Source of the DNA: Promethearchaeota archaeon
GTDB taxonomy: Archaea > Asgardarchaeota > Lokiarchaeia > Sigyniarchaeales > SOKP01
Reading direction: 5' to 3'
Assembly: GCA_019894855.1 (NCBI GenBank)
Contig: JAGXNS010000002.1
Location: forward strand, 8,858 to 72,857
Length of the DNA stretch: 64,000 nucleotides
Below, one piece after another: positions 1 through 64,000 of the stretch. Made by a program: the position numbers and the translations under genes. The notes beneath the pieces were generated by a model, which did not search any database, was not told the origin of the DNA, and saw only the letters and a program-made list of their open reading frames with translations. Positions within the stretch are counted from its first letter, which is position 1, and every line of letters starts with the position of its first letter.

Positions 1-37
1 TGTTATAACAAATCCATAATGCTCAAAAATAAAATTT

Positions 38-673
38 TTAACCTTTTCTTTGTAGAGTTGTATTTATAATTCTTTTCAATCTATCTAAATTTGTTTTTTT
101 CGTTGCCGAGAATTCTAAATAAGGTATTTCGTTATAAACCCTATCTTTTTTATCAGTTATTTGAACTAAGTTTATTTCATAAGCCTTAGCAGAATTGATC
201 AATAATGAAAATATTCTTTTCTTATCAAAAACTGAAATCTTATCTATTTTATTTAAAATGACCAGAAGTGGTATTTCAAATTCTTTTAAAAATTTAATTA
301 ACTCAAAAGTTAGAGGGATTGCAGTTTTATCTTCCATAAAATATTTTTTTAACTCATCTTCAATTCTTAGTGAATTTAGTACTATTAAACCAAAAAAGTA
401 TTCATCATGGTGTTTTTCAATATGGATAACTATTTGCTTTTTTATGTGTTCCTCTCTTCGACGGCTAGAGTCTTTCATATACCCAAATCCAGGTAAATCC
501 ACGATTTTATAGGGCATCTGAGGGAATTCTATAGCTTTTATTAGTAGTGTGCTCCCGGGTTGTTTACCTGCTCTCCCTTTAAACTTTTTTGGATTTGGGA
601 GTAATAATCTTGTTATTGAACTTTTTCCTACATTTGAATTTCCCATAATCAGTAAAGAAGGTTTAACTTTCAT
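38..673 (-). CDS. engB: EngB/YihA/YsxC-family GTP-binding protein
   Basis: G1 GNSNVGKSS, G2 PGST, G3 DLPGFGY, G4 NKID, G5 FSA; 211 aa. Confidence 0.85.
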   Translation of the reverse strand: MKVKPSLLIMGNSNVGKSSITRLLLPNPKKFKGRAGKQPGSTLLIKAIEFPQMPYKIVDLPGFGYMKDSSRRREEHIKKQIVIHIEKHHDEYFFGLIVLNSLRIEDELKKYFMEDKTAIPLTFELIKFLKEFEIPLLVILNKIDKISVFDKKRIFSLLINSAKAYEINLVQITDKKDRVYNEIPYLEFSATKKTNLDRLKRIINTTLQRKG

Positions 674-823
674 GGTTTTGAATAATACAATATTGCTATA
701 TGACTGATATCTACTTATTAATTAAATATTTTTAATCTTATTAACATTCACAGTTTACTAAGTGAAGAAATTCTTATTTTAAATAAAAAGGGGTTAAACA
801 GTTAATCAAAAAAAGAAAAAAAA

Positions 824-1585
824 TTATTTGGTAAAGATTTTTTTCATCCAGTTTGGTAAGAGAAAACCGCCATAGAAGGCAAACGCGCTTGCTATTAATA
901 GCAATCTCATAACTACTAGCATCACCGAGAAAAGTAGAATAGTTGGATCAGGAAAAACTGTTCCTATCAGAATAGATCTTGCTGTTTTCTCTATCACAGC
1001 GGCAATTGTAAAAGCGATAAAAGCAAATTGAAGGAGCTTCCCTTTTAATCTAACTTCTTTATTTTCAGATTTTATTGATTTTCTAGCAAACTTAAAACCA
1101 GTCACAAATAAGATTAGAAATGAGATTAACAATAATATTGCTAAGAAATAGCCCAAATCGGCACTGAATGGTCTTGATAGGGTAATAACTCCTATTAAAT
1201 TAATATCCAAAAAGAAATTGTAGAAAAACAGCACTTCAAAGACAACACCAAAGATTAAAATGAGCACTATAGCTATCTTTTGTTTATCTTTATTGACCAT
1301 ATCTGTATAAGCAGTTACCCAACAAATTAAAGCGACCGGAACGAAAACATTACCAAGAATAAAATACCATTCTATAGCGAGAGTTCGTTGAATGAATAAG
1401 CTCATTAGAAATGAACTTGCTTCGGGTAGCCAAAGAGTGGACAATGTGAGCCAAGTAAGTCCCACTAGAATGTATATTCTATTCTTAATTTTACCATATT
1501 TGGAAATGATTGTAACTCCGATAATAAAGGAAATTATAACAAAAATTAGGCTAAGACTTCCTTGTAAAATATCTACTATATCCAT
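824..1585 (-). CDS. Multi-pass (about 7 TM) hypothetical membrane protein
   Basis: Seven hydrophobic stretches; ATG at 1585 preferred over GTG at 1594. Confidence 0.7.
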   Translation of the reverse strand: MDIVDILQGSLSLIFVIISFIIGVTIISKYGKIKNRIYILVGLTWLTLSTLWLPEASSFLMSLFIQRTLAIEWYFILGNVFVPVALICWVTAYTDMVNKDKQKIAIVLILIFGVVFEVLFFYNFFLDINLIGVITLSRPFSADLGYFLAILLLISFLILFVTGFKFARKSIKSENKEVRLKGKLLQFAFIAFTIAAVIEKTARSILIGTVFPDPTILLFSVMLVVMRLLLIASAFAFYGGFLLPNWMKKIFTK

Positions 1586-1710
1586 ATTAACCACTAATTT
1601 TTCTATTTTTTTTTATTAAATGGTAAGGTAAATATGTAATTAATATTATGAACTATTTATAATGTTAAGTATCAAAAGCAGTTTTTTTATAACATTACGA
1701 TTTCATTCCT

Positions 1711-2607
1711 TTAAATCTGATCAAAGAAATCGTCATTGAGAAATTCTTCATACATTTTCTTTTTTTCGTCATCTGTTAGAATAGGGCGTCTGTTTATTGG
1801 TTCCCCTAAGACATCTAGAAGATCTTTAATCCCTTTTTCACTTATATTTATCTTAAATTTACCCCCTTTGATGTATTTAACAACTTGTTTTTCATTTAGT
1901 GATAATCTTAAAATGTAACCTAATCCAAAATAAAACTGGTTTTCTGGAATAGGATCTATGGGACTTTTGCTCGTAACTTCCTTCAACATTTCATATAGAA
2001 GTGTCTTACTCGCAATGTGGTCTTCTGCCTCATAAACTAAATAACAAAGCGCATGATACCAAATTTTATCGCGTTTATCCTTATTGCGTTCAATGAAAAT
2101 TTCAGGTGTGATTACCTCTTTTTTAGCTTCCTGTTTTCTTTCTAAAAGTTCTTGTTTGATACGGTCTCCCAAATCTGAAGACATTAAAACGGGTTCTGCC
2201 ATTTGGTTTATTTCTGTTCCAGTTTCTTGAATCTCTTCTTGTTTTACAGATTCAATTGCTTTTTGCATTTCTTGCAGTTCCTCAAAATCGATACCTTCAA
2301 TATCTGAAAAATCACTTATCATCGCTTCTTTTTGCGCTAAATAAACTTCTTGCTCAGATGATTCAAGATCTGGTATAATTTCCTCAAGATTCTCGTCACC
2401 CTCTAAATTTTCTAATTCTTTTACTTTTGCAATCGCTTCTTGCATTTCTTTTAATTCCTCGAAATCTAAATCTTCCAAATCAGAAAAATCAGTCTCGAGA
2501 TTTTTCATTTCTGAAACATATATGTCTAAATCGTCTCGATCCTCTCTTGGTTCTTCTTTCTCCGTACTAGTTTCTACATCGTTTTGATTTTCTTGATCTT
2601 CGGTCAT
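1711..2607 (-). CDS. Hypothetical protein with acidic repeat-containing N-terminus and globular C-terminal domain
   Basis: 298-aa ORF; two DFSDxxxxDFEELxEMQxAI repeats. Confidence 0.7.
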   Translation of the reverse strand: MTEDQENQNDVETSTEKEEPREDRDDLDIYVSEMKNLETDFSDLEDLDFEELKEMQEAIAKVKELENLEGDENLEEIIPDLESSEQEVYLAQKEAMISDFSDIEGIDFEELQEMQKAIESVKQEEIQETGTEINQMAEPVLMSSDLGDRIKQELLERKQEAKKEVITPEIFIERNKDKRDKIWYHALCYLVYEAEDHIASKTLLYEMLKEVTSKSPIDPIPENQFYFGLGYILRLSLNEKQVVKYIKGGKFKINISEKGIKDLLDVLGEPINRRPILTDDEKKKMYEEFLNDDFFDQI

Positions 2608-2797
2608 ACTTACATCAAATTTATTCGCTTTAATTCATTTTAAAATTCCCTTAATAGTACTAATAAATCTTTAATTCTATAAATGTTGAGATTTGGAACA
2701 TTATAAAGAGATAAAAATAATCGAGTTCATTATTCATTGTAGATATTAAAAATTATTATTAAAAAAGTTGAAAAAAACTAAATTTCCATAAAATATA

Positions 2798-3361
2798 ATG
2801 TCTGGCGAAGGAGAAGATTTTAAATTCAAAATAATAGTAGTTGGAGACCCCTCGGTTGGAAAAACGACTCTAATTAGGAAATATACCACGGGAGCTTTTC
2901 AAAAGGATTATATCGCCACCTTGGGTGCTCAATTTTCTAATTACGAAGAAAACCTACAAGGGAAGAAAGTCAGATTATTTATTTGGGATCTGGCGGGTCA
3001 AGAATCGTTTGAATTTATGCGCCATAAGTTTTATAAGGGAAGTAGCGGGGCGATAATTGTATTTTCCCATGCTCCCGAAGAATTAGAAAGTTTTAATAAC
3101 ACTGAAAAGTGGTTGAATGAACTTAAAAAATATTGCGGAGATATTCCAATCGCTTTATTTGGGAACAAAATCGATTTAATTAAAAAAAACGAGTTGATAT
3201 CTAACGAGGAAAAAGCTAACTCAGATTTTAAAGTTGAGAAATTTGTAAATGAACACGGCATCATCGAATACTTTAAAACAAGTGCTTTGACAGGACAAGG
3301 AGTTATTGAAGCGTTTCAAAAGCTAGTTAGAGAGCTCTACTTCAAAGTTTTTAAAGAATAA
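2798..3361 (+). CDS. Rab-like small GTPase (Ras superfamily)
   Basis: GDPSVGKT, YIATLG, IWDLAGQE, GNKID, TSA motifs. Confidence 0.92.
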   Translation: MSGEGEDFKFKIIVVGDPSVGKTTLIRKYTTGAFQKDYIATLGAQFSNYEENLQGKKVRLFIWDLAGQESFEFMRHKFYKGSSGAIIVFSHAPEELESFNNTEKWLNELKKYCGDIPIALFGNKIDLIKKNELISNEEKANSDFKVEKFVNEHGIIEYFKTSALTGQGVIEAFQKLVRELYFKVFKE

Positions 3362-3391
3362 AAATATAAAAATAAATAATAATAATAAAAC

Positions 3392-5644
3392 CTAAGTCTT
3401 TTTGTAGATAAATCGATCCCAGCTTGAAGAATTGGCCAAATGGTCGGGCATACCCTTACGTTTGCGAATTTCGAGGATAAGATCTTCTTCTAAACTTTTT
3501 GGTACTTTTTCAAAACCAGAAAATTCGTATCCAAAAAACGCTCTTCCTTGAGTAGAACCTCGAATATCGTCAGCTATACCAATAGTTTCAGCTGCGGGAA
3601 TTACACCGTGAACTCTTACGTATTCTCCTTCTGGAATTACATTCGTAATTTTGCCGCGTCGCCGGTTAATAATAGCATTAACTGGTCCCTCTGTCCCCTC
3701 TGGAGTTTTCACATCAATTCTCTGAATAGGTTCAAAAAGATGAGGATCAGCATCCAACATTGCTAAGGACATAGCAGAGAAAGCCATTCCTGCTATTTGT
3801 CCGTACGATGTATGGCGAGTGTCTTCATGAATAGTCATGTCTGTGAAAACTATTTTAAATCCTGCGGCTGGTTCTTTCGCAAGAATACATTCTCCAAGCC
3901 AATCTCTAAAGGCAGCCGTTAAATAAGATTTAACTTTATCAAATCGTTGTAATCCTGAGGTGCCATTTACGAGTAAGCTTCCTTGATACACGTCAACGAT
4001 CCTTCTAGCTTCTTTCGCATCCCAACCTGCTTCTTCTCTTAAGATTTTTGCTCTATCTTTGTCATGCATCAAATCTGTTATTTTTCCGGAATCAATTAGT
4101 TTTTCTGTTAGCTCGTCTAGTGGTTCAAGGTATAACAAGATGCGATTATGAGAGTTTGCAGATTTTGTGTAAAAGTCTCTGCTTCTCTTAGTAATTTTTT
4201 CTCGAAATACTATAATCGGCTCTCCGATTATAATAGAAACTTGGTTATTGATCCGTTTGGTAAGGATTTCAATTTGAAGCGGATCGATTCCACTTAGGAT
4301 GAACTCTCCAGATTCTTTATCCCGCCGATACATCGCAGTAGGATCTGCTTGAAGCCACTTACTTACTACCGTATCTAATTTGTCGATTTCGTGTGGATCT
4401 TTGGGTTTTATGCTTCTTGAAACAACTGGTTCGCACGCATATTGGATTTTTTCAAAAGACGGGAGAAGCATAGCTTCTTTTTTATCCTTTGGGACATCAC
4501 TAGCTGACATAAATGTCTCTCCAGAGGGACAAATAAAACCATATAAAGCAAACAGATTTCCTGCAGGAATTTTTGGGACATCCAATAGATCTGTAATTTC
4601 CATGACTCCTAATCGTTTTACTCGATTACTTGTTCTATTATTTACCAAATAAATCGCGTCCGATAATCGGAATGTACCAGAAAAAACACGGCCTATTAGG
4701 GTAGGTTGGTACCCTCTTCGTGGGTCTAAGAATATTTTTGTAATCATACCATAGAGAGGCCCATTAGGATCGCATTTTTGGAGTGATTGTCCTAGTTCTG
4801 AGTCTAAATCACCAGCCCATATGTGAGGAATTCTATACTTTGAAGCTTCAACAGGATTAGGTAAGTGATCCACAACCATCCTTAACATAGGCTCGTCAAG
4901 TGGAAGATTATCTCTTAACCACTGAATGTCGCCTTCGCTATATTTTGCGAATACATCTTGTGGCTTTAAACCTTTTTCTACTAAAATTTCGTACGTAAAC
5001 CCCCACCCGTGTTTCGCTGAACCAACAGCAACGCTATTTTTGGCAAAATCGACGGTCCAACCTGATCCTTCGGGCCTAATCTTTTTGATTAATTCATTTA
5101 CCTGTCTAGATATTTTATCAATTTTTTCGAAAGTATCTTGTGGACTTAATTTAAGTTCACTTATTAACCGATCTACCTTATTAATAAATAATACAGGTTT
5201 ACAATACTCTTCACCAACGGATAATCGGATATTTGTCTCTGTTTGAGTCATAACCCCTTCTAACGCGTCGACGAGGATAATTGCACCATCGCTACCTCTA
5301 AGAGCACGCGATACTTCTCCGGTAAAAGAGATATGTCCAGGGGTGTCATTAATTTGAAGGATGTATGGTTCATCATCATCCGGTTTTCTTGGGTCATTGA
5401 ATGCTAACAGAACAACACTCGTGAAAATCGTAATTCCTCTTGCCTGCTCCTCTTCGTCAGAATCAGTCATCTGAAGTTGTCCGGCGTCCTCTTCCCTCAT
5501 CAAACCCGCACGTCTTAACAGGTAATCGCTTGCGGTAGTTTTACCGTGGTCTATATGAGCTACTATTGAAAACAACCGCTTTTTCTCGAATGAACCTGAT
5601 GTAATGAGTTGTGCGATCTCTTCGGGATTTTTTACTTTAACCAT
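3392..5644 (-). CDS. fusA: Translation elongation factor aEF-2
   Basis: AHIDHGKTT, RGITI, DTPGH, NKVD; domain IV HEDxxH loop; 750 aa. Confidence 0.93.
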   Translation of the reverse strand: MVKVKNPEEIAQLITSGSFEKKRLFSIVAHIDHGKTTASDYLLRRAGLMREEDAGQLQMTDSDEEEQARGITIFTSVVLLAFNDPRKPDDDEPYILQINDTPGHISFTGEVSRALRGSDGAIILVDALEGVMTQTETNIRLSVGEEYCKPVLFINKVDRLISELKLSPQDTFEKIDKISRQVNELIKKIRPEGSGWTVDFAKNSVAVGSAKHGWGFTYEILVEKGLKPQDVFAKYSEGDIQWLRDNLPLDEPMLRMVVDHLPNPVEASKYRIPHIWAGDLDSELGQSLQKCDPNGPLYGMITKIFLDPRRGYQPTLIGRVFSGTFRLSDAIYLVNNRTSNRVKRLGVMEITDLLDVPKIPAGNLFALYGFICPSGETFMSASDVPKDKKEAMLLPSFEKIQYACEPVVSRSIKPKDPHEIDKLDTVVSKWLQADPTAMYRRDKESGEFILSGIDPLQIEILTKRINNQVSIIIGEPIIVFREKITKRSRDFYTKSANSHNRILLYLEPLDELTEKLIDSGKITDLMHDKDRAKILREEAGWDAKEARRIVDVYQGSLLVNGTSGLQRFDKVKSYLTAAFRDWLGECILAKEPAAGFKIVFTDMTIHEDTRHTSYGQIAGMAFSAMSLAMLDADPHLFEPIQRIDVKTPEGTEGPVNAIINRRRGKITNVIPEGEYVRVHGVIPAAETIGIADDIRGSTQGRAFFGYEFSGFEKVPKSLEEDLILEIRKRKGMPDHLANSSSWDRFIYKKT

Positions 5645-5876
5645 TTCATTTTCTCTCTTTTCACTTAAAGATCATAGTAATTAGCTATGAAATAATAAGA
5701 ATAATATTTAAAATTTAATTAGTAAATGAATAAAATCATAAAAATTTTATGGAAAAAGCAATCTACTACTAACTTAAAAGATTTATTAAATGTTTTTTTA
5801 TAAAGAGAGTAACAAATTTTGTTATAGTCTCGATATCTTAGAAAAAATTAGAATCTTTCTTTAAAATAAATCGTAA

Positions 5877-5948
5877 TTAAAAATCTATACGCTCAGAAAA
5901 AGCGTCAGCAGTTTTTATTATAATTGTTCTTTTTGTATACTTGTCCAT
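5877..5948 (-). CDS. Putative 23-aa micropeptide (MDKYTKRTIIIKTADAFSERIDF)
   Basis: AAGGT SD-like motif 8 nt upstream of ATG; below the ORF-track size cutoff. Confidence 0.35.
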   Translation of the reverse strand: MDKYTKRTIIIKTADAFSERIDF

Positions 5949-6021
5949 TTTCATTTACCTTTTATTGGGGTTTTTTGGTATTTTTAATAATAAAAAATGT
6001 TAAAAAAAAAATAATTCGTTC

Positions 6022-6093
6022 TTATCTTGCAACAAAATTTAATGTTTTGAAGTTCATTTTAGCTTTTACGGCTTCAATATTGGTTTTTTCCAT
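6022..6093 (-). CDS. Putative 23-aa micropeptide (MEKTNIEAVKAKMNFKTLNFVAR)
   Basis: AAGGAGGT SD (GGAGGT at 6102-6107) 8 nt upstream of ATG. Confidence 0.5.
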   Translation of the reverse strand: MEKTNIEAVKAKMNFKTLNFVAR

Positions 6094-6247
6094 TAGTTTT
6101 TACCTCCTTTTTTTTATTTTTCTTGTTTTTGTTCTTAATTAAAACAAGGTAAGGATGCATAATTAGTTTTTAATGCTAAACTATGAATGGACTTTTGAAC
6201 ATTTGATGAACTGTTCTAAATCCTGTGGAGAAGCAAAAAAAAGGTGT

Positions 6248-7702
6248 TTATGTAAAAGGTAAAACCATATTTACCAATATGTAGATACTTCTTTTACCCG
6301 ATTTTGTCATTGTTTCTTTAGAATTTGATATATTTACAATTCTTAAATTGTCTGGAATTTTGTTTGTGATGAAATCCTTTAAATAATCTTCAAAAATGTC
6401 ATAATCTCTTATAGTTTTTACCCATAAGTAGCCATCTTTCTCAAAAAAATCTGGATTCCTTTGTTTAAATTTGTCTGAGTGTACTTTATCTTTAATTGGA
6501 GGGCCTCGACGTAAATAAGATTTCTCTATTTCAGGATATTCGCAGTATATAGCGAGATTATAATCCTCATAATCTGCTTCAAAATACACTTCAAATTCTA
6601 TTTTGCCAAATCGCTCAGCGCGCGAGACTTCTTTTTCTCCCTTCGATTTTACGCTATCCCCTATGGAGTATAATTTATCCCTATTAATCGTATAATGAAT
6701 CTCAGAGTTTTCGTTTTTAAGCTCGATTATGAAAATATTATCAGCAAGAGACGGTTTTATAGTGGAGATGTTTATTTCCGGAATTTCTTCTATAACAAAG
6801 AATTTCTTATTAGGATTATCTAGAAATTCCTTAATTCTCTGATTACAATATTTATACGCTTTTTCTGAAATTGCAGAAGCCACATTTCGATTCTTATCAA
6901 TAGGATCAGAAATGATGAGATAATCGTTTTGAAAATGTTGAATCTTCCTTAAATCATTAATGGATCTATTATGGAAATCAATAGGGATATTTTTAAGTAA
7001 ATTGAAATTAGAAAACAAATTCTGCAGAGTTTTGTAGTGGGATATAAGAAGCTCTGCACTATAGCCAATGAATCCTACTTTTCCGACAGCGCTTTTGTCA
7101 CCGTAGCAATTGTTAGCTTTAAAAAACTGCTTTAATATTCTTACTTCATTTCTTTGTTCTTCCGTTAAATTATTTTTGATAAAATGACCATGCCAAGGTG
7201 ATCTATCGACTGCCGTCACGGGGCCATATTTATCTATAAAATCCAAATCTAAATCGAAAAAAAGAACAATATCTATTTTAATTTTATAATTTTCAGTGAA
7301 GTAATCTACCGTTACATAAGGGTGTTCAGCATAAAGGAGCCGTGGATTGCGAAATTCTTTTGGGGTTAACGATTTTTTTATCCAATTATTACATAAATTA
7401 AGAAAATCTTTCTTAGATTCTTTTTTTAATTTATTTTTGCTTAATCCTTCGTATTTTGGTTTATATAACTCATAATTCAATCCAACAAATAAATCAATGT
7501 CAAAATCGTTTTTTAATTGTGTTTGTTTGATTCCTGTTGAGCCCTGAGGTTCAATTTTTGTGTATGGTATATTTAATTGTTGGGCTTTCTCATCTAATAT
7601 TACTTTGAGTTTTTTAATGATAACGTTGATTAAAGTGAGTTCATGTTGGGTTGGAATGATATCTTCTAAAACTTCTTTAAAAATTGTATTTATTGAAGTC
7701 AT
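6248..7702 (-). CDS. cca: Archaeal class I CCA-adding enzyme
   Basis: GS..K.T.L..D.DIDLF nucleotidyltransferase motif, YAEHPYV, AVDRSPWH, GFIGYSAELL, DPIDKNRNVA. Confidence 0.93.
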   Translation of the reverse strand: MTSINTIFKEVLEDIIPTQHELTLINVIIKKLKVILDEKAQQLNIPYTKIEPQGSTGIKQTQLKNDFDIDLFVGLNYELYKPKYEGLSKNKLKKESKKDFLNLCNNWIKKSLTPKEFRNPRLLYAEHPYVTVDYFTENYKIKIDIVLFFDLDLDFIDKYGPVTAVDRSPWHGHFIKNNLTEEQRNEVRILKQFFKANNCYGDKSAVGKVGFIGYSAELLISHYKTLQNLFSNFNLLKNIPIDFHNRSINDLRKIQHFQNDYLIISDPIDKNRNVASAISEKAYKYCNQRIKEFLDNPNKKFFVIEEIPEINISTIKPSLADNIFIIELKNENSEIHYTINRDKLYSIGDSVKSKGEKEVSRAERFGKIEFEVYFEADYEDYNLAIYCEYPEIEKSYLRRGPPIKDKVHSDKFKQRNPDFFEKDGYLWVKTIRDYDIFEDYLKDFITNKIPDNLRIVNISNSKETMTKSGKRSIYILVNMVLPFT

Positions 7703-7831
7703 GCGTGAAGGATTTGAAGGCGTTGATTGAAGTAAAAATTATTCTTATTATATAAAGGTATTCCAAATTTAAATAAATTCTATGAACTTAAATATTTTTA
7801 TCCAATTAACTTTAATTTTCATACAAATTCT

Positions 7832-8449
7832 CTATTTAATTGGGTTCCTTAAAAGACTCCAATGAAAAATCTTGGTGCCTGGAAGAATAACTTTTTGAAG
7901 GATGCAAAAGCCGAACTGCTTAAAAAGTTCTACGTTTTTCTCTTTATTCGTTTCAAGATAAATTGGTTTGCTTTCTAGATCAATTTTATTAATAGTCGTA
8001 GATAGTAATTGTTGTCCGAAACCTATTCCCTGATGGTTTGGTCCTACTCCAATTAGAGATAAGTACCAATGTGGGTATGGAGCAAATTTTTTATGAAGAT
8101 TATTGGTAAATTTATAAATTTTATTTTGTAAAGTCAGGTATTTCCATTTAACTTTTACTGGCAGAGCTAATGCCCCCGTTTTAATTGCTTTCCATCTGGT
8201 GTGAGACGAATTCTTTGGTGGTAACCAAACTGAAATACCTTCAAAATTTGGAGATGAATATACTTCTCCATAACATAAGCCATATTTGATAACATGCTGA
8301 AAATAAAGATTAAGTGTTTTTAATCGTTGATTAGTATCCAGAATAATATAATTAAAAATAGGATCGTGCTGAAACGCTTTACTAAGGATATTACTGGCAA
8401 TTTTTAATTTATTGATGGGAAGATGCAAAACTTTTCGAATTTCAATCAT
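7832..8449 (-). CDS. GNAT-family N-acetyltransferase
   Basis: WYLSLIGV.P.HQG.G.G motif A, YLET...N..F..FGF; ATG at 8449 overlaps the infB stop (TAATG). Confidence 0.85.
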   Translation of the reverse strand: MIEIRKVLHLPINKLKIASNILSKAFQHDPIFNYIILDTNQRLKTLNLYFQHVIKYGLCYGEVYSSPNFEGISVWLPPKNSSHTRWKAIKTGALALPVKVKWKYLTLQNKIYKFTNNLHKKFAPYPHWYLSLIGVGPNHQGIGFGQQLLSTTINKIDLESKPIYLETNKEKNVELFKQFGFCILQKVILPGTKIFHWSLLRNPIK

Positions 8450-10257
8450 TACATGCCCCACCACGGGTGTTGCATCGATCTTTGGAGGATAATATATTCT
8501 CGTAAAGCTTGTTTTTGATCCACGGTTAATTCATCTAGGAATTTTCCCATGATCTGTCTCACGTGAGATTCTGGTACATTAACGAACAGAGTTTCATCTC
8601 TATCGATATCTCTCCCTATCTCAATGCCACGAATAGATATAGCTACTTCGTCATCTTTTACAGCTTTTTCTAAAGTTTTACCTTTATCCTGAATTTGGTG
8701 AACTCTTTTCGCTTTCTTTCCGTCAGCAGTGATTAACGTTACTTTAGGATATAAAGTACCCGCTTCCACATGTACTCCAAATACTGCGGGATCTGAATTT
8801 CTAAATATAAAATCGGGCATCATTCTTAGTTTAGCAGGTAAAACTAATTCGCTTAATCCTTTTGCGGTCTCCTCTGCTTTTCGTACCTCAGCATATTCTA
8901 TATAATCTTCCAACAGTCTATAAATGACATTATTCGTGAAAATTCTTATATTGTCTGTTATAGCTTGTTCTTTTGCATCGGGTAGAATAGCCACATTAAA
9001 TCCTAAAACGGTTGCTGAATATGGATCGAGACTTTTAACTAAATTTGCATTCATAATATCCTCTTTTTTAATCGGACCCACATCGGCAATACTTATCTTA
9101 ACACCATTCTTTGTGAAATGATTTTCTAACGCTTCAAGAGAACCTAATGTATCTGCTTTTAACACTACGCCTGCTTTGTCTGTTTTAATTCGAATACTTT
9201 CTACTTCTGATTCAATTTCGTTGTATACAGTTTCTTCTTGTGAAGGATCACCAATTCCTCTAAATGGAGATCCAGCAACAACATCTTCGATATTAGGAGC
9301 AAGAATCTTAATTCCAGCTGCTGCACTTACTATATCTACAGAATCAAATTTTTGTCTAGGATCTCTTATCTCATCTAAAGGTTTCGGCATGAGTAAAGCT
9401 CTTACTTTCGACTTAATAGGTTTTTCTAAACCGCCAACAATGAACTCTTCGCCTTTCTTGATTATTCCATCGTATATTAAGACATCCATAGTTACTGCTT
9501 GACCTTTTTCTTTCTTCACCTCCAAAACTACGCCTTTGGCGGGTCCTTCACTAAATTTCAAGTTTTCAGTTAAAAATTGTTGCACCAGTCCCATTAAAAC
9601 CATCAATAAAGTTGATATTCCCTCGCCTGTTTTGGCGCTCGTAGGTACGATTGCCACTTTTTTAGTAAAATCTTTTATTTTATCGTAACGATCGATTCCT
9701 GTAAAACCTTCCTGTAAGAAATCTATTCCTATTTGAATTAATTTTTCGTCAAGAAAATCTCTAACATGAGGTTTTTGTTTATTATATGAATCTAAAAAAT
9801 CAGCATCTTTAATAGATTTCCACCCTGTTATCCTATCGATTTTATTAGCAGCAATAACAAATGGCACTTTCCGCTCGCGTAATATTCTAACGGATTCCCA
9901 CGTAATTGGCATGTTCCCGGCTGTTACATCGATAACCAATATTGCTATATCTGCAACAGCCCCCCCTCTTTTACGCAAGTTCATAAAGGCGGCGTGTCCT
10001 GGAGTATCAATAATTAATATGCCAGGTAATTGAATTTCTTTTTCAGCAAATTCTTGCTTTGATTTCTTTAAGAAATCTTTTATATCTTTAGTGGGAAAAT
10101 AAGAAGCTCCAATATGTTGTGTAATACCAGCAGCTTCTCTTTGTTGCACTACGGTTCCTCGAATATAATCTAACAGAGAAGTTTTACCATGATCAATATG
10201 TCCTAAAATCGAAGCAATAGGAGCCCTTATAATTTTTTTATCGGTTTCAGCTGTCAA
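8449..10257 (-). CDS. infB: Translation initiation factor aIF5B (IF-2)
   Basis: GHIDHGKT, GITQHIGA, DTPGH, NKID, KADTLGSLEAL; TTG start. Confidence 0.96.
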   Translation of the reverse strand: MTAETDKKIIRAPIASILGHIDHGKTSLLDYIRGTVVQQREAAGITQHIGASYFPTKDIKDFLKKSKQEFAEKEIQLPGILIIDTPGHAAFMNLRKRGGAVADIAILVIDVTAGNMPITWESVRILRERKVPFVIAANKIDRITGWKSIKDADFLDSYNKQKPHVRDFLDEKLIQIGIDFLQEGFTGIDRYDKIKDFTKKVAIVPTSAKTGEGISTLLMVLMGLVQQFLTENLKFSEGPAKGVVLEVKKEKGQAVTMDVLIYDGIIKKGEEFIVGGLEKPIKSKVRALLMPKPLDEIRDPRQKFDSVDIVSAAAGIKILAPNIEDVVAGSPFRGIGDPSQEETVYNEIESEVESIRIKTDKAGVVLKADTLGSLEALENHFTKNGVKISIADVGPIKKEDIMNANLVKSLDPYSATVLGFNVAILPDAKEQAITDNIRIFTNNVIYRLLEDYIEYAEVRKAEETAKGLSELVLPAKLRMMPDFIFRNSDPAVFGVHVEAGTLYPKVTLITADGKKAKRVHQIQDKGKTLEKAVKDDEVAISIRGIEIGRDIDRDETLFVNVPESHVRQIMGKFLDELTVDQKQALREYIILQRSMQHPWWGM

Positions 10258-10426
10258 TTAAACTCACTTATGATTTATAATAATAGTAAAAATCTAATTA
10301 ATTCTCATAATTATAAAAGGTATAATATGATATAGATTTAACTAGAAATAAATAGATGTAATTAACTAATTGAGGTCTCTCTTTTGATTACAAAAGAGAT
10401 AGATACACTTATCATACTAATTTATC

Positions 10427-11173
10427 ATGTCTAAAAAAAGAAAAAAACGCGTAAGGCGCGGTCATCCAGTAGCTATCCTTATTGGTCTGCATGATAACGA
10501 TGCAGTACTTTGGAGAATATTCAGCGAGACTATTAGACTACACTTCAAAATAAATCGTGGAAGGAAGAGAAGAAATCAAAATAAAAAGCATATATTTCAT
10601 TTCCATGAGGAAATCATTAACGCATTAAGACCTTTAATTAAAGAGGGCATCAGAAGCGTAATATTGCTCTCCCCACCAAAAGAAGAATATTCAGATGAAT
10701 TTCTTAATCACGTTAATAAACATCATTCATGGTTATTAAAAAAGGGGAATAAAGGGGTTGTTTTTTCTAAGATCATAGCTAATCAGGCGAAGACTCAAAA
10801 GGATGTGTATTACCTAAAAACACAAGACTATTTTAAAGACATTGTGGGGGAAACTTCAAATCAAGAGGCTTTGCTGATACTAGAAGAATTGACGGAGGTA
10901 ATTAACAAAAATGAAAAGTTCTCAAAGATTCTCTATACATGGAGAGAAATCGATTATGAATTAAGACTTATAAGACAAAATCCTAATTTACCTAAGCCAA
11001 ATTACATAATTCTAACTGAAGAATATCTAAAAAATCCAAAGAATAGAAACAAAACACATCGAATTTTACAACTCGCAAAAAATCTTGAGATTAAAACTAA
11101 AATCGTAAGTCAAGAATCTGAGGCGGGTATTAGCGTAGAGAAATTTGGAGGAATAGTGTGTTATTTTAAATAA
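10427..11173 (+). CDS. Pelota/aRF1-like protein with middle and C-terminal domains only
   Basis: C-terminal IVSQESEAG..VEKFGGIVCYFK resembles the eRF1_3 end; middle domain pattern F.EEI...VILLSPP..F. Confidence 0.6.
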   Translation: MSKKRKKRVRRGHPVAILIGLHDNDAVLWRIFSETIRLHFKINRGRKRRNQNKKHIFHFHEEIINALRPLIKEGIRSVILLSPPKEEYSDEFLNHVNKHHSWLLKKGNKGVVFSKIIANQAKTQKDVYYLKTQDYFKDIVGETSNQEALLILEELTEVINKNEKFSKILYTWREIDYELRLIRQNPNLPKPNYIILTEEYLKNPKNRNKTHRILQLAKNLEIKTKIVSQESEAGISVEKFGGIVCYFK

Positions 11174-11227
11174 ATCTTCAATTAGGAGAAAATTACCAAA
11201 CTAAGAAATAAATTTATTAGAATTCTT

Positions 11228-14116
11228 TTAATTCGATTTTGATGAATTATTCATATATTTCGCTAAATACGTTGATGTGTATGATTCTTTAAAATCTATA
11301 ATCGATTCAGGTACACCTTCAATGACAATAGACCCTCCACCTTCTCCTCCTTCTGGTCCAAGGTCAATAATATAATCTGAAGATTTAATTACATCCATAT
11401 TATGTTCTATTACTATTACTGTATTACCTTTATCAACCAATTTTTGAAGTACTTTCAACAAAAATTTTATGTCATGGGCATGCAATCCTACAGTTGGTTC
11501 ATCTAGGATATATAATGTATTCCCTGTGCTTGTTTTCCTTAGTTCTCTTGCAATTTTCAAACGTTGAGATTCGCCTCCACTTAAGGTAGTTGAAGATTGA
11601 CCTAATTCTAAATACCCTAATCCTACATCTACTACAGTTTTTAAAGTTTGTTTTAAATTAGGAATACTATCGAAGAATTCAAGAGCTTGATGAAAAGTCA
11701 TTTTTAATACATCTGAGATCGTTTTCCCTTTAAATCTTATCTCTAAGGTCTCAGCGTTATATCTATAACCCCTACATAAATCGCATTTAATATAAACATC
11801 TGGAAGAAAGTACATCTCTTTAAGAATATACCCTGTACCTTTACATTTTTTACAATGACCTGCCTTGGTATTAAAACTAAATCTACCTTTTTTATAGCCT
11901 CTCTCTCTGGATTCTTCAAGCTTAGCAAAAAGGTCTCTAATATAATCTAAAGCTTTTGTGTAAGTCGCCGGTACAGAACGAGGTGTTCTTCCGATTGGAG
12001 ATTGATCTATGTTAATTATTTTGTCAATACTCTCGTATCCTTTTAGTTTGTCAAAATCTCCGCTTATTATTCTGGAACTGCGAGTGTTTATTAAGTTATG
12101 TAATCCCTTGTATAAACAATCAATTATTAAGCTAGTCTTTCCAGCTCCTGAAACTCCCGTAATACACGTAAAGATTCCTAATGGTATTTTTACTTTTATA
12201 TTCTTTAGGTTATTTTCTCGAGCGCCTATGATTTCAAGAAAATTGTTATTTGGTTCTCGTCTATTCTTAGGAACGTCTATTTTTTTCTCCCCAGATAAAT
12301 ATTTACCAGTTAAAGTTTTGGCTTCTAAAATCGTTTGTAAAGGGCCTTCTGCTACAATCTCTCCTCCATTTTCTCCTGCTAAAGGGCCCAAATCAATTAT
12401 ATGATCGGCATTGCGCATGATCTCGTCGTCGTGCTCTACAACAATAACGGTATTACCCAAATCTCTTAATTTTTTCAACATCTCAATTAATCGTGATATG
12501 TCTCTTTTATGTAAACCAACGGAGGGCTCGTCTAACACGTATAATACCCCAACAAGCCTAGAACCTAATTGAGTCGCTAATCTTATTCTTTCAGCTTCGC
12601 CAACAGATAATGTATGAGATCTTCTACTTAAAGAAATGTAATCTAAACCAACGTTATCTAAAAAAGATAACCTATCAAGTATCTCTTTTAATACATCTTT
12701 AATAATCGTTTTTTGAAGCTCGTCTAATTGTAAATCTTTGAAAAATTCTAACGAATCTTTTACCGCTAAATCTGATAATTCAGTGATATTAATGTTATTA
12801 ATTAGAACTGAAAGACTTTCAGGTTTTAACCTTTGCCCTTTGCATTGAGGACAGTTTATTTGATTCATAAAAGTTTCGTAAGTATCACGAGCCCATTCGG
12901 ATCGCGTATCCATGTATCTTCTATGTAACATCGGAATAATTCCTTCGAAGGGTCTTACTACATGATAAGATGAAGACTTGATATCTTTTTTTTGATTGTT
13001 GTAACCGTTATTTTCACTCTCAAAGTGGAATTCGATTGCTTCCTCTTCTGTTCCAAATAAAACTTTTTGCAATTTCTTAGGATCAATATCCTTTATCGCA
13101 GTTTTATGAGTATCAAATTTGTAGTGTTTAGCTACTTGGTTTAATGATTGCCAAAAGTACCCCGTTAACGACCCAAATCCAGGGATATTTCTGATAGGAG
13201 TGTCTTGGAGTGGAAGGCTAGAATCGTTTCCTAAAACTAAGGAGTAGTCAAATTCCATCACTGTTCCTAACCCACTACAATATTTGCAACTTCCATGAGG
13301 AATATTAAAAGAAAACATTTTATGGTCAATAGGCGGAAACGAAATACCACAATCTACACACGCTAAATGTTCAGAATAAATTTGTTCTCCAATGTTAAGA
13401 ACTTCTACAACCACGATTCCATCAGTTAATCCAAGGGCAGTTTCTATTGAATCGGCTAATCTAGTTTTGATATCATCCTTCATGACTAGCCTATCCACAA
13501 TTACATTGATGTGATGCTTTACATTTTTTTCCATTGGAATTTCTTCATCTAAAGTATACTGAATACCATCTACTTCAACTCTGACATAGCCTTGTTTTTT
13601 AAGATCGCTTAACAAGTCTTTGTATTCGCCTTTTCTATCGCGAATAATCGGCGCTTTAATGATAAACTTTTGGTTTGTTTCAAGTTCTTGCAGAATTTGT
13701 TGGATTATTTGCTGAGGTGTTTGGGGCGTAATTTCTTTACCGCATATGGGGCAATGAGGAACTCCAACATTAGCGAAAAGTAACCTATAATAATCGTATA
13801 TTTCTGTGACCGTTCCTACAGTACTTCTTGGGTTCTTTGACAACGGTTTCTGCTCTATAGCTATAGCAGGAGAGAGGCCTTCGATTGAATCTACGTCGGG
13901 TTTATCCATTTCTCCAAGAAATTGTCGGGCATAACTCGATAATGACTCAAGAAACCGTCTTTGCCCTTCAGCATACAGTGTGTCCATTGCTAAACTAGAT
14001 TTACCACTACCACTAATTCCAGTTATGATAACTAGTTTATTCCTTGGAATTATAACATCAATATTTTTTAAATTATTTTGTCTTGCTCCTTTAATAATAA
14101 TAGAATTATGATTCAT
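11228..14116 (-). CDS. uvrA: Excinuclease ABC subunit A
   Basis: GARQNNLKNI, two Walker A motifs (GISGSGKS, GVSGAGKT), Zn fingers, LSGGE. Confidence 0.97.
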   Translation of the reverse strand: MNHNSIIIKGARQNNLKNIDVIIPRNKLVIITGISGSGKSSLAMDTLYAEGQRRFLESLSSYARQFLGEMDKPDVDSIEGLSPAIAIEQKPLSKNPRSTVGTVTEIYDYYRLLFANVGVPHCPICGKEITPQTPQQIIQQILQELETNQKFIIKAPIIRDRKGEYKDLLSDLKKQGYVRVEVDGIQYTLDEEIPMEKNVKHHINVIVDRLVMKDDIKTRLADSIETALGLTDGIVVVEVLNIGEQIYSEHLACVDCGISFPPIDHKMFSFNIPHGSCKYCSGLGTVMEFDYSLVLGNDSSLPLQDTPIRNIPGFGSLTGYFWQSLNQVAKHYKFDTHKTAIKDIDPKKLQKVLFGTEEEAIEFHFESENNGYNNQKKDIKSSSYHVVRPFEGIIPMLHRRYMDTRSEWARDTYETFMNQINCPQCKGQRLKPESLSVLINNINITELSDLAVKDSLEFFKDLQLDELQKTIIKDVLKEILDRLSFLDNVGLDYISLSRRSHTLSVGEAERIRLATQLGSRLVGVLYVLDEPSVGLHKRDISRLIEMLKKLRDLGNTVIVVEHDDEIMRNADHIIDLGPLAGENGGEIVAEGPLQTILEAKTLTGKYLSGEKKIDVPKNRREPNNNFLEIIGARENNLKNIKVKIPLGIFTCITGVSGAGKTSLIIDCLYKGLHNLINTRSSRIISGDFDKLKGYESIDKIINIDQSPIGRTPRSVPATYTKALDYIRDLFAKLEESRERGYKKGRFSFNTKAGHCKKCKGTGYILKEMYFLPDVYIKCDLCRGYRYNAETLEIRFKGKTISDVLKMTFHQALEFFDSIPNLKQTLKTVVDVGLGYLELGQSSTTLSGGESQRLKIARELRKTSTGNTLYILDEPTVGLHAHDIKFLLKVLQKLVDKGNTVIVIEHNMDVIKSSDYIIDLGPEGGEGGGSIVIEGVPESIIDFKESYTSTYLAKYMNNSSKSN

Positions 14117-14158
14117 AATGACTCCTGTTAACCATTAATTTATGTGTAATGAAACTAT

Positions 14159-16165
14159 TCACGATTTTATTTTATAGTCTTTCTTAATTTCTTTAATTTT
14201 ATCTCTTAAATAGGCAGCATCCTCGAACCGTAGCTCTTTGGCTGCAAGAAACATTTTGATTTCAAGATACTCAATTACTAAATCTTTATCTCCCTGTTTT
14301 TCTAAATCTTCAATCTTATCTTTAACATTTCTTTTTAATTTCTTTGTTTCTCTTTCCTTGAACTCATGTTCCTCAGAAAGCGAATTTAAGATGTTTTTCT
14401 TAATTGTTTGAGGTGTAATTTTAAATTTCTCGTTGTAATCTTCCTGTTTATTTCTTCTTCTATTTGTTTCTTCAATTGCTTCCTTCATAGCTCGAGTAAT
14501 TTTATCGGCATATAATATCGCTCTACCTTTTATGTTACGGGAAGCCCTACCAATGGTTTGTATAAGCGATCGCGTGTCGCGTAAGAATCCTAATTTATCT
14601 GCGTCCAGAATTGCTACTAATTGGACTTCGGGTAAATCTAATCCTTCTCTAAGAAGATTAATTCCCACTAAAACATCGTGAGTACCATCTCTTAAATGTC
14701 TTAATATTTCAAATCTCTCGACAGTTCCTACTTCGGAGTGTAAGTAAGCAACCTTCAACCCTAATTCAGAATAATACTCAGCAATATCTTCCGACATCCG
14801 TTTAGTAAGAGTGGTGACTAAAACTCTTCCTTTATTGGTTATAACTTTCCTTATCTCATCTAACAAGTCATCAATTTGATTTTTAGCAGGACGAATTTCC
14901 ACCTGAGGATCAACCAATCCAGTTGGTCTAATTATTTGTTCAGCAGATACTCCACCGCTCTTTTTAAATTCCCAACCTCCGGGAGTAGCGCTCATAAAAA
15001 TTATATGATTTATTTTTGCTTCCCATTCTTCAAAAGTCAAAGGCCTATTATCGTATGCGGAAGGTAACCTCCACCCAAAATCAACGAGGTTCTTTTTTCT
15101 TGATCTATCTCCCCCAATCATTCCATGAATTTGAGGAATCGTTATGTGACTCTCGTCAGCAACTATTAAAAAATCTTTTGGAAAATAATCAATTAAACAC
15201 ATCGGTGGACTCCCGGGTGGCCTGCCATCAAGGTGTCTCGAATAATTTTCCACTCCCTTACACCATCCCATTTCTCTCATCATTTCAAGATCAAATTTTG
15301 TTCTTTTTTCAATCCATTGGGCTTCGGCATATTTCTTCTCTTTCATGAATTTGGCTATCTGCTGCTCTAACTCTTCTTCAATTGAAATTAATGCCTTAGC
15401 TTTATTTTCTTCGGGTATAATGAAATGAGTAGCTGGGAATATTCTACAATTTGATAAATCTTTTAAAACATCATTAGAAACATAATGAATTTCTTGTATA
15501 GACTCGATTACATCTCCAAATAATGAAACACGAATTGCGTTGTTCAAATACGCTGGAAAGATGTCGATAATGTCTCCCTTAACTCTGACTATGCCGGGTT
15601 TAAACTCGATATCCTTTCTTTCATAGTTCATCAGGATTAATCCTTTTATTATTTCCTTCCTTTGAATAGTCTGACCAACATCAAGGTTCAGGGAAATATC
15701 GGTCCAAACTTTTGGATCACCAATACCATAAATACATGATACAGTTGCAACAATGATAACATCGTTCCTTGTTCTAATTGCATGAGTAGCAGCTAATCTT
15801 AATCTCTCGATTTCCTCGTTTACGCTGAAATCTTTTTCAATATATAATCCTGTCACAGGCATATAGCTTTCAGGTTGATAATAATCGTAGTAGCTAACAA
15901 AATAGTGAACAGCATTCTTAGGAAATAATTCTTTAAGCTCGTTATATAATTGGGCTGCCAGCGTTTTATTTGGTGCCATAACTAAAGTAGGTTTCTGAAT
16001 TTTCTGAATTATATTTGCAACAGTGAATGTTTTCCCCGTACCGGTAGCGCCTAATAGCGTCTGAAAGCGGTTTCCGTTTTTTATGTTACCGACTAGTTTC
16101 TTGATTGCTTCTGGTTGATCTCCGCTAGGTTTGAAACTAGATTCAATTTTGAAATTGGATATTAT
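14159..16165 (-). CDS. uvrB: Excinuclease ABC subunit B (non-canonical ATA/ATT start inferred)
   Basis: YYDYYQPE, DESH, UVR tail; frame continues about 60 codons upstream of ATG 15979 through FKPSGDQPEAI and Walker A GATGTGKT to TAA at 16169-16171; exact start 16162/16165/16168 uncertain. Confidence 0.92.
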   Translation of the reverse strand: MISNFKIESSFKPSGDQPEAIKKLVGNIKNGNRFQTLLGATGTGKTFTVANIIQKIQKPTLVMAPNKTLAAQLYNELKELFPKNAVHYFVSYYDYYQPESYMPVTGLYIEKDFSVNEEIERLRLAATHAIRTRNDVIIVATVSCIYGIGDPKVWTDISLNLDVGQTIQRKEIIKGLILMNYERKDIEFKPGIVRVKGDIIDIFPAYLNNAIRVSLFGDVIESIQEIHYVSNDVLKDLSNCRIFPATHFIIPEENKAKALISIEEELEQQIAKFMKEKKYAEAQWIEKRTKFDLEMMREMGWCKGVENYSRHLDGRPPGSPPMCLIDYFPKDFLIVADESHITIPQIHGMIGGDRSRKKNLVDFGWRLPSAYDNRPLTFEEWEAKINHIIFMSATPGGWEFKKSGGVSAEQIIRPTGLVDPQVEIRPAKNQIDDLLDEIRKVITNKGRVLVTTLTKRMSEDIAEYYSELGLKVAYLHSEVGTVERFEILRHLRDGTHDVLVGINLLREGLDLPEVQLVAILDADKLGFLRDTRSLIQTIGRASRNIKGRAILYADKITRAMKEAIEETNRRRNKQEDYNEKFKITPQTIKKNILNSLSEEHEFKERETKKLKRNVKDKIEDLEKQGDKDLVIEYLEIKMFLAAKELRFEDAAYLRDKIKEIKKDYKIKS

Positions 16166-16293
16166 AATTTAGACACCAAAATTTAAAGATTAATTAAAGA
16201 TGAAGTTAAACTTAATTTATAGACGATAGGTCTATAGATTTTTTAATGTAACATAGTTTATTTTTATTACTGTTATAAATAAAAAGTAAGGAT

Positions 16294-19200
16294 TTAAGTG
16301 GTAACGATTTCGTCGTGTATATCCTCTGCGCCTTCCTTGGTCCGAACTAAGATGTTTAAAATTTCGCCATTACTTACTAATCCGATTATAGTTTCAAGAT
16401 CATCCGTGCTGATCGTAAATATAATTGAATCTCCTGCTTCAATATCATAAGTAGCTACATCAAAATTACTCAACGAAATAAATGTATTATTAATGTAAAT
16501 GGATTCCACTGTAAGATTAAACAATCCTTCGTTGTCAATTTTTATATCAACAAAGCCGCCAATAGTGGCAGTCGTTTCAGTATCATCGATATTTATTTCG
16601 TAAAATGTTGAATCTACAAATACGGGAAAGTCCATGTTATATTGAGCAGAAGAGTTTGTAGTTATGTTTACATTAACAATATTAGTGGAATTTAACGCTA
16701 AGCCCGTGATATTGAAAGAAACTAAAGCACATTCTTGTATATCGAGAGTAATATCTCCATATTCAAATATTACATCGTTTGTAAAGGATAAGCTCGTTGT
16801 ACTATTCAGATATATTTTATCTAATGTAATCTCTTCATCTCCCGTGTTTTTGATCAAAATTTTGCCTGTTTCGTTAGCAGCTATAAAGGAAGCAACATGT
16901 CCTTCTACGGAATCAATGATTTCAATATCTGGTTTGTCTATAATTGTGTGAACAAATCCAATATCAGAAGCTTTGGTATCACCATCGAAATTCGCAGTCA
17001 CAATAATTCCTATCTCATCGTTTACTTCAATGCCTGTTAAATAATCTGAGGCTGTTATAGTAAGACTTCTTTCTTGTCCAGGATTTAAATTAAAGGCCCC
17101 AAAATTCAATATGGATGTCCAACTTGAAGAAGTAGAAAGATAAATCGAATCTAGTCCTAGTATAATATCTCCGGTATTTTTAACCATTAAGTTTACGTGA
17201 GTTGTTCCATTATCATAAGTATACGCAAATGTTTTTTCGAGATTAATTGGAACGTGATTTCGAAAATCAGTTTGTGTAGCAATTAATGCTTCTGGGGAGG
17301 CTATTCTGCTTTCTTCAAGAATAGAAATTTTAAACCCATCATAATTTGAGGTGAGTATTAACTCGTCTGTGATACCATTAGGGGTAGCTACGCCTATTTT
17401 GTGTTCAGTTCTTAATGGATAAAACGGATAGAGAGTATTTGCGATATTAACACTTGCTATTTGACCCGGTTCTAAAATTGGAGTTCCTGAAACATAATTT
17501 ATATTGTTGAGAGTATTATTTTCATTATCGATATAGAAATCTTTCAAGATTACTGTACTTAGTCCCGTGTTTTCAATTTCGAGATTTATTTCACTCAACG
17601 ACGAATCTATTTGAACGACATTACTGCTGATTTTATTAATCCTAATATCTCCTTCCCTAGCTTCTTTTACAAACAGATTGCTTGTATCGTTCGTGAAAGT
17701 GAAAGGTGAAGAATCAACTGCAATTGATTGAGCTTCTACTTCAATGTTTACCACATCATTTATTTCAAAAGAATTTCCACTAGATTTAATGTCTACCCAA
17801 ACTAAATCTTCCTCGTTAGAGTTTAATATATTTGTCTCGATACCTTTACCCAGGTTAAAATCGTAACTCTCACCGTTTATCTTAATATCGCTAATCGTTA
17901 AATCTTTTGAACCTGTGTTTTTCAATTTGAAAGTAGCATAACCAGTATCGAATACTTCTGGATTTTGTATTTGAAAACTAGATTCTAAAGCAGTATAATC
18001 AAGTTTGAACAATTTTACCATTCCATTTGTCGAGATATATGCGTACTTAAAAACATTGAATTCATATAATCCATCAATTGGTATATGTGTGGTATATGGG
18101 TTTCCTTGGTCGTCTGTTAATGTATTAACTTGACTTTGGTAGTATTCAGTAAATGTTTGGGGGTTATTAGGATCTGATGGAGGAGCTGTTGGATTTCCGT
18201 AGAACATTAATTTAACTAACTGACTTTGGAACCATTTTGAAGTGGGGCTTCCCGTGGTTGAGTTAAAATATTCATCTTCAACGAATACAGAATTCGAAGC
18301 CCAATTATCCTCTTCCATGCCATAATTCTTATAGCTCTGGTAGTTATCGTTGCAGATCCTTACCATCCAAGGCCATTTACCTTCATCCCCTCCTAAATTA
18401 GGATACAGCATTCCAAAATAGACTAAGACATAGTCTGCTTGTAACGCTCTAAACACTTTAGCACTATAAATCTCGTTTGTTTGCATCATTGCCATTCCTG
18501 TCATACCCATTCGAGTTTGGTTGATTGTTCCATTATCGTTAACCGTTGTCATGTTTCCTATGGGGGTTATCCAATAACCATAATCCCACCACGAGACAAC
18601 AACGGATGTACCAGGCAGATTTGTTTTCATCCATGTTAGAGTTTCTTCCCAATCGTGTATTTGTCCTCCTGGCGCCAATTGACTCTGCGACAGTTGAGTT
18701 AAAGCAATGTTAGAAGCGTGCATAACTTGAGCCATACACATAATCCCAACAATGAAATAAACAGCACCAATTTCAGATTTTCCAACCATCCGTTTTACTT
18801 GGCGCTTTCGTTTTCTACTAACACCTGTTCTTTTTTCTCCATAGAAACTGCCAAAAATTTTTAAAACATTAACTAATCCATATGCACCCACTAAGCATGC
18901 TGCGGGCGCAAATAATAATATTATTCGAATCATGCTGCCAGTAAAATAAAAAATCAAAAGTAAGAAAGTGAGTAATAGGATATCGGCGACATTAGCTCGT
19001 TTAAATAAGAAAAATAATCCAAGAGGTAAAAGAGTCAGAGGAATCAAAGTATTATAGTAAAACACACTCCATGAACTTGGCATATGTTCAGCCACGGAAG
19101 CTGTAACACTAATAGAATCTCTAATTAAAGGACTTAATACACTCACTAATCGTCCTCCGAACCCAAAAGGAATTAAATCTGGAGCAACCCATATAATAAC

Positions 19201-20166
19201 GCCGAAAATGGTGATTACGGGTATCAATGCCCACTTTATGGTGTTGATTAAACCATTATATAGACGAGAAAGTTTGTTTCTATTTGTATATAAAATATGA
19301 AATATGGCTAGAAAAATAGTAAAATAAAAAACTGCTCCAAGCTCCACACTAGTTAAGAAAGAACTATATGGGAATGTAAAACTTATAGCATAGACAAGTA
19401 ACCCAACTCCTTCGATTCCCGCATAGGCTATTAAAATATTAGAATCGTATTTCTTCAGTAAAATCATAATTGCAACTATAATAGGAAGAATTAAAAAAAC
19501 GAAGTTAAAACCTCCCCAACTTAAAGCTAAATAACCAGAAAAGATGCCACCTAAAACAGAATGATAGAATTTCCCTGTTCTCACTGTTTTAATAAAGAAA
19601 TAAAAAGCCATTAAAGCAGCAAAAACACCGATAGTTTCATTATCGAAAAACCCTGCCGTCGTTCGTTGCATGAAACCAGGGTTAAAAGCTAAAAAAAATG
19701 CAGCGACTAATCCGCATCTTCGATCGAGCGCTTCTTTCCCTACCAGATAAATAGCAAAAACAGATGCTCCCCCCATAATCGCTGGAAAAAAGTAACATAT
19801 ATCATATAAAGATATTGGAATCCCTATAAAATTAAAAGCTTGGTAAATTGCTACTACAGTGAAAGTTAGTCCAGGTCTAAGGGTCCCCCGGGAAAAACCT
19901 TCAGGAAACCAACTTTTTATGTCGTGCCAATTAAAGTATTCAAATACAGAATGCGTTGATAAATATTCTGCGTTGTAATATTGAATCCATGGGTCAAATG
20001 CTTTTATAAGGTAATTACCAGATATAATTGGTGAAAGTCTTATTAAAATGGCTAAAAACACAACTAAAAAGAGAGCTAAGAAAAACACGATGTTAAATGT
20101 TTTTACTGTTATGGTTGCTCTTGCGCGATCTCTGAAATTTTTTAAAGATGGGTAAATAAAGGACAT
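16294..20166 (-). CDS. aglB: Oligosaccharyltransferase AglB/STT3 with long C-terminal Ig-like extension
   Basis: AFDPW, FDNE, SVAEH, WWDYG, DNGT, DEGKWPWM; multi-TM N-terminal half. Confidence 0.93.
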   Translation of the reverse strand: MSFIYPSLKNFRDRARATITVKTFNIVFFLALFLVVFLAILIRLSPIISGNYLIKAFDPWIQYYNAEYLSTHSVFEYFNWHDIKSWFPEGFSRGTLRPGLTFTVVAIYQAFNFIGIPISLYDICYFFPAIMGGASVFAIYLVGKEALDRRCGLVAAFFLAFNPGFMQRTTAGFFDNETIGVFAALMAFYFFIKTVRTGKFYHSVLGGIFSGYLALSWGGFNFVFLILPIIVAIMILLKKYDSNILIAYAGIEGVGLLVYAISFTFPYSSFLTSVELGAVFYFTIFLAIFHILYTNRNKLSRLYNGLINTIKWALIPVITIFGVIIWVAPDLIPFGFGGRLVSVLSPLIRDSISVTASVAEHMPSSWSVFYYNTLIPLTLLPLGLFFLFKRANVADILLLTFLLLIFYFTGSMIRIILLFAPAACLVGAYGLVNVLKIFGSFYGEKRTGVSRKRKRQVKRMVGKSEIGAVYFIVGIMCMAQVMHASNIALTQLSQSQLAPGGQIHDWEETLTWMKTNLPGTSVVVSWWDYGYWITPIGNMTTVNDNGTINQTRMGMTGMAMMQTNEIYSAKVFRALQADYVLVYFGMLYPNLGGDEGKWPWMVRICNDNYQSYKNYGMEEDNWASNSVFVEDEYFNSTTGSPTSKWFQSQLVKLMFYGNPTAPPSDPNNPQTFTEYYQSQVNTLTDDQGNPYTTHIPIDGLYEFNVFKYAYISTNGMVKLFKLDYTALESSFQIQNPEVFDTGYATFKLKNTGSKDLTISDIKINGESYDFNLGKGIETNILNSNEEDLVWVDIKSSGNSFEINDVVNIEVEAQSIAVDSSPFTFTNDTSNLFVKEAREGDIRINKISSNVVQIDSSLSEINLEIENTGLSTVILKDFYIDNENNTLNNINYVSGTPILEPGQIASVNIANTLYPFYPLRTEHKIGVATPNGITDELILTSNYDGFKISILEESRIASPEALIATQTDFRNHVPINLEKTFAYTYDNGTTHVNLMVKNTGDIILGLDSIYLSTSSSWTSILNFGAFNLNPGQERSLTITASDYLTGIEVNDEIGIIVTANFDGDTKASDIGFVHTIIDKPDIEIIDSVEGHVASFIAANETGKILIKNTGDEEITLDKIYLNSTTSLSFTNDVIFEYGDITLDIQECALVSFNITGLALNSTNIVNVNITTNSSAQYNMDFPVFVDSTFYEINIDDTETTATIGGFVDIKIDNEGLFNLTVESIYINNTFISLSNFDVATYDIEAGDSIIFTISTDDLETIIGLVSNGEILNILVRTKEGAEDIHDEIVTT

Positions 20167-20354
20167 ATTTTTTCTTCTATATTATTGTTAAACGGTATAA
20201 TCGTTATGAAATTTAAAAGATTTTAAAACATTAAAAGATTGTTTTTTAACAAATTAATTAGTCTTGATATTTTAACACAAACAAAATTCAATTATTATAA
20301 AAATCCTATTTCAAGCATAAAATTATTAAAATTTTAATGCTGTAATTAATAGGA

Positions 20355-21212
20355 ATGGAAAAAACGAGGTATATCTTTAAATTCTATTACATAGGGTCGA
20401 AAAAATATCATGGCTCTCAACGCCAACCTGATTATTTAACTGTTGAAGAATGTCTATTGAGCGCCTTAAAGGAGCGAAAATATATAAAAGATGATAAGAC
20501 ATCGGGTTTCGAAGTAGCAAGCAGAACCGATAAGTACGTTTCAGCCCGTGGATCTACTTTTTCTTTTGAGACAGAAAAAAAACCTATTTTAATGGAGATC
20601 AATACAGCTCTCCCAAAAAATATAGGAATCTGGGGGTATTCCGAAGTACCAATAGATTTTTTATCAAGATACAATGCATTGTATCGACATTACAAGTATA
20701 TTGTTCCCTATTCAATTAACTTTCGTAGAAAAATAGCCTCAAATAACCTAAACGAAATGATTAAAGCGTGTAGAACATTTGAGGGAAGACACGATTTTAG
20801 AAACTTTTTCAAACCAGAGAAAGATAATGAAAAAACGATTAGAGACATTATGTTAGCATCTTTGAGATTAGACGGTGATTTCCTAATTTTCGATTTCAAG
20901 AGTCGGGCTTTTTTAAGACAACAAATTAGAAGAATGATTGCTAAAATCTTTGAACTTGGTTTAGAAATAATTACATTTGAAGAGTTTTTAGATTTATTTA
21001 ATCCCTCCAGAACTTACTCCTATCAACCCGCTGATCCCTTAGGATTAATTTTATGGGATATTAATTACGGAAAAAAAATGCAATTTACAATTGATGCCAA
21101 ATCAAAAGAGAGAATGAATAAATTCTTTCTGCGACAGGAAATTAAATTTTCAACCAAACAGAAATTATTCAGTCTTATGCAGCGTAACAATATTAGCGAG
21201 AAGGGCCTGTAA
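20355..21212 (+). CDS. truA: tRNA pseudouridine synthase A
   Basis: YHGSQRQP, ASRTDKYVSA, GRHDFRNF, FLRQQIRRM. Confidence 0.92.
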   Translation: MEKTRYIFKFYYIGSKKYHGSQRQPDYLTVEECLLSALKERKYIKDDKTSGFEVASRTDKYVSARGSTFSFETEKKPILMEINTALPKNIGIWGYSEVPIDFLSRYNALYRHYKYIVPYSINFRRKIASNNLNEMIKACRTFEGRHDFRNFFKPEKDNEKTIRDIMLASLRLDGDFLIFDFKSRAFLRQQIRRMIAKIFELGLEIITFEEFLDLFNPSRTYSYQPADPLGLILWDINYGKKMQFTIDAKSKERMNKFFLRQEIKFSTKQKLFSLMQRNNISEKGL

Positions 21213-22136
21213 TTGAATTTCTTCCGTGCCTCCTTGACTTAAGCGGTACTCGAACTCCGCAAGGATTTTAGTTAGCTCTATTTTTACATCTTCTGACACA
21301 TCTAAATCGTAAATTTCTCGATGTAAATTCTTAATGATATTTATGCCTGACAATCCATACTCTCTTGTTATATCATTTAACAATTTTAGTGAAAATTGTA
21401 ATTGCCCCTTAAGAGCTGTTTTAAGGACAACTCTGATCCGTTCGGGTGGGACTTCTCCAGCAACCCGGAAAACCACATCTTGGTCAATATTTTTAGAGAT
21501 TGTTCCGCATGATTGCAGGTAATTTATAGCTCTTCGGCAATCTCCCTTAGATACATCAACTAAAGCGTTTAAACCATCAGGGCTAATGCTTATGTCCTCT
21601 TTGCTAGCAACGAATTTGACACGGCTTTTAATATCTTCGTTTCTCAAAGATGAAAAGCGGAAAACAACGCATCTAGATTGGATAGGTGGAATAATTTTAT
21701 TAGAATAGTTACAAATTAATATCATTCTACAGTTCCGCGTATACTTTTCCATTGTTCTCCTTAAAGCCTGTTGGGCTGGTGCTGTCATATTATCTGCTTC
21801 ATCTAAAATTAGAATTTTAAAGGATATAATGGAAGGAGGTTTAGCTTTAGCAAAATCCTTGATATATGTTCTTATAACATCTATACCTCTAGCATCACTT
21901 GCATTCAGTTCTAAATATGTAAGATTAATTGCTTTTTTATTACCGTATAATTCTCTGACCATTGCTAATGCAGAAGTAGTTTTACCAGTACCGGCGGGAC
22001 CAGCGAATATAAGGTGTGGCATCGATTTATCCTTTACGAATTGCTTCAATCGTTTAATAATTCCTTCTTGGTTAACCACATCACCTAATAAGCGAGGTCT
22101 GTATTTTTCCACCCATGGTTTGTTTTCAACTGACAA
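21165..22136 (-). CDS. rfcS: Replication factor C small subunit
   Basis: PWVEKYRP, GPAGTGKT, ELNASDARG, DEAD, SRC; TTG start after GGTG. Confidence 0.96.
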   Translation of the reverse strand: MSVENKPWVEKYRPRLLGDVVNQEGIIKRLKQFVKDKSMPHLIFAGPAGTGKTTSALAMVRELYGNKKAINLTYLELNASDARGIDVIRTYIKDFAKAKPPSIISFKILILDEADNMTAPAQQALRRTMEKYTRNCRMILICNYSNKIIPPIQSRCVVFRFSSLRNEDIKSRVKFVASKEDISISPDGLNALVDVSKGDCRRAINYLQSCGTISKNIDQDVVFRVAGEVPPERIRVVLKTALKGQLQFSLKLLNDITREYGLSGINIIKNLHREIYDLDVSEDVKIELTKILAEFEYRLSQGGTEEIQLQALLANIVTLHKTE

Positions 22137-22253
22137 TGTAACACCAAATATAAATAGATTTACAAATAATAAATAAAAAAATACTATTAAGAATTAAAGT
22201 TTCTTTATTTATTATTATATACAACTTTAAAAAATGGATGAAGAAACGATACA

Positions 22254-23558
22254 ATGACAGATTATAAAATCACGAAAATTAAATCTCGATGGATTTTAGA
22301 TTCACGGGGAAACCCTACCGTCGAGTCTGACGTGTTTGCGGGAAAAACTTATTCAAGAGCTGCAGTTCCTTCTGGAGCATCAACGGGAATTATGGAAGCT
22401 TTAGAATTACGAGACGGAGGAGACGCTTTCTTGGGTAAACATGTTACTAGTGCAGTATCTAATGTAAACTCTATAATAAGTAATAAACTACAAGGTTTTG
22501 ATGTTCGAGAACAAACCAATATTGACGAGGAGATGATAGCAATTGATGGCACGGAAAACAAAAGCAACTTAGGTGCCAATGCAATACTTTCAGTATCTTT
22601 AGCTGTTTCAAAGTTAGCTGCGTATCTATCTGAGAAACCCTTATATTATTATCTCTACGAATTAGCATATGGAAAATCAAGGGAAGACTTTTTATTACCA
22701 ATACCGTCATGTAATATAATTAACGGGGGAGAACACGCTGGAAATGACTTAGCTATACAAGAATTTATGATTTTACCTATAGGTGCTGATTCATTTTCAA
22801 ACGCAATTCAAAATGTCGCAGAAGTCTATCAAAACTTAAAAAAGCTACTGAAACAGAATTATGGCGCTTCCGCAATTAATGTAGGCGACGAAGGGGGATT
22901 CGCTCCAAATTTATCGACAACTACGGAGGCTGTAGATATAATTATAGAAGCTATCGAAGCGGCAGGTTTTATGATGGGCACCGATTTCGTACTTGGAATG
23001 GACGCAGCAGCAAGTGAATTTTACGAAGATGGAATGTATAACATTGACGGGAAAAATCTCACAAATGAGGAACTAATGGAATATTACTTGAATTTAATAC
23101 ACGAATACCCATTTAAATCCATTGAAGATCCATTTGATGAGAAAGATTTTAGATCTTTTTCAAACCTAACAGCTAAGGTTGATAGATCGATCCAAATTGT
23201 CGACGACGATCTTACTGTTACGAATATAAAAATATTGAAAAGAGCGATAGATGAAAAAGCAGGTAATGCCTTATTACTAAAAGTTAATCAAATAGGATCC
23301 CTAACGGAAGCAATAAAAGCGGCTAAAATGGCATTTAATAGTGGGTTCAATGTAATGGTATCGCACCGTTCAGGGGAAACTGAAGATAGTTTTATTGCAG
23401 ATTTAGCTACAGGTCTTTGTACGGGACAAATGAAATCAGGTGCCACATGTAGGAGCGATAGAACCTGTAAATTTAATCAACTACTTCGCATAGAAGAAGC
23501 ATTAGGTTCTAAAGCAAAATACCCCAAAAAATTTGATTCGTGGAAGAGTTACATGTAA
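22254..23558 (+). CDS. eno: Enolase
   Basis: DSRGNPTVE, VPSGASTG, GDEGGFAP, KVNQIG, SHRSGETED. Confidence 0.97.
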   Translation: MTDYKITKIKSRWILDSRGNPTVESDVFAGKTYSRAAVPSGASTGIMEALELRDGGDAFLGKHVTSAVSNVNSIISNKLQGFDVREQTNIDEEMIAIDGTENKSNLGANAILSVSLAVSKLAAYLSEKPLYYYLYELAYGKSREDFLLPIPSCNIINGGEHAGNDLAIQEFMILPIGADSFSNAIQNVAEVYQNLKKLLKQNYGASAINVGDEGGFAPNLSTTTEAVDIIIEAIEAAGFMMGTDFVLGMDAAASEFYEDGMYNIDGKNLTNEELMEYYLNLIHEYPFKSIEDPFDEKDFRSFSNLTAKVDRSIQIVDDDLTVTNIKILKRAIDEKAGNALLLKVNQIGSLTEAIKAAKMAFNSGFNVMVSHRSGETEDSFIADLATGLCTGQMKSGATCRSDRTCKFNQLLRIEEALGSKAKYPKKFDSWKSYM

Positions 23559-23564
23559 TTTTTC

Positions 23565-24212
23565 TTAACTCTCTCTTTTTCTTTTAAATCTGTAAATATT
23601 TACATTAATTGATTTAGTTTTTTGTTTGTGAAATTGATATGTCTTACTAAGCTTCAAGTGATAAGGAAATACATAATCGATCTCCCAATTATATTTTTTT
23701 ACAAATGTCGAGATAAATTGGTGTACATTTGGATTTGCGAGATGTATCGAGTATACAACCTGTGAGATGTTAAACGCTTTCGCTAAAAAAAAGCGATCAG
23801 CAGTTTTTTTTTGGACTCCAAAAGGAGGATTCATAATAGTAGTAATAAAAAGCCCCTCTGGATTCACATTTCGAAAAAGTTCAAATTGATTTATATCAGA
23901 ACAGATAGGGGAGATAATAGATTCTAAACCGTATCTACGGATGTTATTTTTTAATATCTTTAAAGCATTGAAATCTATGTCTACACTTACTACATAATGA
24001 GCTTGGAGATACGCACACGCTATTGATAATCTTCCGGTTCCAGCCCCTAAATCCAAAATCAACCGGTTTTTAACGTCGTTAAATTCGACTCCTGCGAAGA
24101 AAACAATGTCGACAGCACTTTTTGCATCAATGCAATATTGTTCTAACTCTATAATAGGATTCGAAAATCCTTCAGTTTGCTGAAGTAACGATATTAAATC
24201 TCTCTTGTTTAT
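23565..24212 (-). CDS. METTL5-like RNA (adenine-N6) methyltransferase (ATA start inferred)
   Basis: DLGAGTG, NPPFG; frame extends upstream to (I)NKRDLISLLQQTEGFSNPIIELEQY, the family N-terminus, with no ATG/GTG/TTG before TAG at 24222-24224. Confidence 0.85.
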   Translation of the reverse strand: MNKRDLISLLQQTEGFSNPIIELEQYCIDAKSAVDIVFFAGVEFNDVKNRLILDLGAGTGRLSIACAYLQAHYVVSVDIDFNALKILKNNIRRYGLESIISPICSDINQFELFRNVNPEGLFITTIMNPPFGVQKKTADRFFLAKAFNISQVVYSIHLANPNVHQFISTFVKKYNWEIDYVFPYHLKLSKTYQFHKQKTKSINVNIYRFKRKRES

Positions 24213-24328
24213 CGTAATCGCCTAAAATCTGTTCTCCATAATATATTTTATGAAAAATTATGAAAAAATTTAATTATTTTAATTAATAATAATTAAATAG
24301 AGAAATTAAAAGATTTTTGTTGAAATTT

Positions 24329-24925
24329 ATGAAAGAATCTAAGAAAAATAATGAAATAGTTCTTACGGGTCAATATTTAGGTGTTGTAGAAGAATACTTA
24401 CCGGATAAAAAGTCTACTTTCGTAAGAGATGGCCAAATTTTTGCCACTAAAACAGGAATAGTCAGTATCGATAAACAACGAAGAGCTATAGAGATTAAAA
24501 GTCACCAAGACGAAGATCGAAAAATAGTAAAAATTAACGATATTATAATAGGAACGATTCAATTTCTAAGACTTTATTCAGTTGGTATTAGTTTTGCTAC
24601 TATCAATAATAAAATTCATTTTAATAGTTCTTACTTTGGCAATATCCATGTATCTAATATATCCCATAAGTTTATTGAAAAAATCGCAGATGCATATCAA
24701 ATTACCGATATTGTCAGAGCTAAAGTTATTAAGCAAGAACAAAATGAATACAGCTTGAGCACCGTAGGTAATGATCTAGGTGTTATCCATGCTGATTGTA
24801 GCATATGTGGATCAACTCTTGAGAAAATAGGACAAAATAAGTTGAAATGTTCACGATGTGGAAACACTGAAAATAGGAAATTAGCTAGCGATTATGGAAA
24901 TGTTAAAGAAAATCTAAGATACTAA
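24329..24925 (+). CDS. csl4: Exosome RNA-binding subunit Csl4
   Basis: V..G..LG..EEY, S1 domain, C-terminal CxxC...CxxC-ENRKLA Zn ribbon. Confidence 0.9.
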   Translation: MKESKKNNEIVLTGQYLGVVEEYLPDKKSTFVRDGQIFATKTGIVSIDKQRRAIEIKSHQDEDRKIVKINDIIIGTIQFLRLYSVGISFATINNKIHFNSSYFGNIHVSNISHKFIEKIADAYQITDIVRAKVIKQEQNEYSLSTVGNDLGVIHADCSICGSTLEKIGQNKLKCSRCGNTENRKLASDYGNVKENLRY

Positions 24926-24986
24926 ATCGGTTAACTTCTTTTTAATACATGTTTAGATGAATAGAAATAAACAATGAGGATTTATT

Positions 24987-25208
24987 TTGGGTAACCGTGG
25001 AGGCAGAAAAGTTATGAATTTCTATAATTCAAGAGGAGAGTTAGCGAATATTGTAAAATTTCTTGAAGAAGTTCAAAAAAAAATAAATTATCTTAATCTA
25101 AATTGTAAAGTGGATGGAAAAGTAATTAAAATCACATTATTTGGACCAAGAGACCTTCAATATTTAGCAAGTGAAAGATTAAGGGAGCTAGCTAACCAAT
25201 ATTTATAA
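24987..25208 (+). CDS. Small hypothetical protein in the csl4-rpoL cluster
   Basis: ORF fills the operon gap; SD-like motifs before TTG 24987 and ATG 25014. Confidence 0.6.
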   Translation: MGNRGGRKVMNFYNSRGELANIVKFLEEVQKKINYLNLNCKVDGKVIKITLFGPRDLQYLASERLRELANQYL

Positions 25209-25290
25209 AGATGCTTATCTAGTTATTGTTTTAAAACCAAAAAACATTTATTTAATTATAGATTAGAGAACTTAGTTTTGGTGGATTATT

Positions 25291-25779
25291 TTGGCAAAAA
25301 AAAAAGCTGAATCGAAAGATGAAAATTTAGATACTGATGAAAAAGACTTACTTGATGATGAAGAGATAGAAAGTCACTATCCAGATTTATCAGATGATTC
25401 AAAAATAAAAGAGGAATCAGTCTCTATAGATGTAGTTGACGATGAGGACGAAGATGAAGAAGAAGGTTTTGAAATTGAACCCGAACCCGAACAAACTTAT
25501 AAATTTTTAACACTAGGCTTAAAAAAAGGTTTTAGGGACGATGATTACACGTTATCCGTAGAAGGCCAATCGCACGGATTTTGTAACATTTTTGTTAAAC
25601 TTCTATTAGAAACTGAAGGTGTAAATTCAGCAGCGTATAAAATCACCAAATTAGTTCCTCCAGAAATATTCATTAGGTTGGAAGATGGCTATGAAATAAA
25701 AAAAATTCTTTACAAGACGATAGAAACCTTGAGAACAGAAGTTGGAAAAGTCGAAAAAGTGTTTAAAAAACTCATGTAA
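25291..25779 (+). CDS. rpoL: RNA polymerase subunit L (Rpo11) with acidic N-terminal extension
   Basis: VEGQSHGFCN...L....GV..AAYK matches RpoL; conserved linkage to csl4. Confidence 0.75.
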   Translation: MAKKKAESKDENLDTDEKDLLDDEEIESHYPDLSDDSKIKEESVSIDVVDDEDEDEEEGFEIEPEPEQTYKFLTLGLKKGFRDDDYTLSVEGQSHGFCNIFVKLLLETEGVNSAAYKITKLVPPEIFIRLEDGYEIKKILYKTIETLRTEVGKVEKVFKKLM

Positions 25780-25839
25780 ACCTCTCTTTTTTGTATTTGT
25801 ATGAAAACTTTATAAGAAATTACTGCTCTTCTATTCTTA

Positions 25840-26292
25840 ATGCCATACGATTTTTTGTTAAAGGATATAAATTCCATTCTAACCTGTAAGTCGATAGGGA
25901 CAGATAAAGGGTTAGCGAAAATAGGAGACGGTGTAGTTAATCTTACTTACTCAATAGCAAAATCTATTTTTTTAACTAAAGTTAACAAAAACAATAAGAG
26001 TATAAGAACGGGATTAAAAGTAAGTAAAAAAATTCTGTCAGAAGCTCTAAAAAAAGCCGATATGAAAAAATTTTCAAAAAGTAGGGCAGACGCTCACGAC
26101 CTTGCTGACACCGTTGAGGCACTTATTGCATACGTATGGTTTTGTGATAAAATGACGATAGAGGATATGGTTAATTTTCTCGCCGATTCTTTAAGTGGTG
26201 ATCTATACATTAGAAGCGAGGAAATTCAAAACGCAACGATTGCCTTCACTAAACTGCTGTTACACATTAAAAAGTTTCTACCCGAGAGCTGA
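25840..26292 (+). CDS. Archaeal ribonuclease III-like protein
   Basis: DKGLAKIGD..VNL, ADTVEALIAY. Confidence 0.8.
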   Translation: MPYDFLLKDINSILTCKSIGTDKGLAKIGDGVVNLTYSIAKSIFLTKVNKNNKSIRTGLKVSKKILSEALKKADMKKFSKSRADAHDLADTVEALIAYVWFCDKMTIEDMVNFLADSLSGDLYIRSEEIQNATIAFTKLLLHIKKFLPES

Positions 26293-26294
26293 GC

Positions 26295-26855
26295 ATGAAA
26301 GAATTCCCAATAACAATTGGAGTAGACGATGCGAAATTTAAATTTGGTTCTGAATCACACACGACTGATTTAATTGGAGTAGTGTGTCAAGGTACGAGAA
26401 TGGTTAGCATGGTCAAAAAAGAAATAACTATTGATGGAGATGATGCTACGGAAGTTTTAATCGAACTTATAAGGCAAAATGAAAAACACGTGCAATTCAT
26501 AATTACCGATACTATTACTTTTGGTGGTTTTAACATAATTGATTTAGAAGAAATCTACAACGCTACGAATAAACCAATTATTGCTGTAACTGAAAAAGAA
26601 GTGGATCTTGATGCAGTTAAAAAAGCAATTTTAAAAAAATTCCCACAAAATAACATAGCTAAATTACGAAAAATTGTAAATGCAGGTAATTTGTATGAAA
26701 CTGTAACTGAAACAGCGGGAGGGCTATCAAAAGTGTTTTTTCATTCTAAAGGAATTTCATATACAGATGTTAATTCTTTATTTCAAAAAGTTTGCATCGA
26801 TTCAAAAATCCCCGAACCCGTGCGCCTTGCTCACATAATAGGAAAAGCTTTATAA
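26295..26855 (+). CDS. DUF99-family (endonuclease V-like) protein
   Basis: IGVDD, DGDDAT, TFGGFNIID, PEPVRLAHII. Confidence 0.88.
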   Translation: MKEFPITIGVDDAKFKFGSESHTTDLIGVVCQGTRMVSMVKKEITIDGDDATEVLIELIRQNEKHVQFIITDTITFGGFNIIDLEEIYNATNKPIIAVTEKEVDLDAVKKAILKKFPQNNIAKLRKIVNAGNLYETVTETAGGLSKVFFHSKGISYTDVNSLFQKVCIDSKIPEPVRLAHIIGKAL

Positions 26856-26862
26856 TAAAGTT

Positions 26863-27339
26863 TTATTTGGTATGAATCTCATACTCTAAAATTTCTCTCA
26901 TCCTTTGTTGTAACTCAGGTCTGATAGCTGACATTCCGTACGTTTTAACACCGCCTAATTTTTTCTGGATTTCCTTAGCGCTTAAGGCACCAGGTAGATC
27001 TTGCTTATTTGCGATTGCTATGATTTTAGTTCCTAAACTACGTTCAAACCTATTATAGATTTCCTTTGTTTGCTCTACATTTTTTTCAGTAGAATCACAC
27101 ACGATCACTGCTAAACCAGCTCCTCTGAGAAAATCCTGCCACATAAACTTAAACCTATTCTGGCCTCCTAAATCCCAAACTGAACAATTTTGACCGTTCA
27201 AGATGGAATCTTCCACTTCTAGACCTACTGTAGGAGTTCTTTCCTCGGAGACCTCTCTCCCCTGCAACAAAGACAAAAGCGATGATTTTCCAACAGACTG
27301 TTCCCCTATCAAACATATCTTCTTCTTGGTTGTTAACAA
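26863..27339 (-). CDS. Arf/Sar-like small GTPase
   Basis: GEQSVGKS, PTVG, WDLGGQ.RF..MW, ANKQDL, SA. Confidence 0.88.
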   Translation of the reverse strand: MLTTKKKICLIGEQSVGKSSLLSLLQGREVSEERTPTVGLEVEDSILNGQNCSVWDLGGQNRFKFMWQDFLRGAGLAVIVCDSTEKNVEQTKEIYNRFERSLGTKIIAIANKQDLPGALSAKEIQKKLGGVKTYGMSAIRPELQQRMREILEYEIHTK

Positions 27340-27522
27340 AATTAACCCTTTCTAATTACGATTTATAATAATTAGAAAAGGCAAATAATCTTACAAAAAT
27401 GAAAATAATATTCACATAACATGAAATTATAAAACTAATAGAAATTGGATTACCAGAAAAAAGCAAATAAAAATAAATTAAAATTAAATATTAATTAAAA
27501 AAATCAAAGAAAGATTGTTTCT

Positions 27523-27567
27523 TTATTCTTCCCCTGTCTCAAGGTCTTTTACAATTCCCACGCATGC
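27523..27567 (-). repeat. Synonymously recoded duplicate of the EF-1alpha 3' end (candidate att site or displaced gene end)
   Basis: Encodes (A)CVGIVKDLETGEE*, identical to the last 13 aa of tuf (28536-28577), with only synonymous differences. Confidence 0.85.
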
Positions 27568-28535
27568 TGGTGATATTCTATTTGGTTGAAGATTCTTCTC
27601 CTGAAGAGATCGAGTCAAACAATTTTAGCTGTTTTCTCACCTGATTTTCATCTCGTATACTTTGAAATTTTCGAAATTATTGATTTTTGTTAGGTAAATA
27701 TCTCCACATAAATTTTTCTCATAAAAAAACTTTTAAATATAAAGTTAATAATAATCTTTTTAGACAATAACTATCCTTCAAGACAAGGGACGCAGCCTTA
27801 TCTTGTTTACTAGGCCAATGAGACCGTTTGGAGTTGGTGGATACTCAGATGTGGTCGGGTGGGAGTGGCACTTTTCGCATAATCCGTAACCCTCGTAAAA
27901 TTTAAATATGCTTGTCGAGGTTTAATACTTGTGAAGAAGAAAAGATCAATTTTAATCAATAATCCACAACTGCGTAAAATTCGCAATAATTTACGCTTAT
28001 TGCTCATGAGATGGGCAAGTAGAGAGTGGAATTTACTTAACGACAAAGAAACTAATTTAAGCTATGATGAAGAGGGAAGACCAAGGCATCCAAGCACTTA
28101 TTCTGAAAAAGAAAAGAGCGAACGGATTAGATTAAGTAGTCAAATGGATAAGAACAAAGAAATAGTCAAAAATTCCATTTGTGTATGTTATCGGTGTCCT
28201 GCAACAGGCAAAAACATGACTTACAATCCAATCGAAAAAGCGTGGTTTTGCTTCCAATGCTACGAAGAGATGAAGCAATGGACCGCGAAAAAGAAGACAG
28301 GGATATCCGTAAGATTCCCTTGAACATCCTTTTTATTTTTTAAAATTTTTTCTAGTTGAAATTATTAAATCGCCTTAATCTCATATTTCTTAATCGAGGC
28401 GTTCCTATTTTTTACATGGTTGATATAGAATTCCTAAAACCTCAAAATGTAAGTTTACATTAGGCTTTAATTAATTATAATAAAAACTAAAAAAATAGTA
28501 AAATAAAATTAAAAATAAAAGCAGAATTTTATATT
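27568..28535. mobile_element. Putative small integrated island or remnant at the tuf 3' end
   Basis: Bounded by the two tuf-end copies; contains an orphan Cys-rich ORF and a GC-rich non-coding tract; no integrase seen. Confidence 0.5.
27931..28323 (+). CDS. Hypothetical protein with putative Zn-binding CxCxxC...CxxC motif
   Basis: GAGGT SD before GTG; ICVCYRC...WFCFQC. Confidence 0.7.
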   Translation: MKKKRSILINNPQLRKIRNNLRLLLMRWASREWNLLNDKETNLSYDEEGRPRHPSTYSEKEKSERIRLSSQMDKNKEIVKNSICVCYRCPATGKNMTYNPIEKAWFCFQCYEEMKQWTAKKKTGISVRFP

Positions 28536-29840
28536 TTATTCTTCTCCTGTTTCTAAATCCTTCACAATACCTACACATGAAGTTCTAGACATATCCCTTA
28601 CCGCAAATCTTCCAAGTTCCGGAAACTCATGATAGCGTTCTAAACAAAGTTTCTTGATCGGTTGCAATTTAACTAAAGCTGCTTCGTTCTTCTTGAGAAA
28701 TTTCGGATTGTCCTCGATTACGGCACCAGTCTTCTGATCTAACTTTTTGTTTAACTCAATAAACTTGGCGGCTACTTGAGCTGTATGAGCATGAACTACA
28801 GGAGTGTATCCTTGAGCAATTGCTGTTGGATGCCAAATAACAATTATTTGTCCTGTCCAGTTCCCCTTTGGAGTGATTACAGTTGGAGGATCCTTCGGAT
28901 GGCCCATGACATCGCCACGACCAACATCCTCCATAGTAATTCCTCTAATGCTAAATCCGATGTTATCACCAGGTTCGGCAGAGTCTTGTTCTTCGTGATG
29001 CATTTCGATGCTTCTTATTTCGCCTTGAAAGCCAGTTGGCATGATAACAATTTTATCATTCTTCTTCAATACGCCAGTTTCTACTCTTCCAACAGGGACA
29101 ACTCCAGTACCTTTAATACTGTATGCGTCTTGAATTGGAACTCGTAGTGGCTTACCAGTAGGTTTTGGAGGCATATCAAAGGAATCAATCGCTTCAATTA
29201 AGGTTGGACCGTCGTACCATGAAAGTTTATCGCTTTTTTCCGTCAAATTCTCTGCTTTAATACCACTAACAGGGACAAACGGAATTTTTTTGACCGGAAA
29301 ACCGATATTTTTTAGGAGATCAGAGACAGCATCTTTTACTTCATTATAACGCGCCTCGCTATAATCATAGGCGTCTGCTTTATTAACAGCAACGACCAAT
29401 TGCTTAACACCTAAAGTTTGGGCTAAATAAGCGTGCTCTCGAGTTTGACCATTGGCTGCAATACCTACTTCCATTTCTCCTTTCTTTCCAGAAACGACTA
29501 AAATTGCGGCGTCAGCTTGAGAGGCTCCAGTGATCATGTTCTTTACGAAATCAGCATGGCCAGGAGCGTCAATAATGGTGAAGTATTTTTTACTCGTTTC
29601 GAACTTTCGGAATGCTAAATCAATAGTAATACCACGTGCTCGCTCTTCTTTTAACCTGTCAAAGACATAAGCGTATGACCAAGATTCTCTATCGTTTTCT
29701 TTTGCTAATTTTTCAAGTTCTCGTGCTTCTCTGTCGGTTACTGCCCCAGTTTTGATGAGCATTGCACCCATCATGGTGGATTTGCCGTGATCTATATGAC
29801 CTATTATAACAAGATTTAAATGTTCTTTATCAGTTGGCAT
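28536..29840 (-). CDS. tuf: Translation elongation factor aEF-1alpha
   Basis: GHIDHGKST, RGITID, DAPGH, NKAD, LGRFAVRDM. Confidence 0.98.
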   Translation of the reverse strand: MPTDKEHLNLVIIGHIDHGKSTMMGAMLIKTGAVTDREARELEKLAKENDRESWSYAYVFDRLKEERARGITIDLAFRKFETSKKYFTIIDAPGHADFVKNMITGASQADAAILVVSGKKGEMEVGIAANGQTREHAYLAQTLGVKQLVVAVNKADAYDYSEARYNEVKDAVSDLLKNIGFPVKKIPFVPVSGIKAENLTEKSDKLSWYDGPTLIEAIDSFDMPPKPTGKPLRVPIQDAYSIKGTGVVPVGRVETGVLKKNDKIVIMPTGFQGEIRSIEMHHEEQDSAEPGDNIGFSIRGITMEDVGRGDVMGHPKDPPTVITPKGNWTGQIIVIWHPTAIAQGYTPVVHAHTAQVAAKFIELNKKLDQKTGAVIEDNPKFLKKNEAALVKLQPIKKLCLERYHEFPELGRFAVRDMSRTSCVGIVKDLETGEE

Positions 29841-29911
29841 TTTAAATCAATTTCCTCTACTTATTATTAGGTTTGATAATTTAATATGAAATTATAAATA
29901 ATAATTTTAGA

Positions 29912-29955
29912 TTAATGATATCAAATATATAATCCTTAATGATATCAAATATATA
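29912..29955. promoter_or_regulatory. 20-bp direct repeat upstream of tuf
   Basis: TTAATGATATCAAATATATA at 29912-29931 and 29936-29955, each with palindromic TGATATCA. Confidence 0.55.
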
Positions 29956-30041
29956 TTTTTTACTATAAATTCTAGCATTACTTCGAAAGGAAGCACTAGA
30001 TAAATTTGTTGAGTAAGAGATGATTTATGTTTTCCAAAATA

Positions 30042-30497
30042 TTAATTAGTAAAATACTCCCCTTTAAGATCTGAGTATAATTCGTCTTTATTTTTTCTTA
30101 GAACATCGAAAATTTGATGAATTTCTTTCAAGAAATTAATTTTATTCCCTTCAGCATTTATGGTTTCAGTTTCAATTTTTTCTTTTAAAAATTGATCGAA
30201 AACAAAATTTATCTCATATATGTTTATTCTCGTTTCTCTAAAGTAATCTAATAAGTGGTGCAGGTAATATGCTTTAACATATGACTTGTGGTTATTTTCA
30301 TTGTCTAAATCTTTCTGATGAAAAAAATTTAACTGCTTTGCTACAGCACTTTCGTATTCCTCCACATAAAATTCATTATCACCTTCAGTAAATGCCCAAG
30401 AAGTTCCATAATCAATGTTTCTATTTACAAAATCAGCGATAAATTTGTCAATTCCTGCTTTTTTTGCCCATTTACTGTGCACGATCCAGTTTGGTAT
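30042..30497 (-). CDS. Hypothetical protein with H/D motifs (HSKWA...YYLHHLLD); ATA start inferred (MPNWIVH)
   Basis: Track start GTG 30482; in-frame ATA CCA AAC TGG at 30497 after GTGA SD-like motif. Confidence 0.65.
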   Translation of the reverse strand: MPNWIVHSKWAKKAGIDKFIADFVNRNIDYGTSWAFTEGDNEFYVEEYESAVAKQLNFFHQKDLDNENNHKSYVKAYYLHHLLDYFRETRINIYEINFVFDQFLKEKIETETINAEGNKINFLKEIHQIFDVLRKNKDELYSDLKGEYFTN

Positions 30498-30650
30498 TTT
30501 TAGATCACTTTTTATTTTGTTCTATACTATAAATTTGATAGAGAACAGTAAAAAAAAACCTTTTTCTAATATTTGCATAATAAAAGTAAAAAGTTATAAT
30601 TCGTTAAATTACATAGTAATAACAAAAAAAATAAAAAGTTTGTAGATATC

Positions 30651-31475
30651 ATGGTCAAGAATAGAAATCCGTTTCCTAAAGAAGGCGCGTTTATCATGGC
30701 GCGCGTTGTCGATATCCAACAACAATATATATATGTGGATTTACCAGATTACGATGGCCTCCCATCGGAAGAAACTGCAAGAGGAATGATTCATATTAGT
30801 GAAATTTCAAGTAGATGGGTTAGGAATATTAGAAGTATTGTGAGGGTTGGTCAGAGAGTAGTATTGAGAGTTGTGAAAGTTGTTCCTGATAAAGGACAAA
30901 TTGATCTCTCCTTAAGACGCGTCAATTCTGCCCAGAAAGCTTTGATAGCAAAAGAACATAAATATGCAAATAAATTTGAGATTCTCCTGCAGTTTTTAAC
31001 AGAAACGGAAGGAATTGATCTAACCTTAGAGCAAGCTTACGAGTTAATAGGTTGGCCTATAAAAGAACAATTTGATTTTTACCAAGAAGCTATTGAAGCG
31101 CTTAAAGAAGAGGGAGAAGAAATTTTAAATGACCTTACTGACGCTCCAGATCATGTTAAAGATGCTTATTTGAAAATTGTAGACGAAAATGTTGAGATTT
31201 CTACAGTAAGCATAATCGGTAAACTAAAACTTATCAATAAAAGCGGAGATGGAATTACTAAACTAAAAGAAACTTTGAATGAAGTTGTGAATGTAATCGA
31301 TAAACCAGTAGAAACGCGTAAATTAAGTTTATCGTATCTGGGTGCGCCTTATTATAGATTAAAAATTGTTACTAAAGATTATCTCGACGCAGAAAGTATT
31401 CTATCAGATGCCCTTGAAGTTCTTGAATCAACCACTCAAAAAACTAATGGTTCATTTGAATTTATTAGAGATTAA
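30651..31475 (+). CDS. eif2a: Translation initiation factor aIF2 alpha
   Basis: S1 domain GMIHISEIS, IDLSLRRV, YLGAPYYR; followed by nop10. Confidence 0.94.
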   Translation: MVKNRNPFPKEGAFIMARVVDIQQQYIYVDLPDYDGLPSEETARGMIHISEISSRWVRNIRSIVRVGQRVVLRVVKVVPDKGQIDLSLRRVNSAQKALIAKEHKYANKFEILLQFLTETEGIDLTLEQAYELIGWPIKEQFDFYQEAIEALKEEGEEILNDLTDAPDHVKDAYLKIVDENVEISTVSIIGKLKLINKSGDGITKLKETLNEVVNVIDKPVETRKLSLSYLGAPYYRLKIVTKDYLDAESILSDALEVLESTTQKTNGSFEFIRD

Positions 31476-31504
31476 AACTTAACGATTTTTTTATAACTAA
31501 AACG

Positions 31505-31696
31505 ATGACGAAATACCTTCAAAAATGTAGTAAATGTAGAGAGTATGGATTGATCAATGCAAAATCTGTGTGTAAACACTGTGGAGGTACTTTAATTAAC
31601 CCATTTCCTCCAAAATACTCTCCTATCGATAAATATTCAAAATATCGAATGGTCTACTTTAAAGAGGAGTTTAAAAAGAAGTTTAAAGATAATTAA
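31505..31696 (+). CDS. nop10: H/ACA RNP protein Nop10
   Basis: CxxC...CxxCG, PPKYSP.DKYSKYR; synteny with aIF2alpha. Confidence 0.9.
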   Translation: MTKYLQKCSKCREYGLINAKSVCKHCGGTLINPFPPKYSPIDKYSKYRMVYFKEEFKKKFKDN

Positions 31697-32382
31697 GATA
31701 ATTCGATCTTTTCTGCTATTTTTTCGTAAATTAGGATTTTCGCATTTTTATAGGGCATATTTGTAATATCATTTACCTGAAAGGGTCCATAATTAATAAG
31801 GTCAATCCCTACTAAAGGCGGAGAAGGCTCGTTAAATCGAATAAGCATATAATTATATTCATCCTCTAGGTTAGGTTGACCGTTTTCTACTTTTTCAAGT
31901 TGAGCGTTATTACTTGTTTCAATTGAATGTTCTTCGGTGGATTCCTCTATAATGGGAACGTTATCCGGTTTTTCTTCGTCCAATAAAATCTCTCCTATCT
32001 CAATTGGTTTCTTATCCTCGTAAAGAGCAAGCTTTTTAAGTTTTTTATATCCTTTAATCGTGCTAACTAAATTTTGAAAGAATAATTTTTCAGCCTCTAT
32101 TACGCCATTTAGATCAATATCTTTAAGAGATAATGCTGAATTAAGTATTTTTACTTCCCGAACTTTTAAGAAATCGTTAAATAAATAAGTGAAACGCTTT
32201 TTGTATGAGATAAATAATGAGATTTCGACTTTGGGTTTTTCCTCTATCTGATATTGAGTGATGTAATTTAAACTTTTTTTGTAATTATCAAATATTTCTT
32301 GGGTTAAATGAGTCAACTCGGGTTGCTCAAATTCTTTAAGCCAATGTTGATAAAGTTTATCGTAATCTTTTTTTAAATCCAT
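31693..32382 (-). CDS. gins: GINS subunit (Gins51/Gins15-type)
   Basis: RxxKI helical A-domain; C-terminal VGIDL..YGPF..D B-domain; downstream of priS. Confidence 0.82.
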   Translation of the reverse strand: MDLKKDYDKLYQHWLKEFEQPELTHLTQEIFDNYKKSLNYITQYQIEEKPKVEISLFISYKKRFTYLFNDFLKVREVKILNSALSLKDIDLNGVIEAEKLFFQNLVSTIKGYKKLKKLALYEDKKPIEIGEILLDEEKPDNVPIIEESTEEHSIETSNNAQLEKVENGQPNLEDEYNYMLIRFNEPSPPLVGIDLINYGPFQVNDITNMPYKNAKILIYEKIAEKIELS

Positions 32383-32443
32383 AAGTCTCAGACAATTGAA
32401 ATATGTTATATTAATGAAGGATAGGAACAAATATTATTTTATC

Positions 32444-33727
32444 CTAAATCGTTTTAGCAACTTCTTTACACAATAAAAAAACCGCAAAGTGGTGAGGAAC
32501 TTCTATTATTTCACCTTTGATATAGGGCCCAAACGATTCGCCCTTGATTGAAGTGATTGGTAATTTATTTTCCACTATTTCTAATTTATGGGTCAAATTT
32601 TTCTTACTTTTAAACACGATTGGATCTAACTTCTCCTTAGATTCATCTAAAGGGTTAAAATCATCAAGCTCATTTAATTCAATTTCTTGAACTTTAAATC
32701 CTGTTTTTCCATGTAACGATCCAGGATATCGTATGAGTCTATGTATGTCTATTGATACCGGCTCATCTAATTCAATTCCTATTAGGTGAACAATTCCTCT
32801 TAGAAGTTTCTTCCAATTCGTTAAACCAAAGCCTTCAATAGCCCAAACACTTCTTTCTCCTTTAGTAATTAGCTCTAAGAAATCATCTTTATATTTTAAA
32901 AAACTTGTAACTACATTAGAATTAAAACCAAAATGATTTTTGTCTAGAAGTAAAGTTTCGATTTGTTTTGTCGGCTTATTTAATACTTCAATAATTTTTT
33001 TCATTATTTTTTGGGACCACCCAATATTTTCCTCCAACAATCCATAGATTATGCTAGATTTTTCACTTAATCCTAAAACTTCAAAATTTATATTTTTTCC
33101 ACTAACATACTCAACAATTTCTCTTCTTTCCTCACTGTTGAGCGTTCTTAGGTCTTCACTTTCAATTTTAAGGTGATATCCTCTGTGACCCGAAAACGCA
33201 ATTTTCAAATACTTCTCGTCAATTCCAAAATCGGGTATAAGAAAATTGAATAATAACTTGGTGATTTCGTTTTTAGCAACATCTAAACATTGATTGCATA
33301 CCCAGCTGATTTTAGTAAACTTTGAACCCTTACAATTTGGGCAGGTTTGGGGCATACCGGTCCCCTCATTTCCACAATCTTTGCAAATCCACAGATCATG
33401 TTTATCTTTACATGGAGTATAGAAGTGATCAACATCAATATCAATTATAAAATCACACCCCTGGTAATCTTTTTTGTTCATGTCTGGTGCATCAGGTTTT
33501 AGATAAAGTGAACCACTGGAATACAAGTGCCTCGGAGCATCCGTTATAAGATAACTTTTTAAAACATCTGGGTTTTCAAAACTCATATGTCTCTTCATAT
33601 AAACTTTTTTTTCCCAAGGGATTAAACCAAATTCTCGTAAGTTGAACGAACTTACTTTTGGGAATTCAAATTGTTTTTCTTGGTAATACGCTTGGAATAA
33701 CTTTTTTAAATATATGATGTCATTCAT
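32444..33727 (-). CDS. priS: DNA primase small (catalytic) subunit
   Basis: REFG, DIDVD, FSGHRGYH, D..V.ID.HRLIR.PGSLHGKTG; ATG overlaps the priL 3' end. Confidence 0.95.
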   Translation of the reverse strand: MNDIIYLKKLFQAYYQEKQFEFPKVSSFNLREFGLIPWEKKVYMKRHMSFENPDVLKSYLITDAPRHLYSSGSLYLKPDAPDMNKKDYQGCDFIIDIDVDHFYTPCKDKHDLWICKDCGNEGTGMPQTCPNCKGSKFTKISWVCNQCLDVAKNEITKLLFNFLIPDFGIDEKYLKIAFSGHRGYHLKIESEDLRTLNSEERREIVEYVSGKNINFEVLGLSEKSSIIYGLLEENIGWSQKIMKKIIEVLNKPTKQIETLLLDKNHFGFNSNVVTSFLKYKDDFLELITKGERSVWAIEGFGLTNWKKLLRGIVHLIGIELDEPVSIDIHRLIRYPGSLHGKTGFKVQEIELNELDDFNPLDESKEKLDPIVFKSKKNLTHKLEIVENKLPITSIKGESFGPYIKGEIIEVPHHFAVFLLCKEVAKTI

Positions 33728-34934
33728 TTTTTTTCTGTGATTCCTCTTGTTCTCTTTTCTCCTTACTTTTAAGGAATTCTCCTTCTTTCTCATCTCTGTA
33801 TTGTTTTATCCTGACATACGCTAAAGGATGTTTTAATTTCTTTCTCTCAGATGGTTCAATAGAACCATATCCTTCTAAACACAGCGTATCTTTATACTTC
33901 TCTTTCTTACAAAGACTAATTGATTGCAAAGTAGAACACTGATATGGAGTATATTTTTTTTTCTTTGCATACTCTACTTGATAATTAGTTTTTTCTCGAT
34001 CAAAATCGGGTAAAGTGGAAAAAATATCTACAACATGTTCAACTGGATACTCTAAAGCGAGTAAAAACCAAACTATAAAGAGTCGTTCATGATGCACTAA
34101 ATTTTGTCCTTCTTTAGCTTTTTTTAAAATTTCAAGTACACATGGAGGATAAAGCTTCAAAATATCTGTTTTATTGGTAATATCGATTTTAAAACTAAAA
34201 TCAAAATCTTCTTCTTTTTTTGCCCAAATATTTTTGATTTTCTCATATAGTTCTTTAAATTCTTGAATTTTAAGGACTTCTTCAAGAAATGATTTTAAAG
34301 ATGCTTTATCTTCCGTTTCTTCAACAAGGATTTTGGTTCTAACATACTCTTGTATCAAACGCATTAAGTTTCTATTCTGAATATACACATAACCATTTTT
34401 TAATGAATTATGGGTTAGTTTTCTATAATCGTCCCTTAACTTTGAAGCAAGTTTAAGATAATCAATATAATAAATAGTAAAATTGGTAATTTTTCTCTCT
34501 CGATTATCTTTTAATATCTTAATCCCAAATTTTTCTGGAGGATCATAAAAATTAACTCTCAATTCTAAATCTAAACATATATTGTAAAGATCCGATTCGC
34601 TGTTATCTCTTTCCATCTTGTTATACGCATTCTTAGAATACAAATTAGCGATTCTATTTGTTATTAACTTATTATTTAGGGCGTAAATTAAAATTTTTAG
34701 TAAAATATATACCTGGATAGATAAATTTTCGTCCTTTGGATTTGGGATGTCTTCCAAATTATTGAAAGCAAATTCAAAAATTAGAAGAACGCGTTCAGAT
34801 ATTTGCTTACTATCGCCTTTAGAAAAAAGATCAGAAATAAATTCCGAAGGTTCTTTATCAGCAATATCAGAATACTGAAGTTTCAAAGAAGGAAGCCAAG
34901 GATAACGGTTTACTAAATCAGTTGGTATGCTCAA
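33720..34934 (-). CDS. priL: DNA primase large subunit
   Basis: YPPC, H.ERL, PDFD...T.YQV, Fe-S cysteines, HPL; TTG start after AGGAG. Confidence 0.92.
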   Translation of the reverse strand: MSIPTDLVNRYPWLPSLKLQYSDIADKEPSEFISDLFSKGDSKQISERVLLIFEFAFNNLEDIPNPKDENLSIQVYILLKILIYALNNKLITNRIANLYSKNAYNKMERDNSESDLYNICLDLELRVNFYDPPEKFGIKILKDNRERKITNFTIYYIDYLKLASKLRDDYRKLTHNSLKNGYVYIQNRNLMRLIQEYVRTKILVEETEDKASLKSFLEEVLKIQEFKELYEKIKNIWAKKEEDFDFSFKIDITNKTDILKLYPPCVLEILKKAKEGQNLVHHERLFIVWFLLALEYPVEHVVDIFSTLPDFDREKTNYQVEYAKKKKYTPYQCSTLQSISLCKKEKYKDTLCLEGYGSIEPSERKKLKHPLAYVRIKQYRDEKEGEFLKSKEKREQEESQKKNE

Positions 34935-35059
34935 AGCTTCTCCTACCCTACATTTTAGATTTAAAATTAGTACATATAATTGAAACAAGAATTTTTCTGA
35001 TTTAACCGCAAAGAGTTAATCAGTTTATAATCGTTATCAAAAAAGGTGGTGGAAAAATC

Positions 35060-35860
35060 TTAGAATTCGTCCATATCGTCGTCGTCAAATTCAGCTTCTT
35101 CAACACGAGGAGCTAAAAAGTAGTTTAATTCGCCGCCCTCTAATAGGTTAAATATCATTTTGAGAGGGTGATCTGTTTTTAATGAAATTTCTAACTTTTC
35201 GGTGATTGAAGCGATTTTTAATATAGCCTTTAGAAACGTTAGACTATACGCACCTGTAGATGTTTCCTTAATATCGCTTTCAATTAGATCATCGACGCTT
35301 AAGTCGTATTCCATCTCTCCAATTTGTCCTGTAGAACTAAAAACTAACCCTTCGTTAGCTACCGCCTTCATGTTCAAGATTTCAGAATAAATTTCAGCGT
35401 CCTTAATAGCCTCTACTAGAAAGTCGGTATCGATCACCCAATTTGTTGGATATTCAATTTTTAACAGATTATCCATTGGAATTTCTTCTCTTTCCAGATC
35501 GATCAAAGCTAGACTAAATGTCCGTTTACGAGTGTTTCCTTCTCTTTGCATCGTGATTTTGATTTTTTGTTCCGATTCTTTAAAGTCAATTTCAATATTG
35601 TCATTCGTGGCACTTCTTCTAAGGATTTTATCCAAATCATCCAAGTTCAAACCGATTTTTGATTCTGTACTACATTTGTAATCGTCAAAATTCTCTTTTT
35701 TAATCGACAATTTTAACAAACAGATTCGACTTGGGTCCATTGCTGTAATGACAAATTCTTTAGGAGATACTTTGAATTCTGTCTCATCGATGATGCTCGA
35801 AAGAGTTTCGACTATACCCTTTAATATCCTACTATTATCCAGCTTAAGTGTAAAGCTCAT
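35060..35860 (-). CDS. pcn: DNA sliding clamp PCNA
   Basis: AMDPSRICL, YSL.FL, YFLAPRVE. Confidence 0.96.
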   Translation of the reverse strand: MSFTLKLDNSRILKGIVETLSSIIDETEFKVSPKEFVITAMDPSRICLLKLSIKKENFDDYKCSTESKIGLNLDDLDKILRRSATNDNIEIDFKESEQKIKITMQREGNTRKRTFSLALIDLEREEIPMDNLLKIEYPTNWVIDTDFLVEAIKDAEIYSEILNMKAVANEGLVFSSTGQIGEMEYDLSVDDLIESDIKETSTGAYSLTFLKAILKIASITEKLEISLKTDHPLKMIFNLLEGGELNYFLAPRVEEAEFDDDDMDEF

Positions 35861-36028
35861 TATTTATCAGCACTTTAATTGATTAGTAATTTATATTAAT
35901 ATTGTTTTATTAGCAATATTTATAAAATTCAGTATTAGAGGTTTAATAATACCTATTTGTAATTTTTGAATTAATTATTTATAGTCATCTTAAATTTTTT
36001 AAACTATAAAATAAAAAAAATTGTTATT

Positions 36029-36352
36029 ATGTCTCGCGAACACGCAGCCCAAAGAATTATTCAAGATATAAAAAGTTCTGACAGTCGAGTTCAAATAATC
36101 GGTTATATCAAGGATATCGTTGATAATGACCATATAATTCTCAAAGATAAGTCTAATGATATAAATGTTGACATTAAAAAAGTTGATTTTACCTTTCAAA
36201 AAGAAGATTTAATCAATGTTATTGGTGAATTAAACATCAATATGGAAGGTGAGAAGGAAATAGAAGCAGAAATTATACAGGATAAAAAAAATCTGAACTT
36301 TGATTATTACTTGAAATTGTACGAGATTAAAAAAGATTTGAAGTTAATTTAG
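36029..36352 (+). CDS. Small OB-fold protein, RPA14/RPA3-like
   Basis: V.IIG....LKD, INVIG, AEII...LNFDYY pattern; replication gene cluster context. Confidence 0.6.
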   Translation: MSREHAAQRIIQDIKSSDSRVQIIGYIKDIVDNDHIILKDKSNDINVDIKKVDFTFQKEDLINVIGELNINMEGEKEIEAEIIQDKKNLNFDYYLKLYEIKKDLKLI

Positions 36353-36533
36353 AGGTAAAAACAAGCTCAGTATCCTAAATATATCATAATCCTATTCCCT
36401 TAACTTAATCTGATTTAGTAGATCATCCTATTTCTTGAAATATTGAAAATTATATTAAATATAACGAAAAAATTTATTAAACACGCTTATTTTTTACTAT
36501 TAAGGAAAAATACTATATTCTAAAGTTTTAAAA

Positions 36534-36872
36534 ATGGTAGAATTTTGCCCAGAATGCTCAAATCTCTTACGAAGACAAGTGATTGGCGAAAGCAAAACAT
36601 TAGTTTGTAAGTGCGGCTTTCAAAAGGATTTATCTCAAAATGCAGAAGACATAAAAAACAATACCAAACTGAAAGAAGAAGCTTTAAATAAGAATCTAAT
36701 TATAGTCTCTCAAGCAGATAAAATATCCGTTCACCCGATCGTAAAAAAATTTTGTCCTAAATGCACCAGCAAAGATGCTGAAGCTTGGCAAGAACAAACT
36801 CGAAGTGCGGACGAACCAAGTACTTCTTTTTTTAGGTGTGTTGAGTGTAAACATACTTGGCGGGAATATTAA
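36534..36872 (+). CDS. tfs: Transcription factor S (TFS/RpoM)
   Basis: FCPEC, CPKC, QTRSADEP, C..C.HTWREY. Confidence 0.95.
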   Translation: MVEFCPECSNLLRRQVIGESKTLVCKCGFQKDLSQNAEDIKNNTKLKEEALNKNLIIVSQADKISVHPIVKKFCPKCTSKDAEAWQEQTRSADEPSTSFFRCVECKHTWREY

Positions 36873-36988
36873 AGTAATAAATTCTTTTTCCGCTTTTTCT
36901 TTGAAAATTGAAAGCATATATTCTAATCTTCGTGAAAGAGTGGTTTCACGATCTAAATATCGTTAAAAATTGAGCGCGTAGTTATTTT

Positions 36989-37195
36989 TTAAGAAAGAAC
37001 TTCTAAAATTTTAGTTAAAATTCGCGCTTTACCACCTGTAGATTGAAGCAGAGTCTTTCCACATACTAAACATTCTACATCCGTAGCGGAACAACCGAAA
37101 ATTATTTGTTGGTTTCCACAATTTAAGCACTTTACTCTTAAAAACCTACTTTGGGGTTGGGGGATTAATTCCTTATTTGCTTTTCTTTTTGGTAT
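36989..37195 (-). CDS. rps27e: 30S ribosomal protein eS27 (ATA start; missing from the ORF track)
   Basis: (M)[67 protein letters not shown]; AGGTG SD 7 nt upstream; follows rpl44e. Confidence 0.95.
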
Positions 37196-37207
37196 AATAT
37201 AACACCT

Positions 37208-37489
37208 TTAAACTTCTTGAAGTTCGAACTTTTTAACTCTATATGATTTAGAATACTGTTTTTTTTTACACTTTGGGCATTCTAATATTGGTAATGACCG
37301 TTTATTTACTTTGGCGTTCTTGTGAAATATTTCCTTTGGAAAGGACCCGTAACCCCTCTTTTTTCTCTCTAATCTTCTTCTTCCGTGATTGAGCGATCGT
37401 TCTTTTCCCTTTTTATAAAGCGAAACACTGTGCAGAGTATGAGATCTACAGTTTGGGCAATAGCGATTTATTGTACGAGGGTATTTCAT
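37208..37489 (-). CDS. rpl44e: 50S ribosomal protein eL42 (L44e)
   Basis: YCPNC..HT.H, GRRR..RK..GYG, LECPKC. Confidence 0.95.
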   Translation of the reverse strand: MKYPRTINRYCPNCRSHTLHSVSLYKKGKERSLNHGRRRLERKKRGYGSFPKEIFHKNAKVNKRSLPILECPKCKKKQYSKSYRVKKFELQEV

Positions 37490-37646
37490 TTTTCACACAA
37501 CTTCAATTTAGAATTTAACTTAATAAGTTATTTATAAATTTTAAATTTTATTAGTTCTGCTTTATTCTTATTTGGAAAAGCAAAATTTAATAAAAAATAA
37601 TTTAAATGGTATTAACATAATTTTATTAAAAGTTTTATTTAGAATT

Positions 37647-38570
37647 ATGTCTTTTAAAGAGAAATTTAGAGAGGGTATCATATCCGCAAAAGACTTTTCT
37701 CGAGAGGATATAGATTATATCTTAAAAAAAGCTAAGGGTATAGTACTTAACAAAAAGGGCACAGAAATCTTAAAGGGTAAGATTTTAGCTTCTCTATTCT
37801 TTGAACCCTCCACTAGAACCCGTTTAAGTTTTGAATCTGCAATGTATCGCTTAGGTGGAAATGTGATAGGTTTTCATACTGGTGATGTTTCTTCTATAAA
37901 AAAAGGAGAAAGTATTGCTGACACAATTCGCACTGTAGAAAACTACAGCGACGGTATTGTAATGAGACATAATTTAGAGGGAGCTGCTAGGTTGGCAGCA
38001 AAGTTCTCAAAAATACCCGTTGTAAATGCAGGCTCGGGAAGTGGCGAGCATCCAACTCAAGCATTATTAGATTTATTAACAATTACTGAAGTGGGTCATA
38101 GTTTAGACGGTTTAAATATCGGGATAATGGGGGATCTTAAATTCGGAAGGACGGTACATTCTTTGTCGATATTGCTTTCAAATTACGACGCAAATATCTA
38201 TTTTATTAGCCCTAGAGACTTGATGCTGCGTAAAAGAGACAAGGACTTCTTACAACAACGACAAGCAAAATACAAAGAAATAGAAAAATATAGAGAAATA
38301 TTAAGTGTTTTAGATGTTCTCTATGTTACGAGAATTCAGAAAGAAAGGTTTGCTGATATTGAAGAATATGAAAAAGTAAAAGATTTCTATGCATTCGGGA
38401 AAAAGGACTTGGAGGAAACAAAAGACGATTTTAAAATTATGCATCCTTTACCAAGGATTACAGAAATTTCACCTGATATTGATGGTTCTCCTAAATCAAT
38501 TTATTTCAAACAAGCATATTATGGAATACCTATGAGAATGGCAATCTTAGAGGAGTTATTATCTGACTAA
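37647..38570 (+). CDS. pyrB: Aspartate carbamoyltransferase catalytic subunit
   Basis: FFEPSTRTRLSF, HPTQ, GDLKFGRTVHSL, RIQKER, MHPLPR; ATG 37647 preferred. Confidence 0.96.
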   Translation: MSFKEKFREGIISAKDFSREDIDYILKKAKGIVLNKKGTEILKGKILASLFFEPSTRTRLSFESAMYRLGGNVIGFHTGDVSSIKKGESIADTIRTVENYSDGIVMRHNLEGAARLAAKFSKIPVVNAGSGSGEHPTQALLDLLTITEVGHSLDGLNIGIMGDLKFGRTVHSLSILLSNYDANIYFISPRDLMLRKRDKDFLQQRQAKYKEIEKYREILSVLDVLYVTRIQKERFADIEEYEKVKDFYAFGKKDLEETKDDFKIMHPLPRITEISPDIDGSPKSIYFKQAYYGIPMRMAILEELLSD

Positions 38571-38582
38571 TCTTTCATAATT

Positions 38583-40574
38583 CTATTTTAATTGAAACGT
38601 GTTTACTTTTGAATAAGATATTTGTGCCATTAATTCTTTTATGGGTTTGTTATTTACATTAAATGTAAAAACACTACCACCATCAATAATGCTTTCAAAA
38701 TTTTTATAAATCTGAACTCTTTTCTCTAGTGATAATTTTGAATTCCCTCGTATCAAATCTATGCAATATTTGTTAGGGCCATTACCCACTTCACCCATAT
38801 TCCTGCACCAATGTTTAGAAAGATAACTGTCATTATGAGGCTGAGTAAGGATATAGTTTTCGTTTTGGTCCTTGTTAATTTCGTTAATCATATCTTTCAT
38901 AAACATTAGAAGATTGTAAGCGAACGATTCGCTGTTTTCTATCCTATCGATCTCGATACCGCAATGAGTCTTTATGGCTTCATTTAATCCGAAAAAACTA
39001 ACTGATTTTAATGAGTCATCTATCCAATTAAGGGATTCTGGTTTAATGAAATTAGATGTAATTCTATTCCATTCCTTTGAAGTAGATAGCCTTCTATTTA
39101 TTAAATCTTTTTTATGAGCAAAAATTTCAAATACTGAATTAAGCTTTTCTTGAACATTTTCTAAAAATAAAGAATCGTTCTGTTTAGAATTATCAGCAAT
39201 ATTATGTAGATTTACTAAAATTTTATCTAAAACAACCCTACTTTTAGGTTCTTCTTTAATATTATTCTTATTCACATTTATCAAAGTAGAATTTAGTAAG
39301 CCTGGTCCATTATTTAAAGAGAATATTATATCGTTAGAACGAGGTGAATTTATGGTTTCCCTTAAGAATTCATATCCAGACTTATTATCACGCAGTAGTG
39401 AGTAATCAAATACAATCTGAGGACAAGCAAATCCATCATTTTGATCAATCTGGTTAAATAATCTGCCCAAAAAGTAATAAATAGATTGGATTTTCATATT
39501 CAAGGAGTTAGAATCTTCAAATACGTTTGAAGAAGAAATTTCTAAAGAGAGATGAGGCTTTTGGTCATAAATTCTATTTGAATGATTTAAAATCTCTGAA
39601 TTTAGGAAATTAATAAGAACCTCTGAATTCTCGTTGGAACTAATGCTCTTGAATAAAAAGTCTGAAAAATTACCCAGCAAAATATCTTCAGAGATATAAG
39701 GCTTTATCTTGCCTAACATATTAAAGAAATTAGAGCATAGTTTAATCAATTCAATTGGTTTGTCTAATTTATTAATGTCTACTAATTTTTGTTTTGAGAG
39801 ATAAGATATGATTGAATTTGAGTCTATATAGAAGCCCAAAGGTCTTAAGCTCCAGTAATTTAAGTTCAGTAAAACTAATTCTCCTGACAAATACATATCC
39901 GCTAAATTCTTTGGCAACAAGTTTAGTAATAGAAATTGCTCTGAAACTTCTGATCCAAGTTTAGAAAGAAGTTGGTCAGGACTGATTTTGTCGTTATCAA
40001 AGTATCTAGAAACTTCATAAGGAGGAGTACCTAATCGAGTCAGTCTATGTCTAATCTCTTCGAGACCATTTTCCAATAGAATTCCGTTTATATATTCCCT
40101 CATTAAAGGAGCTGTTAAATATACTATATTCGTTTTAGATAAGCGTTCTTCAACTTCGCTTGCAATTTGTTTTGCTAAATGACCATCAACTTTACCTTCC
40201 TTAACTAAATAATTTTCGATTTTACTCGAATCAAATGGCTCTTTGGAATATTTAGAGGTTCTAATCATTATTGTTTTGTTCTTTTCATTTAGAATTTTTT
40301 CAATAGAGACAATATTCTTTAGAATTTGACCTCCTAAAGCACTCAAAGCATAGCCATCATCAGTGGTATGCATTAAGTCGCTGTTTTTCAACGCCTTTAA
40401 GTGAAATGAAAAATTGACGGAATTCGGATTACTTCCTAAAACTTCCTTTTGAAGTATAGAATAGGGTAAAGGATTACTGCTTACACTTAATTTCTTTAAA
40501 ATATCAATCCTTATCTTTTGACCTAATGTTTTAAGATGCTTTTCTAAAACATCGTGATTTTTGTCGGAATTCAA
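38583..40574 (-). CDS. ArsR-type wHTH + ATP-cone + degenerate NrdD (class III RNR)-like protein
   Basis: N-terminal RIDILKKL...FSFHLKAL wHTH; IRTS...EPFDSSKI...LTAPLMRE ATP cone; NrdD-like SVSFFGLNEA and GG; no RxxGY. Confidence 0.7.
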   Translation of the reverse strand: MNSDKNHDVLEKHLKTLGQKIRIDILKKLSVSSNPLPYSILQKEVLGSNPNSVNFSFHLKALKNSDLMHTTDDGYALSALGGQILKNIVSIEKILNEKNKTIMIRTSKYSKEPFDSSKIENYLVKEGKVDGHLAKQIASEVEERLSKTNIVYLTAPLMREYINGILLENGLEEIRHRLTRLGTPPYEVSRYFDNDKISPDQLLSKLGSEVSEQFLLLNLLPKNLADMYLSGELVLLNLNYWSLRPLGFYIDSNSIISYLSKQKLVDINKLDKPIELIKLCSNFFNMLGKIKPYISEDILLGNFSDFLFKSISSNENSEVLINFLNSEILNHSNRIYDQKPHLSLEISSSNVFEDSNSLNMKIQSIYYFLGRLFNQIDQNDGFACPQIVFDYSLLRDNKSGYEFLRETINSPRSNDIIFSLNNGPGLLNSTLINVNKNNIKEEPKSRVVLDKILVNLHNIADNSKQNDSLFLENVQEKLNSVFEIFAHKKDLINRRLSTSKEWNRITSNFIKPESLNWIDDSLKSVSFFGLNEAIKTHCGIEIDRIENSESFAYNLLMFMKDMINEINKDQNENYILTQPHNDSYLSKHWCRNMGEVGNGPNKYCIDLIRGNSKLSLEKRVQIYKNFESIIDGGSVFTFNVNNKPIKELMAQISYSKVNTFQLK

Positions 40575-40800
40575 GTTAAGTTTAAGTCGTCATATAGTTC
40601 ATTATTTCTGCTTAACTAAATAATATACTTAAGAGATATATAAAAATTAGGAATTTTATTAACCCAAAATAAGATTTGATATTATGTGGGTGATATCGCA
40701 TAATTTCCTTTTGATAATCTAGCCTAGTTAGGTTAATACTTAAAAAAGACAAAGAAAATTAATAAAGAGGTTTGAATTAGATTCCTAAATTATATCTTTC

Positions 40801-41421
40801 TTAACGAGCAGAAACCGCTATCCTTTCAATTTCATCCTTTCTTTTTATAGCCCTTGACTCTTGGCTATCGCTTGCTGCTAATACTAGTTCCTGAGCCAAA
40901 TTAGCTGCGAATTGTTTCTCGTTTGAATGTGATTTTGTGCCAATAGCTTGAACTAAATACTTAATCGCTAAATCTACTCGACGCTGTGGCGATACATCTA
41001 CAGCAGACGCATAGGAGATACCTCCCATAGCAATCTTTGTCGTTTCTTCTCTAGGTGCCGTGTTACATATTGCATCAACTAGCACCTGAATTGGGTTATT
41101 ACCAGTGTTTAATTCCAACAAAGTAAAAGCATTTTCTAGATTCCTTAAGAGTTTACTTTTTTTGCCAGAACTATATGAACTTTTATGTCCTTTAATTTTA
41201 CTACCAATAAAACCGGGTGCTAGTAACCTGTTTACAAAACGCTCAATAACAGATATTTTAGAAGTTTTCCAAAAGCGCTTATGTTCGTGCCTTCCTGCTG
41301 TATGAGGAATTATAACCGGTTTTAGATTGATATAACTTTCCAATGTCCAATCTCTAACTTCAATGTTTTCAAATGACCATTTGTTAAAAAGTTTAATATC
41401 TTTTTTCACTTTACTCATCAT
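40801..41421 (-). CDS. rps7: 30S ribosomal protein uS7
   Basis: PHTAGRH, NPIQVLV.A, PREE, VDVSPQRRVD, ERIAVSAR. Confidence 0.96.
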   Translation of the reverse strand: MMSKVKKDIKLFNKWSFENIEVRDWTLESYINLKPVIIPHTAGRHEHKRFWKTSKISVIERFVNRLLAPGFIGSKIKGHKSSYSSGKKSKLLRNLENAFTLLELNTGNNPIQVLVDAICNTAPREETTKIAMGGISYASAVDVSPQRRVDLAIKYLVQAIGTKSHSNEKQFAANLAQELVLAASDSQESRAIKRKDEIERIAVSAR

Positions 41422-41427
41422 TTACAC

Positions 41428-41862
41428 CTATCTCATTGGTTTTTCTTTCTTGCCTGAGATTAACGCTTGTAAGCTTACACCGTTTACCATAACTACGCGC
41501 CATCGCACACCAGGAAGATCACCTACTGCCCGACCCTTGGCTCCCCCGATCCCTTCCACAAGTACTCTATCATGTTCTTCAATGAAATTAAGGGCACCGT
41601 CTCCCGGAAGAAAAGCAGTGATTGTTTTTCCATTCTTTTTTAACTGAACACGGACGCATTTTCGAATAGCAGAGTTAGGTTGTTTACTTTCTCTCCCAAC
41701 TTTTTGAAGCACGATACCCAATGCTTGAGGAGATCCCTCCATAGGGTCAACTTTCTGTTTTAATTTAAGCTTCGTTCTTTTATATTTAGTTTTGCTCCAT
41801 CTAAGCTTCTTTCGGTTATTTTTTAGTTGTCTTGCTGCGTAGAGACCTTTAGGTTTTGCCAT
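41428..41862 (-). CDS. rps12: 30S ribosomal protein uS12
   Basis: [23 protein letters not shown]. Confidence 0.97.
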
Positions 41863-41963
41863 GAAAAATCAAGTTAATCTTTTTTTTTTTTAATATTACT
41901 TATTGAGATATAGCTTAATATCTTCCTTAGAACTTAAAATTTTTTAATTGAGAAAAATAGAAC

Positions 41964-42452
41964 CTAATTTTTTGTGTTAACTATTACATTATCAACTTCA
42001 AAATGACGTAAAACGAGTTCTTTTATCTTTCTTATCATTGAACCCTCTTTACCGATTGCTTTTCCTCGATCTTGAGGTCGTACAGAAATAATCACAGTTT
42101 TTTTCTCGTTTCTACTTTCTTTTACTTCTATGTTTTGAACTTGGATTGAATTCTTAGTAGTATTTAATATGAATTGAATGAATTGTCCAAGATCTTCTGA
42201 CCAGGGAATCACATCAATCTTCTTTTGAAGCTTATTCATAAGATCTTTCACATGTTCCCCAGCTTTACCAATAGCTTTTCCTACATCTTCTTTTTTAACT
42301 AAGAATATAATTATTTCAGAGTTATTTTCAGGAGATTCAAATATTAAACAATCTTTAATAATAGCCCCAGAAATATTATTGAAAAGCGATATTAATTCCA
42401 TCGATTTTCTGTCGAGTTTGATATTTCTATGTAACATCATTAACGGTTCCAT
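41964..42452 (-). CDS. nusA: Archaeal NusA (two KH domains)
   Basis: GKAIGK.G twice; rpoA2-L30e-nusA-S12 synteny. Confidence 0.92.
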   Translation of the reverse strand: MEPLMMLHRNIKLDRKSMELISLFNNISGAIIKDCLIFESPENNSEIIIFLVKKEDVGKAIGKAGEHVKDLMNKLQKKIDVIPWSEDLGQFIQFILNTTKNSIQVQNIEVKESRNEKKTVIISVRPQDRGKAIGKEGSMIRKIKELVLRHFEVDNVIVNTKN

Positions 42453-42459
42453 TTAGTCT

Positions 42460-42840
42460 TTAATTATTTTTATCCTTCAAAGTTATTAAGTCTGAATCTC
42501 CAAAATCGTTGATTCCGATAACGGAAATCATGTATGGCTTGCCCATTGCTAACCCCAGTTCCCACGAAGAACCTTTATATTTGTGTATATATACATTTTT
42601 ATTTATAAGAGAATTATAATAACTTAATTGGGCTTCCAATTCGGTTGGACAATTATTTGCGATAATGATCATCTTAAAAGGATCTTGTCTTAGTTGCCTT
42701 AAGACTTGCGTTTTACCAAAAATCATTTTACCGGTCTTATACGCAACTTTTATATTAGTATCAATATCGAATTCTTTGACTTTCTTTCTAGATAAATCGA
42801 TTGTATCGCTTATCTTTATGTTTTTCCTTGCCATCGTCAT
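42460..42840 (-). CDS. rpl30e: 50S ribosomal protein eL30
   Basis: KTGK..FG, IIANNCP, GSSWELG.A.GKPY, GDSD. Confidence 0.94.
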   Translation of the reverse strand: MTMARKNIKISDTIDLSRKKVKEFDIDTNIKVAYKTGKMIFGKTQVLRQLRQDPFKMIIIANNCPTELEAQLSYYNSLINKNVYIHKYKGSSWELGLAMGKPYMISVIGINDFGDSDLITLKDKNN

Positions 42841-43044
42841 TACTTGTTGTATCAGTTTTAAAAATCAAAAACAATGTAATAAAAAAAATACAGAATAATT
42901 TAAATTTTTATCGCATGTTCTCCTATTTCTTGCTTTCAAGCATTTTCAAATTAATATTAAAATTTAACTTTTATTTTTTTAGTATTGGGTTTATGAAGCG
43001 TAAAAACCGTGGATTATGATTGTCATTCGTGCTATATAGCTAAT

Positions 43045-44253
43045 TTATGTATTCTCGTCTTTTCTTAATTGATTTAATATTTTAAGGTTAGCATCTAAAT
43101 CGAACATAACATTTACACGACCCGTGCCGATGGGAGATATCTGACCTATGATAACATTTTCGGGAATTCCAAGTAATTTCTCTTCTTCACCATACAATCC
43201 TGCATCAAGTAATTGGTTTACTGTGACTTCAAACGCTGCTCTAGCAAATACACTCGATTTAGAACCTGAAATTCCGTGCCTTCCAATTGATTGAATTGAG
43301 CCTTCTACGCACATTAAATCGGATAAAATAAGGAGGTGCCTTTTATCGACATCTAAACCTTGTTGCTCTAAAACTTTTTGAGCTTCTTTAATTATCATGT
43401 TTCGAGCTGCCTCGATTCCATAGAGTTTTTCGATTTCATGAATGTGATTTGATACAGTCCTAGTAGTATCTACCCCTTCGATTTGAGTGACGCCGTGCAT
43501 ATTTGTTCCTTCGGTTTTAATAACCCACTCCTTTTTATCGTCTGTTGGGGTTAGTAAACCTCTTTTAATACCACGTACACCTTTCACTACTTTTTTAAGT
43601 ATCTTTTCTCTTAATTTTTGCAGATTCTGAATATCTTCAATCTGAGGATCAATTATTATAGAATTACCTTCGCGTTTAATTGTTCCCTTCTTTTTGTATC
43701 GTTTTAATATTTCAGGAATAGCTTCTATATCAATACCGCGTTTCTCACAAATTTCGGGTATTAAGTTGATGATGATATTCCAGTTGACAAAATCTAAGTC
43801 GACATCATGAGTAATTTGTTCAATGCGAATTTGTTCGATTCTTTTGTGAACTTCAATAGCCTTCTCTTCACTTTGATTATACGGTTCTTCTAAATAAATT
43901 GTTTGTTGAGGTGTACTTGGAAAGCGTCTAGCATCTACGATTTCTATTAGTCTAGGAAGACCTTGGGTTACTGAGAATTCTTCTACGCCAGCGTAGTGAA
44001 ATGTTCTTAAAGTCATTTGTGTTCCTGGTTCTCCAATACTTTGAGCAGCTACTGTTCCAACAGGTTCATGAGTTTCGACAATAGCGTTATTATAATTAAT
44101 ATAAATCTTGTTTAAAAGGTATTCCAGTTGTTCTTCTTCAAGATCTTCACCTTTTACACGATTTCTGATTCTGTTAATTAGATCGTTTGGAATACCATCT
44201 TCTTTGAGTATTTCTAAGTTTTCCTCTAAAATTTCTTGAGTTACTTTTGCCAT
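43045..44253 (-). CDS. rpoA2: RNA polymerase subunit A'' (Rpo1C)
   Basis: [37 protein letters not shown]. Confidence 0.97.
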
Positions 44254-44282
44254 TTCATTTGACCTTTATAAAATTTAATAAA

Positions 44283-47255
44283 TTATCCTAATCTTTCTTT
44301 TTTCCACTCTAAATATCCTTTTGTGAGTTTCCCTCTCCATTCTGCGTTTTTACCTTCCTCTGTGTTATACAATTCCCTCAATTCTTCTTCACTGAGCGCT
44401 TGATCTTTCTTATCTGCTTTTTCTTGTTTTTCAGACTCATCTTTGACAGTATTTTTGGGTGTAGGTTTTTTGGTGGGGGGTTTTTTAGTGGAAGGTTTTT
44501 TGGTTGTTGTTGCCTTAGATGTAACTTTAGGTTTTGGGATTCTTTTGATTTCCTCACGAATTTCGTTTAAGTCAAGGGCTTTAGCTTTGAGCAGAAGAAC
44601 ATCAAGATTTACTGCATCAGAATGATCGGTATGCATAGGATCTATACCGTCGTCACCATAGCGGAATTGAATAATATTTTTATCACTGTTCCTTACAGTT
44701 CCATCATTTTCTACAATCATGTCTTGTAAAGCGTTTACCAACCGCCTTTGCATATACCCACTAGTAGAGGTACGAACAGCAGTATCTACTAGCCCTTCTC
44801 GACCACCCATTGCATGAAAAAAGAATTCCTCTGGATTTAGTCCTTTTCGGTAAGAACTCTCGACGAAACCTCTTGCTTTAGGTGTTAAGTCGTCTTGTTT
44901 AAAATGTGGAAGAGTTCTTGAACTATATCCTCTATTAATTCTTTCACCTCTTATCGCCTGCTGGCCCACTACAGCGGACATTTGTCCTAAATTTAAGATG
45001 TTTCCTCTAGCTCCCGATTTCGTCATAATTACTGAATGAGCTTCGTCTCCAATATGGTGAGCTGCGGTTTCTTCGGCCATTTTTCTCGCTTCTGCTAATA
45101 TTTGTCGTATTCTAAGTTCAAGTGTTTCGCGCATAGAACGTCCGGGGGCTCTTCTCAAAACCGTCGTGTCATTTTCTCTATATGCTTTGATTAGTTTCTT
45201 TGCTTCGATATCAACATCTTTTAATATTTTAAGAATCTTATCATAAGCTTCACCGTAGACATAAACTTCATCCAATCCCATTGTCATTCCATTCTGACGG
45301 ATAACGTACAATAGCATTTTTGTGGCGTTGTCTAAAAATTCTCTCCCTCGCGCGTTTCCATGATCCTTAATTACACGCTGTAGAATACTATTAGATTGCA
45401 TAGCACCGAATGAGTTTTCGTCAATAGTTCCCGTTATAAGAATACCGTTTTTGATTACCACATAAGCATCGTATTCACAATCTTCTTCCTTACAAACTTC
45501 ACATTTTTTACAAAATTTCGATTTTACTTTTATATTCAAATCGTTCGGAAAAAGAGTGCTAAAAATTTGCTTTCCTGAATATAACTTCTCAGGGACCGTT
45601 TTAACTGGAGTAATGTCATCTAAACTAAATCCTGGTTTAGTAGTAAAGACACCTCCCATATAAAGTAGTTTTAATGCGTCCTTTCTGTCATAAACTGAGT
45701 CTAAACTTGTAAATTGAAACACAGAGGAAATAAAGTCTTGAATTCCTCCCAGAATTGGGCCACCAAATCTCGGAGATAATATGTGGTTTTGCACTTTCAA
45801 TAGCAGTTCGGCTTCAGTTCGAGCTTCTTCGCTTTGTGGGACATGCAAGTTCATCTCATCACCATCAAAATCGGCGTTGTAAGGTGGACAAACCGTTAAA
45901 TTTAACCTAAAAGTTCGACCATCCATTATTTTAACCTCGTGAGCCATAATAGACATTCTATGAAGGGAAGGTTGTCGATTAAACAAAACTAAATCACCGT
46001 CAGCTAAATGTCGTTCAACGGTATATCCTGGAGCAAGCATTTCCGAAATGATTTTACGATTCTTAACGTACCGTAAATCTATCCTTCTTCGATCGCTTCT
46101 AATTATATAATTTGCTCCTGGATGATGAAAGGGTCCATTGAGAACGAGTTGTTTCATTTCTTCGATGTTCCAATCGTTAATATTTGTAGGTATGGTTAAA
46201 ATTTTAGCAATTTCCATTGGTACACCTACATCATTAATGCTAATGAAAGGGTTTGGAGAAATTACGGAGCGTGCGGAAAAATCAACTCTTTTTCCACTCA
46301 AATTGCTTCTAAACCTTCCTTCCTTCCCTTTTAATCTTTGTGTAAGAGTTCTTAACGCTCTCCCAGATCTATGTCTCGCTGGTGGAATTCCAGAAACCTG
46401 ATTATCGAAATAGGTTGTAATATGATATTGAAGTAATTCCCATAAATCCTCAACGATTAGATGAGGTGCACCTGCATCAATATTTTCTCTAAGTCTTTGG
46501 TTAATACGAATAACATCAACTAATTTGTGGGTTAAATCGTCTTCAGATCTAATTCCACTATCTAACGTAATAGAAGGTCGAGCACAAACAGGTGGAATTG
46601 GTAATACCGTAAATATTACCCATTCAAGTCTCGCATTTTCAGGGGATACTCCTAAAATCCTAAGGTCATTATCTGTCATTTTTTTAAGGCGTTCTAGTAT
46701 TTCAATAGGAGTAATCCTTCGAGAGCCCTTAGTTTCTTCTTCTTCATAAAAAGTAGTAGGTTTTTCTATTACAATTTTTTTCTTTTTTGCGCCACAATAC
46801 GGACAAATTTTACTTTTTCTTGCCTGCTTAAACACATTCTTTGTAGCATCTTCATCATCTTCAAAGAAAATTCTACGGTGCTTTAATTGTCCTTGCCTAA
46901 ATGTTTCCATTTCTTCATCTGTTAACATTAACCTTGAGCATTCAGGACAGATGCTTCTTAGGACTTTGAGGACTTTTTTCGAATAGCCGACATGAATAAC
47001 GGGCCTTGCTAATTCTATATGACCAAAGTGCCCCATACAATTACTAACAAGGTTGCCACAAGTCTGACATCTCTGTCCCGGCTCAATAGTCCCTAACCGT
47101 TGATCCATAAGACCACTGGGAATAGGTAAACCATCTTCATCATAAGTATCTGCCGTAATTATCCTGGCAGCAGACATTTTTCTAATTTCGTCGGGACTTA
47201 ATAATCCGAATTTAATTTTTTCAACTAATTTAGTACGACTGAATGAATAACTCAT
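44283..47255 (-). CDS. rpoA1: RNA polymerase subunit A' (Rpo1N) with C-terminal extension
   Basis: NADFDGDEMN catalytic motif, GKRVDF, FNRQPSLH, GREGL.DTA. Confidence 0.98.
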   Translation of the reverse strand: MSYSFSRTKLVEKIKFGLLSPDEIRKMSAARIITADTYDEDGLPIPSGLMDQRLGTIEPGQRCQTCGNLVSNCMGHFGHIELARPVIHVGYSKKVLKVLRSICPECSRLMLTDEEMETFRQGQLKHRRIFFEDDEDATKNVFKQARKSKICPYCGAKKKKIVIEKPTTFYEEEETKGSRRITPIEILERLKKMTDNDLRILGVSPENARLEWVIFTVLPIPPVCARPSITLDSGIRSEDDLTHKLVDVIRINQRLRENIDAGAPHLIVEDLWELLQYHITTYFDNQVSGIPPARHRSGRALRTLTQRLKGKEGRFRSNLSGKRVDFSARSVISPNPFISINDVGVPMEIAKILTIPTNINDWNIEEMKQLVLNGPFHHPGANYIIRSDRRRIDLRYVKNRKIISEMLAPGYTVERHLADGDLVLFNRQPSLHRMSIMAHEVKIMDGRTFRLNLTVCPPYNADFDGDEMNLHVPQSEEARTEAELLLKVQNHILSPRFGGPILGGIQDFISSVFQFTSLDSVYDRKDALKLLYMGGVFTTKPGFSLDDITPVKTVPEKLYSGKQIFSTLFPNDLNIKVKSKFCKKCEVCKEEDCEYDAYVVIKNGILITGTIDENSFGAMQSNSILQRVIKDHGNARGREFLDNATKMLLYVIRQNGMTMGLDEVYVYGEAYDKILKILKDVDIEAKKLIKAYRENDTTVLRRAPGRSMRETLELRIRQILAEARKMAEETAAHHIGDEAHSVIMTKSGARGNILNLGQMSAVVGQQAIRGERINRGYSSRTLPHFKQDDLTPKARGFVESSYRKGLNPEEFFFHAMGGREGLVDTAVRTSTSGYMQRRLVNALQDMIVENDGTVRNSDKNIIQFRYGDDGIDPMHTDHSDAVNLDVLLLKAKALDLNEIREEIKRIPKPKVTSKATTTKKPSTKKPPTKKPTPKNTVKDESEKQEKADKKDQALSEEELRELYNTEEGKNAEWRGKLTKGYLEWKKERLG

Positions 47256-47441
47256 AAATCTAAAATAACCTCAATTTTTGAATTAAAAAGATAAAACAAT
47301 AAAGAATAAGTTAACAAGTTCTGCACTATAAAAAAACTAAGCAAGCAAATATTAAAAATTTTTCGGATTAGACATTTTTTTATCTATTCTATTATTACTT
47401 TATATCAAGTAGTTTATTTTATAGATGTATTCACTCACGCA

Positions 47442-48053
47442 ATGATGAAGATAAAGTCGCTATTTAAAAGTAAATTAATGGTATTCTGCATTCAAATATT
47501 GATTTTACTAATATTCAGCGCTATATTTAATTATCAGATTCAAATTGATTTTGATTCGAGTACTGACCCTAGAGCAGGGGAGCAACAATTTATTATCCAA
47601 TTTCTTGCTAACTTATTTTTATATAACACAACTTTTGGTTTTTTATACATAAATTTTACATGGGTAATTGTTTCGTTATTACCTATTCTCATGTTTAACA
47701 ATTTCAGAAAAGCTTATTCAATGAATTTAGCAACTTTCTTTTTTCCTAATTTCTTTTTTTATGTTTTCTATTGGAGGTATTCAATAACATCCTTTAGTTC
47801 TGTTTTCCCAACTTTTTTAGTCGAAACTGTCGCGCTAGCAATTACACTCGTAATAATTTCCATAGGGTTGTCATTTGTCTTAAAATTAATTAGAAGTGAA
47901 GAAAAGAAAATAGATATAAAAGATATTGAATTAAAAAATAGATCAGAATGCCCTCAATGTGGAGCTAAATTCGATTCAAAACCAGAATATTGTTATAACT
48001 GTAATACTTATTTAAAAGAAGAATTAGGGGAAATAATTGGAAGCGAGAAATGA
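47442..48053 (+). CDS. Membrane protein with C-terminal zinc ribbon
   Basis: About 4 TM segments; CPQCG...YCYNC. Confidence 0.75.
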   Translation: MMKIKSLFKSKLMVFCIQILILLIFSAIFNYQIQIDFDSSTDPRAGEQQFIIQFLANLFLYNTTFGFLYINFTWVIVSLLPILMFNNFRKAYSMNLATFFFPNFFFYVFYWRYSITSFSSVFPTFLVETVALAITLVIISIGLSFVLKLIRSEEKKIDIKDIELKNRSECPQCGAKFDSKPEYCYNCNTYLKEELGEIIGSEK

Positions 48054-49491
48054 AAAAATGTCATTTGAACGATTGTTTAAACCAAAAAATGTTCTAATAT
48101 ATGATGCAAAACCCAAAATTTCGTTTTTTATAGATGGATTTATTAGACAAGGATACAATTTGAAAAATCTCTATCTCGTTTCTACTCAAGTTAAAGAAAT
48201 TTTAGGCATAAAATGTTTAAAATCTGTCGACGATGTTCCTGTTGATTCGATCGATCTCGTTATTTTATCCGTTAGAAGAGACAATTTGGTTAAGGAATTA
48301 TCAAACTTATTATCTCGTAAAATAATTAAGTTTATTCATATTTTTACAGCGGGTACTGGAGAATTTGACGAAAAAGGTGCTAATATTGAAAGGGAAATTA
48401 AAGAAATTCTTAATGCCTATTCCTCTACGAGAAGCATAGGTCCAAATTGTATGGGTTTGTATTGCCCACAAGGAAAAATAGCATATTACTCCTCTTTTCC
48501 TACCGAAAATGGGGATGTAGGATTAATTTTTCAGTCTGGAGATTTACATTCTAAGATGGTTAAGTTTGGTTCTCGAAGATACAATTTAAGATTTTCGAAA
48601 GGGGTTAGTGCAGGAAATTGCATTGATATTCAAGTTTCTGAATTATTACAATACTTAAATAATGACAATGAAACGCAAGTTATTTGCGTTTACTTCGAGG
48701 GTCTGCCTGTCTTACAAAAAAATGAAGGAAGAAGACTCCTAGAAGTATTAAAAAATATGAAGAAACCCGTGCTCTTTATGCGCGGAGGAAGAACTGAGAG
48801 AGGTCAGGCAGCAGTTTTAACTCACACGGGCTCCTTGGCTTCAAAAGGTAATATTTGGAAAGCAATTTTTAAACAGACGCCAATTATTGACGTTCCACCG
48901 TCTTTAGATGAGCTAATCGATTATACTTACCTATTTTCCAACAATATACAACATTATAAAGAAAGAAAGAAAGAAGTGAAGTATCCAAAATCAAAAAATG
49001 TTTTAGTAGTTTTATGGTCTGGTGGTTTTGGGATTTTAGCTACTGATATTTTAACTGAATTAGGACTGAACCTACCGATTATATCAGGAAAAAAATTAGA
49101 CGCCCTAAAACAGATATATCCTATTAGGGTTGGGAGCTTAACTAATCCTTTGGATATGCCTTGGATTATTTCAAGTAAGGTGTATTCGGAGGTTTGTAAG
49201 GCGGCGATAGATGATACTATCGATTTAGTATTGATAGTAACAGATGCTTGGAGAGATTTGGATGATGATAAATTTAAAAATTTTTATATCAATTTACTTG
49301 GAATTAGAACGCATGTAGAATCTTTAGATAAAATCTTTGTGATTATATTGCCGCAGTATCCTAGCGAATCACGGCAGATATTATCCAATAAATTGAAAAA
49401 TGATGGATTTCTCGTGTATGAATCAATAGAAAGCGCAGCAAGGTCGTTTTTGAAATTATATGAATATGGTAATAAGAGGAAAGTAGTTTAA
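48037..49491 (+). CDS. CoA-binding protein, NDP-forming acyl-CoA synthetase alpha-subunit-like
   Basis: GPNCMG, QSG, HTGSLA phospho-His motif, SGG.G, NPLD. Confidence 0.85.
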   Translation: MEARNEKMSFERLFKPKNVLIYDAKPKISFFIDGFIRQGYNLKNLYLVSTQVKEILGIKCLKSVDDVPVDSIDLVILSVRRDNLVKELSNLLSRKIIKFIHIFTAGTGEFDEKGANIEREIKEILNAYSSTRSIGPNCMGLYCPQGKIAYYSSFPTENGDVGLIFQSGDLHSKMVKFGSRRYNLRFSKGVSAGNCIDIQVSELLQYLNNDNETQVICVYFEGLPVLQKNEGRRLLEVLKNMKKPVLFMRGGRTERGQAAVLTHTGSLASKGNIWKAIFKQTPIIDVPPSLDELIDYTYLFSNNIQHYKERKKEVKYPKSKNVLVVLWSGGFGILATDILTELGLNLPIISGKKLDALKQIYPIRVGSLTNPLDMPWIISSKVYSEVCKAAIDDTIDLVLIVTDAWRDLDDDKFKNFYINLLGIRTHVESLDKIFVIILPQYPSESRQILSNKLKNDGFLVYESIESAARSFLKLYEYGNKRKVV

Positions 49492-50447
49492 TGACTGGAG
49501 AATTAATCGCAATTTTCGCAGTCTTAACTTTTGTAATATCAAACGTCCTCTTTCGAAAAACTGAGCGGCATGCTAGCCCTGTTTTTATTAACTTTTTTCG
49601 TACTGCAATTGGAACTTTAACATTTATAGTAATCGCTGTTATTTTAGGTATTTTTACATATATATTCTTATTACCATGGAATTTGTGGTTAATAACATTC
49701 CTAAGTTTTCTTTTTGGACAAGTAATTGGAGACACAGCGTATTTTAAAGCGCAAAAAGAACTTGGTACTACACTTGCTTTAGCGGTTTCAATGACATTTC
49801 CTGTATTTACCGTTCTTCTATCATTACTTTTTCTAAACCGTGCTTTTGACTATAAGATAATTCTGTCGATTGTTCTTATTGGGTCAGGGATCATAGTAAT
49901 AGGGAAGTCCAAAATAATCACTGAAAACAAAAACTCAATAGATTTGGAAACTCACCCTCAAAAATTAATTTCTCATACGTCCTATAAACCAATCGTATAC
50001 GCCTTAATCGCTTCACTTGGATGGGCTATAGGTCTTGTCATAATAGATTATGTGACGAATCAAATTGATCAAATATTAGTTTCAAATGGAATAAGTTCTA
50101 TTATTAGCAATGTAATTCGCTTTCCATTTGCTCTGCTGATCTTATTCTTAATGGTTTGGAGAGAAAATAGATTTGGTGATGGTAACCAAAATTTATTCTC
50201 ATATAGAAAACCTTCTAAAACATGGTCTATTCTGCTTATAGCATCCATTATTGGTACTTCTTTAGGAGCGTATTTATATACTGAAGCAGCTCACACAGCT
50301 GGAGCCATTGTGATGTCATTATTAGCGAGTGCAAGCCCTTTGTTTTCACTTCCACTAACCTATTGGTTGAATAAAGAAAGGATTAGTAAATACGGTTTTT
50401 TAGGAGTACTTGCTACAATCTTAGGAGTAGTTGTGGTTATAATATAA
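49491..50447 (+). CDS. EamA/DMT-family transporter
   Basis: About 10 TM segments in two repeats. Confidence 0.85.
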   Translation: MTGELIAIFAVLTFVISNVLFRKTERHASPVFINFFRTAIGTLTFIVIAVILGIFTYIFLLPWNLWLITFLSFLFGQVIGDTAYFKAQKELGTTLALAVSMTFPVFTVLLSLLFLNRAFDYKIILSIVLIGSGIIVIGKSKIITENKNSIDLETHPQKLISHTSYKPIVYALIASLGWAIGLVIIDYVTNQIDQILVSNGISSIISNVIRFPFALLILFLMVWRENRFGDGNQNLFSYRKPSKTWSILLIASIIGTSLGAYLYTEAAHTAGAIVMSLLASASPLFSLPLTYWLNKERISKYGFLGVLATILGVVVVII

Positions 50448-50463
50448 AATTTTAAAGGATTGT

Positions 50464-51042
50464 TTAGAGCAGTTTGTCGTACGTAAAGTTATGAAGATCA
50501 AGAATTTTTTTCGTCATCTCTACGAAAATTTCTCGTATATTATAATTTTTCTTCGCAGAAGTCTTAAAAAATTCAACATCATTATGTTTTTTTCTAAAAC
50601 TCTCTATAACTAACTCGTCAACTTTTTCCGGTTTTTTTGCTAAATCACTTTTACATCCTACTAGTAACTTTGGTGTTTTACTTTGTTTCTGTTTTATGAG
50701 ATGTTCATACCACCAGTCCAAACCAAGTAATGTGTTATTTAGGTTAAACAAGCTGAATACCATAAATATTCCGTTTGCTCCATGGATATAATAGCTAAAC
50801 ATTTGTTTAAATTGTTCTTGTCCCCCAAAATCCCAAAGAGAAAGCCTAACATAAGTTTCATCTCCATCTACAATAATAGGAAGGTCATATGTGAAGAAAT
50901 CAATTCCTATTGTTAGTCGTGTATTCGCGTCAAAAGTATCAAAGCACAGTCTTCTCGCTATACAAGTTTTTCCTACACCTCCTTGACCGAGTAGGCATAT
51001 TTTGAAGATATAATGGGGTTGTTTTTCAGGTTCAAATGACAT
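50464..51042 (-). CDS. Rab-like small GTPase
   Basis: GQGGVGKT, TIGIDF, WDFGGQE, CKSDL, TSAK. Confidence 0.92.
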   Translation of the reverse strand: MSFEPEKQPHYIFKICLLGQGGVGKTCIARRLCFDTFDANTRLTIGIDFFTYDLPIIVDGDETYVRLSLWDFGGQEQFKQMFSYYIHGANGIFMVFSLFNLNNTLLGLDWWYEHLIKQKQSKTPKLLVGCKSDLAKKPEKVDELVIESFRKKHNDVEFFKTSAKKNYNIREIFVEMTKKILDLHNFTYDKLL

Positions 51043-51168
51043 TGAGTTTCAACTACTGTTTAAATTGCTTTAAAAATCTATTAGATTCTAGGAATATACA
51101 TCACGATTGGTATTAAATCTTTATGTAATAGAGAGAAATTTTTATTATCGAATTGAAATATAGGAATT

Positions 51169-51630
51169 ATGAACGAAAAAAATATGTTTCCTGATTATCA
51201 ACCAAAGATTAATCCGGACTCGCTTGAAGATTATCTAAAAAAGCCAAGTGAGGTGTATAAAATCCTTGAAGAAATCGGAGAACCTAACATCAATAATCTA
51301 AAAACTATTGTAACTAATTTTTTAAAACATAAGAATGCCGCTAAGAATAATCCTGGAAGTGCTCAGAAGGGAAATGTTGCTATTGGAGCAGACGAAGACC
51401 AATATTTTCCCTCGGAAGATGAATTGTTAGTATCAGAATTAGGAAAATTAATACTACGAGTTACCGGGTCTTATTCCAAACAGCAAATGAAGATATTAAA
51501 GTTAAAACATCAAATTAAGTCTCAACGATTGAGCTACCCGGAGATAACTTTTAGACATGTGGATGTTATGGGATCAGGCCGATTTTTTTACGCAGAAAAA
51601 GCTACGCTGGAAACAAAAATTGAATTGTAA
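51169..51630 (+). CDS. Hypothetical protein
   Basis: 153-aa ORF with AGGA before ATG; no recognised motif. Confidence 0.65.
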   Translation: MNEKNMFPDYQPKINPDSLEDYLKKPSEVYKILEEIGEPNINNLKTIVTNFLKHKNAAKNNPGSAQKGNVAIGADEDQYFPSEDELLVSELGKLILRVTGSYSKQQMKILKLKHQIKSQRLSYPEITFRHVDVMGSGRFFYAEKATLETKIEL

Positions 51631-51971
51631 GTCATTGGATTCTGCTTAATTGATCGCAACGGGGTGATTTACTTATAAGTGACGAAGAAAAGTTAAGCGA
51701 GAAAAATGAATGACTATTTTTTTTTACAAAGCGAATAACTTTACGGAATTCTTTTCAATATTTAATTCGTTTACTTTTCTCTTTTGTTTTGCATTTCTCG
51801 GATTTAGCTTATATTACTACCGTTACGATCTTCCGAAAGATCAAAGTTTCAGAAATCCAAATTTATATTGAGTATAAAAATACGGTTAATAATTGACTAT
51901 TTCAAAAAGATAAAAAGATAAAAAGAAAAAAAAATAAAGATGTAAATATAGTAAGCTTTCAGGAAATCGCT

Positions 51972-52178
51972 TTAAATTAAGTTGATAGCGATTTTCATAT
52001 CAGCTTGAGTTACTTTCTTACGACCAGAGTGTTTTGCGATATCTAAAGCACAGCCAGTTAATGTTTTTGCATATTCTTCTAAATAGTCCATTAACTTATC
52101 AACAGCAGCTCTACTTACGATTTCTGCTCCAGCCTTTTTCATTAAAGCCCGTAAAGGACTCCATGCGAATGCAGCCAT
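51972..52178 (-). CDS. Archaeal histone
   Basis: Histone fold: P.R.LMKKAGA..VS..A, AKHSGRKKV...D; GGAGG SD. Confidence 0.93.
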   Translation of the reverse strand: MAAFAWSPLRALMKKAGAEIVSRAAVDKLMDYLEEYAKTLTGCALDIAKHSGRKKVTQADMKIAINLI

Positions 52179-52581
52179 TTTTTTATTCCTCCACTAATTT
52201 AAAATTTTTTAAAATTTTGTTATAAATTTATATTGGTATTATATTTAAATTGGAATTACTTATATTTAAATGTGTTGGTTGGTCATTGTTTATTCGATTA
52301 ATTATATCACCCAATTCTGGTCGACAAAAAAAATACTTGTTGATAAAAAATATTTTTTTTACTAGCAATATCAGATCAATAGATCTGATCAAATATTGAG
52401 TTCGAATGATAAGGTTGATCAGTCATTCAATGCTAATATAAGACTAGTTGGTAAAATTCATAAACCAACGAGCTAGTAACTAACTTGTAAATAAGATTTA
52501 ATTATATCGAAATTTCTTAGTTTTGACTTTTTCTCATTTACAGGAGAGTTATTCAATTTTTTCAGTAAAATAGGTCAAGAT

Positions 52582-53484
52582 TTATTGATCTATCTTTATT
52601 TGTTCAAGTTTAGCTTGCCGTTTAGTGAGTAAAAAAGAACTACTTATAATGAGAATAAATCCAATTATCAAATAGATTACTGAAAGAATATTAGATGGCG
52701 TCGATAGAAATACAATAAAAAAAGCAAATACGGGTATTGTCTGAATCGGGACGCTTGTCAATGGGATCAAAATATTAGCTTGACCATATTTAAGCGAGAT
52801 TTGTCCTATAGTGATTCCAATAGCTACAATTAGGAGTAGGATTATGCCAATTATAATTCCAAATATTATTTCTTCTTCAATTATAATTCCATCAACCACA
52901 TGAGTCACAACTGTAGTTCCCGGACTTGCCCAAACTGTATTCAGAGAGAGAATCAAACCCGCCTCGATTGCCATTAATAAACCTTTAAACTTTTTGTGTT
53001 TTCGACGTAAAACTTCAAACAAAATTGCTAAAGAAAGAACAACAATCGTGAACAAAATAATTCTAAAAATAAAATCATAATCAAGGATAATAAATGTAGA
53101 AACATCAATTGATAATTGGCTTAAGCCAAGTAGAGTAACGCCAATAATCATTAAGATTATACCAAAAATCTCCACTTTTCCTAATGTTTCTTTCAAAATT
53201 TTAACAGAACCTAACGCAAGAACAATTAATCCTACAGACATTAGACCTGGAACCAAGGCAGGTCCTATGAAAATAATCGCTATAAAGTAAAAAACAAGCC
53301 CTCCAATAACAATTTGTAATAGAAGCCCCATGAACCATTTTGGGCTTTTAACAAGACTTCTGATAAACTTTGGGTCATTAGAGTGTTTATTAATAACAGA
53401 CTTTTGAATAAGAGCTCCAATATAGACCACAATTCCCGCTAGGAGTGCGAAAATAATTCCTATAAAATAAGTTAAATCAGACAT
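52582..53484 (-). CDS. DMT-superfamily (NIPA/EamA-like) membrane protein
   Basis: About 9 TM; G..IQK, W..G, GP..V. Confidence 0.65.
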   Translation of the reverse strand: MSDLTYFIGIIFALLAGIVVYIGALIQKSVINKHSNDPKFIRSLVKSPKWFMGLLLQIVIGGLVFYFIAIIFIGPALVPGLMSVGLIVLALGSVKILKETLGKVEIFGIILMIIGVTLLGLSQLSIDVSTFIILDYDFIFRIILFTIVVLSLAILFEVLRRKHKKFKGLLMAIEAGLILSLNTVWASPGTTVVTHVVDGIIIEEEIIFGIIIGIILLLIVAIGITIGQISLKYGQANILIPLTSVPIQTIPVFAFFIVFLSTPSNILSVIYLIIGFILIISSSFLLTKRQAKLEQIKIDQ

Positions 53485-53581
53485 GTTTTATTTTCACTTT
53501 ATGGATTGAATAATTAAAATATTTTATTTTCTATTCTTAATTATTTTTTCTATATTTTTTTAAAAACGCAGTCTTTTAAAG

Positions 53582-55558
53582 ATGACTTATAACACTAATA
53601 AACGACCTTTCAATAAGCTCAAGCCCGTTTCGTTTGTAAATGTTAATATTAACGATAGTTTTTGGTCAAAGAGACAAAAGATCAATCGAGAAATATCAAT
53701 TCACCATCAACATCAAATGTTAGAGGGGGATTTTCACATAGATAATTTTAGAGTTGCTTCAGGTCTTAAAAAAGGAGTTCAAATAGGAGAATTCTACTTT
53801 GATTCGGATTTATATAAATGGCTTGAAGCAGCATGTTACATCATTAATATTTATAGTGATCCTGGCCTGGAAGTAAAAGTGAATGAGGTTGTTGATTTAA
53901 TAAAGAAATCTCAAACTAATGATGGATATGTTAATACATTCTATTCAACCAGATTTATAGAAAAAAGGTTTACAAATATATACCTAATGCATGAATTGTA
54001 TTGTGCGGGTCATTTGATCCAAGCAGCTATCGCCCACCATCATGCTACTAAAAGCCAAGTAATGATAAATGTAGCCATTAAGTTTGCAAATTTGCTAGTA
54101 TCTCTTTATTTGGGAGGAAAAAGGAAGGGCGTTCCCGGTCACGAAGAAATCGAAATGGCTTTAATCGCGTTGTATAGAATCACTGAGAACTCAAATTACT
54201 TAAAATTAGCGGAAGAATTTATTAACCGAAGAGGAAATGTTTCGAACTTTAAAACATATGTTGCTAATCAGTACTTTAACATGCGCTCTATCTTAGGAAT
54301 AGCAAAGAAGAGAAATAAAGAATTTTTATTGTCAGTAGGAAGAGAAAATATTATTAAAGAACAGGAGAGCGAAGTATCAGAATGGGCTACGAATCTTACA
54401 CTAAAAAGTCAATTAATATTCTTCAAAGAAAACTTGATCGGGGCCTATATTCAATCAAATGTTCCAGTAAGAGAAATTTTCGAACCAGTTGGCCACGCTG
54501 TTAGAGTGATGTATTTATTTTGTGGGATGGCCGATCTATATTCTGAAATAGGAGACAAAACTTTATTAAAAGCCCTTCGTAGGGTATGGTTGAAAATGGT
54601 TAAAGCCAGAATGTATATTACTGGTGGGACTGGATCTGAAAAATGCACAGAAGGTTTTAAAAAAGATTTTGCTTTAAAGAATGAAGATTCTTATTCTGAA
54701 ACTTGTGCCGCTATCGGGAACATGATGTGGAACTTGCGAATGCTCCAAATAACCGGCAACTGTAAATATGCAGATTTGATAGAAAGGGTGTTATATAACG
54801 CGATGTTGGTAGGCCAATCCATCAATGGTAAAGAATACACATACAATAATCCGTTAATTTCTTATGCTAAGGATAAAAGAAGCGAATGGTTTAGATGTGC
54901 CTGTTGTCCTCCTAATGTAGCTCGAACCATTGCTTCTTTAGGCGATTATATCTACAGCACTTCGGAAGAAGGAATTTGGATTCACCAGTACATTGGAAAT
55001 AAAGCAAATATTGAATTGAGTTCAAATGTGGTCAAAATTATCCAAAAAAGTGAACTCCCTTGGAAAGGGGAGATTACCATTAAACTTGAATTGTCTAAAA
55101 GCCAAAAGTTTTCTTTATTCCTTAGAATTCCAGATTGGAGTTATGGCACGGACATTAATATTAATGGCCAAAGACACTCAAATATAATAAATAATGGAAA
55201 ATACCATAAAATTTTTAGAAAATGGTTAGATAATGACGAAATTGATTTAACTTTTAACATGATACCTACTTTTGTTGAAAGTGATCCGAGAATCAAAGGA
55301 AACAGAAAACGAGTAGCTATATCTAATGGGCCTTTAATCTATTGTCTTGAGCAAAAAGATAATAAAAAAAGTGATATTTTTAATATTGTTATCTCTAAAA
55401 ATCAGGATTTACGTGTTATGTTCGAAACAGAATTGTTAGGGGGTGTCAATCTCATTGCCGGAACAACTAACAATGCCAGTAAATTTACTGCAATTCCGTA
55501 TTTTGCATGGAATAATAGAGGTGCTAATAATATGCAAGTTTGGCATCTAGCAATTTGA
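53582..55558 (+). CDS. GH127 glycoside hydrolase (beta-L-arabinofuranosidase-like)
   Basis: DSDLYKWLEA, HELYCAGH, GHAVR, YSETCA, CACCPPN. Confidence 0.92.
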   Translation: MTYNTNKRPFNKLKPVSFVNVNINDSFWSKRQKINREISIHHQHQMLEGDFHIDNFRVASGLKKGVQIGEFYFDSDLYKWLEAACYIINIYSDPGLEVKVNEVVDLIKKSQTNDGYVNTFYSTRFIEKRFTNIYLMHELYCAGHLIQAAIAHHHATKSQVMINVAIKFANLLVSLYLGGKRKGVPGHEEIEMALIALYRITENSNYLKLAEEFINRRGNVSNFKTYVANQYFNMRSILGIAKKRNKEFLLSVGRENIIKEQESEVSEWATNLTLKSQLIFFKENLIGAYIQSNVPVREIFEPVGHAVRVMYLFCGMADLYSEIGDKTLLKALRRVWLKMVKARMYITGGTGSEKCTEGFKKDFALKNEDSYSETCAAIGNMMWNLRMLQITGNCKYADLIERVLYNAMLVGQSINGKEYTYNNPLISYAKDKRSEWFRCACCPPNVARTIASLGDYIYSTSEEGIWIHQYIGNKANIELSSNVVKIIQKSELPWKGEITIKLELSKSQKFSLFLRIPDWSYGTDININGQRHSNIINNGKYHKIFRKWLDNDEIDLTFNMIPTFVESDPRIKGNRKRVAISNGPLIYCLEQKDNKKSDIFNIVISKNQDLRVMFETELLGGVNLIAGTTNNASKFTAIPYFAWNNRGANNMQVWHLAI

Positions 55559-55624
55559 TTAGTTTCAATTCTTTCTTCATGAAAAAATGTTAACAAAGAT
55601 TCAAAAAAATTTTTCCGTTATAAA

Positions 55625-56149
55625 CTAGGGTTTATATTTTTCAAAAAGAGTCTCAGTTATCACATCAAATGACTTCTCAACATTTTGACCCGTCTTAGAA
55701 GACAATTCTATAAATGTAGATAAATTATATTTTTTAGCAGCTAAAATCCCTTCCTCTCTTGTAACAGCTCGGAATTCCTTTAAATCTACTTTAGAACCAA
55801 TTAGCATGATGGGGATATCTCCAGCATGTTCTCGGATGATTTGAGTCCAATCAGGTAAATGGTCCAAAGACAGCCTATTAGTAATGTCATATAAGAAGAA
55901 GGCAGCGTTAGCTCCTTTACAGTATTGATGTAAGAGAAATCTAAATCTTTCTTCGCCACCAAAATCCCAAATTTGTAGTTTTACTTTTTTCTCTCTATGG
56001 GTTGTAGTTTTTGAATAAAAGTCTACTCCAATCGTGAGTTTCAAATCTTGTAGGAAAAAGCCCGAAATATACCTTAATGTTAAGGAAGTCTTCCCAACAG
56101 CCGCATCCCCCAACATCATTATTTTCCAAGTGTAATCGTAGCTTGCCAA
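55625..56149 (-). CDS. Rab-like small GTPase
   Basis: GDAAVGKT, TIGVDF, IWDFGGEERFR, SKVDL, SSK. Confidence 0.92.
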   Translation of the reverse strand: MASYDYTWKIMMLGDAAVGKTSLTLRYISGFFLQDLKLTIGVDFYSKTTTHREKKVKLQIWDFGGEERFRFLLHQYCKGANAAFFLYDITNRLSLDHLPDWTQIIREHAGDIPIMLIGSKVDLKEFRAVTREEGILAAKKYNLSTFIELSSKTGQNVEKSFDVITETLFEKYKP

Positions 56150-56316
56150 AATTCTTTACCTTATTGATAAATAGTACTAATTATTTTTCTGTACTCCAAT
56201 ATTTAATATTGATAGGTTTGACTTAATTATATTTATCTTTGTAAGATTTTTTAAATGTATGTTTTTATTTATTTTTCAATACTTTTAAACCTTCTATCGC
56301 AACGAACCTCTTTTCC

Positions 56317-56964
56317 TCAAAATATTAGAAGTAATATGTTTAAACTAGAATGAGCAATAGAGCTTGGGAGAAGAGAGCCTTTAAACGCGACGAAAACTAA
56401 AGATAATAAAATTCCAAAAGTGAAGTAATAACCAAAAAAAGTTATGATTGTAGTCAAAGGTACGAGGAAAGGAGGAACATGATATAGTGTGAACAAAAAT
56501 GAAGAAAGAATGATAGCGTAGATTAACTTTACTTTGCTTTTGTTGATGACAAACCCTCTAAAAAACGCCTCTTCGCAGGGACCAATAATGATGATTTGAA
56601 TCGCTATAAGAATTGATAATTGAATAAAATTGGGATTCACAGGTGAGGTAGAAATCGCGTTACCTATGCCATCTTCAATAAGCTGTGCTCCAAACAGATT
56701 TTGAATTATAAATCTCATATAAAAAGTTAACAATAATTCACTAATGAAGAAGAATATAAATCCTAGTAATATTCCCGCACAAACCTTTAATACGATATTC
56801 TTGAGTTTTGGATTTTTTTCAATAAAACCAAGTTCTTTAACTTCTACGATAAAAGGTTTTTTTTCTATTTTTGCGGCAATTAATGAAGGAACAAGAACGA
56901 ACAAAATTTCAGCAAATGAGATTAATATCAATATATTCGGATCTTTTCCTAAATTGATAGCCAT
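56317..56964 (-). CDS. CPBP (Abi/CAAX type II) intramembrane metalloprotease
   Basis: EEAFFRG, F...H, H...N motifs; multi-TM. Confidence 0.88.
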   Translation of the reverse strand: MAINLGKDPNILILISFAEILFVLVPSLIAAKIEKKPFIVEVKELGFIEKNPKLKNIVLKVCAGILLGFIFFFISELLLTFYMRFIIQNLFGAQLIEDGIGNAISTSPVNPNFIQLSILIAIQIIIIGPCEEAFFRGFVINKSKVKLIYAIILSSFLFTLYHVPPFLVPLTTIITFFGYYFTFGILLSLVFVAFKGSLLPSSIAHSSLNILLLIF

Positions 56965-57053
56965 TTTTAAAGTGATTATCTACTGATTCTAAATTAAAAT
57001 TTATTAATTTTAATCTCTCTTCATTATTATAATTACCTCTCTTCATTCAAATC

Positions 57054-58337
57054 TTGATGACAGTTAGAAATAATACGTCAAATCAGAGGAACACAAATCT
57101 TAATTCTAGTTTCTTTAACTCAACTAACTCTGTTGACTCCGGTTTTACCAAAGAACAGATTTTACTAACCAATTTAAAAAATCTCGCCGAAGAATATATT
57201 GGAATCGAACGAATGAAAAAAAAATTTGTAGAAATACTTTTAGGTAATCTTGAAAGTCTGAATTTTGAAGAATTATTAAAATATCCAAATTATGATATTA
57301 AAGAAAATTTTATTAGAAAGCCAACTTCGGCATCTAACATAAGAGGATTAAACATAGTAAGTGTTGATGGGAGTTCTGTTGTAAAAAAATTCATGAATGT
57401 AGATTTTTCTTTCTTAAAAGCTATTGCTGTGATGTATTATTTTTACGAAAACCAATCATCTCGAATTGAGTACTTTCCAGATTTAACAGGGTTTAATAAT
57501 TATAATATCCAAGGAAATTATTTGAATCGGAAGGAAAATGCGGTAGAAGCTAAAACTTCTATGGAGATGACTTTTATGGAAATTAATCTTTTAAATAAAT
57601 TAATCGAGAAGAAGAGCGAAATAGATTTAATTATTTTAGATGGGTCAGTAGTAATAATGCCTATAAATCTGATATTTACTAAAGATTCAGAAATTTCTAA
57701 GAGATATGATAAATTGTTAAAGGAATATCAAAAATTATATTCTACTTGCATTGAGAAGGGAATAATATTGATTGGTTCGATAAAAGATACGCGGACTTCA
57801 GCGTTAACCAATCTTTTAAGAAGTACCATACAGATGTTAAAACCGAATGTTTCGAATCTATCTGATTTCATAAAAATTAATTATCGTCAGATTTTAGATT
57901 ACTTTTCTGATTTAGATTTATACAATAGAGTATTGCGGAAAACAGAGAGAAGTTGTATTTTCAATTGTAAAAAAGAAGTAGACAAAATAAGGGATACCGG
58001 GATAAAAAAAGAAATTCCATACTATTTTCCTTTTAATTTTTATGCTTTCTATTTAAAAACTGCGGCTTACGATACGCCATGCAGAATTGAGTTTTTTATG
58101 AGTGAAAATTGCGATTTTAAAGAAGCTTCTGAAAGAGCTGATTTAATATCTTCAATCCTCCTACCAATCTCAAGCCATAATGAATCTTACGGATTACCAA
58201 TACCGCAAATCGAAGCACATATAAGAGCAGTATTTAAACCTCAAGAGATCGATCTACTGTTTAATAGTTTATCTAGAACATTAAAAGTTCATGGAATTTC
58301 TTTGTTAGAAAAGCGGAGGACGAGGAGACCTTTTTAA
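57054..58337 (+). CDS. nurA: NurA-domain nuclease
   Basis: VSVDGS, LDGS, YGLP.PQIEAH..A motifs. Confidence 0.8.
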   Translation: MMTVRNNTSNQRNTNLNSSFFNSTNSVDSGFTKEQILLTNLKNLAEEYIGIERMKKKFVEILLGNLESLNFEELLKYPNYDIKENFIRKPTSASNIRGLNIVSVDGSSVVKKFMNVDFSFLKAIAVMYYFYENQSSRIEYFPDLTGFNNYNIQGNYLNRKENAVEAKTSMEMTFMEINLLNKLIEKKSEIDLIILDGSVVIMPINLIFTKDSEISKRYDKLLKEYQKLYSTCIEKGIILIGSIKDTRTSALTNLLRSTIQMLKPNVSNLSDFIKINYRQILDYFSDLDLYNRVLRKTERSCIFNCKKEVDKIRDTGIKKEIPYYFPFNFYAFYLKTAAYDTPCRIEFFMSENCDFKEASERADLISSILLPISSHNESYGLPIPQIEAHIRAVFKPQEIDLLFNSLSRTLKVHGISLLEKRRTRRPF

Positions 58338-58343
58338 TAAACT

Positions 58344-59033
58344 TTAAAGTTCTTCCAATCGATTCAATATTATATCTTCGAAAAATATATGTCTTTTATT
58401 CAAAATTCTATTCTGAAATCCTCGTATTTCAAGTTCATCGTTTAATTGACTTAAATCTGTTGAACTTGAACTGATATAATAGATATAATATTTTTGTTCT
58501 GAATTTAAAAAATCTTTCACTTTCGTTATAAATTCAAGGAGTACTTCAAATCCTCGCTCTCCTCCATCCCAATTGGAATCGTTACCATTACGAATGAGAT
58601 TATTTTCTTTGTAACTAATAGATGCTAAATAGGGAGGGTTAAAAACAATAATGTCAAACGAGTGTTGAAGAGTTGACGGAAATTTTCTAAATAAATCAGA
58701 CTTGATAAAAGTTATGTTATCTTTGTAATTATTTTTTCTCTCATTTAATGTAGCACATCTGATAGCTACATCTGATATATCTGATGCATATATTTTAGAT
58801 GTGAACTTCGAGATGTATTTTTTAATCCCTTGAAGGAATAGAGCAATTATCCCAGTTCCAGTTCCCATATCTAAAATCTTTTTAACATTATTGATTGGTA
58901 AGCCATCAAAGAAATTTTCGTTAACATTTTTTTTAAAATAATCAATAATTAAATATGTATCATCGGAAGGGGGATAGACCCCTTTAAAAGTAGAATGAAT
59001 AATTGGATCTGGAAAAAAGTTAATATTTTTCAC
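58344..59033 (-). CDS. HemK2/aPrmC-like methyltransferase
   Basis: VYPPSDDTYL, LDMGTGTG, FNPPYL, WDGG..G. Confidence 0.88.
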   Translation of the reverse strand: MKNINFFPDPIIHSTFKGVYPPSDDTYLIIDYFKKNVNENFFDGLPINNVKKILDMGTGTGIIALFLQGIKKYISKFTSKIYASDISDVAIRCATLNERKNNYKDNITFIKSDLFRKFPSTLQHSFDIIVFNPPYLASISYKENNLIRNGNDSNWDGGERGFEVLLEFITKVKDFLNSEQKYYIYYISSSSTDLSQLNDELEIRGFQNRILNKRHIFFEDIILNRLEEL

Positions 59034-59046
59034 CGTTTGAAAAGAT

Positions 59047-59904
59047 TTAATTGTTTATGAATCTAAAAAATTTCCTACTTAATTCAACGATTTCATCCAC
59101 ACTAAAGTGAGCTAGCTTATTGTTTTTTATTTGATTTTCATTTAAAAAACCTAGGATATGTTGCTTTGAGGCGGTAAAAAAAATTTCATTTTTTAAGAAA
59201 TAATTTATGGCATTTGCTATGTTTTTATTTTTGTAGGGCATTATTCCAGCAACAAACTTTAAGAAGAAAATCCTACCATCATCTGATAACAACAGTTGAT
59301 CGATTTTCGCTCTAGGCTCGACAATAACTAAAGCTAATTCAATTTTAGGAGTGGGGAAAAAATCAAATCTAGAAATCTTAAATTTTCTCACTGGTTTCAT
59401 GAAAGCATTAAAAGTAACAGTTATTCTTGAAAAAGATTTATAACTTTTTTTATTAAAAAGTCTTTCCGCAATACTATTTTCAATTATTAAAGCACCACGA
59501 GGAGGCTGTGAGTTATAAAAAACCTTTTCAAATATAGGACCTGTAATAGAATAGGGTATATTTGAAACTATAATATCGTGCGAAGGAATTTTAGCTTCTA
59601 GAATATCCTCGTTAAAAAGCATCAAATTTTCAAAGTTGGAAAATTTATTAGAAAGATAAGAAAACAAAATAGAATCTATTTCATAAGCATAGATTTGGTT
59701 TGATTTTTTGACCAAACCTTCAGTCAGTGCTCCTAAACCGGGTCCTATTTCTAAAATTGATTGCGTTATTTCAATGTTTGATTCTAAGATTGTTTTAGAA
59801 ACGGTATTTTTATTAATGAGGAAGTTTTGACCTAGATTTTTGTTTGGTCTAACCCCTAATTGTTTTAAGATAAGTAGAACTTCGCTTTTATTCATATCAT
59901 TCAT
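59047..59904 (-). CDS. ksgA: 16S rRNA dimethyladenosine transferase KsgA/Dim1
   Basis: LGQNFL, EIGPGLGALT, SNIPYSIT. Confidence 0.94.
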   Translation of the reverse strand: MNDMNKSEVLLILKQLGVRPNKNLGQNFLINKNTVSKTILESNIEITQSILEIGPGLGALTEGLVKKSNQIYAYEIDSILFSYLSNKFSNFENLMLFNEDILEAKIPSHDIIVSNIPYSITGPIFEKVFYNSQPPRGALIIENSIAERLFNKKSYKSFSRITVTFNAFMKPVRKFKISRFDFFPTPKIELALVIVEPRAKIDQLLLSDDGRIFFLKFVAGIMPYKNKNIANAINYFLKNEIFFTASKQHILGFLNENQIKNNKLAHFSVDEIVELSRKFFRFINN

Positions 59905-60557
59905 TCGTATTTTTGAGTCTTCGAGAACAAGTAGTACTTTATTCCCTCACGTTGCAGTTCTTTTATAATTCTTAAAGCAAGTTGTTTTGCTGGATGCGAT
60001 AAGCTCGTCCGATCAGATATATCTTGAAAAGTAGTGAATTTTTGCCTTTGTCTAGATTCTAGTATATCCCACATATGTTTCTGTCCTATTCCAGGCAATA
60101 ATTTAAGAGCATGCATTCGGGGAGTTATGGAAGTGGAGTTATTAAAGAAGTTTATGAATTCCTCCTCATAATTTAATATCTCTTTTTCAAGTATAGGCTG
60201 AATTAGGGCTTTTGATGTATTTGTAAGGTCTTGATAATTAATTTTTTTTAAAACTTCCCTCAACTTATTTTGTTGCTGAAAGCCCTCATACAATCCTTTT
60301 TCTTGTATCTTTATATCTGAATCTCTATTGCATTTAACTTCATATAATACAAAATCTGGAAAAGTAAGCACTTGTGCAATTGGAGTTTTTGACCAGCTTG
60401 GTTTATCTTCTTCAGGATGACCATGGAGTAATAAATCTAAGACGACAAGTTCTCGAAACTTCTTGATGAATTGTTTCTTTTTTCTTGGGTCTCTTCTTTG
60501 ATATCTTGGTCTTTGAGGAGGCCTTCTGTATCGATCCCGATCCCGATTCCTGTCCAT
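59901..60557 (-). CDS. DUF655-family putative RNA-binding protein
   Basis: FFN....IT.RMH.L.LLPGIG.K; rpoF-DUF655-ksgA synteny. Confidence 0.9.
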   Translation of the reverse strand: MDRNRDRDRYRRPPQRPRYQRRDPRKKKQFIKKFRELVVLDLLLHGHPEEDKPSWSKTPIAQVLTFPDFVLYEVKCNRDSDIKIQEKGLYEGFQQQNKLREVLKKINYQDLTNTSKALIQPILEKEILNYEEEFINFFNNSTSITPRMHALKLLPGIGQKHMWDILESRQRQKFTTFQDISDRTSLSHPAKQLALRIIKELQREGIKYYLFSKTQKYE

Positions 60558-60721
60558 ACCAACCACTCTTATAATTATTTCCTATTCTGAAGTGCATAAG
60601 ATATTATTTTTAATATATTCCTTTTTTAACAAGGATTGCTCATTAAAATTTAAAACAATAAGAATTTATAAATTCTTCGTTGTTTAATACGCTTTTAAAA
60701 AAATATATGGCATATTTATTT

Positions 60722-61087
60722 TTAAGAAGATTTAAGTTCTTCTATTTGCGCTATAAGATCTTGTAATTGTTCATCGTTTAACGATTTTCCAGTAAAGCTT
60801 TTCTCTAAGAGCATTCTAAGTTCTGGAACTGTGTGTGGATCAATGTTTACAATGGTTATTGCGTAATTTTCTTCGATTTCGTATTTTTCAATTAACAATT
60901 TCTGAACTTTTATCGCATCTTTTTCACTCATTTTAGCAAATTTGTTAACATAATTATAAGTAATTTCTTGAAAGTGAGATAAACCTTCTTCACTGTCAAT
61001 TTTTTCGATTTTCTCCTTGACAGCTTCCATAATTTTTTTTACTTCTGGTATAGAAACAGTTTTTTCATTAATTTTTCGTCCAGACAT
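60722..61087 (-). CDS. rpoF: RNA polymerase subunit F (Rpo4)
   Basis: Y..KFAK, IVNI.P.T..ELR; synteny with rpl21e. Confidence 0.88.
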   Translation of the reverse strand: MSGRKINEKTVSIPEVKKIMEAVKEKIEKIDSEEGLSHFQEITYNYVNKFAKMSEKDAIKVQKLLIEKYEIEENYAITIVNIDPHTVPELRMLLEKSFTGKSLNDEQLQDLIAQIEELKSS

Positions 61088-61119
61088 ATATTTTTTCTCC
61101 CCTTAAATTGATAAATGCG

Positions 61120-61425
61120 TTATTTGGCTGAACCTTTATTAGAACGTAAGTGTTCTTTGCCAATGATAAGAAGTTTCTTTGAATTGCCTAATTTAACTTC
61201 AACTTCGTAGCACCTTCCTCTTACACCCTTAACAGTTCCGGTTTTTCCATGATATCTCCTGTGAGGAAATCCTCTTTTATGCTGAGAAGAATCAGTAATA
61301 ACATCTACTTTGTCATTTATTTCATAATCAATTAAATATTTCTCAATGGATCCTAAACCTCGGTCTCTTACATTTTTTCGGTGTCTTTGGCGAGATTTGT
61401 TCCGGTAACCTTTATGTAATGTCAA
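61120..61425 (-). CDS. rpl21e: 50S ribosomal protein eL21
   Basis: GYR.KSR, PHRRYHGKTG.V, EHL; TTG start. Confidence 0.95.
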   Translation of the reverse strand: MTLHKGYRNKSRQRHRKNVRDRGLGSIEKYLIDYEINDKVDVITDSSQHKRGFPHRRYHGKTGTVKGVRGRCYEVEVKLGNSKKLLIIGKEHLRSNKGSAK

Positions 61426-61533
61426 ATTAATACCCTAAACTATTTTGAATTGTATTGATAAATATAATCAATATTTGAAAAAATATGAAACATAATTTAT
61501 TTATTTTTTGATTTCACTTCTTTAACAAGAGAA

Positions 61534-62889
61534 TTAATATATTTTAAGAACATCTAATTTTTTACATTCTAGAGAGAATCCGTATACATCGGAGAATGAG
61601 GGTGTTGTTCTTCCATTATCACCACTTATCAGTTCTTTAATGTACGTTCCACCTTGAGCTTCTACGATGAATTCTGAAAGATTGGGTTTAATGAATTTAC
61701 CTTCTACTCGAAAAATTTTTTTTTCTCTTATCTTATCTGCACGACGATGGGATACTCTAATTGGTGTTCTTTGTTGAAGTTTTTGTTGTTCATAAACGGA
61801 CTTCAATTTTTTTAATAGGACGTCGAAATTATCTTTTGAAATCTTTTCTTTAGAGATTACAATGGCTTTGTAAACTTTTTTTGTGTTTTCAGCGCTAAAT
61901 TTCAAATTTTTAACTCGTTCCTTGCTACTATATTTTAGATCTGATACTTTAATTTTTCTCTTATTACTTTTATTTACTTTATTTTGAATTTTTATCAAGT
62001 CTAAAGTCCTGATTTTGGGGTTGTTTAATTCAAGGATAAAGGGTCTTCCATTACCTAGCATTCTCACATCAATATCTTCCCTCCCGGCTCCATGAAACTT
62101 TGAACCATCAGCTTTAGCTTCATTAACAAATTTTGGGCTGATTAATTCTTCCACACTAGTTGGATATTGTTTTCCTGTAAATTTACATGATTCACACCCT
62201 CTTCCCCTGCATAATCTGCAATTCCAATGAGTTTGGGGGATTCCTCTAACAAATTTGTTATATCTACCGTAAACAAAAAGAGATCTTAGGAGCAAAGAAA
62301 TATCGAAAGAACCAAATTTTATTGAATAAATAATTGTTATATCTGGCATCCCAAACTCTGCGGGTTTACCCAATATTAGAGAAAGATCTTTACCCACTTC
62401 TCGGTTAAAATGATTTTTAAACGATTCTGCTTCTAACAAATTATGGGTGGCTTTAAAATTATCTTCATTATTAATAATATGCGCGTCAAGAGCAGTACCT
62501 ATGAGGAAATTAGTGAATTCAAGATTTTCTAAGTATTTTTCTGCTCTTTTAGCATAAACATTTATGTTGTTAAAAATATCATAGCACAAATAACATTTTT
62601 CGGCAGAATCAGGTTCAATATATTCAATACCCTCCTTTTTTAATACGCTTTGAGCAGGAGTGAACTTTGCGTTTTCTGCTAATAACTTTAAAATTTGACT
62701 AGCATTATCACGGTTGTCTTGCTGAGATAAATACGCACGGTGTTTATCCATGGTGATTGCGAGTAAAAGAGAATTACCCCTATCGTGATTGGTAGTATCT
62801 GTTCCTAATAAGGAAAACATCCTACCTAAACAGTGAGAGCAAATATATGTATCTCGGTAAATCTCTATAACTTTATCAAAAATAGTCAT
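61534..62889 (-). CDS. pus10: tRNA pseudouridine(54/55) synthase Pus10
   Basis: GRY.K..R.IPQT, FHGAGREDIDVRMLG.GRPF, GGTYIKEL. Confidence 0.95.
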   Translation of the reverse strand: MTIFDKVIEIYRDTYICSHCLGRMFSLLGTDTTNHDRGNSLLLAITMDKHRAYLSQQDNRDNASQILKLLAENAKFTPAQSVLKKEGIEYIEPDSAEKCYLCYDIFNNINVYAKRAEKYLENLEFTNFLIGTALDAHIINNEDNFKATHNLLEAESFKNHFNREVGKDLSLILGKPAEFGMPDITIIYSIKFGSFDISLLLRSLFVYGRYNKFVRGIPQTHWNCRLCRGRGCESCKFTGKQYPTSVEELISPKFVNEAKADGSKFHGAGREDIDVRMLGNGRPFILELNNPKIRTLDLIKIQNKVNKSNKRKIKVSDLKYSSKERVKNLKFSAENTKKVYKAIVISKEKISKDNFDVLLKKLKSVYEQQKLQQRTPIRVSHRRADKIREKKIFRVEGKFIKPNLSEFIVEAQGGTYIKELISGDNGRTTPSFSDVYGFSLECKKLDVLKIY

Positions 62890-63115
62890 ACTTTAGTAAA
62901 ATAATTGAGTATCACTTTTGTTTTTAATGATCTTGCTCTATAACTAAAATAACTATTAAAAAAATTAAAAAAAATATGATTTTATTCTGGAATTATATAG
63001 CTTTAACTTTTTATTTAGAATATTATATATGAGTTTTATAGACATTAAAATAGAAGGTTAATTTAATTTAAAAATAAGAATTAAGAAACTTAAATAAATA
63101 AGTTGTGAAATCGTC

Positions 63116-64000
63116 ATGAATCAAAATGAAATTATACAAAGAAGTAAAAGTAAAAATAGTAAAGTTTTGCTTTTTGGAGTTCCAAAGTTAGGCACTTCTA
63201 TTTTAATAGGACTTGTAGATTTCGCTTTACTTGCTCTTTATACTATTGGTTATCAATTAACTCCACTTCTCGCAGGTATAGCTTTAGGTATAGGAAAACT
63301 AACTATTGCTGCCTCTCAATTCTTTTTTGGGTGGATTAGTGATGCTAAATATACACGATGGGGTCGAAGAAAGCCGTATTTAGTAGTCTTAAGTCTGTTT
63401 CTTTCCTCATCTTTCTTACTCTTGCTATTGCCAAGCTTATTTATAGATATTAATGATGCTTCATCCGTTTTTATATGGTTTTTAGTGTGGAATATAATGT
63501 TTAACATCAGTTATGGTGTTACTACTCCATATAATGCTTGGATGGCTGAACAATTTTCTATTGATGAGCGTCCTAAAGTATCTCAGTTTCAAAATCTTTT
63601 TGGTTTTATTGGAACTGCTATAATGGCTGTTTTTGCAATGGTAGTTTTAACAGATTTCAATGATGATATACAAACAAATCCAGATATTATTCCACCGGAT
63701 TTCTTATATAGCATAGTAATATTTGCTATTATTCCATTGATATTATTTTGTTTAATTGTAATATTTATGCCTAAAGAACCACACTTTAAAATTGACTCTA
63801 ATATGATTGATAACTTGAAGACAATCCTAAAAAATAAAAATTTTTTATTGGTTACAGTCATGCAAGGTATTGCTAGTATAGCTTGGATAATGACAACTTC
63901 CTTAATATTAGTCTTTATTTCAACGGTTCTACAGTTTGATAGTACATCTAATCTCATTGCTTCAATAGTTTTTATGCTTGGTATTCTAATTTTCTTAGTA
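63116..64000 (+). CDS. MFS transporter, GPH/MelB-like (partial, runs off the window)
   Basis: ATG 63116, frame appears open to the window end; GWISDAKYTRWGRRKPY motif; absent from the ORF track because no stop falls inside the window. Confidence 0.85.
   Translation, partial: MNQNEIIQRSKSKNSKVLLFGVPKLGTSILIGLVDFALLALYTIGYQLTPLLAGIALGIGKLTIAASQFFFGWISDAKYTRWGRRKPYLVVLSLFLSSSFLLLLLPSLFIDINDASSVFIWFLVWNIMFNISYGVTTPYNAWMAEQFSIDERPKVSQFQNLFGFIGTAIMAVFAMVVLTDFNDDIQTNPDIIPPDFLYSIVIFAIIPLILFCLIVIFMPKEPHFKIDSNMIDNLKTILKNKNFLLVTVMQGIASIAWIMTTSLILVFISTVLQFDSTSNLIASIVFMLGILIFLV

Follow-up and report, generated by a model that had tools for sequence, protein, structure and literature searches.

In the genus represented by this DNA, comparison of related genomes makes it likely that translation of some 3–6% of protein genes begins at near-cognate codons, guided by Shine-Dalgarno (SD) motifs and with a stringency that aIF1 may set low. 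A sequence-only reading of the window, by which we mean the whole 64,000-nucleotide stretch analysed, had proposed starts at ATA and ATT together with frequent starts at TTG; the near-cognate starts are indeed conserved across genomes, SD-guided, and far commoner than in an E. coli control. Both ATA and ATT are confirmed, and the spectrum proves wider than first described, with ACG, ATC and CTG in use as well.

The uvrB coding sequence (14159–16165, minus strand) begins with ATA at 16165–16163. Its stop-to-stop reading frame spans 14159–16168 (minus strand), and the earliest ATG, GTG or TTG is codon 63, past the Walker A motif, while the Pfam helicase domains begin at residue 13. Upstream stands GGTG tc TAA ATT ATA ATA, with the GGTG core of the SD at 16174–16177 (minus strand), 8 nt 5′ of the ATA. 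In an orthologue alignment with the anchor motif present in 29 of 30 loci, the start column holds ATA in the draft genome that carries the window (G000) and in G002 and G008, GTG in G011, and ATG in G015, G012, G017 and G005; the ATA start proposed for uvrB therefore stands, there being no usable canonical codon and ATA occupying the ATG/GTG column of sister species. The case for ribosomal protein eS27 (36989–37195, minus strand; ATA at 37195–37193) is similar. It lies directly downstream of eL44 (37208–37489), its reading frame (36989–37207, minus strand) contains not a single ATG, GTG or TTG, and Pfam S27e spans residues 18–71. An AGGTG SD (37203–37207, minus strand) is located 7 nt 5′ of the ATA, and among the 24 of 30 loci that are readable the start column is ATA in six genomes and ATG in 18, as expected if the ATA noted here is the start; the SD is AGGTG in the ATA-bearing genomes, and mostly a weaker motif in those with ATG. 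A third candidate, which had been considered weaker, is a protein without a Pfam family (30042–30497, minus strand; ATA at 30497–30495), in which GTGAT (30508–30504) is followed by 6 nt and then the ATA. It gains from the comparison, with ATA CCA AAC TGG kept in all six aligned genomes, four of which have no nearby canonical codon.

G000 is a draft of 170 contigs, 84% complete and with 5% contamination, and one G-to-A error is sufficient to make an ATG into ATA, so that ATA and ATT starts could in principle reflect sequencing or assembly errors, or pseudogenes of a draft MAG. We find this barely credible. The cross-genome mapping of starts that had been suggested shows an identical ATA in three (uvrB), six (eS27) and six (ORF 30042–30497) species-level genomes; aIF1, the homologue of eIF1, starts at ATT in 22 loci; ribosomal-protein genes are among those affected, with reading frames intact and conserved; and the E. 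coli control yields no signal from the pipeline. For the ATA starts of the window sequencing error is excluded, because the ATA is either conserved or lies in the ATG/GTG column of sisters.

The METTL5-like methyltransferase (23565–24212, minus strand, as read from ATA at 24212–24210) has as its earliest canonical codon a TTG at codon 53 of its reading frame (23565–24221, minus strand), a canonical codon is missing in many members of the genus, and ATA/ATT stand where G017 has ATG. The non-canonical start proposed for it is thus supported, ATA, ATT and ATG sharing one column, and the codon itself is either the ATA or an ATT at 24218–24216; no SD was found upstream of the proposed start. There is an in-frame TAG at 24224–24222 with ATG GAG AAC AGA TTT just before it, and in G015 the TAG is replaced by CAG. 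Similarly, in aIF1 of the genus an in-frame TTG TGA directly abuts the reading frame, and the genome reads TGA as selenocysteine in SelD. These features would suit a hidden canonical start, either an upstream ATG, GTG or TTG reached by stop readthrough (selenocysteine or pyrrolysine) or an AUG created by editing of the mRNA, for which we considered ACG to AUG by C-to-U, a change that occurs in plant organelles, and AUA to AUI by A-to-I. A hidden start nevertheless seems highly unlikely. The upstream ATG of the METTL5-like gene is ATA in G012, G009, G021 and G005, with the TAG still there, and G017 shows a TAA and then, aligned with the ATA, an ATG; in G089 the aIF1 reading frame is preceded by TTG TGA TAA, so that two stops would need readthrough, and in genus g13 aIF1 has no in-frame start-stop but retains the GTGA-N9-ATT leader. 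For uvrB, eS27, eS19 and most of the others, the SD lies across or just before the stop codon and there is no in-frame upstream start, and deamination is unable to make ATG from ATT, ATC or CTG.

The TTG starts noted in the window are real, as judged from alignments and Pfam, and their frequency is unremarkable. The aIF5B gene infB (8449–10257, minus strand) starts at a TTG (10257–10255) directly 3′ of a stop codon, and four relatives have ATG in or beside that column. Orthologue alignments place TTG starts in the RFC small subunit gene rfcS (21165–22136, minus strand), with TTG in G000 and G008 and ATG in G015, G012, G017 and G018, and in the RpoL-like subunit gene (25291–25779, plus strand), with TTG in G000 and G008, GTG in G015, G012 and G017, and ATG in G018. 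They do the same for the primase large subunit gene priL (33720–34988, minus strand), where either of two in-frame TTGs may be the start, the downstream one being common to G000, G015, G012 and G017. Two small GTPases follow the pattern, one of the Arf/Roc/Ras type (26863–27339, minus strand) with TTG kept in five of six genomes, and one of the Ras family (55625–56149, minus strand) with TTG in G000 and G017 and ATG in G018; so does ribosomal protein eL21 (61120–61425, minus strand), with TTG in G000 and G017, GTG in G018, and a Pfam L21e profile beginning at residue 1. By the same naive count, TTG is the first canonical codon in 469 of 2277 cases in G000, and in 71 of 337 and 118 of 344 in two other Asgard genomes; because it is no more frequent here, TTG usage is not distinctive of the lineage.

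Genome-wide, reciprocal best hits against 1.05 Mb from three same-genus genomes made 318 genes testable, of which 44 were flagged and 18 (5.7%) accepted, by manual reading of the alignments, as requiring a near-cognate start; the remaining 26 were rejected or ambiguous, and include one gene with a selenocysteine TGA (SelD) and two reading frames with masked N runs. The accepted genes, eS19 and eS28 among them, use ATT, ATA, ACG, ATC and CTG, ATT being the commonest genome-wide and ATA also among the most frequent. The alignment columns are mixed: ATT is aligned with ATG in eS19, CTG with ATG and GTG in a Snf7 gene, and ACG with ATG and TTG in one further accepted gene, while gcvT has ATC in G000, ATT in G017 and ACG in G018. 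The exact start is ambiguous in eS28 (ATC or ATA) and in C117+6666 (ATT or CTG). There is also no canonical start 5′ of the conserved N-terminal sequence in eS19, eS28, GcvT, RuBisCO and aIF1, and the Pfam profiles start at residues 3–9 of the proposed proteins for eS19, GcvT, RuBisCO and a GFO/IDH/MocA oxidoreductase.

We also counted d, the number of open codons preceding the first canonical codon, with a cut-off of d >= 30. In G000 114 reading frames reach it, against 39.7 expected, a count to which frameshifted or broken genes in an 84% complete draft can add. The corresponding observed and expected values are 24 and 5.6 for G018, 6 and 0.7 for G017, 7 and 2.1 for G008, 10 and 3.0 for G038, 11 and 8.3 for G066, and 19 and 18.4 for G052; E. 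coli, run through the same pipeline, gives 25 against 21.2 and no signal. By two independent statistics the trait is strong in the genus, as judged from four genomes, weaker in one genome of the same order, faint or missing in two further Asgard genomes, and not seen in E. coli.

The proposal that SD motifs guide these starts is well supported for the near-cognate class, since GGTG lies 6–9 nt upstream (mostly 7–8) of 13 of the 19 validated near-cognate starts. For comparison, it is found at that distance from the first canonical codon in 29 of 1527 cases for ATG (1.9%), 22 of 467 for TTG (4.7%) and 9 of 278 for GTG. An unbiased table of codons with GGTG at 6–9 nt gives ATT 28/922, ACG 5/85, ATA 9/740, ATC 3/240 and CTG 1/54, against 35/11826 for all remaining codons (codon-wise enrichment, p = 2e-18). 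The remaining six of the 19 have no GGTG at 6–9 nt, and for three of the 19 (the CTG gene, C117+6666 and the METTL5-like gene) no SD of any kind was found. Leaderless initiation is argued against by the presence of an SD in most near-cognate cases, but putative AT-rich boxes resembling TATA lie some 25 nt upstream of the METTL5-like gene and of aIF1.

NCBI table 11 lists ATT, ATC, ATA and CTG as starts, and a few non-canonical starts may occur in every prokaryote, so that the cases here might be ordinary background with nothing lineage-specific beyond AT-richness. Consistent with this are the single known cases of an AUU in infC (reported in PMC4705826) and an ATT proposed for an Asgard tubulin gene (in PMC13394414), the absence of a canonical aIF1 start at 8 of the 35 loci from other Asgard families, where AUA or CUG would serve, and a mild SD-linked enrichment in G052 (8/195 vs 26/2015, p = 0.008). 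The last occurs without an excess in d, so that d may understate how widespread the trait is and overstate how specific it is to the lineage. As a full account, ordinary background is nonetheless very unlikely: the 18 of 318 genes are orders of magnitude above the handful in E. coli, where the SD-based test gives 1/241 vs 24/2252, and AT-richness alone is insufficient, because G066, with the same 31% G+C, shows no excess in d and has an SD at only 3 of 61 ATT codons.

A change of the genetic code in which AUA is read as methionine can be rejected, as the partners of 2733 internal ATA codons in the alignments are Ile in 61% of cases, Leu in 12%, Val in 12% and Met in 2%, a profile that ATT and ATC share. 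The suggestion of an altered initiator tRNA likewise fails for the one initiator gene found (contig C149, in a tRNA set that is incomplete), which is canonical, with A1:U72, a GGG/CCC anticodon stem, a CAU anticodon, GGGCTCATAACCC and a T-loop intron. The G000 draft yielded only about 14 tRNA genes, which leaves room for dedicated decoding by a second initiator-like tRNA (with a UAU or GAU anticodon, for example) or by a modified C34 such as enables mitochondrial tRNA-Met to read AUA, and third-position variants (ATT, ATA and ATC) do predominate. There seems little chance of this: the sole initiator tRNA found is an ordinary one, a change in third-position wobble leaves ACG and CTG unexplained, and ATG, GTG, TTG, ATT, ATC and ACG interchange in one column among sister species. 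Such interchange fits a single tRNA with mismatch tolerance.

The suggested alteration of aIF1 is not seen in its loop 1 (RRKWGK), which is conserved; the protein does carry three substitutions at positions near-invariant in other Asgard families. At 22 of the family's 24 loci the aIF1 gene is itself without a canonical start and begins at a conserved ATT. No canonical codon lies 5′ of the zinc knuckle in any of the 18 loci of the genus (g1), nor in the two each of the sister genera g12 and g13, and the GTGA-N9-ATT leader is preserved while its nine spacer bases vary; two family loci, in g14 and in a second copy, have a GTG start. How permissive a genome is overall is only weakly linked to the start codon of its aIF1: the excess in d is small and similar in G038 (10 vs 3.0), where aIF1 starts with ATG, and in G008 (7 vs 2.1), where it starts with ATT. 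Sulfolobus aIF1, by the account in PMC4705826, rejects AUU.

For the permissive initiation of this lineage we infer a cause of the following kind. Pairing of SD and anti-SD would keep a near-cognate codon in the P site, where the ordinary CAU initiator tRNA would pair despite a single mismatch, which falls on the third base of AUA, AUU and AUC, the second base of ACG and the first base of CUG, and this would be tolerated because aIF1-dependent discrimination is set low. With the aIF1 gene itself presenting a conserved AUU at a fixed, slightly long distance from GUGA, weaker discrimination might lead to more aIF1 being made, as for the AUU-initiated infC of bacteria, and feedback of this sort might determine how permissive the lineage is. 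Autoregulation of aIF1 is pure analogy with infC. That the family runs initiation at deliberately low stringency through aIF1 feedback, with the near-cognate genes as a regulated class, is a tentative extension by the same analogy, and we think it rather doubtful. On that reading aIF1, made from its AUU behind a strong SD, would settle at an amount that allows efficient use of near-cognate codons with a well-placed GGUG.

Several known systems are informative. IF3 and eIF1 are described as autoregulating, and infC as starting at AUU (PMC4705826); bacterial infC resembles the present case in being a fidelity-factor gene with a lineage-wide AUU, as is aIF1 in 22 of 24 family loci, and the eIF1 system in that the homologous factor is itself made from a weak start (same source). 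Unlike infC, aIF1 has the SUI1 fold and is unrelated to IF3, regulation is argued here only by analogy, and this lineage uses such codons in dozens of other genes, where E. coli does so in few. Eukaryotic near-cognate initiation also reads CUG, ACG, AUU, AUA and AUC by Met-tRNAi with one mismatch, but here an SD at 6–9 nt selects the codon, with no scanning or Kozak context, and the codon is the sole start of the essential eS19, eS27 and eS28 rather than that of an alternative isoform or uORF. Canonical archaeal SD-led initiation shares the GGAGGUGA-type SD, the spacing window, the initiator tRNA features and the same factor set (aIF1 and aIF5B were found); it differs in that the codon set is wider here and the strongest SDs are tied preferentially to the weakest codons. 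A further parallel is AtubA of a Kariarchaeaceae genome, truncated in annotation and with a rare upstream ATT proposed (Sci Adv 2026, PMC13394414), which likewise has an Asgard gene rescued by an ATT at a plausible RBS distance; it comes from another Asgard class, and the passage on AtubA is a single-gene methods remark that holds no comparative, genome-wide or mechanistic analysis.

Prodigal- and GeneMark-type gene callers take only ATG, GTG and TTG, and the truncation of genes foreseen for them is evident in the public protein collection, where UvrB is a 606-residue entry that begins at an internal methionine and lacks Walker A. Such callers would miss eS27 entirely and reduce eS19 to a 38-codon remnant, and mis-annotation of this kind distorts protein families, marker-gene estimates of completeness, and claims of gene absence for Asgard genomes. 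For genomes of the genus, a simple re-annotation rule is GGUG, then 6–9 nt, then a near-cognate codon. Should the feedback reading be true, the regulated class would comprise ribosomal proteins, DNA repair, ESCRT-III, RuBisCO and aIF1, with output tracking aIF1 activity, and it would be a third independent case of the infC/eIF1 logic of autoregulation, in the lineage closest to eukaryotes. Because about 3–6% of genes, some of them essential, need AUU, AUA, ACG, AUC or CUG, and aIF1 itself starts at AUU, the lineage would offer a comparative handle on start-codon stringency and its evolution toward eukaryotes.

The window corresponds to G000:C93:8858-72857, part of a 2.54 Mb draft of the genome under study, G000 (170 contigs, 84% complete, 32% G+C), and its Asgard-type genes include those for small GTPases, eS27, eL44, eL21, aIF5B, RFC and primase. 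Relaxed start-codon usage extends from the TTG of infB (10257) to that of eL21 (61425), and four reading frames within it appear to begin with ATA. In uvrB (ORF 14159-16168 stop to stop, minus strand; ATA at 16165-16163), the earliest ATG, GTG or TTG is codon 63, which lies 3′ of the Walker A motif GATGTGKT, while the Pfam helicase domains are matched from residue 13. The start region reads GGTG tc TAA ATT ATA ATA TCC, with the GGTG 8 nt before the ATA. We identified 30 orthologous loci in 40 relatives, 29 of which contain the anchor motif; the start column is ATT ATA ATA in G000 and two relatives (G002 and G008), ATT GTG ATA in G011, ATG ATA in G015 and G012, and ATG ATT in G017 and G005. Because it aligns with ATG or GTG in these relatives, the ATA, which is common to three genomes, corresponds by orthology to a canonical start. 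Another family of the order includes a genus in which three genomes have GGGGGA ATA TTT ATT AAG where their relatives have ATG GTT AAA, and one of the three lacks any canonical alternative. That gene callers truncate such genes, as the sequence-only reading had anticipated, is seen directly in the public protein collection, which holds precisely the 606-aa UvrB that starts at the internal Met.

The eS27 frame (36989-37207, minus strand) contains no ATG, GTG or TTG at all, and Pfam S27e matches residues 18-71. Its start region is TAA AGGTG TTATATT ATA CCA AAA, and of 30 loci the 24 that are readable have either ATA, with AGGTG 7 nt upstream (6 genomes), or ATG CCN AAR in the same column (18 genomes). 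In ORF 30042-30497 the ATA (30497-30495) follows GTGAT plus 6 nt, and ATA CCA AAC TGG is kept in all six aligned genomes, four of which have no canonical codon nearby.

The METTL5-like methyltransferase gene (ORF 23565-24221, minus strand) is more complex, as its earliest canonical codon is a TTG at codon 53, within the methyltransferase fold, and five close genomes read ATG GAG AAC AGA TTT TAG GCG ATT ACG ATA AAC upstream. Initiation at the upstream ATG with readthrough of the TAG is contradicted by sister genomes: G017 has TAA and then an ATG exactly in the ATA/ATT column, and in G009, G021 and G005 the upstream ATG is gone, with the TAG kept and the ATT present. In G015 a CAG replaces the TAG and makes the upstream ATG usable, in G012 the ATT is followed by a GTG ahead of the ATA, and five further genomes have no upstream canonical codon. 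We found no Shine-Dalgarno (SD) sequence in this start region, and the gene may begin at either the ATT or the ATA. The six-codon mini-ORF directly 5′ of the gene and in frame with it (24222-24240, minus strand), present in the five close genomes, could be a relic of an old start or a regulatory uORF. The test by which the ATA starts were to be refuted, set beforehand, was a lack of conservation between genomes; all four are conserved, and we regard them as real.

Internal ATA codons align with Ile in 61% of cases and with Met in 2%, like ATT and ATC, and AUA is thus not reassigned. In a comparison of contigs from four DNA runs with 17301-37300, none of the 40 differences listed (1449 more are unlisted) falls on a start codon. 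The proposal of an altered initiator tRNA was not borne out by the one initiator gene found, on contig C149, which has A1:U72, three G:C pairs in the anticodon stem and a CAU anticodon. This gene (about 5074-5190, plus strand), with A1:U72 and GGGCTCATAACCC, has an intron of about 36 nt within the T-loop and is wrongly modelled by ARAGORN as a tRNA of 81 nt; the program reports only about 14 tRNAs in G000, with or without its intron option.

We have examined the extent of near-cognate starts (ATT, ATA, ATC, ACG and CTG) across G000 by two statistics and by homology. The first counts ORFs in which the frame stays open over a long stretch ahead of the first canonical codon (d, in codons), and takes its null from the two shifted frames at those sites; 114 ORFs have d ≥ 30 against 39.7 expected, and 60 have d ≥ 40 against 8.9. 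The second considers in-frame codons that precede the first canonical one by four codons or more and scores those 6-9 nt after GGTG, which applies to 28/922 ATT, 5/85 ACG, 9/740 ATA, 3/240 ATC and 1/54 CTG codons, compared with 35/11826 of all others (Fisher's test, p = 2e-18). For the third, reciprocal best hits were taken between G000 and 535 kb of G018, 190 kb of G017 and 320 kb of G008, all of the same genus, giving 318 testable genes, each with an upstream stop and an orthologue in G018 or G017. For 44 of them the alignment starts at least six codons before the first canonical codon, and reading the alignments by eye led us to accept 18, or 5.7% of the testable genes. The GGTG count yields about 40 excess sites, or roughly 3% of ORFs when scaled by the 13/19 of validated starts that have the motif, and from the two figures we place the share of near-cognate genes at about 3-6%. 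A codon-usage coding score on pre-canonical stretches separated coding from non-coding sequence too poorly and was dropped.

The 26 other flagged genes were rejected or ambiguous, and include two flagged solely owing to masked runs of N; such short runs (10 bases) occur just upstream of aIF1 on contig C113 and on several other contigs. Also among them is an ORF on contig C117, outside the window, that opens at about 11299 (plus strand) with 'TGA SCKLG...', with conservation in G008 and G018 beginning at codon 1; we take the motif to be that of selenophosphate synthetase (SelD) with the in-frame TGA as selenocysteine, and it is not a start problem. Within the window, the 44 open codons before the ATG of a zinc-ribbon membrane protein (47310-47441, plus strand) are kept in G000 and G015 and absent from G012, G017 and G018, and 47310-48053 was set aside since the ATG start itself is conserved. 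The conserved pre-start stretch of 7832-8530 overlaps the 3′ end of infB and is uninformative. ORF 37545-38570 (plus strand) is by Pfam an aspartate/ornithine carbamoyltransferase and not priL, and a near-cognate start for it was set aside as unproven: codon 34 is an ATG that precedes the Pfam domain by 11 residues, and the stretch ahead of it is not kept in G018. An upstream ATA (37590) is kept in five genus members, with the frame opening exactly there in G015 and G017; the two codons are equally good starts.

The accepted genes include uvrB, the METTL5-like gene and ORF 30042-30497 in the window. Elsewhere, a 1163-aa P-loop protein on contig C88 begins with ACG in both G000 and G018, with AGGTGA 9 nt upstream; a membrane protein has ACG aligned with ATG (G017) and TTG (G018); and in gcvT a single column, 8 nt after AGGTG, is ATC in G000, ATT in G017 and ACG in G018. 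The ESCRT-III gene Snf7 (C93 79861-80554, plus strand, about 7 kb past the window end) has CTG against ATG (G017) and GTG (G018), and its open frame runs for 75 codons before a canonical codon is reached. Three genes have ATT aligned with ATG, two have an ATA common to G000 and G017 or G018, and in the ribosomal protein genes eS19 and eS28 the earliest canonical codons are 129 of 168 and 67 of 85, respectively. Pfam supports the identities, and for eS19, GcvT, RuBisCO and an oxidoreductase the profiles begin 3-9 residues from the proposed start. The RuBisCO large-subunit homologue (contig C66 from about 4570, plus strand) seems to begin at an ATT after AAGGTGA, judging by the Pfam N-terminal domain, which is matched from residue 5 counting from that ATT; a canonical codon first follows 20 codons later.

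Adding eS27 to the 18 accepted genes gives 19 validated starts, and upstream of 13 of them a GGTG lies at a distance of 6-9 nt, usually 7-8 nt (the Fisher test on this motif was run with 12/19). A GGTG at that spacing is seen for only 29/1527 ATG, 22/467 TTG and 9/278 GTG first canonical codons, and by these counts the weaker a start codon is, the more often it lies behind the strongest SD. The anti-SD was deduced from motif enrichment alone because the assembly lacks the 16S 3′ end.

The frequent TTG starts noted on core genes are real, although they do not distinguish this lineage. Orthologue alignments support TTG for infB (ATG in relatives), priL, eL21, both small GTPases, and ORFs 38583-40574 and 48037-49491; the rfcS start is TTG in two genomes and ATG in four, and TTG, GTG and ATG interchange in the rpoL column. 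By the same naive count, however, TTG is the first canonical codon in 469/2277 ORFs of G000, compared with 71/337 and 118/344 in G066 and G052, members of other Asgard families.

For near-cognate starts, both statistics were run per genome (observed versus expected ORFs with d ≥ 30; near-cognate versus other codons behind a strong SD). The values are 114 vs 39.7 and 47/2043 vs 44/11847 in G000; 24 vs 5.6 and 14/406 vs 7/2403 in G018; 6 vs 0.7 and 4/140 vs 4/762 in G017; 7 vs 2.1 and 6/197 vs 4/1220 in G008; and 10 vs 3.0 and 5/200 vs 7/1321 in G038, of the same order but another family. G066 (31% G+C) gives 11 vs 8.3 and 3/213 vs 7/1635, which is not significant; G052 (49% G+C) gives 19 vs 18.4 and 8/195 vs 26/2015 (p = 0.008); and 400 kb of E. 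coli K-12 gives 25 vs 21.2 and 1/241 vs 24/2252. The signal is caused neither by AT-richness nor by the method; it is strongest in the genus of G000, is lower elsewhere in the order, and perhaps is present in other Asgard lineages too.

Inspection of the start-codon fidelity factor aIF1, one of the components suggested to be altered, shows that its loop 1 (RRKWGK) is kept. According to PMC6237735 the residues tested in P. abyssi sit in loop 1, and this loop is unchanged in G000. Relative to 36 aIF1 proteins of other Asgard families there are three substitutions (G to F, L to A and C to S) at positions at least 97% conserved in those families; all three changes recur in the sister family f2, and the full-length SUI1 score of the G000 protein is the lowest in the phylum sample (52 bits, vs 70-86 for the best-scoring 30 loci).

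The aIF1 gene itself has no canonical start at any of 18 loci in the genus, which read AAAGGTTGTGA AAA AAG AGT ATT AAA GAC and continue to the zinc knuckle. The GTGA, a nine-base spacing and the ATT are also kept in two sister genera (2/2 loci each), with the nine bases themselves differing; one of these loci has TTG TGA TAA, which argues against readthrough here as well. GTG is the start in a fourth genus and in an additional copy of the gene. A canonical start is also lacking at 2/12 loci in the rest of the order and at 8/35 in other families (one spurious ORF dropped), where arrangements such as AGGAGG-N9-ATA and AGGTG-N7-CTG are found, a share that far exceeds the genomic near-cognate rate; near-cognate aIF1 starts occur in families f1, f6, f11 and f17. 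Among the aIF1 loci of G076, G055 and G094 (L174, L176 and L286), those of two sister genomes read GAGGTTGA ATG ACA ATA with the ATG just 3 nt after the SD, and the third has ACA in its place; the true start of all three may be the ATA that follows the SD by 9 nt.

According to PMC4705826, Sulfolobus aIF1 rejects AUU, IF3 is autoregulated through its own AUU, and eIF1 through its poor start context. The near-cognate start of aIF1 can be likened to both, and we infer that aIF1 might be autoregulated through it. The correlation between aIF1 start codon and genome-wide permissiveness is weak among the few genomes compared: G038 has an ATG-started aIF1 yet some genome-wide excess. The aIF1 gene starts with GTG in G080 (same family) and with ATA in G069 (another family).

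In the articles searched we found neither a systematic treatment of near-cognate starts in Asgard lineages nor any mention of aIF1 beginning at a non-AUG codon; the one relevant item was a methods-section remark that gives an Asgard tubulin gene as 'likely' having a rare ATT start (PMC13394414). The observation of relaxed starts is thus confirmed and extended, and the permissive initiation system proposed by the sequence-only reading is supported as a phenotype, though not in its cause. SD-led initiation at near-cognate codons is of a known kind; what is unusual here is its frequency and its use on essential genes, that for aIF1 among them.

Follow-up and report, generated by a model that had tools for sequence, protein, structure and literature searches.

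To our knowledge, homology-facilitated illegitimate recombination is a process demonstrated only in bacteria, and we know of no description of it from an archaeon. In PMC5361080 and PMC3240628 it is described for transformable bacteria: one end of the incoming DNA is anchored by homology, the other is joined at a very short microhomology, and non-homologous cargo is trapped between them. PMC5361080 also treats C-terminal displacement, a process at rhs, CDI and T6SS effector loci that gives rise to orphan 3' ends. There, a conserved 5' body receives a new 3' end together with a downstream gene, the old end is left stranded downstream, and the process recurs at the same loci. Archaeal integrative elements are reported in PMC6563490 from 3'-distal parts of protein-coding genes, EF-2 included. 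Those at translation-factor genes insert at the very end of the gene and reconstitute its frame, and both empty and occupied sites are found in relatives.

We analyzed a stretch of 64,000 nucleotides from a Promethearchaeota archaeon (contig JAGXNS010000002.1; the window). The tuf gene, encoding aEF-1alpha, occupies 28536..29840 on the minus strand (434 aa; Pfam GTP_EFTU, D2, D3 and eEF1A_C), and its product ends with CVGIVKDLETGEE before the stop. The current tuf end, of a foreign type, consists of 13 codons and the stop at 28536-28577 (tail A); a second set of 13 codons and a stop, the displaced original host end, lies on the same strand at 27523-27564 (tail B). The two tails form a flanking repeat of 42 nt with 76% identity. 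Between them, 9 codons contain a total of 10 base differences, every one of them synonymous. Only 28 of the 126 possible single-base changes in a tail are synonymous, which gives a chance of about 3e-7 for ten in a row, and the peptide was kept in none of 300,000 simulated sets of ten random substitutions. The longest identical run common to both tails is 10 nt, stop codon included. The first-pass annotation of this DNA had noted that 9 of 13 sense codons differ by synonymous changes only and that a separate T-rich tract follows each of the tails; a direct comparison of the codons and a direct reading of the two separate tracts agreed with it. Its view that both tails are true tuf ends under purifying selection also held.

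The sequence downstream of tail B was compared with the tuf loci of relatives in the same genus. The first 28 nt of tail B are identical to the tuf genes of two relatives, G002 and G004, and homology to the G002 tail begins exactly at TGC, where tail B starts. Together, tail B and the downstream sequence align to the G002 tuf tail and spacer with 84.8% identity over 269 nt. The 183 to 192 nt that follow tail B (native tuf-arf spacer, 27340..27522, minus strand) are 93% identical to the complete 183- to 188-nt spacers of G008 and G011. Next comes the gene for an Arf/Roc-like small GTPase (26863..27339, minus strand; Pfam Arf, 2.6e-19), a conserved neighbor found downstream of tuf in 27 other genomes of the genus. 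Empty sites exist: in 9 of the 28 genomes where tuf and the GTPase gene were located, the two genes are separated by only 162 to 188 nt. These alignments show that tail B and everything downstream of it are native host sequence; the distal tail is the original host end, continuing into the spacer of the relatives' empty sites. The insertion event is recent, since tail B differs from the G002 end by 2 bases and a 6-nt indel, with no amino-acid change.

A different picture was found at the other side of the insert. Over CDS nt 1-1083 (28758..29840, minus strand), tuf has 93.6% nucleotide identity to that of G002, its closest relative, with 69 evenly spread mismatches (6.4%). This native part is followed by 65 nt without any mismatch (nt 1084-1148; 28693..28757, minus strand) and then by a tract, nt 1149-1305 (28536..28692, minus strand, including tail A and the stop), that is only 74.0% identical to G002 (counted over nt 1149-1302), about 25% of its positions being mismatched. 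Among the 26 tuf genes compared, the best identity for this tract was 79.5% (G034). By codon, 27 differences from G002 from nt 1126 onward are synonymous and 6 are nonsynonymous. The ratio of 3' to 5' divergence for the G000-G002 pair, 4.08, ranks second among 325 pairs; close relatives lack such a drop, as in the G002-G004 pair, with identities of 91.5 (5') vs. 90.9 (3'). This mismatch profile against G002 (6.4%, none, about 25%) points to a left border formed by a homologous crossover in tuf, probably by exchange within 28693-28757. Foreign DNA thus begins inside tuf, 115 to 180 nt upstream of the CATG shared by the two tails, so that about 157 nt of the tuf coding sequence are foreign as well. 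The annotation had placed the end of similarity just upstream of this CATG, which is correct for the two tails compared with each other and incorrect as the border of the foreign DNA. Its proposal that a displaced host end makes up one tail, and that foreign DNA brought the other, was borne out.

The right junction lies at 27564..27565 on the minus strand, where direct reading shows a fragment of ligA, the gene for NAD-dependent DNA ligase, ending in CAGCAT and joined to GCGTGGG at tuf codon Cys422. The microhomology amounts to 1 to 3 nt, depending on the original host codon 421. The right border is an illegitimate, non-homologous join and not an att site. The ligA fragment (27565..27669, minus strand) comprises the 5' UTR and the first codons and is truncated after the EYHQH codons. 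Over 84 nt it shows 89% identity to the beginning of the G008 ligA (647 aa), and a second piece matches the EYHQH codons of the G005 ligA. An internal deletion of about 45 nt in this fragment is not accounted for by a one-step event. No other ligA was found in the genome's own assembly, which is 84% complete, and the gene is patchy in the genus (17 of 41 other genomes). Tail A and the ligA fragment have 12 identical nt in common, a match that was dismissed because it coincides with no border.

Between the tails, tail A is followed by a foreign 3' UTR and spacer with a T-rich terminator-like tract (28324..28535, minus strand); its first 58 nt or so can be weakly aligned to the relatives' tuf-arf spacers, and the remainder is unmatched in the genus. 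ORF130, a 130-aa zinc-ribbon gene, lies at 27931..28323 on the plus strand, convergent with tuf. It is preceded by a putative archaeal TATA-like box, TTTAAATA (27901..27908, plus strand), 23 to 30 nt upstream of the start, which is also present upstream of many members of the ORF130 family. The remaining segment, 27670..27900, is somewhat richer in G+C and had no significant match in 42 genus genomes. Rfam gave no match at E<=1 over 27000-29000, there is no tRNA in the window, and the folding energy of the G+C-richer part (27780-27935) was no better than that of shuffled sequences on either strand. ORF130 is the only ORF of the insert with relatives, and the insert has no other ORF longer than 78 aa. 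Inspection of its ORFs and Pfam matches revealed no integrase, as had been annotated, and no transposase; no inverted repeat was present at the borders.

We interpret the displaced tail as a recombination scar, left by a homologous crossover in tuf and an illegitimate join with DNA from a diverged relative, and put the probability of this reading at roughly 55%. In a single event, the incoming DNA would have brought a 3' end of tuf together with the 3' UTR belonging to it, ORF130 in convergent orientation and the beginning of a ligase gene. Its left side would have been exchanged inside tuf in the 65 perfectly identical nucleotides, and its right side, where homology is absent, would have been joined illegitimately at codon 422 through the 1- to 3-nt microhomology. 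The exchange would have substituted synonymous foreign sequence for the last 157 nt of tuf and added about 970 nt, and the last 42 nt of the host gene would remain as a non-functional orphan. A donor order of tuf, convergent ORF130 and ligA is presumed; it was found in none of the 42 genomes of the genus. In run X18, a contig joining 28339 to 28539 places an ORF130 beside a tuf end of this foreign type, with about 95% identity. The DNA would have come from outside the cell, and we know of no DNA-uptake route in these archaea. The likeness to homology-facilitated illegitimate recombination lies in the anchored end, here the 65-nt identical stretch followed by a donor-type tract, and in the trapping of cargo behind a microhomology join. 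Unlike the bacterial cases, the host here is an archaeon, the illegitimate join falls inside the anchoring gene itself so that the old end is kept as a duplicate, and the cargo, the ORF130 family, recurs instead of being arbitrary. C-terminal displacement leaves an orphan old end behind a replaced one, as tail B is here, but it exchanges the tip for a different toxin with its immunity gene, and the diversity is selected, whereas the peptide here is an identical housekeeping one and the companion gene is conserved and without known function. At this locus, the acquisition of DNA by an Asgard archaeon from a diverged relative can be followed base by base, with a conserved essential gene as the landing pad and one homologous and one illegitimate join.

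Other origins were weighed against this scar. The annotation had proposed the remnant of an integrase-driven, site-specific element that targets the tuf 3' end and supplies a replacement tail. Such elements do occupy 3'-distal gene parts in archaea, empty tuf-arf sites exist, and the tails have the 10-nt run with the stop codon in common. However, the elements at archaeal translation-factor genes have an integrase or casposase, and short att/TSD repeats mark both of their borders; the tuf insert has neither, nor any integrase remnant, and on its left side the border is formed by a long homologous tract. No att core was found at the two borders, with the foreign tract starting at 28692-28757, that is, 115 to 180 nt upstream of the repeat, and the ligA fragment, not an element end, forming the right one. 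Recombination at a very short core is not supported by either border. An ORF130 relative or an integrase was present in none of the 27 other tuf-arf spacers, whose cargo is unrelated as judged from ORFs as read, without a Pfam scan, and no larger element bounded by the same tails was found among the tuf loci of the genus. Displaced tails in two relatives also begin at or near codon 417 instead of 422. We consider an integrase-driven origin improbable. An artefact or a local origin, as a two-strain assembly chimera, a decayed tandem tuf paralog or a diverged in situ duplication, was judged far more improbable still. Assembly is difficult in this region, where the contigs of several relatives end (tuf residues 412-419). 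Nevertheless, an independently built 1254-nt contig from sequencing run X5 covers 27463-28716 with no difference and spans both junctions, and contigs from run X7, of another study, cover 27421-27636 and 28529-28713, again with no difference, spanning the right junction and tail A (stretches without contig cover in runs X6, X7 and X18 were not counted as absence). With the junctions bridged in two studies, the chimera named by the annotation as a refuting scenario is excluded. A decayed paralog, its other such scenario, is excluded by the continuity of tail B with the native spacer; moreover, no tuf-like sequence lies between the tails, the divergence reaches beyond the duplicated part in the upstream direction, and no decay is seen in tail B.

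A Campbell-type integration is a possible though clearly less probable account than the scar reading. A small circle carrying ORF130 and a previously captured tuf 3' fragment would have entered by a single homologous crossover in tuf that doubled the fragment, and a later deletion would have taken away most of the distal copy and fused the ligA remnant to codon 422. The LSm locus of G002 has the order predicted for a circle (host 1-867, ORF124 segment, 238-411, 788-1114, with an 80-nt direct repeat), and direct repeats flank other ORF130 loci, namely L023 (41 nt, perfect), L029 and L030. The ligA fragment shows that deletions occurred at the tuf locus. Against this, tuf would require an extra deletion of at least 115 nt with its end precisely where an intact tail B begins. 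The assembled contigs contained neither a circle junction nor an extrachromosomal copy, a search of 2.9 million viral contigs confirmed no relative of ORF130, and ORF130 cassettes have no conserved ends in common. Another parallel is offered by free-standing homing endonuclease genes, for which co-conversion of flanking gene sequence and mitochondrial cases with duplicated gene ends are known. Here, ORF130 would be or recruit a nuclease that cuts ORF130-free alleles, and repair templated by an occupied allele would co-convert the adjacent gene end. As with free-standing homing endonuclease genes, a small selfish-looking gene lies by a conserved gene with a donor-type tract adjoining, and one lineage keeps to one locus across species, being found behind LSm in 3 non-sister genomes. 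The family is multicopy (present in 22 of 36 same-genus genomes searched), was not found in 24 genomes searched outside the genus, and has many members on short contigs. Yet no nuclease family, structural match or conserved His or acidic residue was recognized in ORF130, and homing, with homology on both flanks, would have left neither the old tail nor foreign fragments such as that of ligA. This origin is as doubtful as the integrase-driven one.

To see how unusual a displaced tail is, the whole 2.54-Mb assembly (170 contigs) was scanned for duplicates of stop-terminated peptides of at least 8 aa within 4 kb. Eight pairs were obtained, and the tuf pair was the only isolated tail, without upstream matches beyond the tail and with open frames of 437 vs. 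34 aa. The other seven were paralog pairs, repeats or open frames of at most 25 aa. Displaced tuf tails were found in relatives with different cargo or none. G016 has the copy GRTVCVGIVKD, with 9 of 11 codons changed by synonymous substitutions only; it starts at Gly417, as does, approximately, the second tail of G007, vs. Cys422 in this genome. G023 has an in-frame 8-aa duplication of the tuf end. The tuf 3' end was also replaced without a scar in the pairs G011-G034 (97.1 vs. 76.8%) and G061-G014.

The more novel result is that genes of the ORF130 family recur between conserved gene ends and displaced copies of these ends. Such a gene lies between the LSm end and a displaced copy of 38 aa plus stop in G002, where a circular single crossover fits better than a linear one-ended event. 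Others lie between the actin end and its displaced copy in G007, at the end of a G016 gene for a zinc-ribbon protein (12 aa plus stop) and at locus L152 (about 80 aa plus stop). A plain score comparing left and right flanks proved unusable, as paralogs and repeats lifted 25 out of 150 randomly chosen positions of this genome to 55, and the criterion of a stop-terminated, isolated displaced tail was therefore adopted. By strict criteria, 4 of 38 ORF130 loci have a displaced end, or 6 of 38 with the looser forms at L011 and L158, against a baseline of 1 per 2.5 Mb, namely the tuf locus itself; the loci were chosen for holding ORF130, and the baseline comes from one genome. A remnant of a displaced end at LSm in G016 is a further locus outside the 38. 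The LSm-linked copies of G002, G016 and G017 (3 of 30 LSm loci) are mutual closest relatives with 56 to 76% identity, as predicted by transfer together with the flanking gene. In 4 of 5 clear cases, the 5' side of ORF130 faces the displaced tail at a distance of 18 to 366 nt; a one-step event does not account for this orientation, which is suggestive of a defined cassette end. ORF130 is unlikely to be a chance passenger. Its family is repeatedly attached to a conserved gene 3' end that is used as a homology arm.

In ORF130, a basic N terminus and a helical hairpin precede a CxxC...CxxC zinc ribbon at the C terminus; the AF2 model of the protein has a pLDDT of 90. The GTG start gives VKKKRSIL, which matches the family start MKKKRTI. 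In public data the family comprises 412 clusters at E<=1e-3, with K3, K4, R18, R22, S82, I83, the four Cys, M96, P100 and W105 invariant. Pfam gave no match, including to LAGLIDADG, GIY-YIG, HNH and PD-(D/E)xK nuclease domains, Foldseek found nothing in the PDB at E<=0.001, and the ESM Atlas held nothing informative. Two weak matches were set aside: one to a PHROGs family of unknown function (1.3e-4) and one in PADLOC to PDC-S64 (5.5e-5), limited to the zinc-ribbon part. The first matches in the own genome, the DUF35-like zinc ribbon C52 and the GTPase gene C92, were chance similarities. Ten longer relatives contained no informative fused domain, and none of 20 ligA loci had an ORF130 gene beside it. 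In some genomes, a zinc-ribbon protein of this family is the partner of a protein of 1400 to 2500 aa; modules L190-L192, which are of this kind, were not flanked by displaced tails.

We tentatively suggest that ORF130 genes may represent a new kind of mobile cassette in Promethearchaeota. Such cassettes would be recombinase-free and would spread between species with a conserved gene 3' end (tuf, actin, LSm and others) as a homology arm, swapping in a synonymous end and leaving the old tail behind; the zinc-ribbon protein may promote the exchange. ORF130 and its relatives make a concrete, biochemically testable candidate for a gene family of a new selfish or recombination-associated type. The signature at tuf, actin and LSm across the genus points to frequent recombination between species anchored in the most conserved genes. 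Gene flow by this route is relevant to the accessory gene content of these genomes and to their mosaic marker genes. Where tuf and actin are used as phylogenetic markers, their mosaic 3' ends matter. The mosaic signal in the actin genes of G007 and G010 was weaker than that in tuf.

The aEF-1alpha gene (tuf; 28536..29840, minus strand) encodes a 434-aa protein with the Pfam domains GTP_EFTU, D2, D3 and eEF1A_C, and its product ends in CVGIVKDLETGEE followed by a stop. The same 13 codons and stop were present again at 27523-27564 (minus strand; tail B). Over 42 nt, tail B differs from the end of the present gene (tail A, 28536-28577, minus strand) by 10 bases in 9 codons, and all 10 differences are synonymous. 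Because only 28 of the 126 possible single-base changes of the tail are synonymous, the chance of ten in a row is ~3e-7; the peptide was kept in 0 of 300,000 simulated trials. A scan of the whole 2.54-Mb assembly gave eight duplicate pairs, with the tuf pair as the sole isolated, stop-terminated tail duplicate and the other seven being paralogs, repeats or tiny frames. The duplicated tail is confirmed and significant, and the first-pass annotation was correct in seeing a displaced and a replacement tail at tuf, with the native arrangement running from tail B onward. An assembly chimera, which it had named as an alternative, was ruled out by independent bridging contigs: a 1254-nt contig from sequencing run X5 spans 27463-28716 with 0 differences, and in run X7, a separate study, contigs extend across the right junction and across tail A.

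The gene order up146-tuf-Arf-like GTPase is conserved in the genus. The tuf-GTPase spacer measures 162-188 nt in 9 of the 28 genomes with both genes located, 229-3905 nt in the remainder and 1196 nt in the genome studied here (G000). Beginning exactly at the Cys codon, tail B and the sequence downstream align to the tuf tail and spacer of the compared genome G002. The 183-192 nt beyond tail B show 93% identity to the G008 and G011 spacers over their whole length, and the first 28 nt of tail B are identical in G002 and G004. These alignments identify tail B as the host's original tuf end, displaced, and tail A as the one that arrived with the insert.

A comparison of tuf with that of G002 gave 69 mismatches (6.4%) over nt 1-1083 and about 40 over nt 1149-1305; the stretch between, nt 1084-1148, is free of them. 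No such 3' drop occurs in close relatives (91.5 versus 90.9% for G002-G004; 94.5 versus 89.6% for G004-G008), and the G000-G002 ratio ranks 2nd among 325 tuf pairs. The best match of the foreign tuf tract among the sampled genomes was at most 79.5%. This mismatch profile argues that the left border is a homologous exchange within tuf, in the interval 28693-28757, and does not lie at the shared CATG motif. The right end of the insert (27565-27669) is a fragment of ligA, the gene for an NAD-dependent DNA ligase, and comprises its 5' UTR and opening codons. This fragment shares 89% identity with the G008 ligA, carries an internal deletion of ~45 nt and breaks off after the EYHQH codons, where it meets tuf codon 422 out of frame. 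The distribution of ligA in the genus is patchy (17 of 41 other genomes have it, G008 in three copies), and none was found elsewhere in the G000 assembly, which is 84% complete. The ligA fragment (27592-27603) and tail A (28538-28549) share a 12-nt run, CAGGAGAAGAAT, without a difference, and tail B has one mismatch to it; the run coincides with no border.

The insert further comprises a 212-nt foreign 3' UTR, a 130-aa zinc-ribbon gene (ORF130; 27931-28323, plus strand), which is convergent with tuf and has its own TTTAAATA box, and about 230 nt of other sequence between the borders. No integrase, transposase, tRNA, Rfam family or terminal inverted repeat was found in it. The ORF130 product has a basic N terminus (MKKKRTI...LRKIRNNLR), a helical hairpin and a CxxC...CxxC zinc ribbon (AF2 pLDDT 90). 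It matched no Pfam family and no PDB fold at E<=0.001, and its family has no conserved catalytic-type residues. The family forms 412 clusters (50% identity, E<=1e-3), mostly on short contigs. Of the whole genomes searched, 22 of the 36 in the same genus contained the family, with at most 10 matches in any one, as did 0 of the 24 outside it; viral contigs yielded no confirmed relative.

ORF130 relatives also occur between the ends of other genes and displaced copies of those ends. Behind LSm, one precedes a displaced tail of 38 aa plus stop in G002, the orphan carrying 5 amino-acid changes; another accompanies a remnant tail in G016, and a third, in G017, has no detectable second tail. A relative sits between the actin gene end and its displaced copy in G007, between a zinc-ribbon gene end and its displaced copy (12 aa plus stop) in G016, and before a displaced end of ~80 aa plus stop at locus L152, with L158 as a looser form. 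Two copies behind actin in G010 have only a weak tail remnant, and in G035 a displaced actin tail occurs with no ORF130. With a stop required at the end of both copies, displaced tails were found at 4 of 38 ORF130 loci (28 from the genus, 8 from metagenomes and 2 from genome_contigs), or at 6 of 38 with the looser L011 and L158; the G016 LSm remnant is a further locus outside these 38. Of the 5 clear cases, 4 have ORF130 converging on the host gene, with its 5' side turned toward the orphan tail at a distance of 18-366 nt. The LSm-linked copies of G002, G016 and G017 are mutual best matches (56-76%) despite the presence of a relative at only 3 of 30 LSm loci, which points to a cassette that moves between species while keeping to the same host gene.

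Several further observations concern the family. A second, partial ORF130-family gene of G000 (G000:C122:15352-15441; L005 1501-1617; 63% identity over 30 aa) lies on another contig, at its very end, downstream of a gene for a 425-aa coiled-coil protein. A contig of run X18, a third study, joins 28339 to 28539 and carries an ORF130 copy ~95% identical, 199 nt nearer a tuf end that is likewise of this foreign type. The contig represents either a variant or a donor-like lineage. Genes for proteins of 1416 aa (L190 3126..7376, G021), 2468 aa (L191 89..7495, G017) and 548 aa (L192 6200..7846, G028), none with a Pfam family, immediately precede ORF130-family genes and share their strand. The first two are homologous (BLASTP, 4e-54), and the third, judged by eye, shares their C-terminal motifs; these proteins and ORF130 may form a two-gene module. 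At L192, the ORF130-family gene at 8420..8692 (G028:C17) converges on a gene whose translation, by eye, resembles ribosomal protein uS11, the ends being 69 nt apart. This would be another highly conserved neighbor; no second tail was found there.

Other scars were found at tuf itself. In G016, GRTVCVGIVKD recurs 100 nt past the tuf stop, and 9 of its 11 codons differ from the first copy, in each case synonymously; in G007, a second G.RT.SVGIVKNT plus stop lies ahead of an unrelated membrane-protein gene; and in G023, VGIVKDLE is followed in frame by VGIVKDVVKTE and a stop at the tuf end. Replaced 3' ends without a scar were seen for G011-G034 and G061-G014 (loci L051, L044, L043 and L042), where identity over nt 1-1083 is 97.1% and 92.1%, respectively, and only 76.8% over nt 1149-1302. 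Such scarless replacements call for caution when tuf serves as a marker.

The tuf locus is most simply explained by a single event, in which one end of the donor DNA would have undergone a homologous crossover in tuf and the other, with donor ORF130 and ligA lacking a counterpart in the host, an illegitimate join. Homology-facilitated illegitimate recombination works in the same way, and this mechanism has been put forward for C-terminal displacement at toxin loci as well (PMC5361080; PMC3240628). A circle carrying a captured host fragment and integrating by a single crossover is a serious rival, because the order at the G002 LSm locus is exactly what it predicts; at tuf, it requires one further deletion. 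Integrase-type elements are described at gene 3' ends in other archaea, EF-2 included (PMC6563490), and the first-pass annotation had proposed an integrative element with a short core. That proposal was not supported, and such an element is unlikely here, since the insert has no recombinase, the borders of the foreign DNA do not coincide with the repeat, the codon at which displaced tuf tails begin varies between genomes and no related element occurs at tuf in the other genomes. We regard the tuf locus as a fresh recombination scar, of a kind already known but in a new setting. A titles-level literature search turned up no account of insertion into EF-1alpha in Asgard archaea, and "elongation factor" has 0 occurrences in PMC8813620. 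The added value lies in the recurrent link of such scars with one small-gene family, which is either an active agent or a frequent passenger.

The tuf-arf spacers of relatives (L110-L120) are a hotspot of gene-content variation. By eye from translations, their cargo resembles ABC-type substrate-binding proteins (tandem in G019), a 465-aa membrane protein (G030 and G015), an Fe-S protein (G012) and small membrane or other proteins (G061, G007 and G026). In four relatives, a contig (G001:C33, G006:C85, G024:C1 and G035:C2) stops inside tuf at residues 412-419, near the G000 junction, suggesting strain heterogeneity there in those populations. Finally, the P-loop Lys codon of tuf (GHIDHG/KST) is split by a 33-nt intervening sequence in G029 (L061, about 1556-1588), G019 (L062) and G018. 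Its local fold was no better than shuffles. It holds in-frame TAA and TAG, its removal restores GKSTMM, and it may be a mini-intron in a protein-coding gene.
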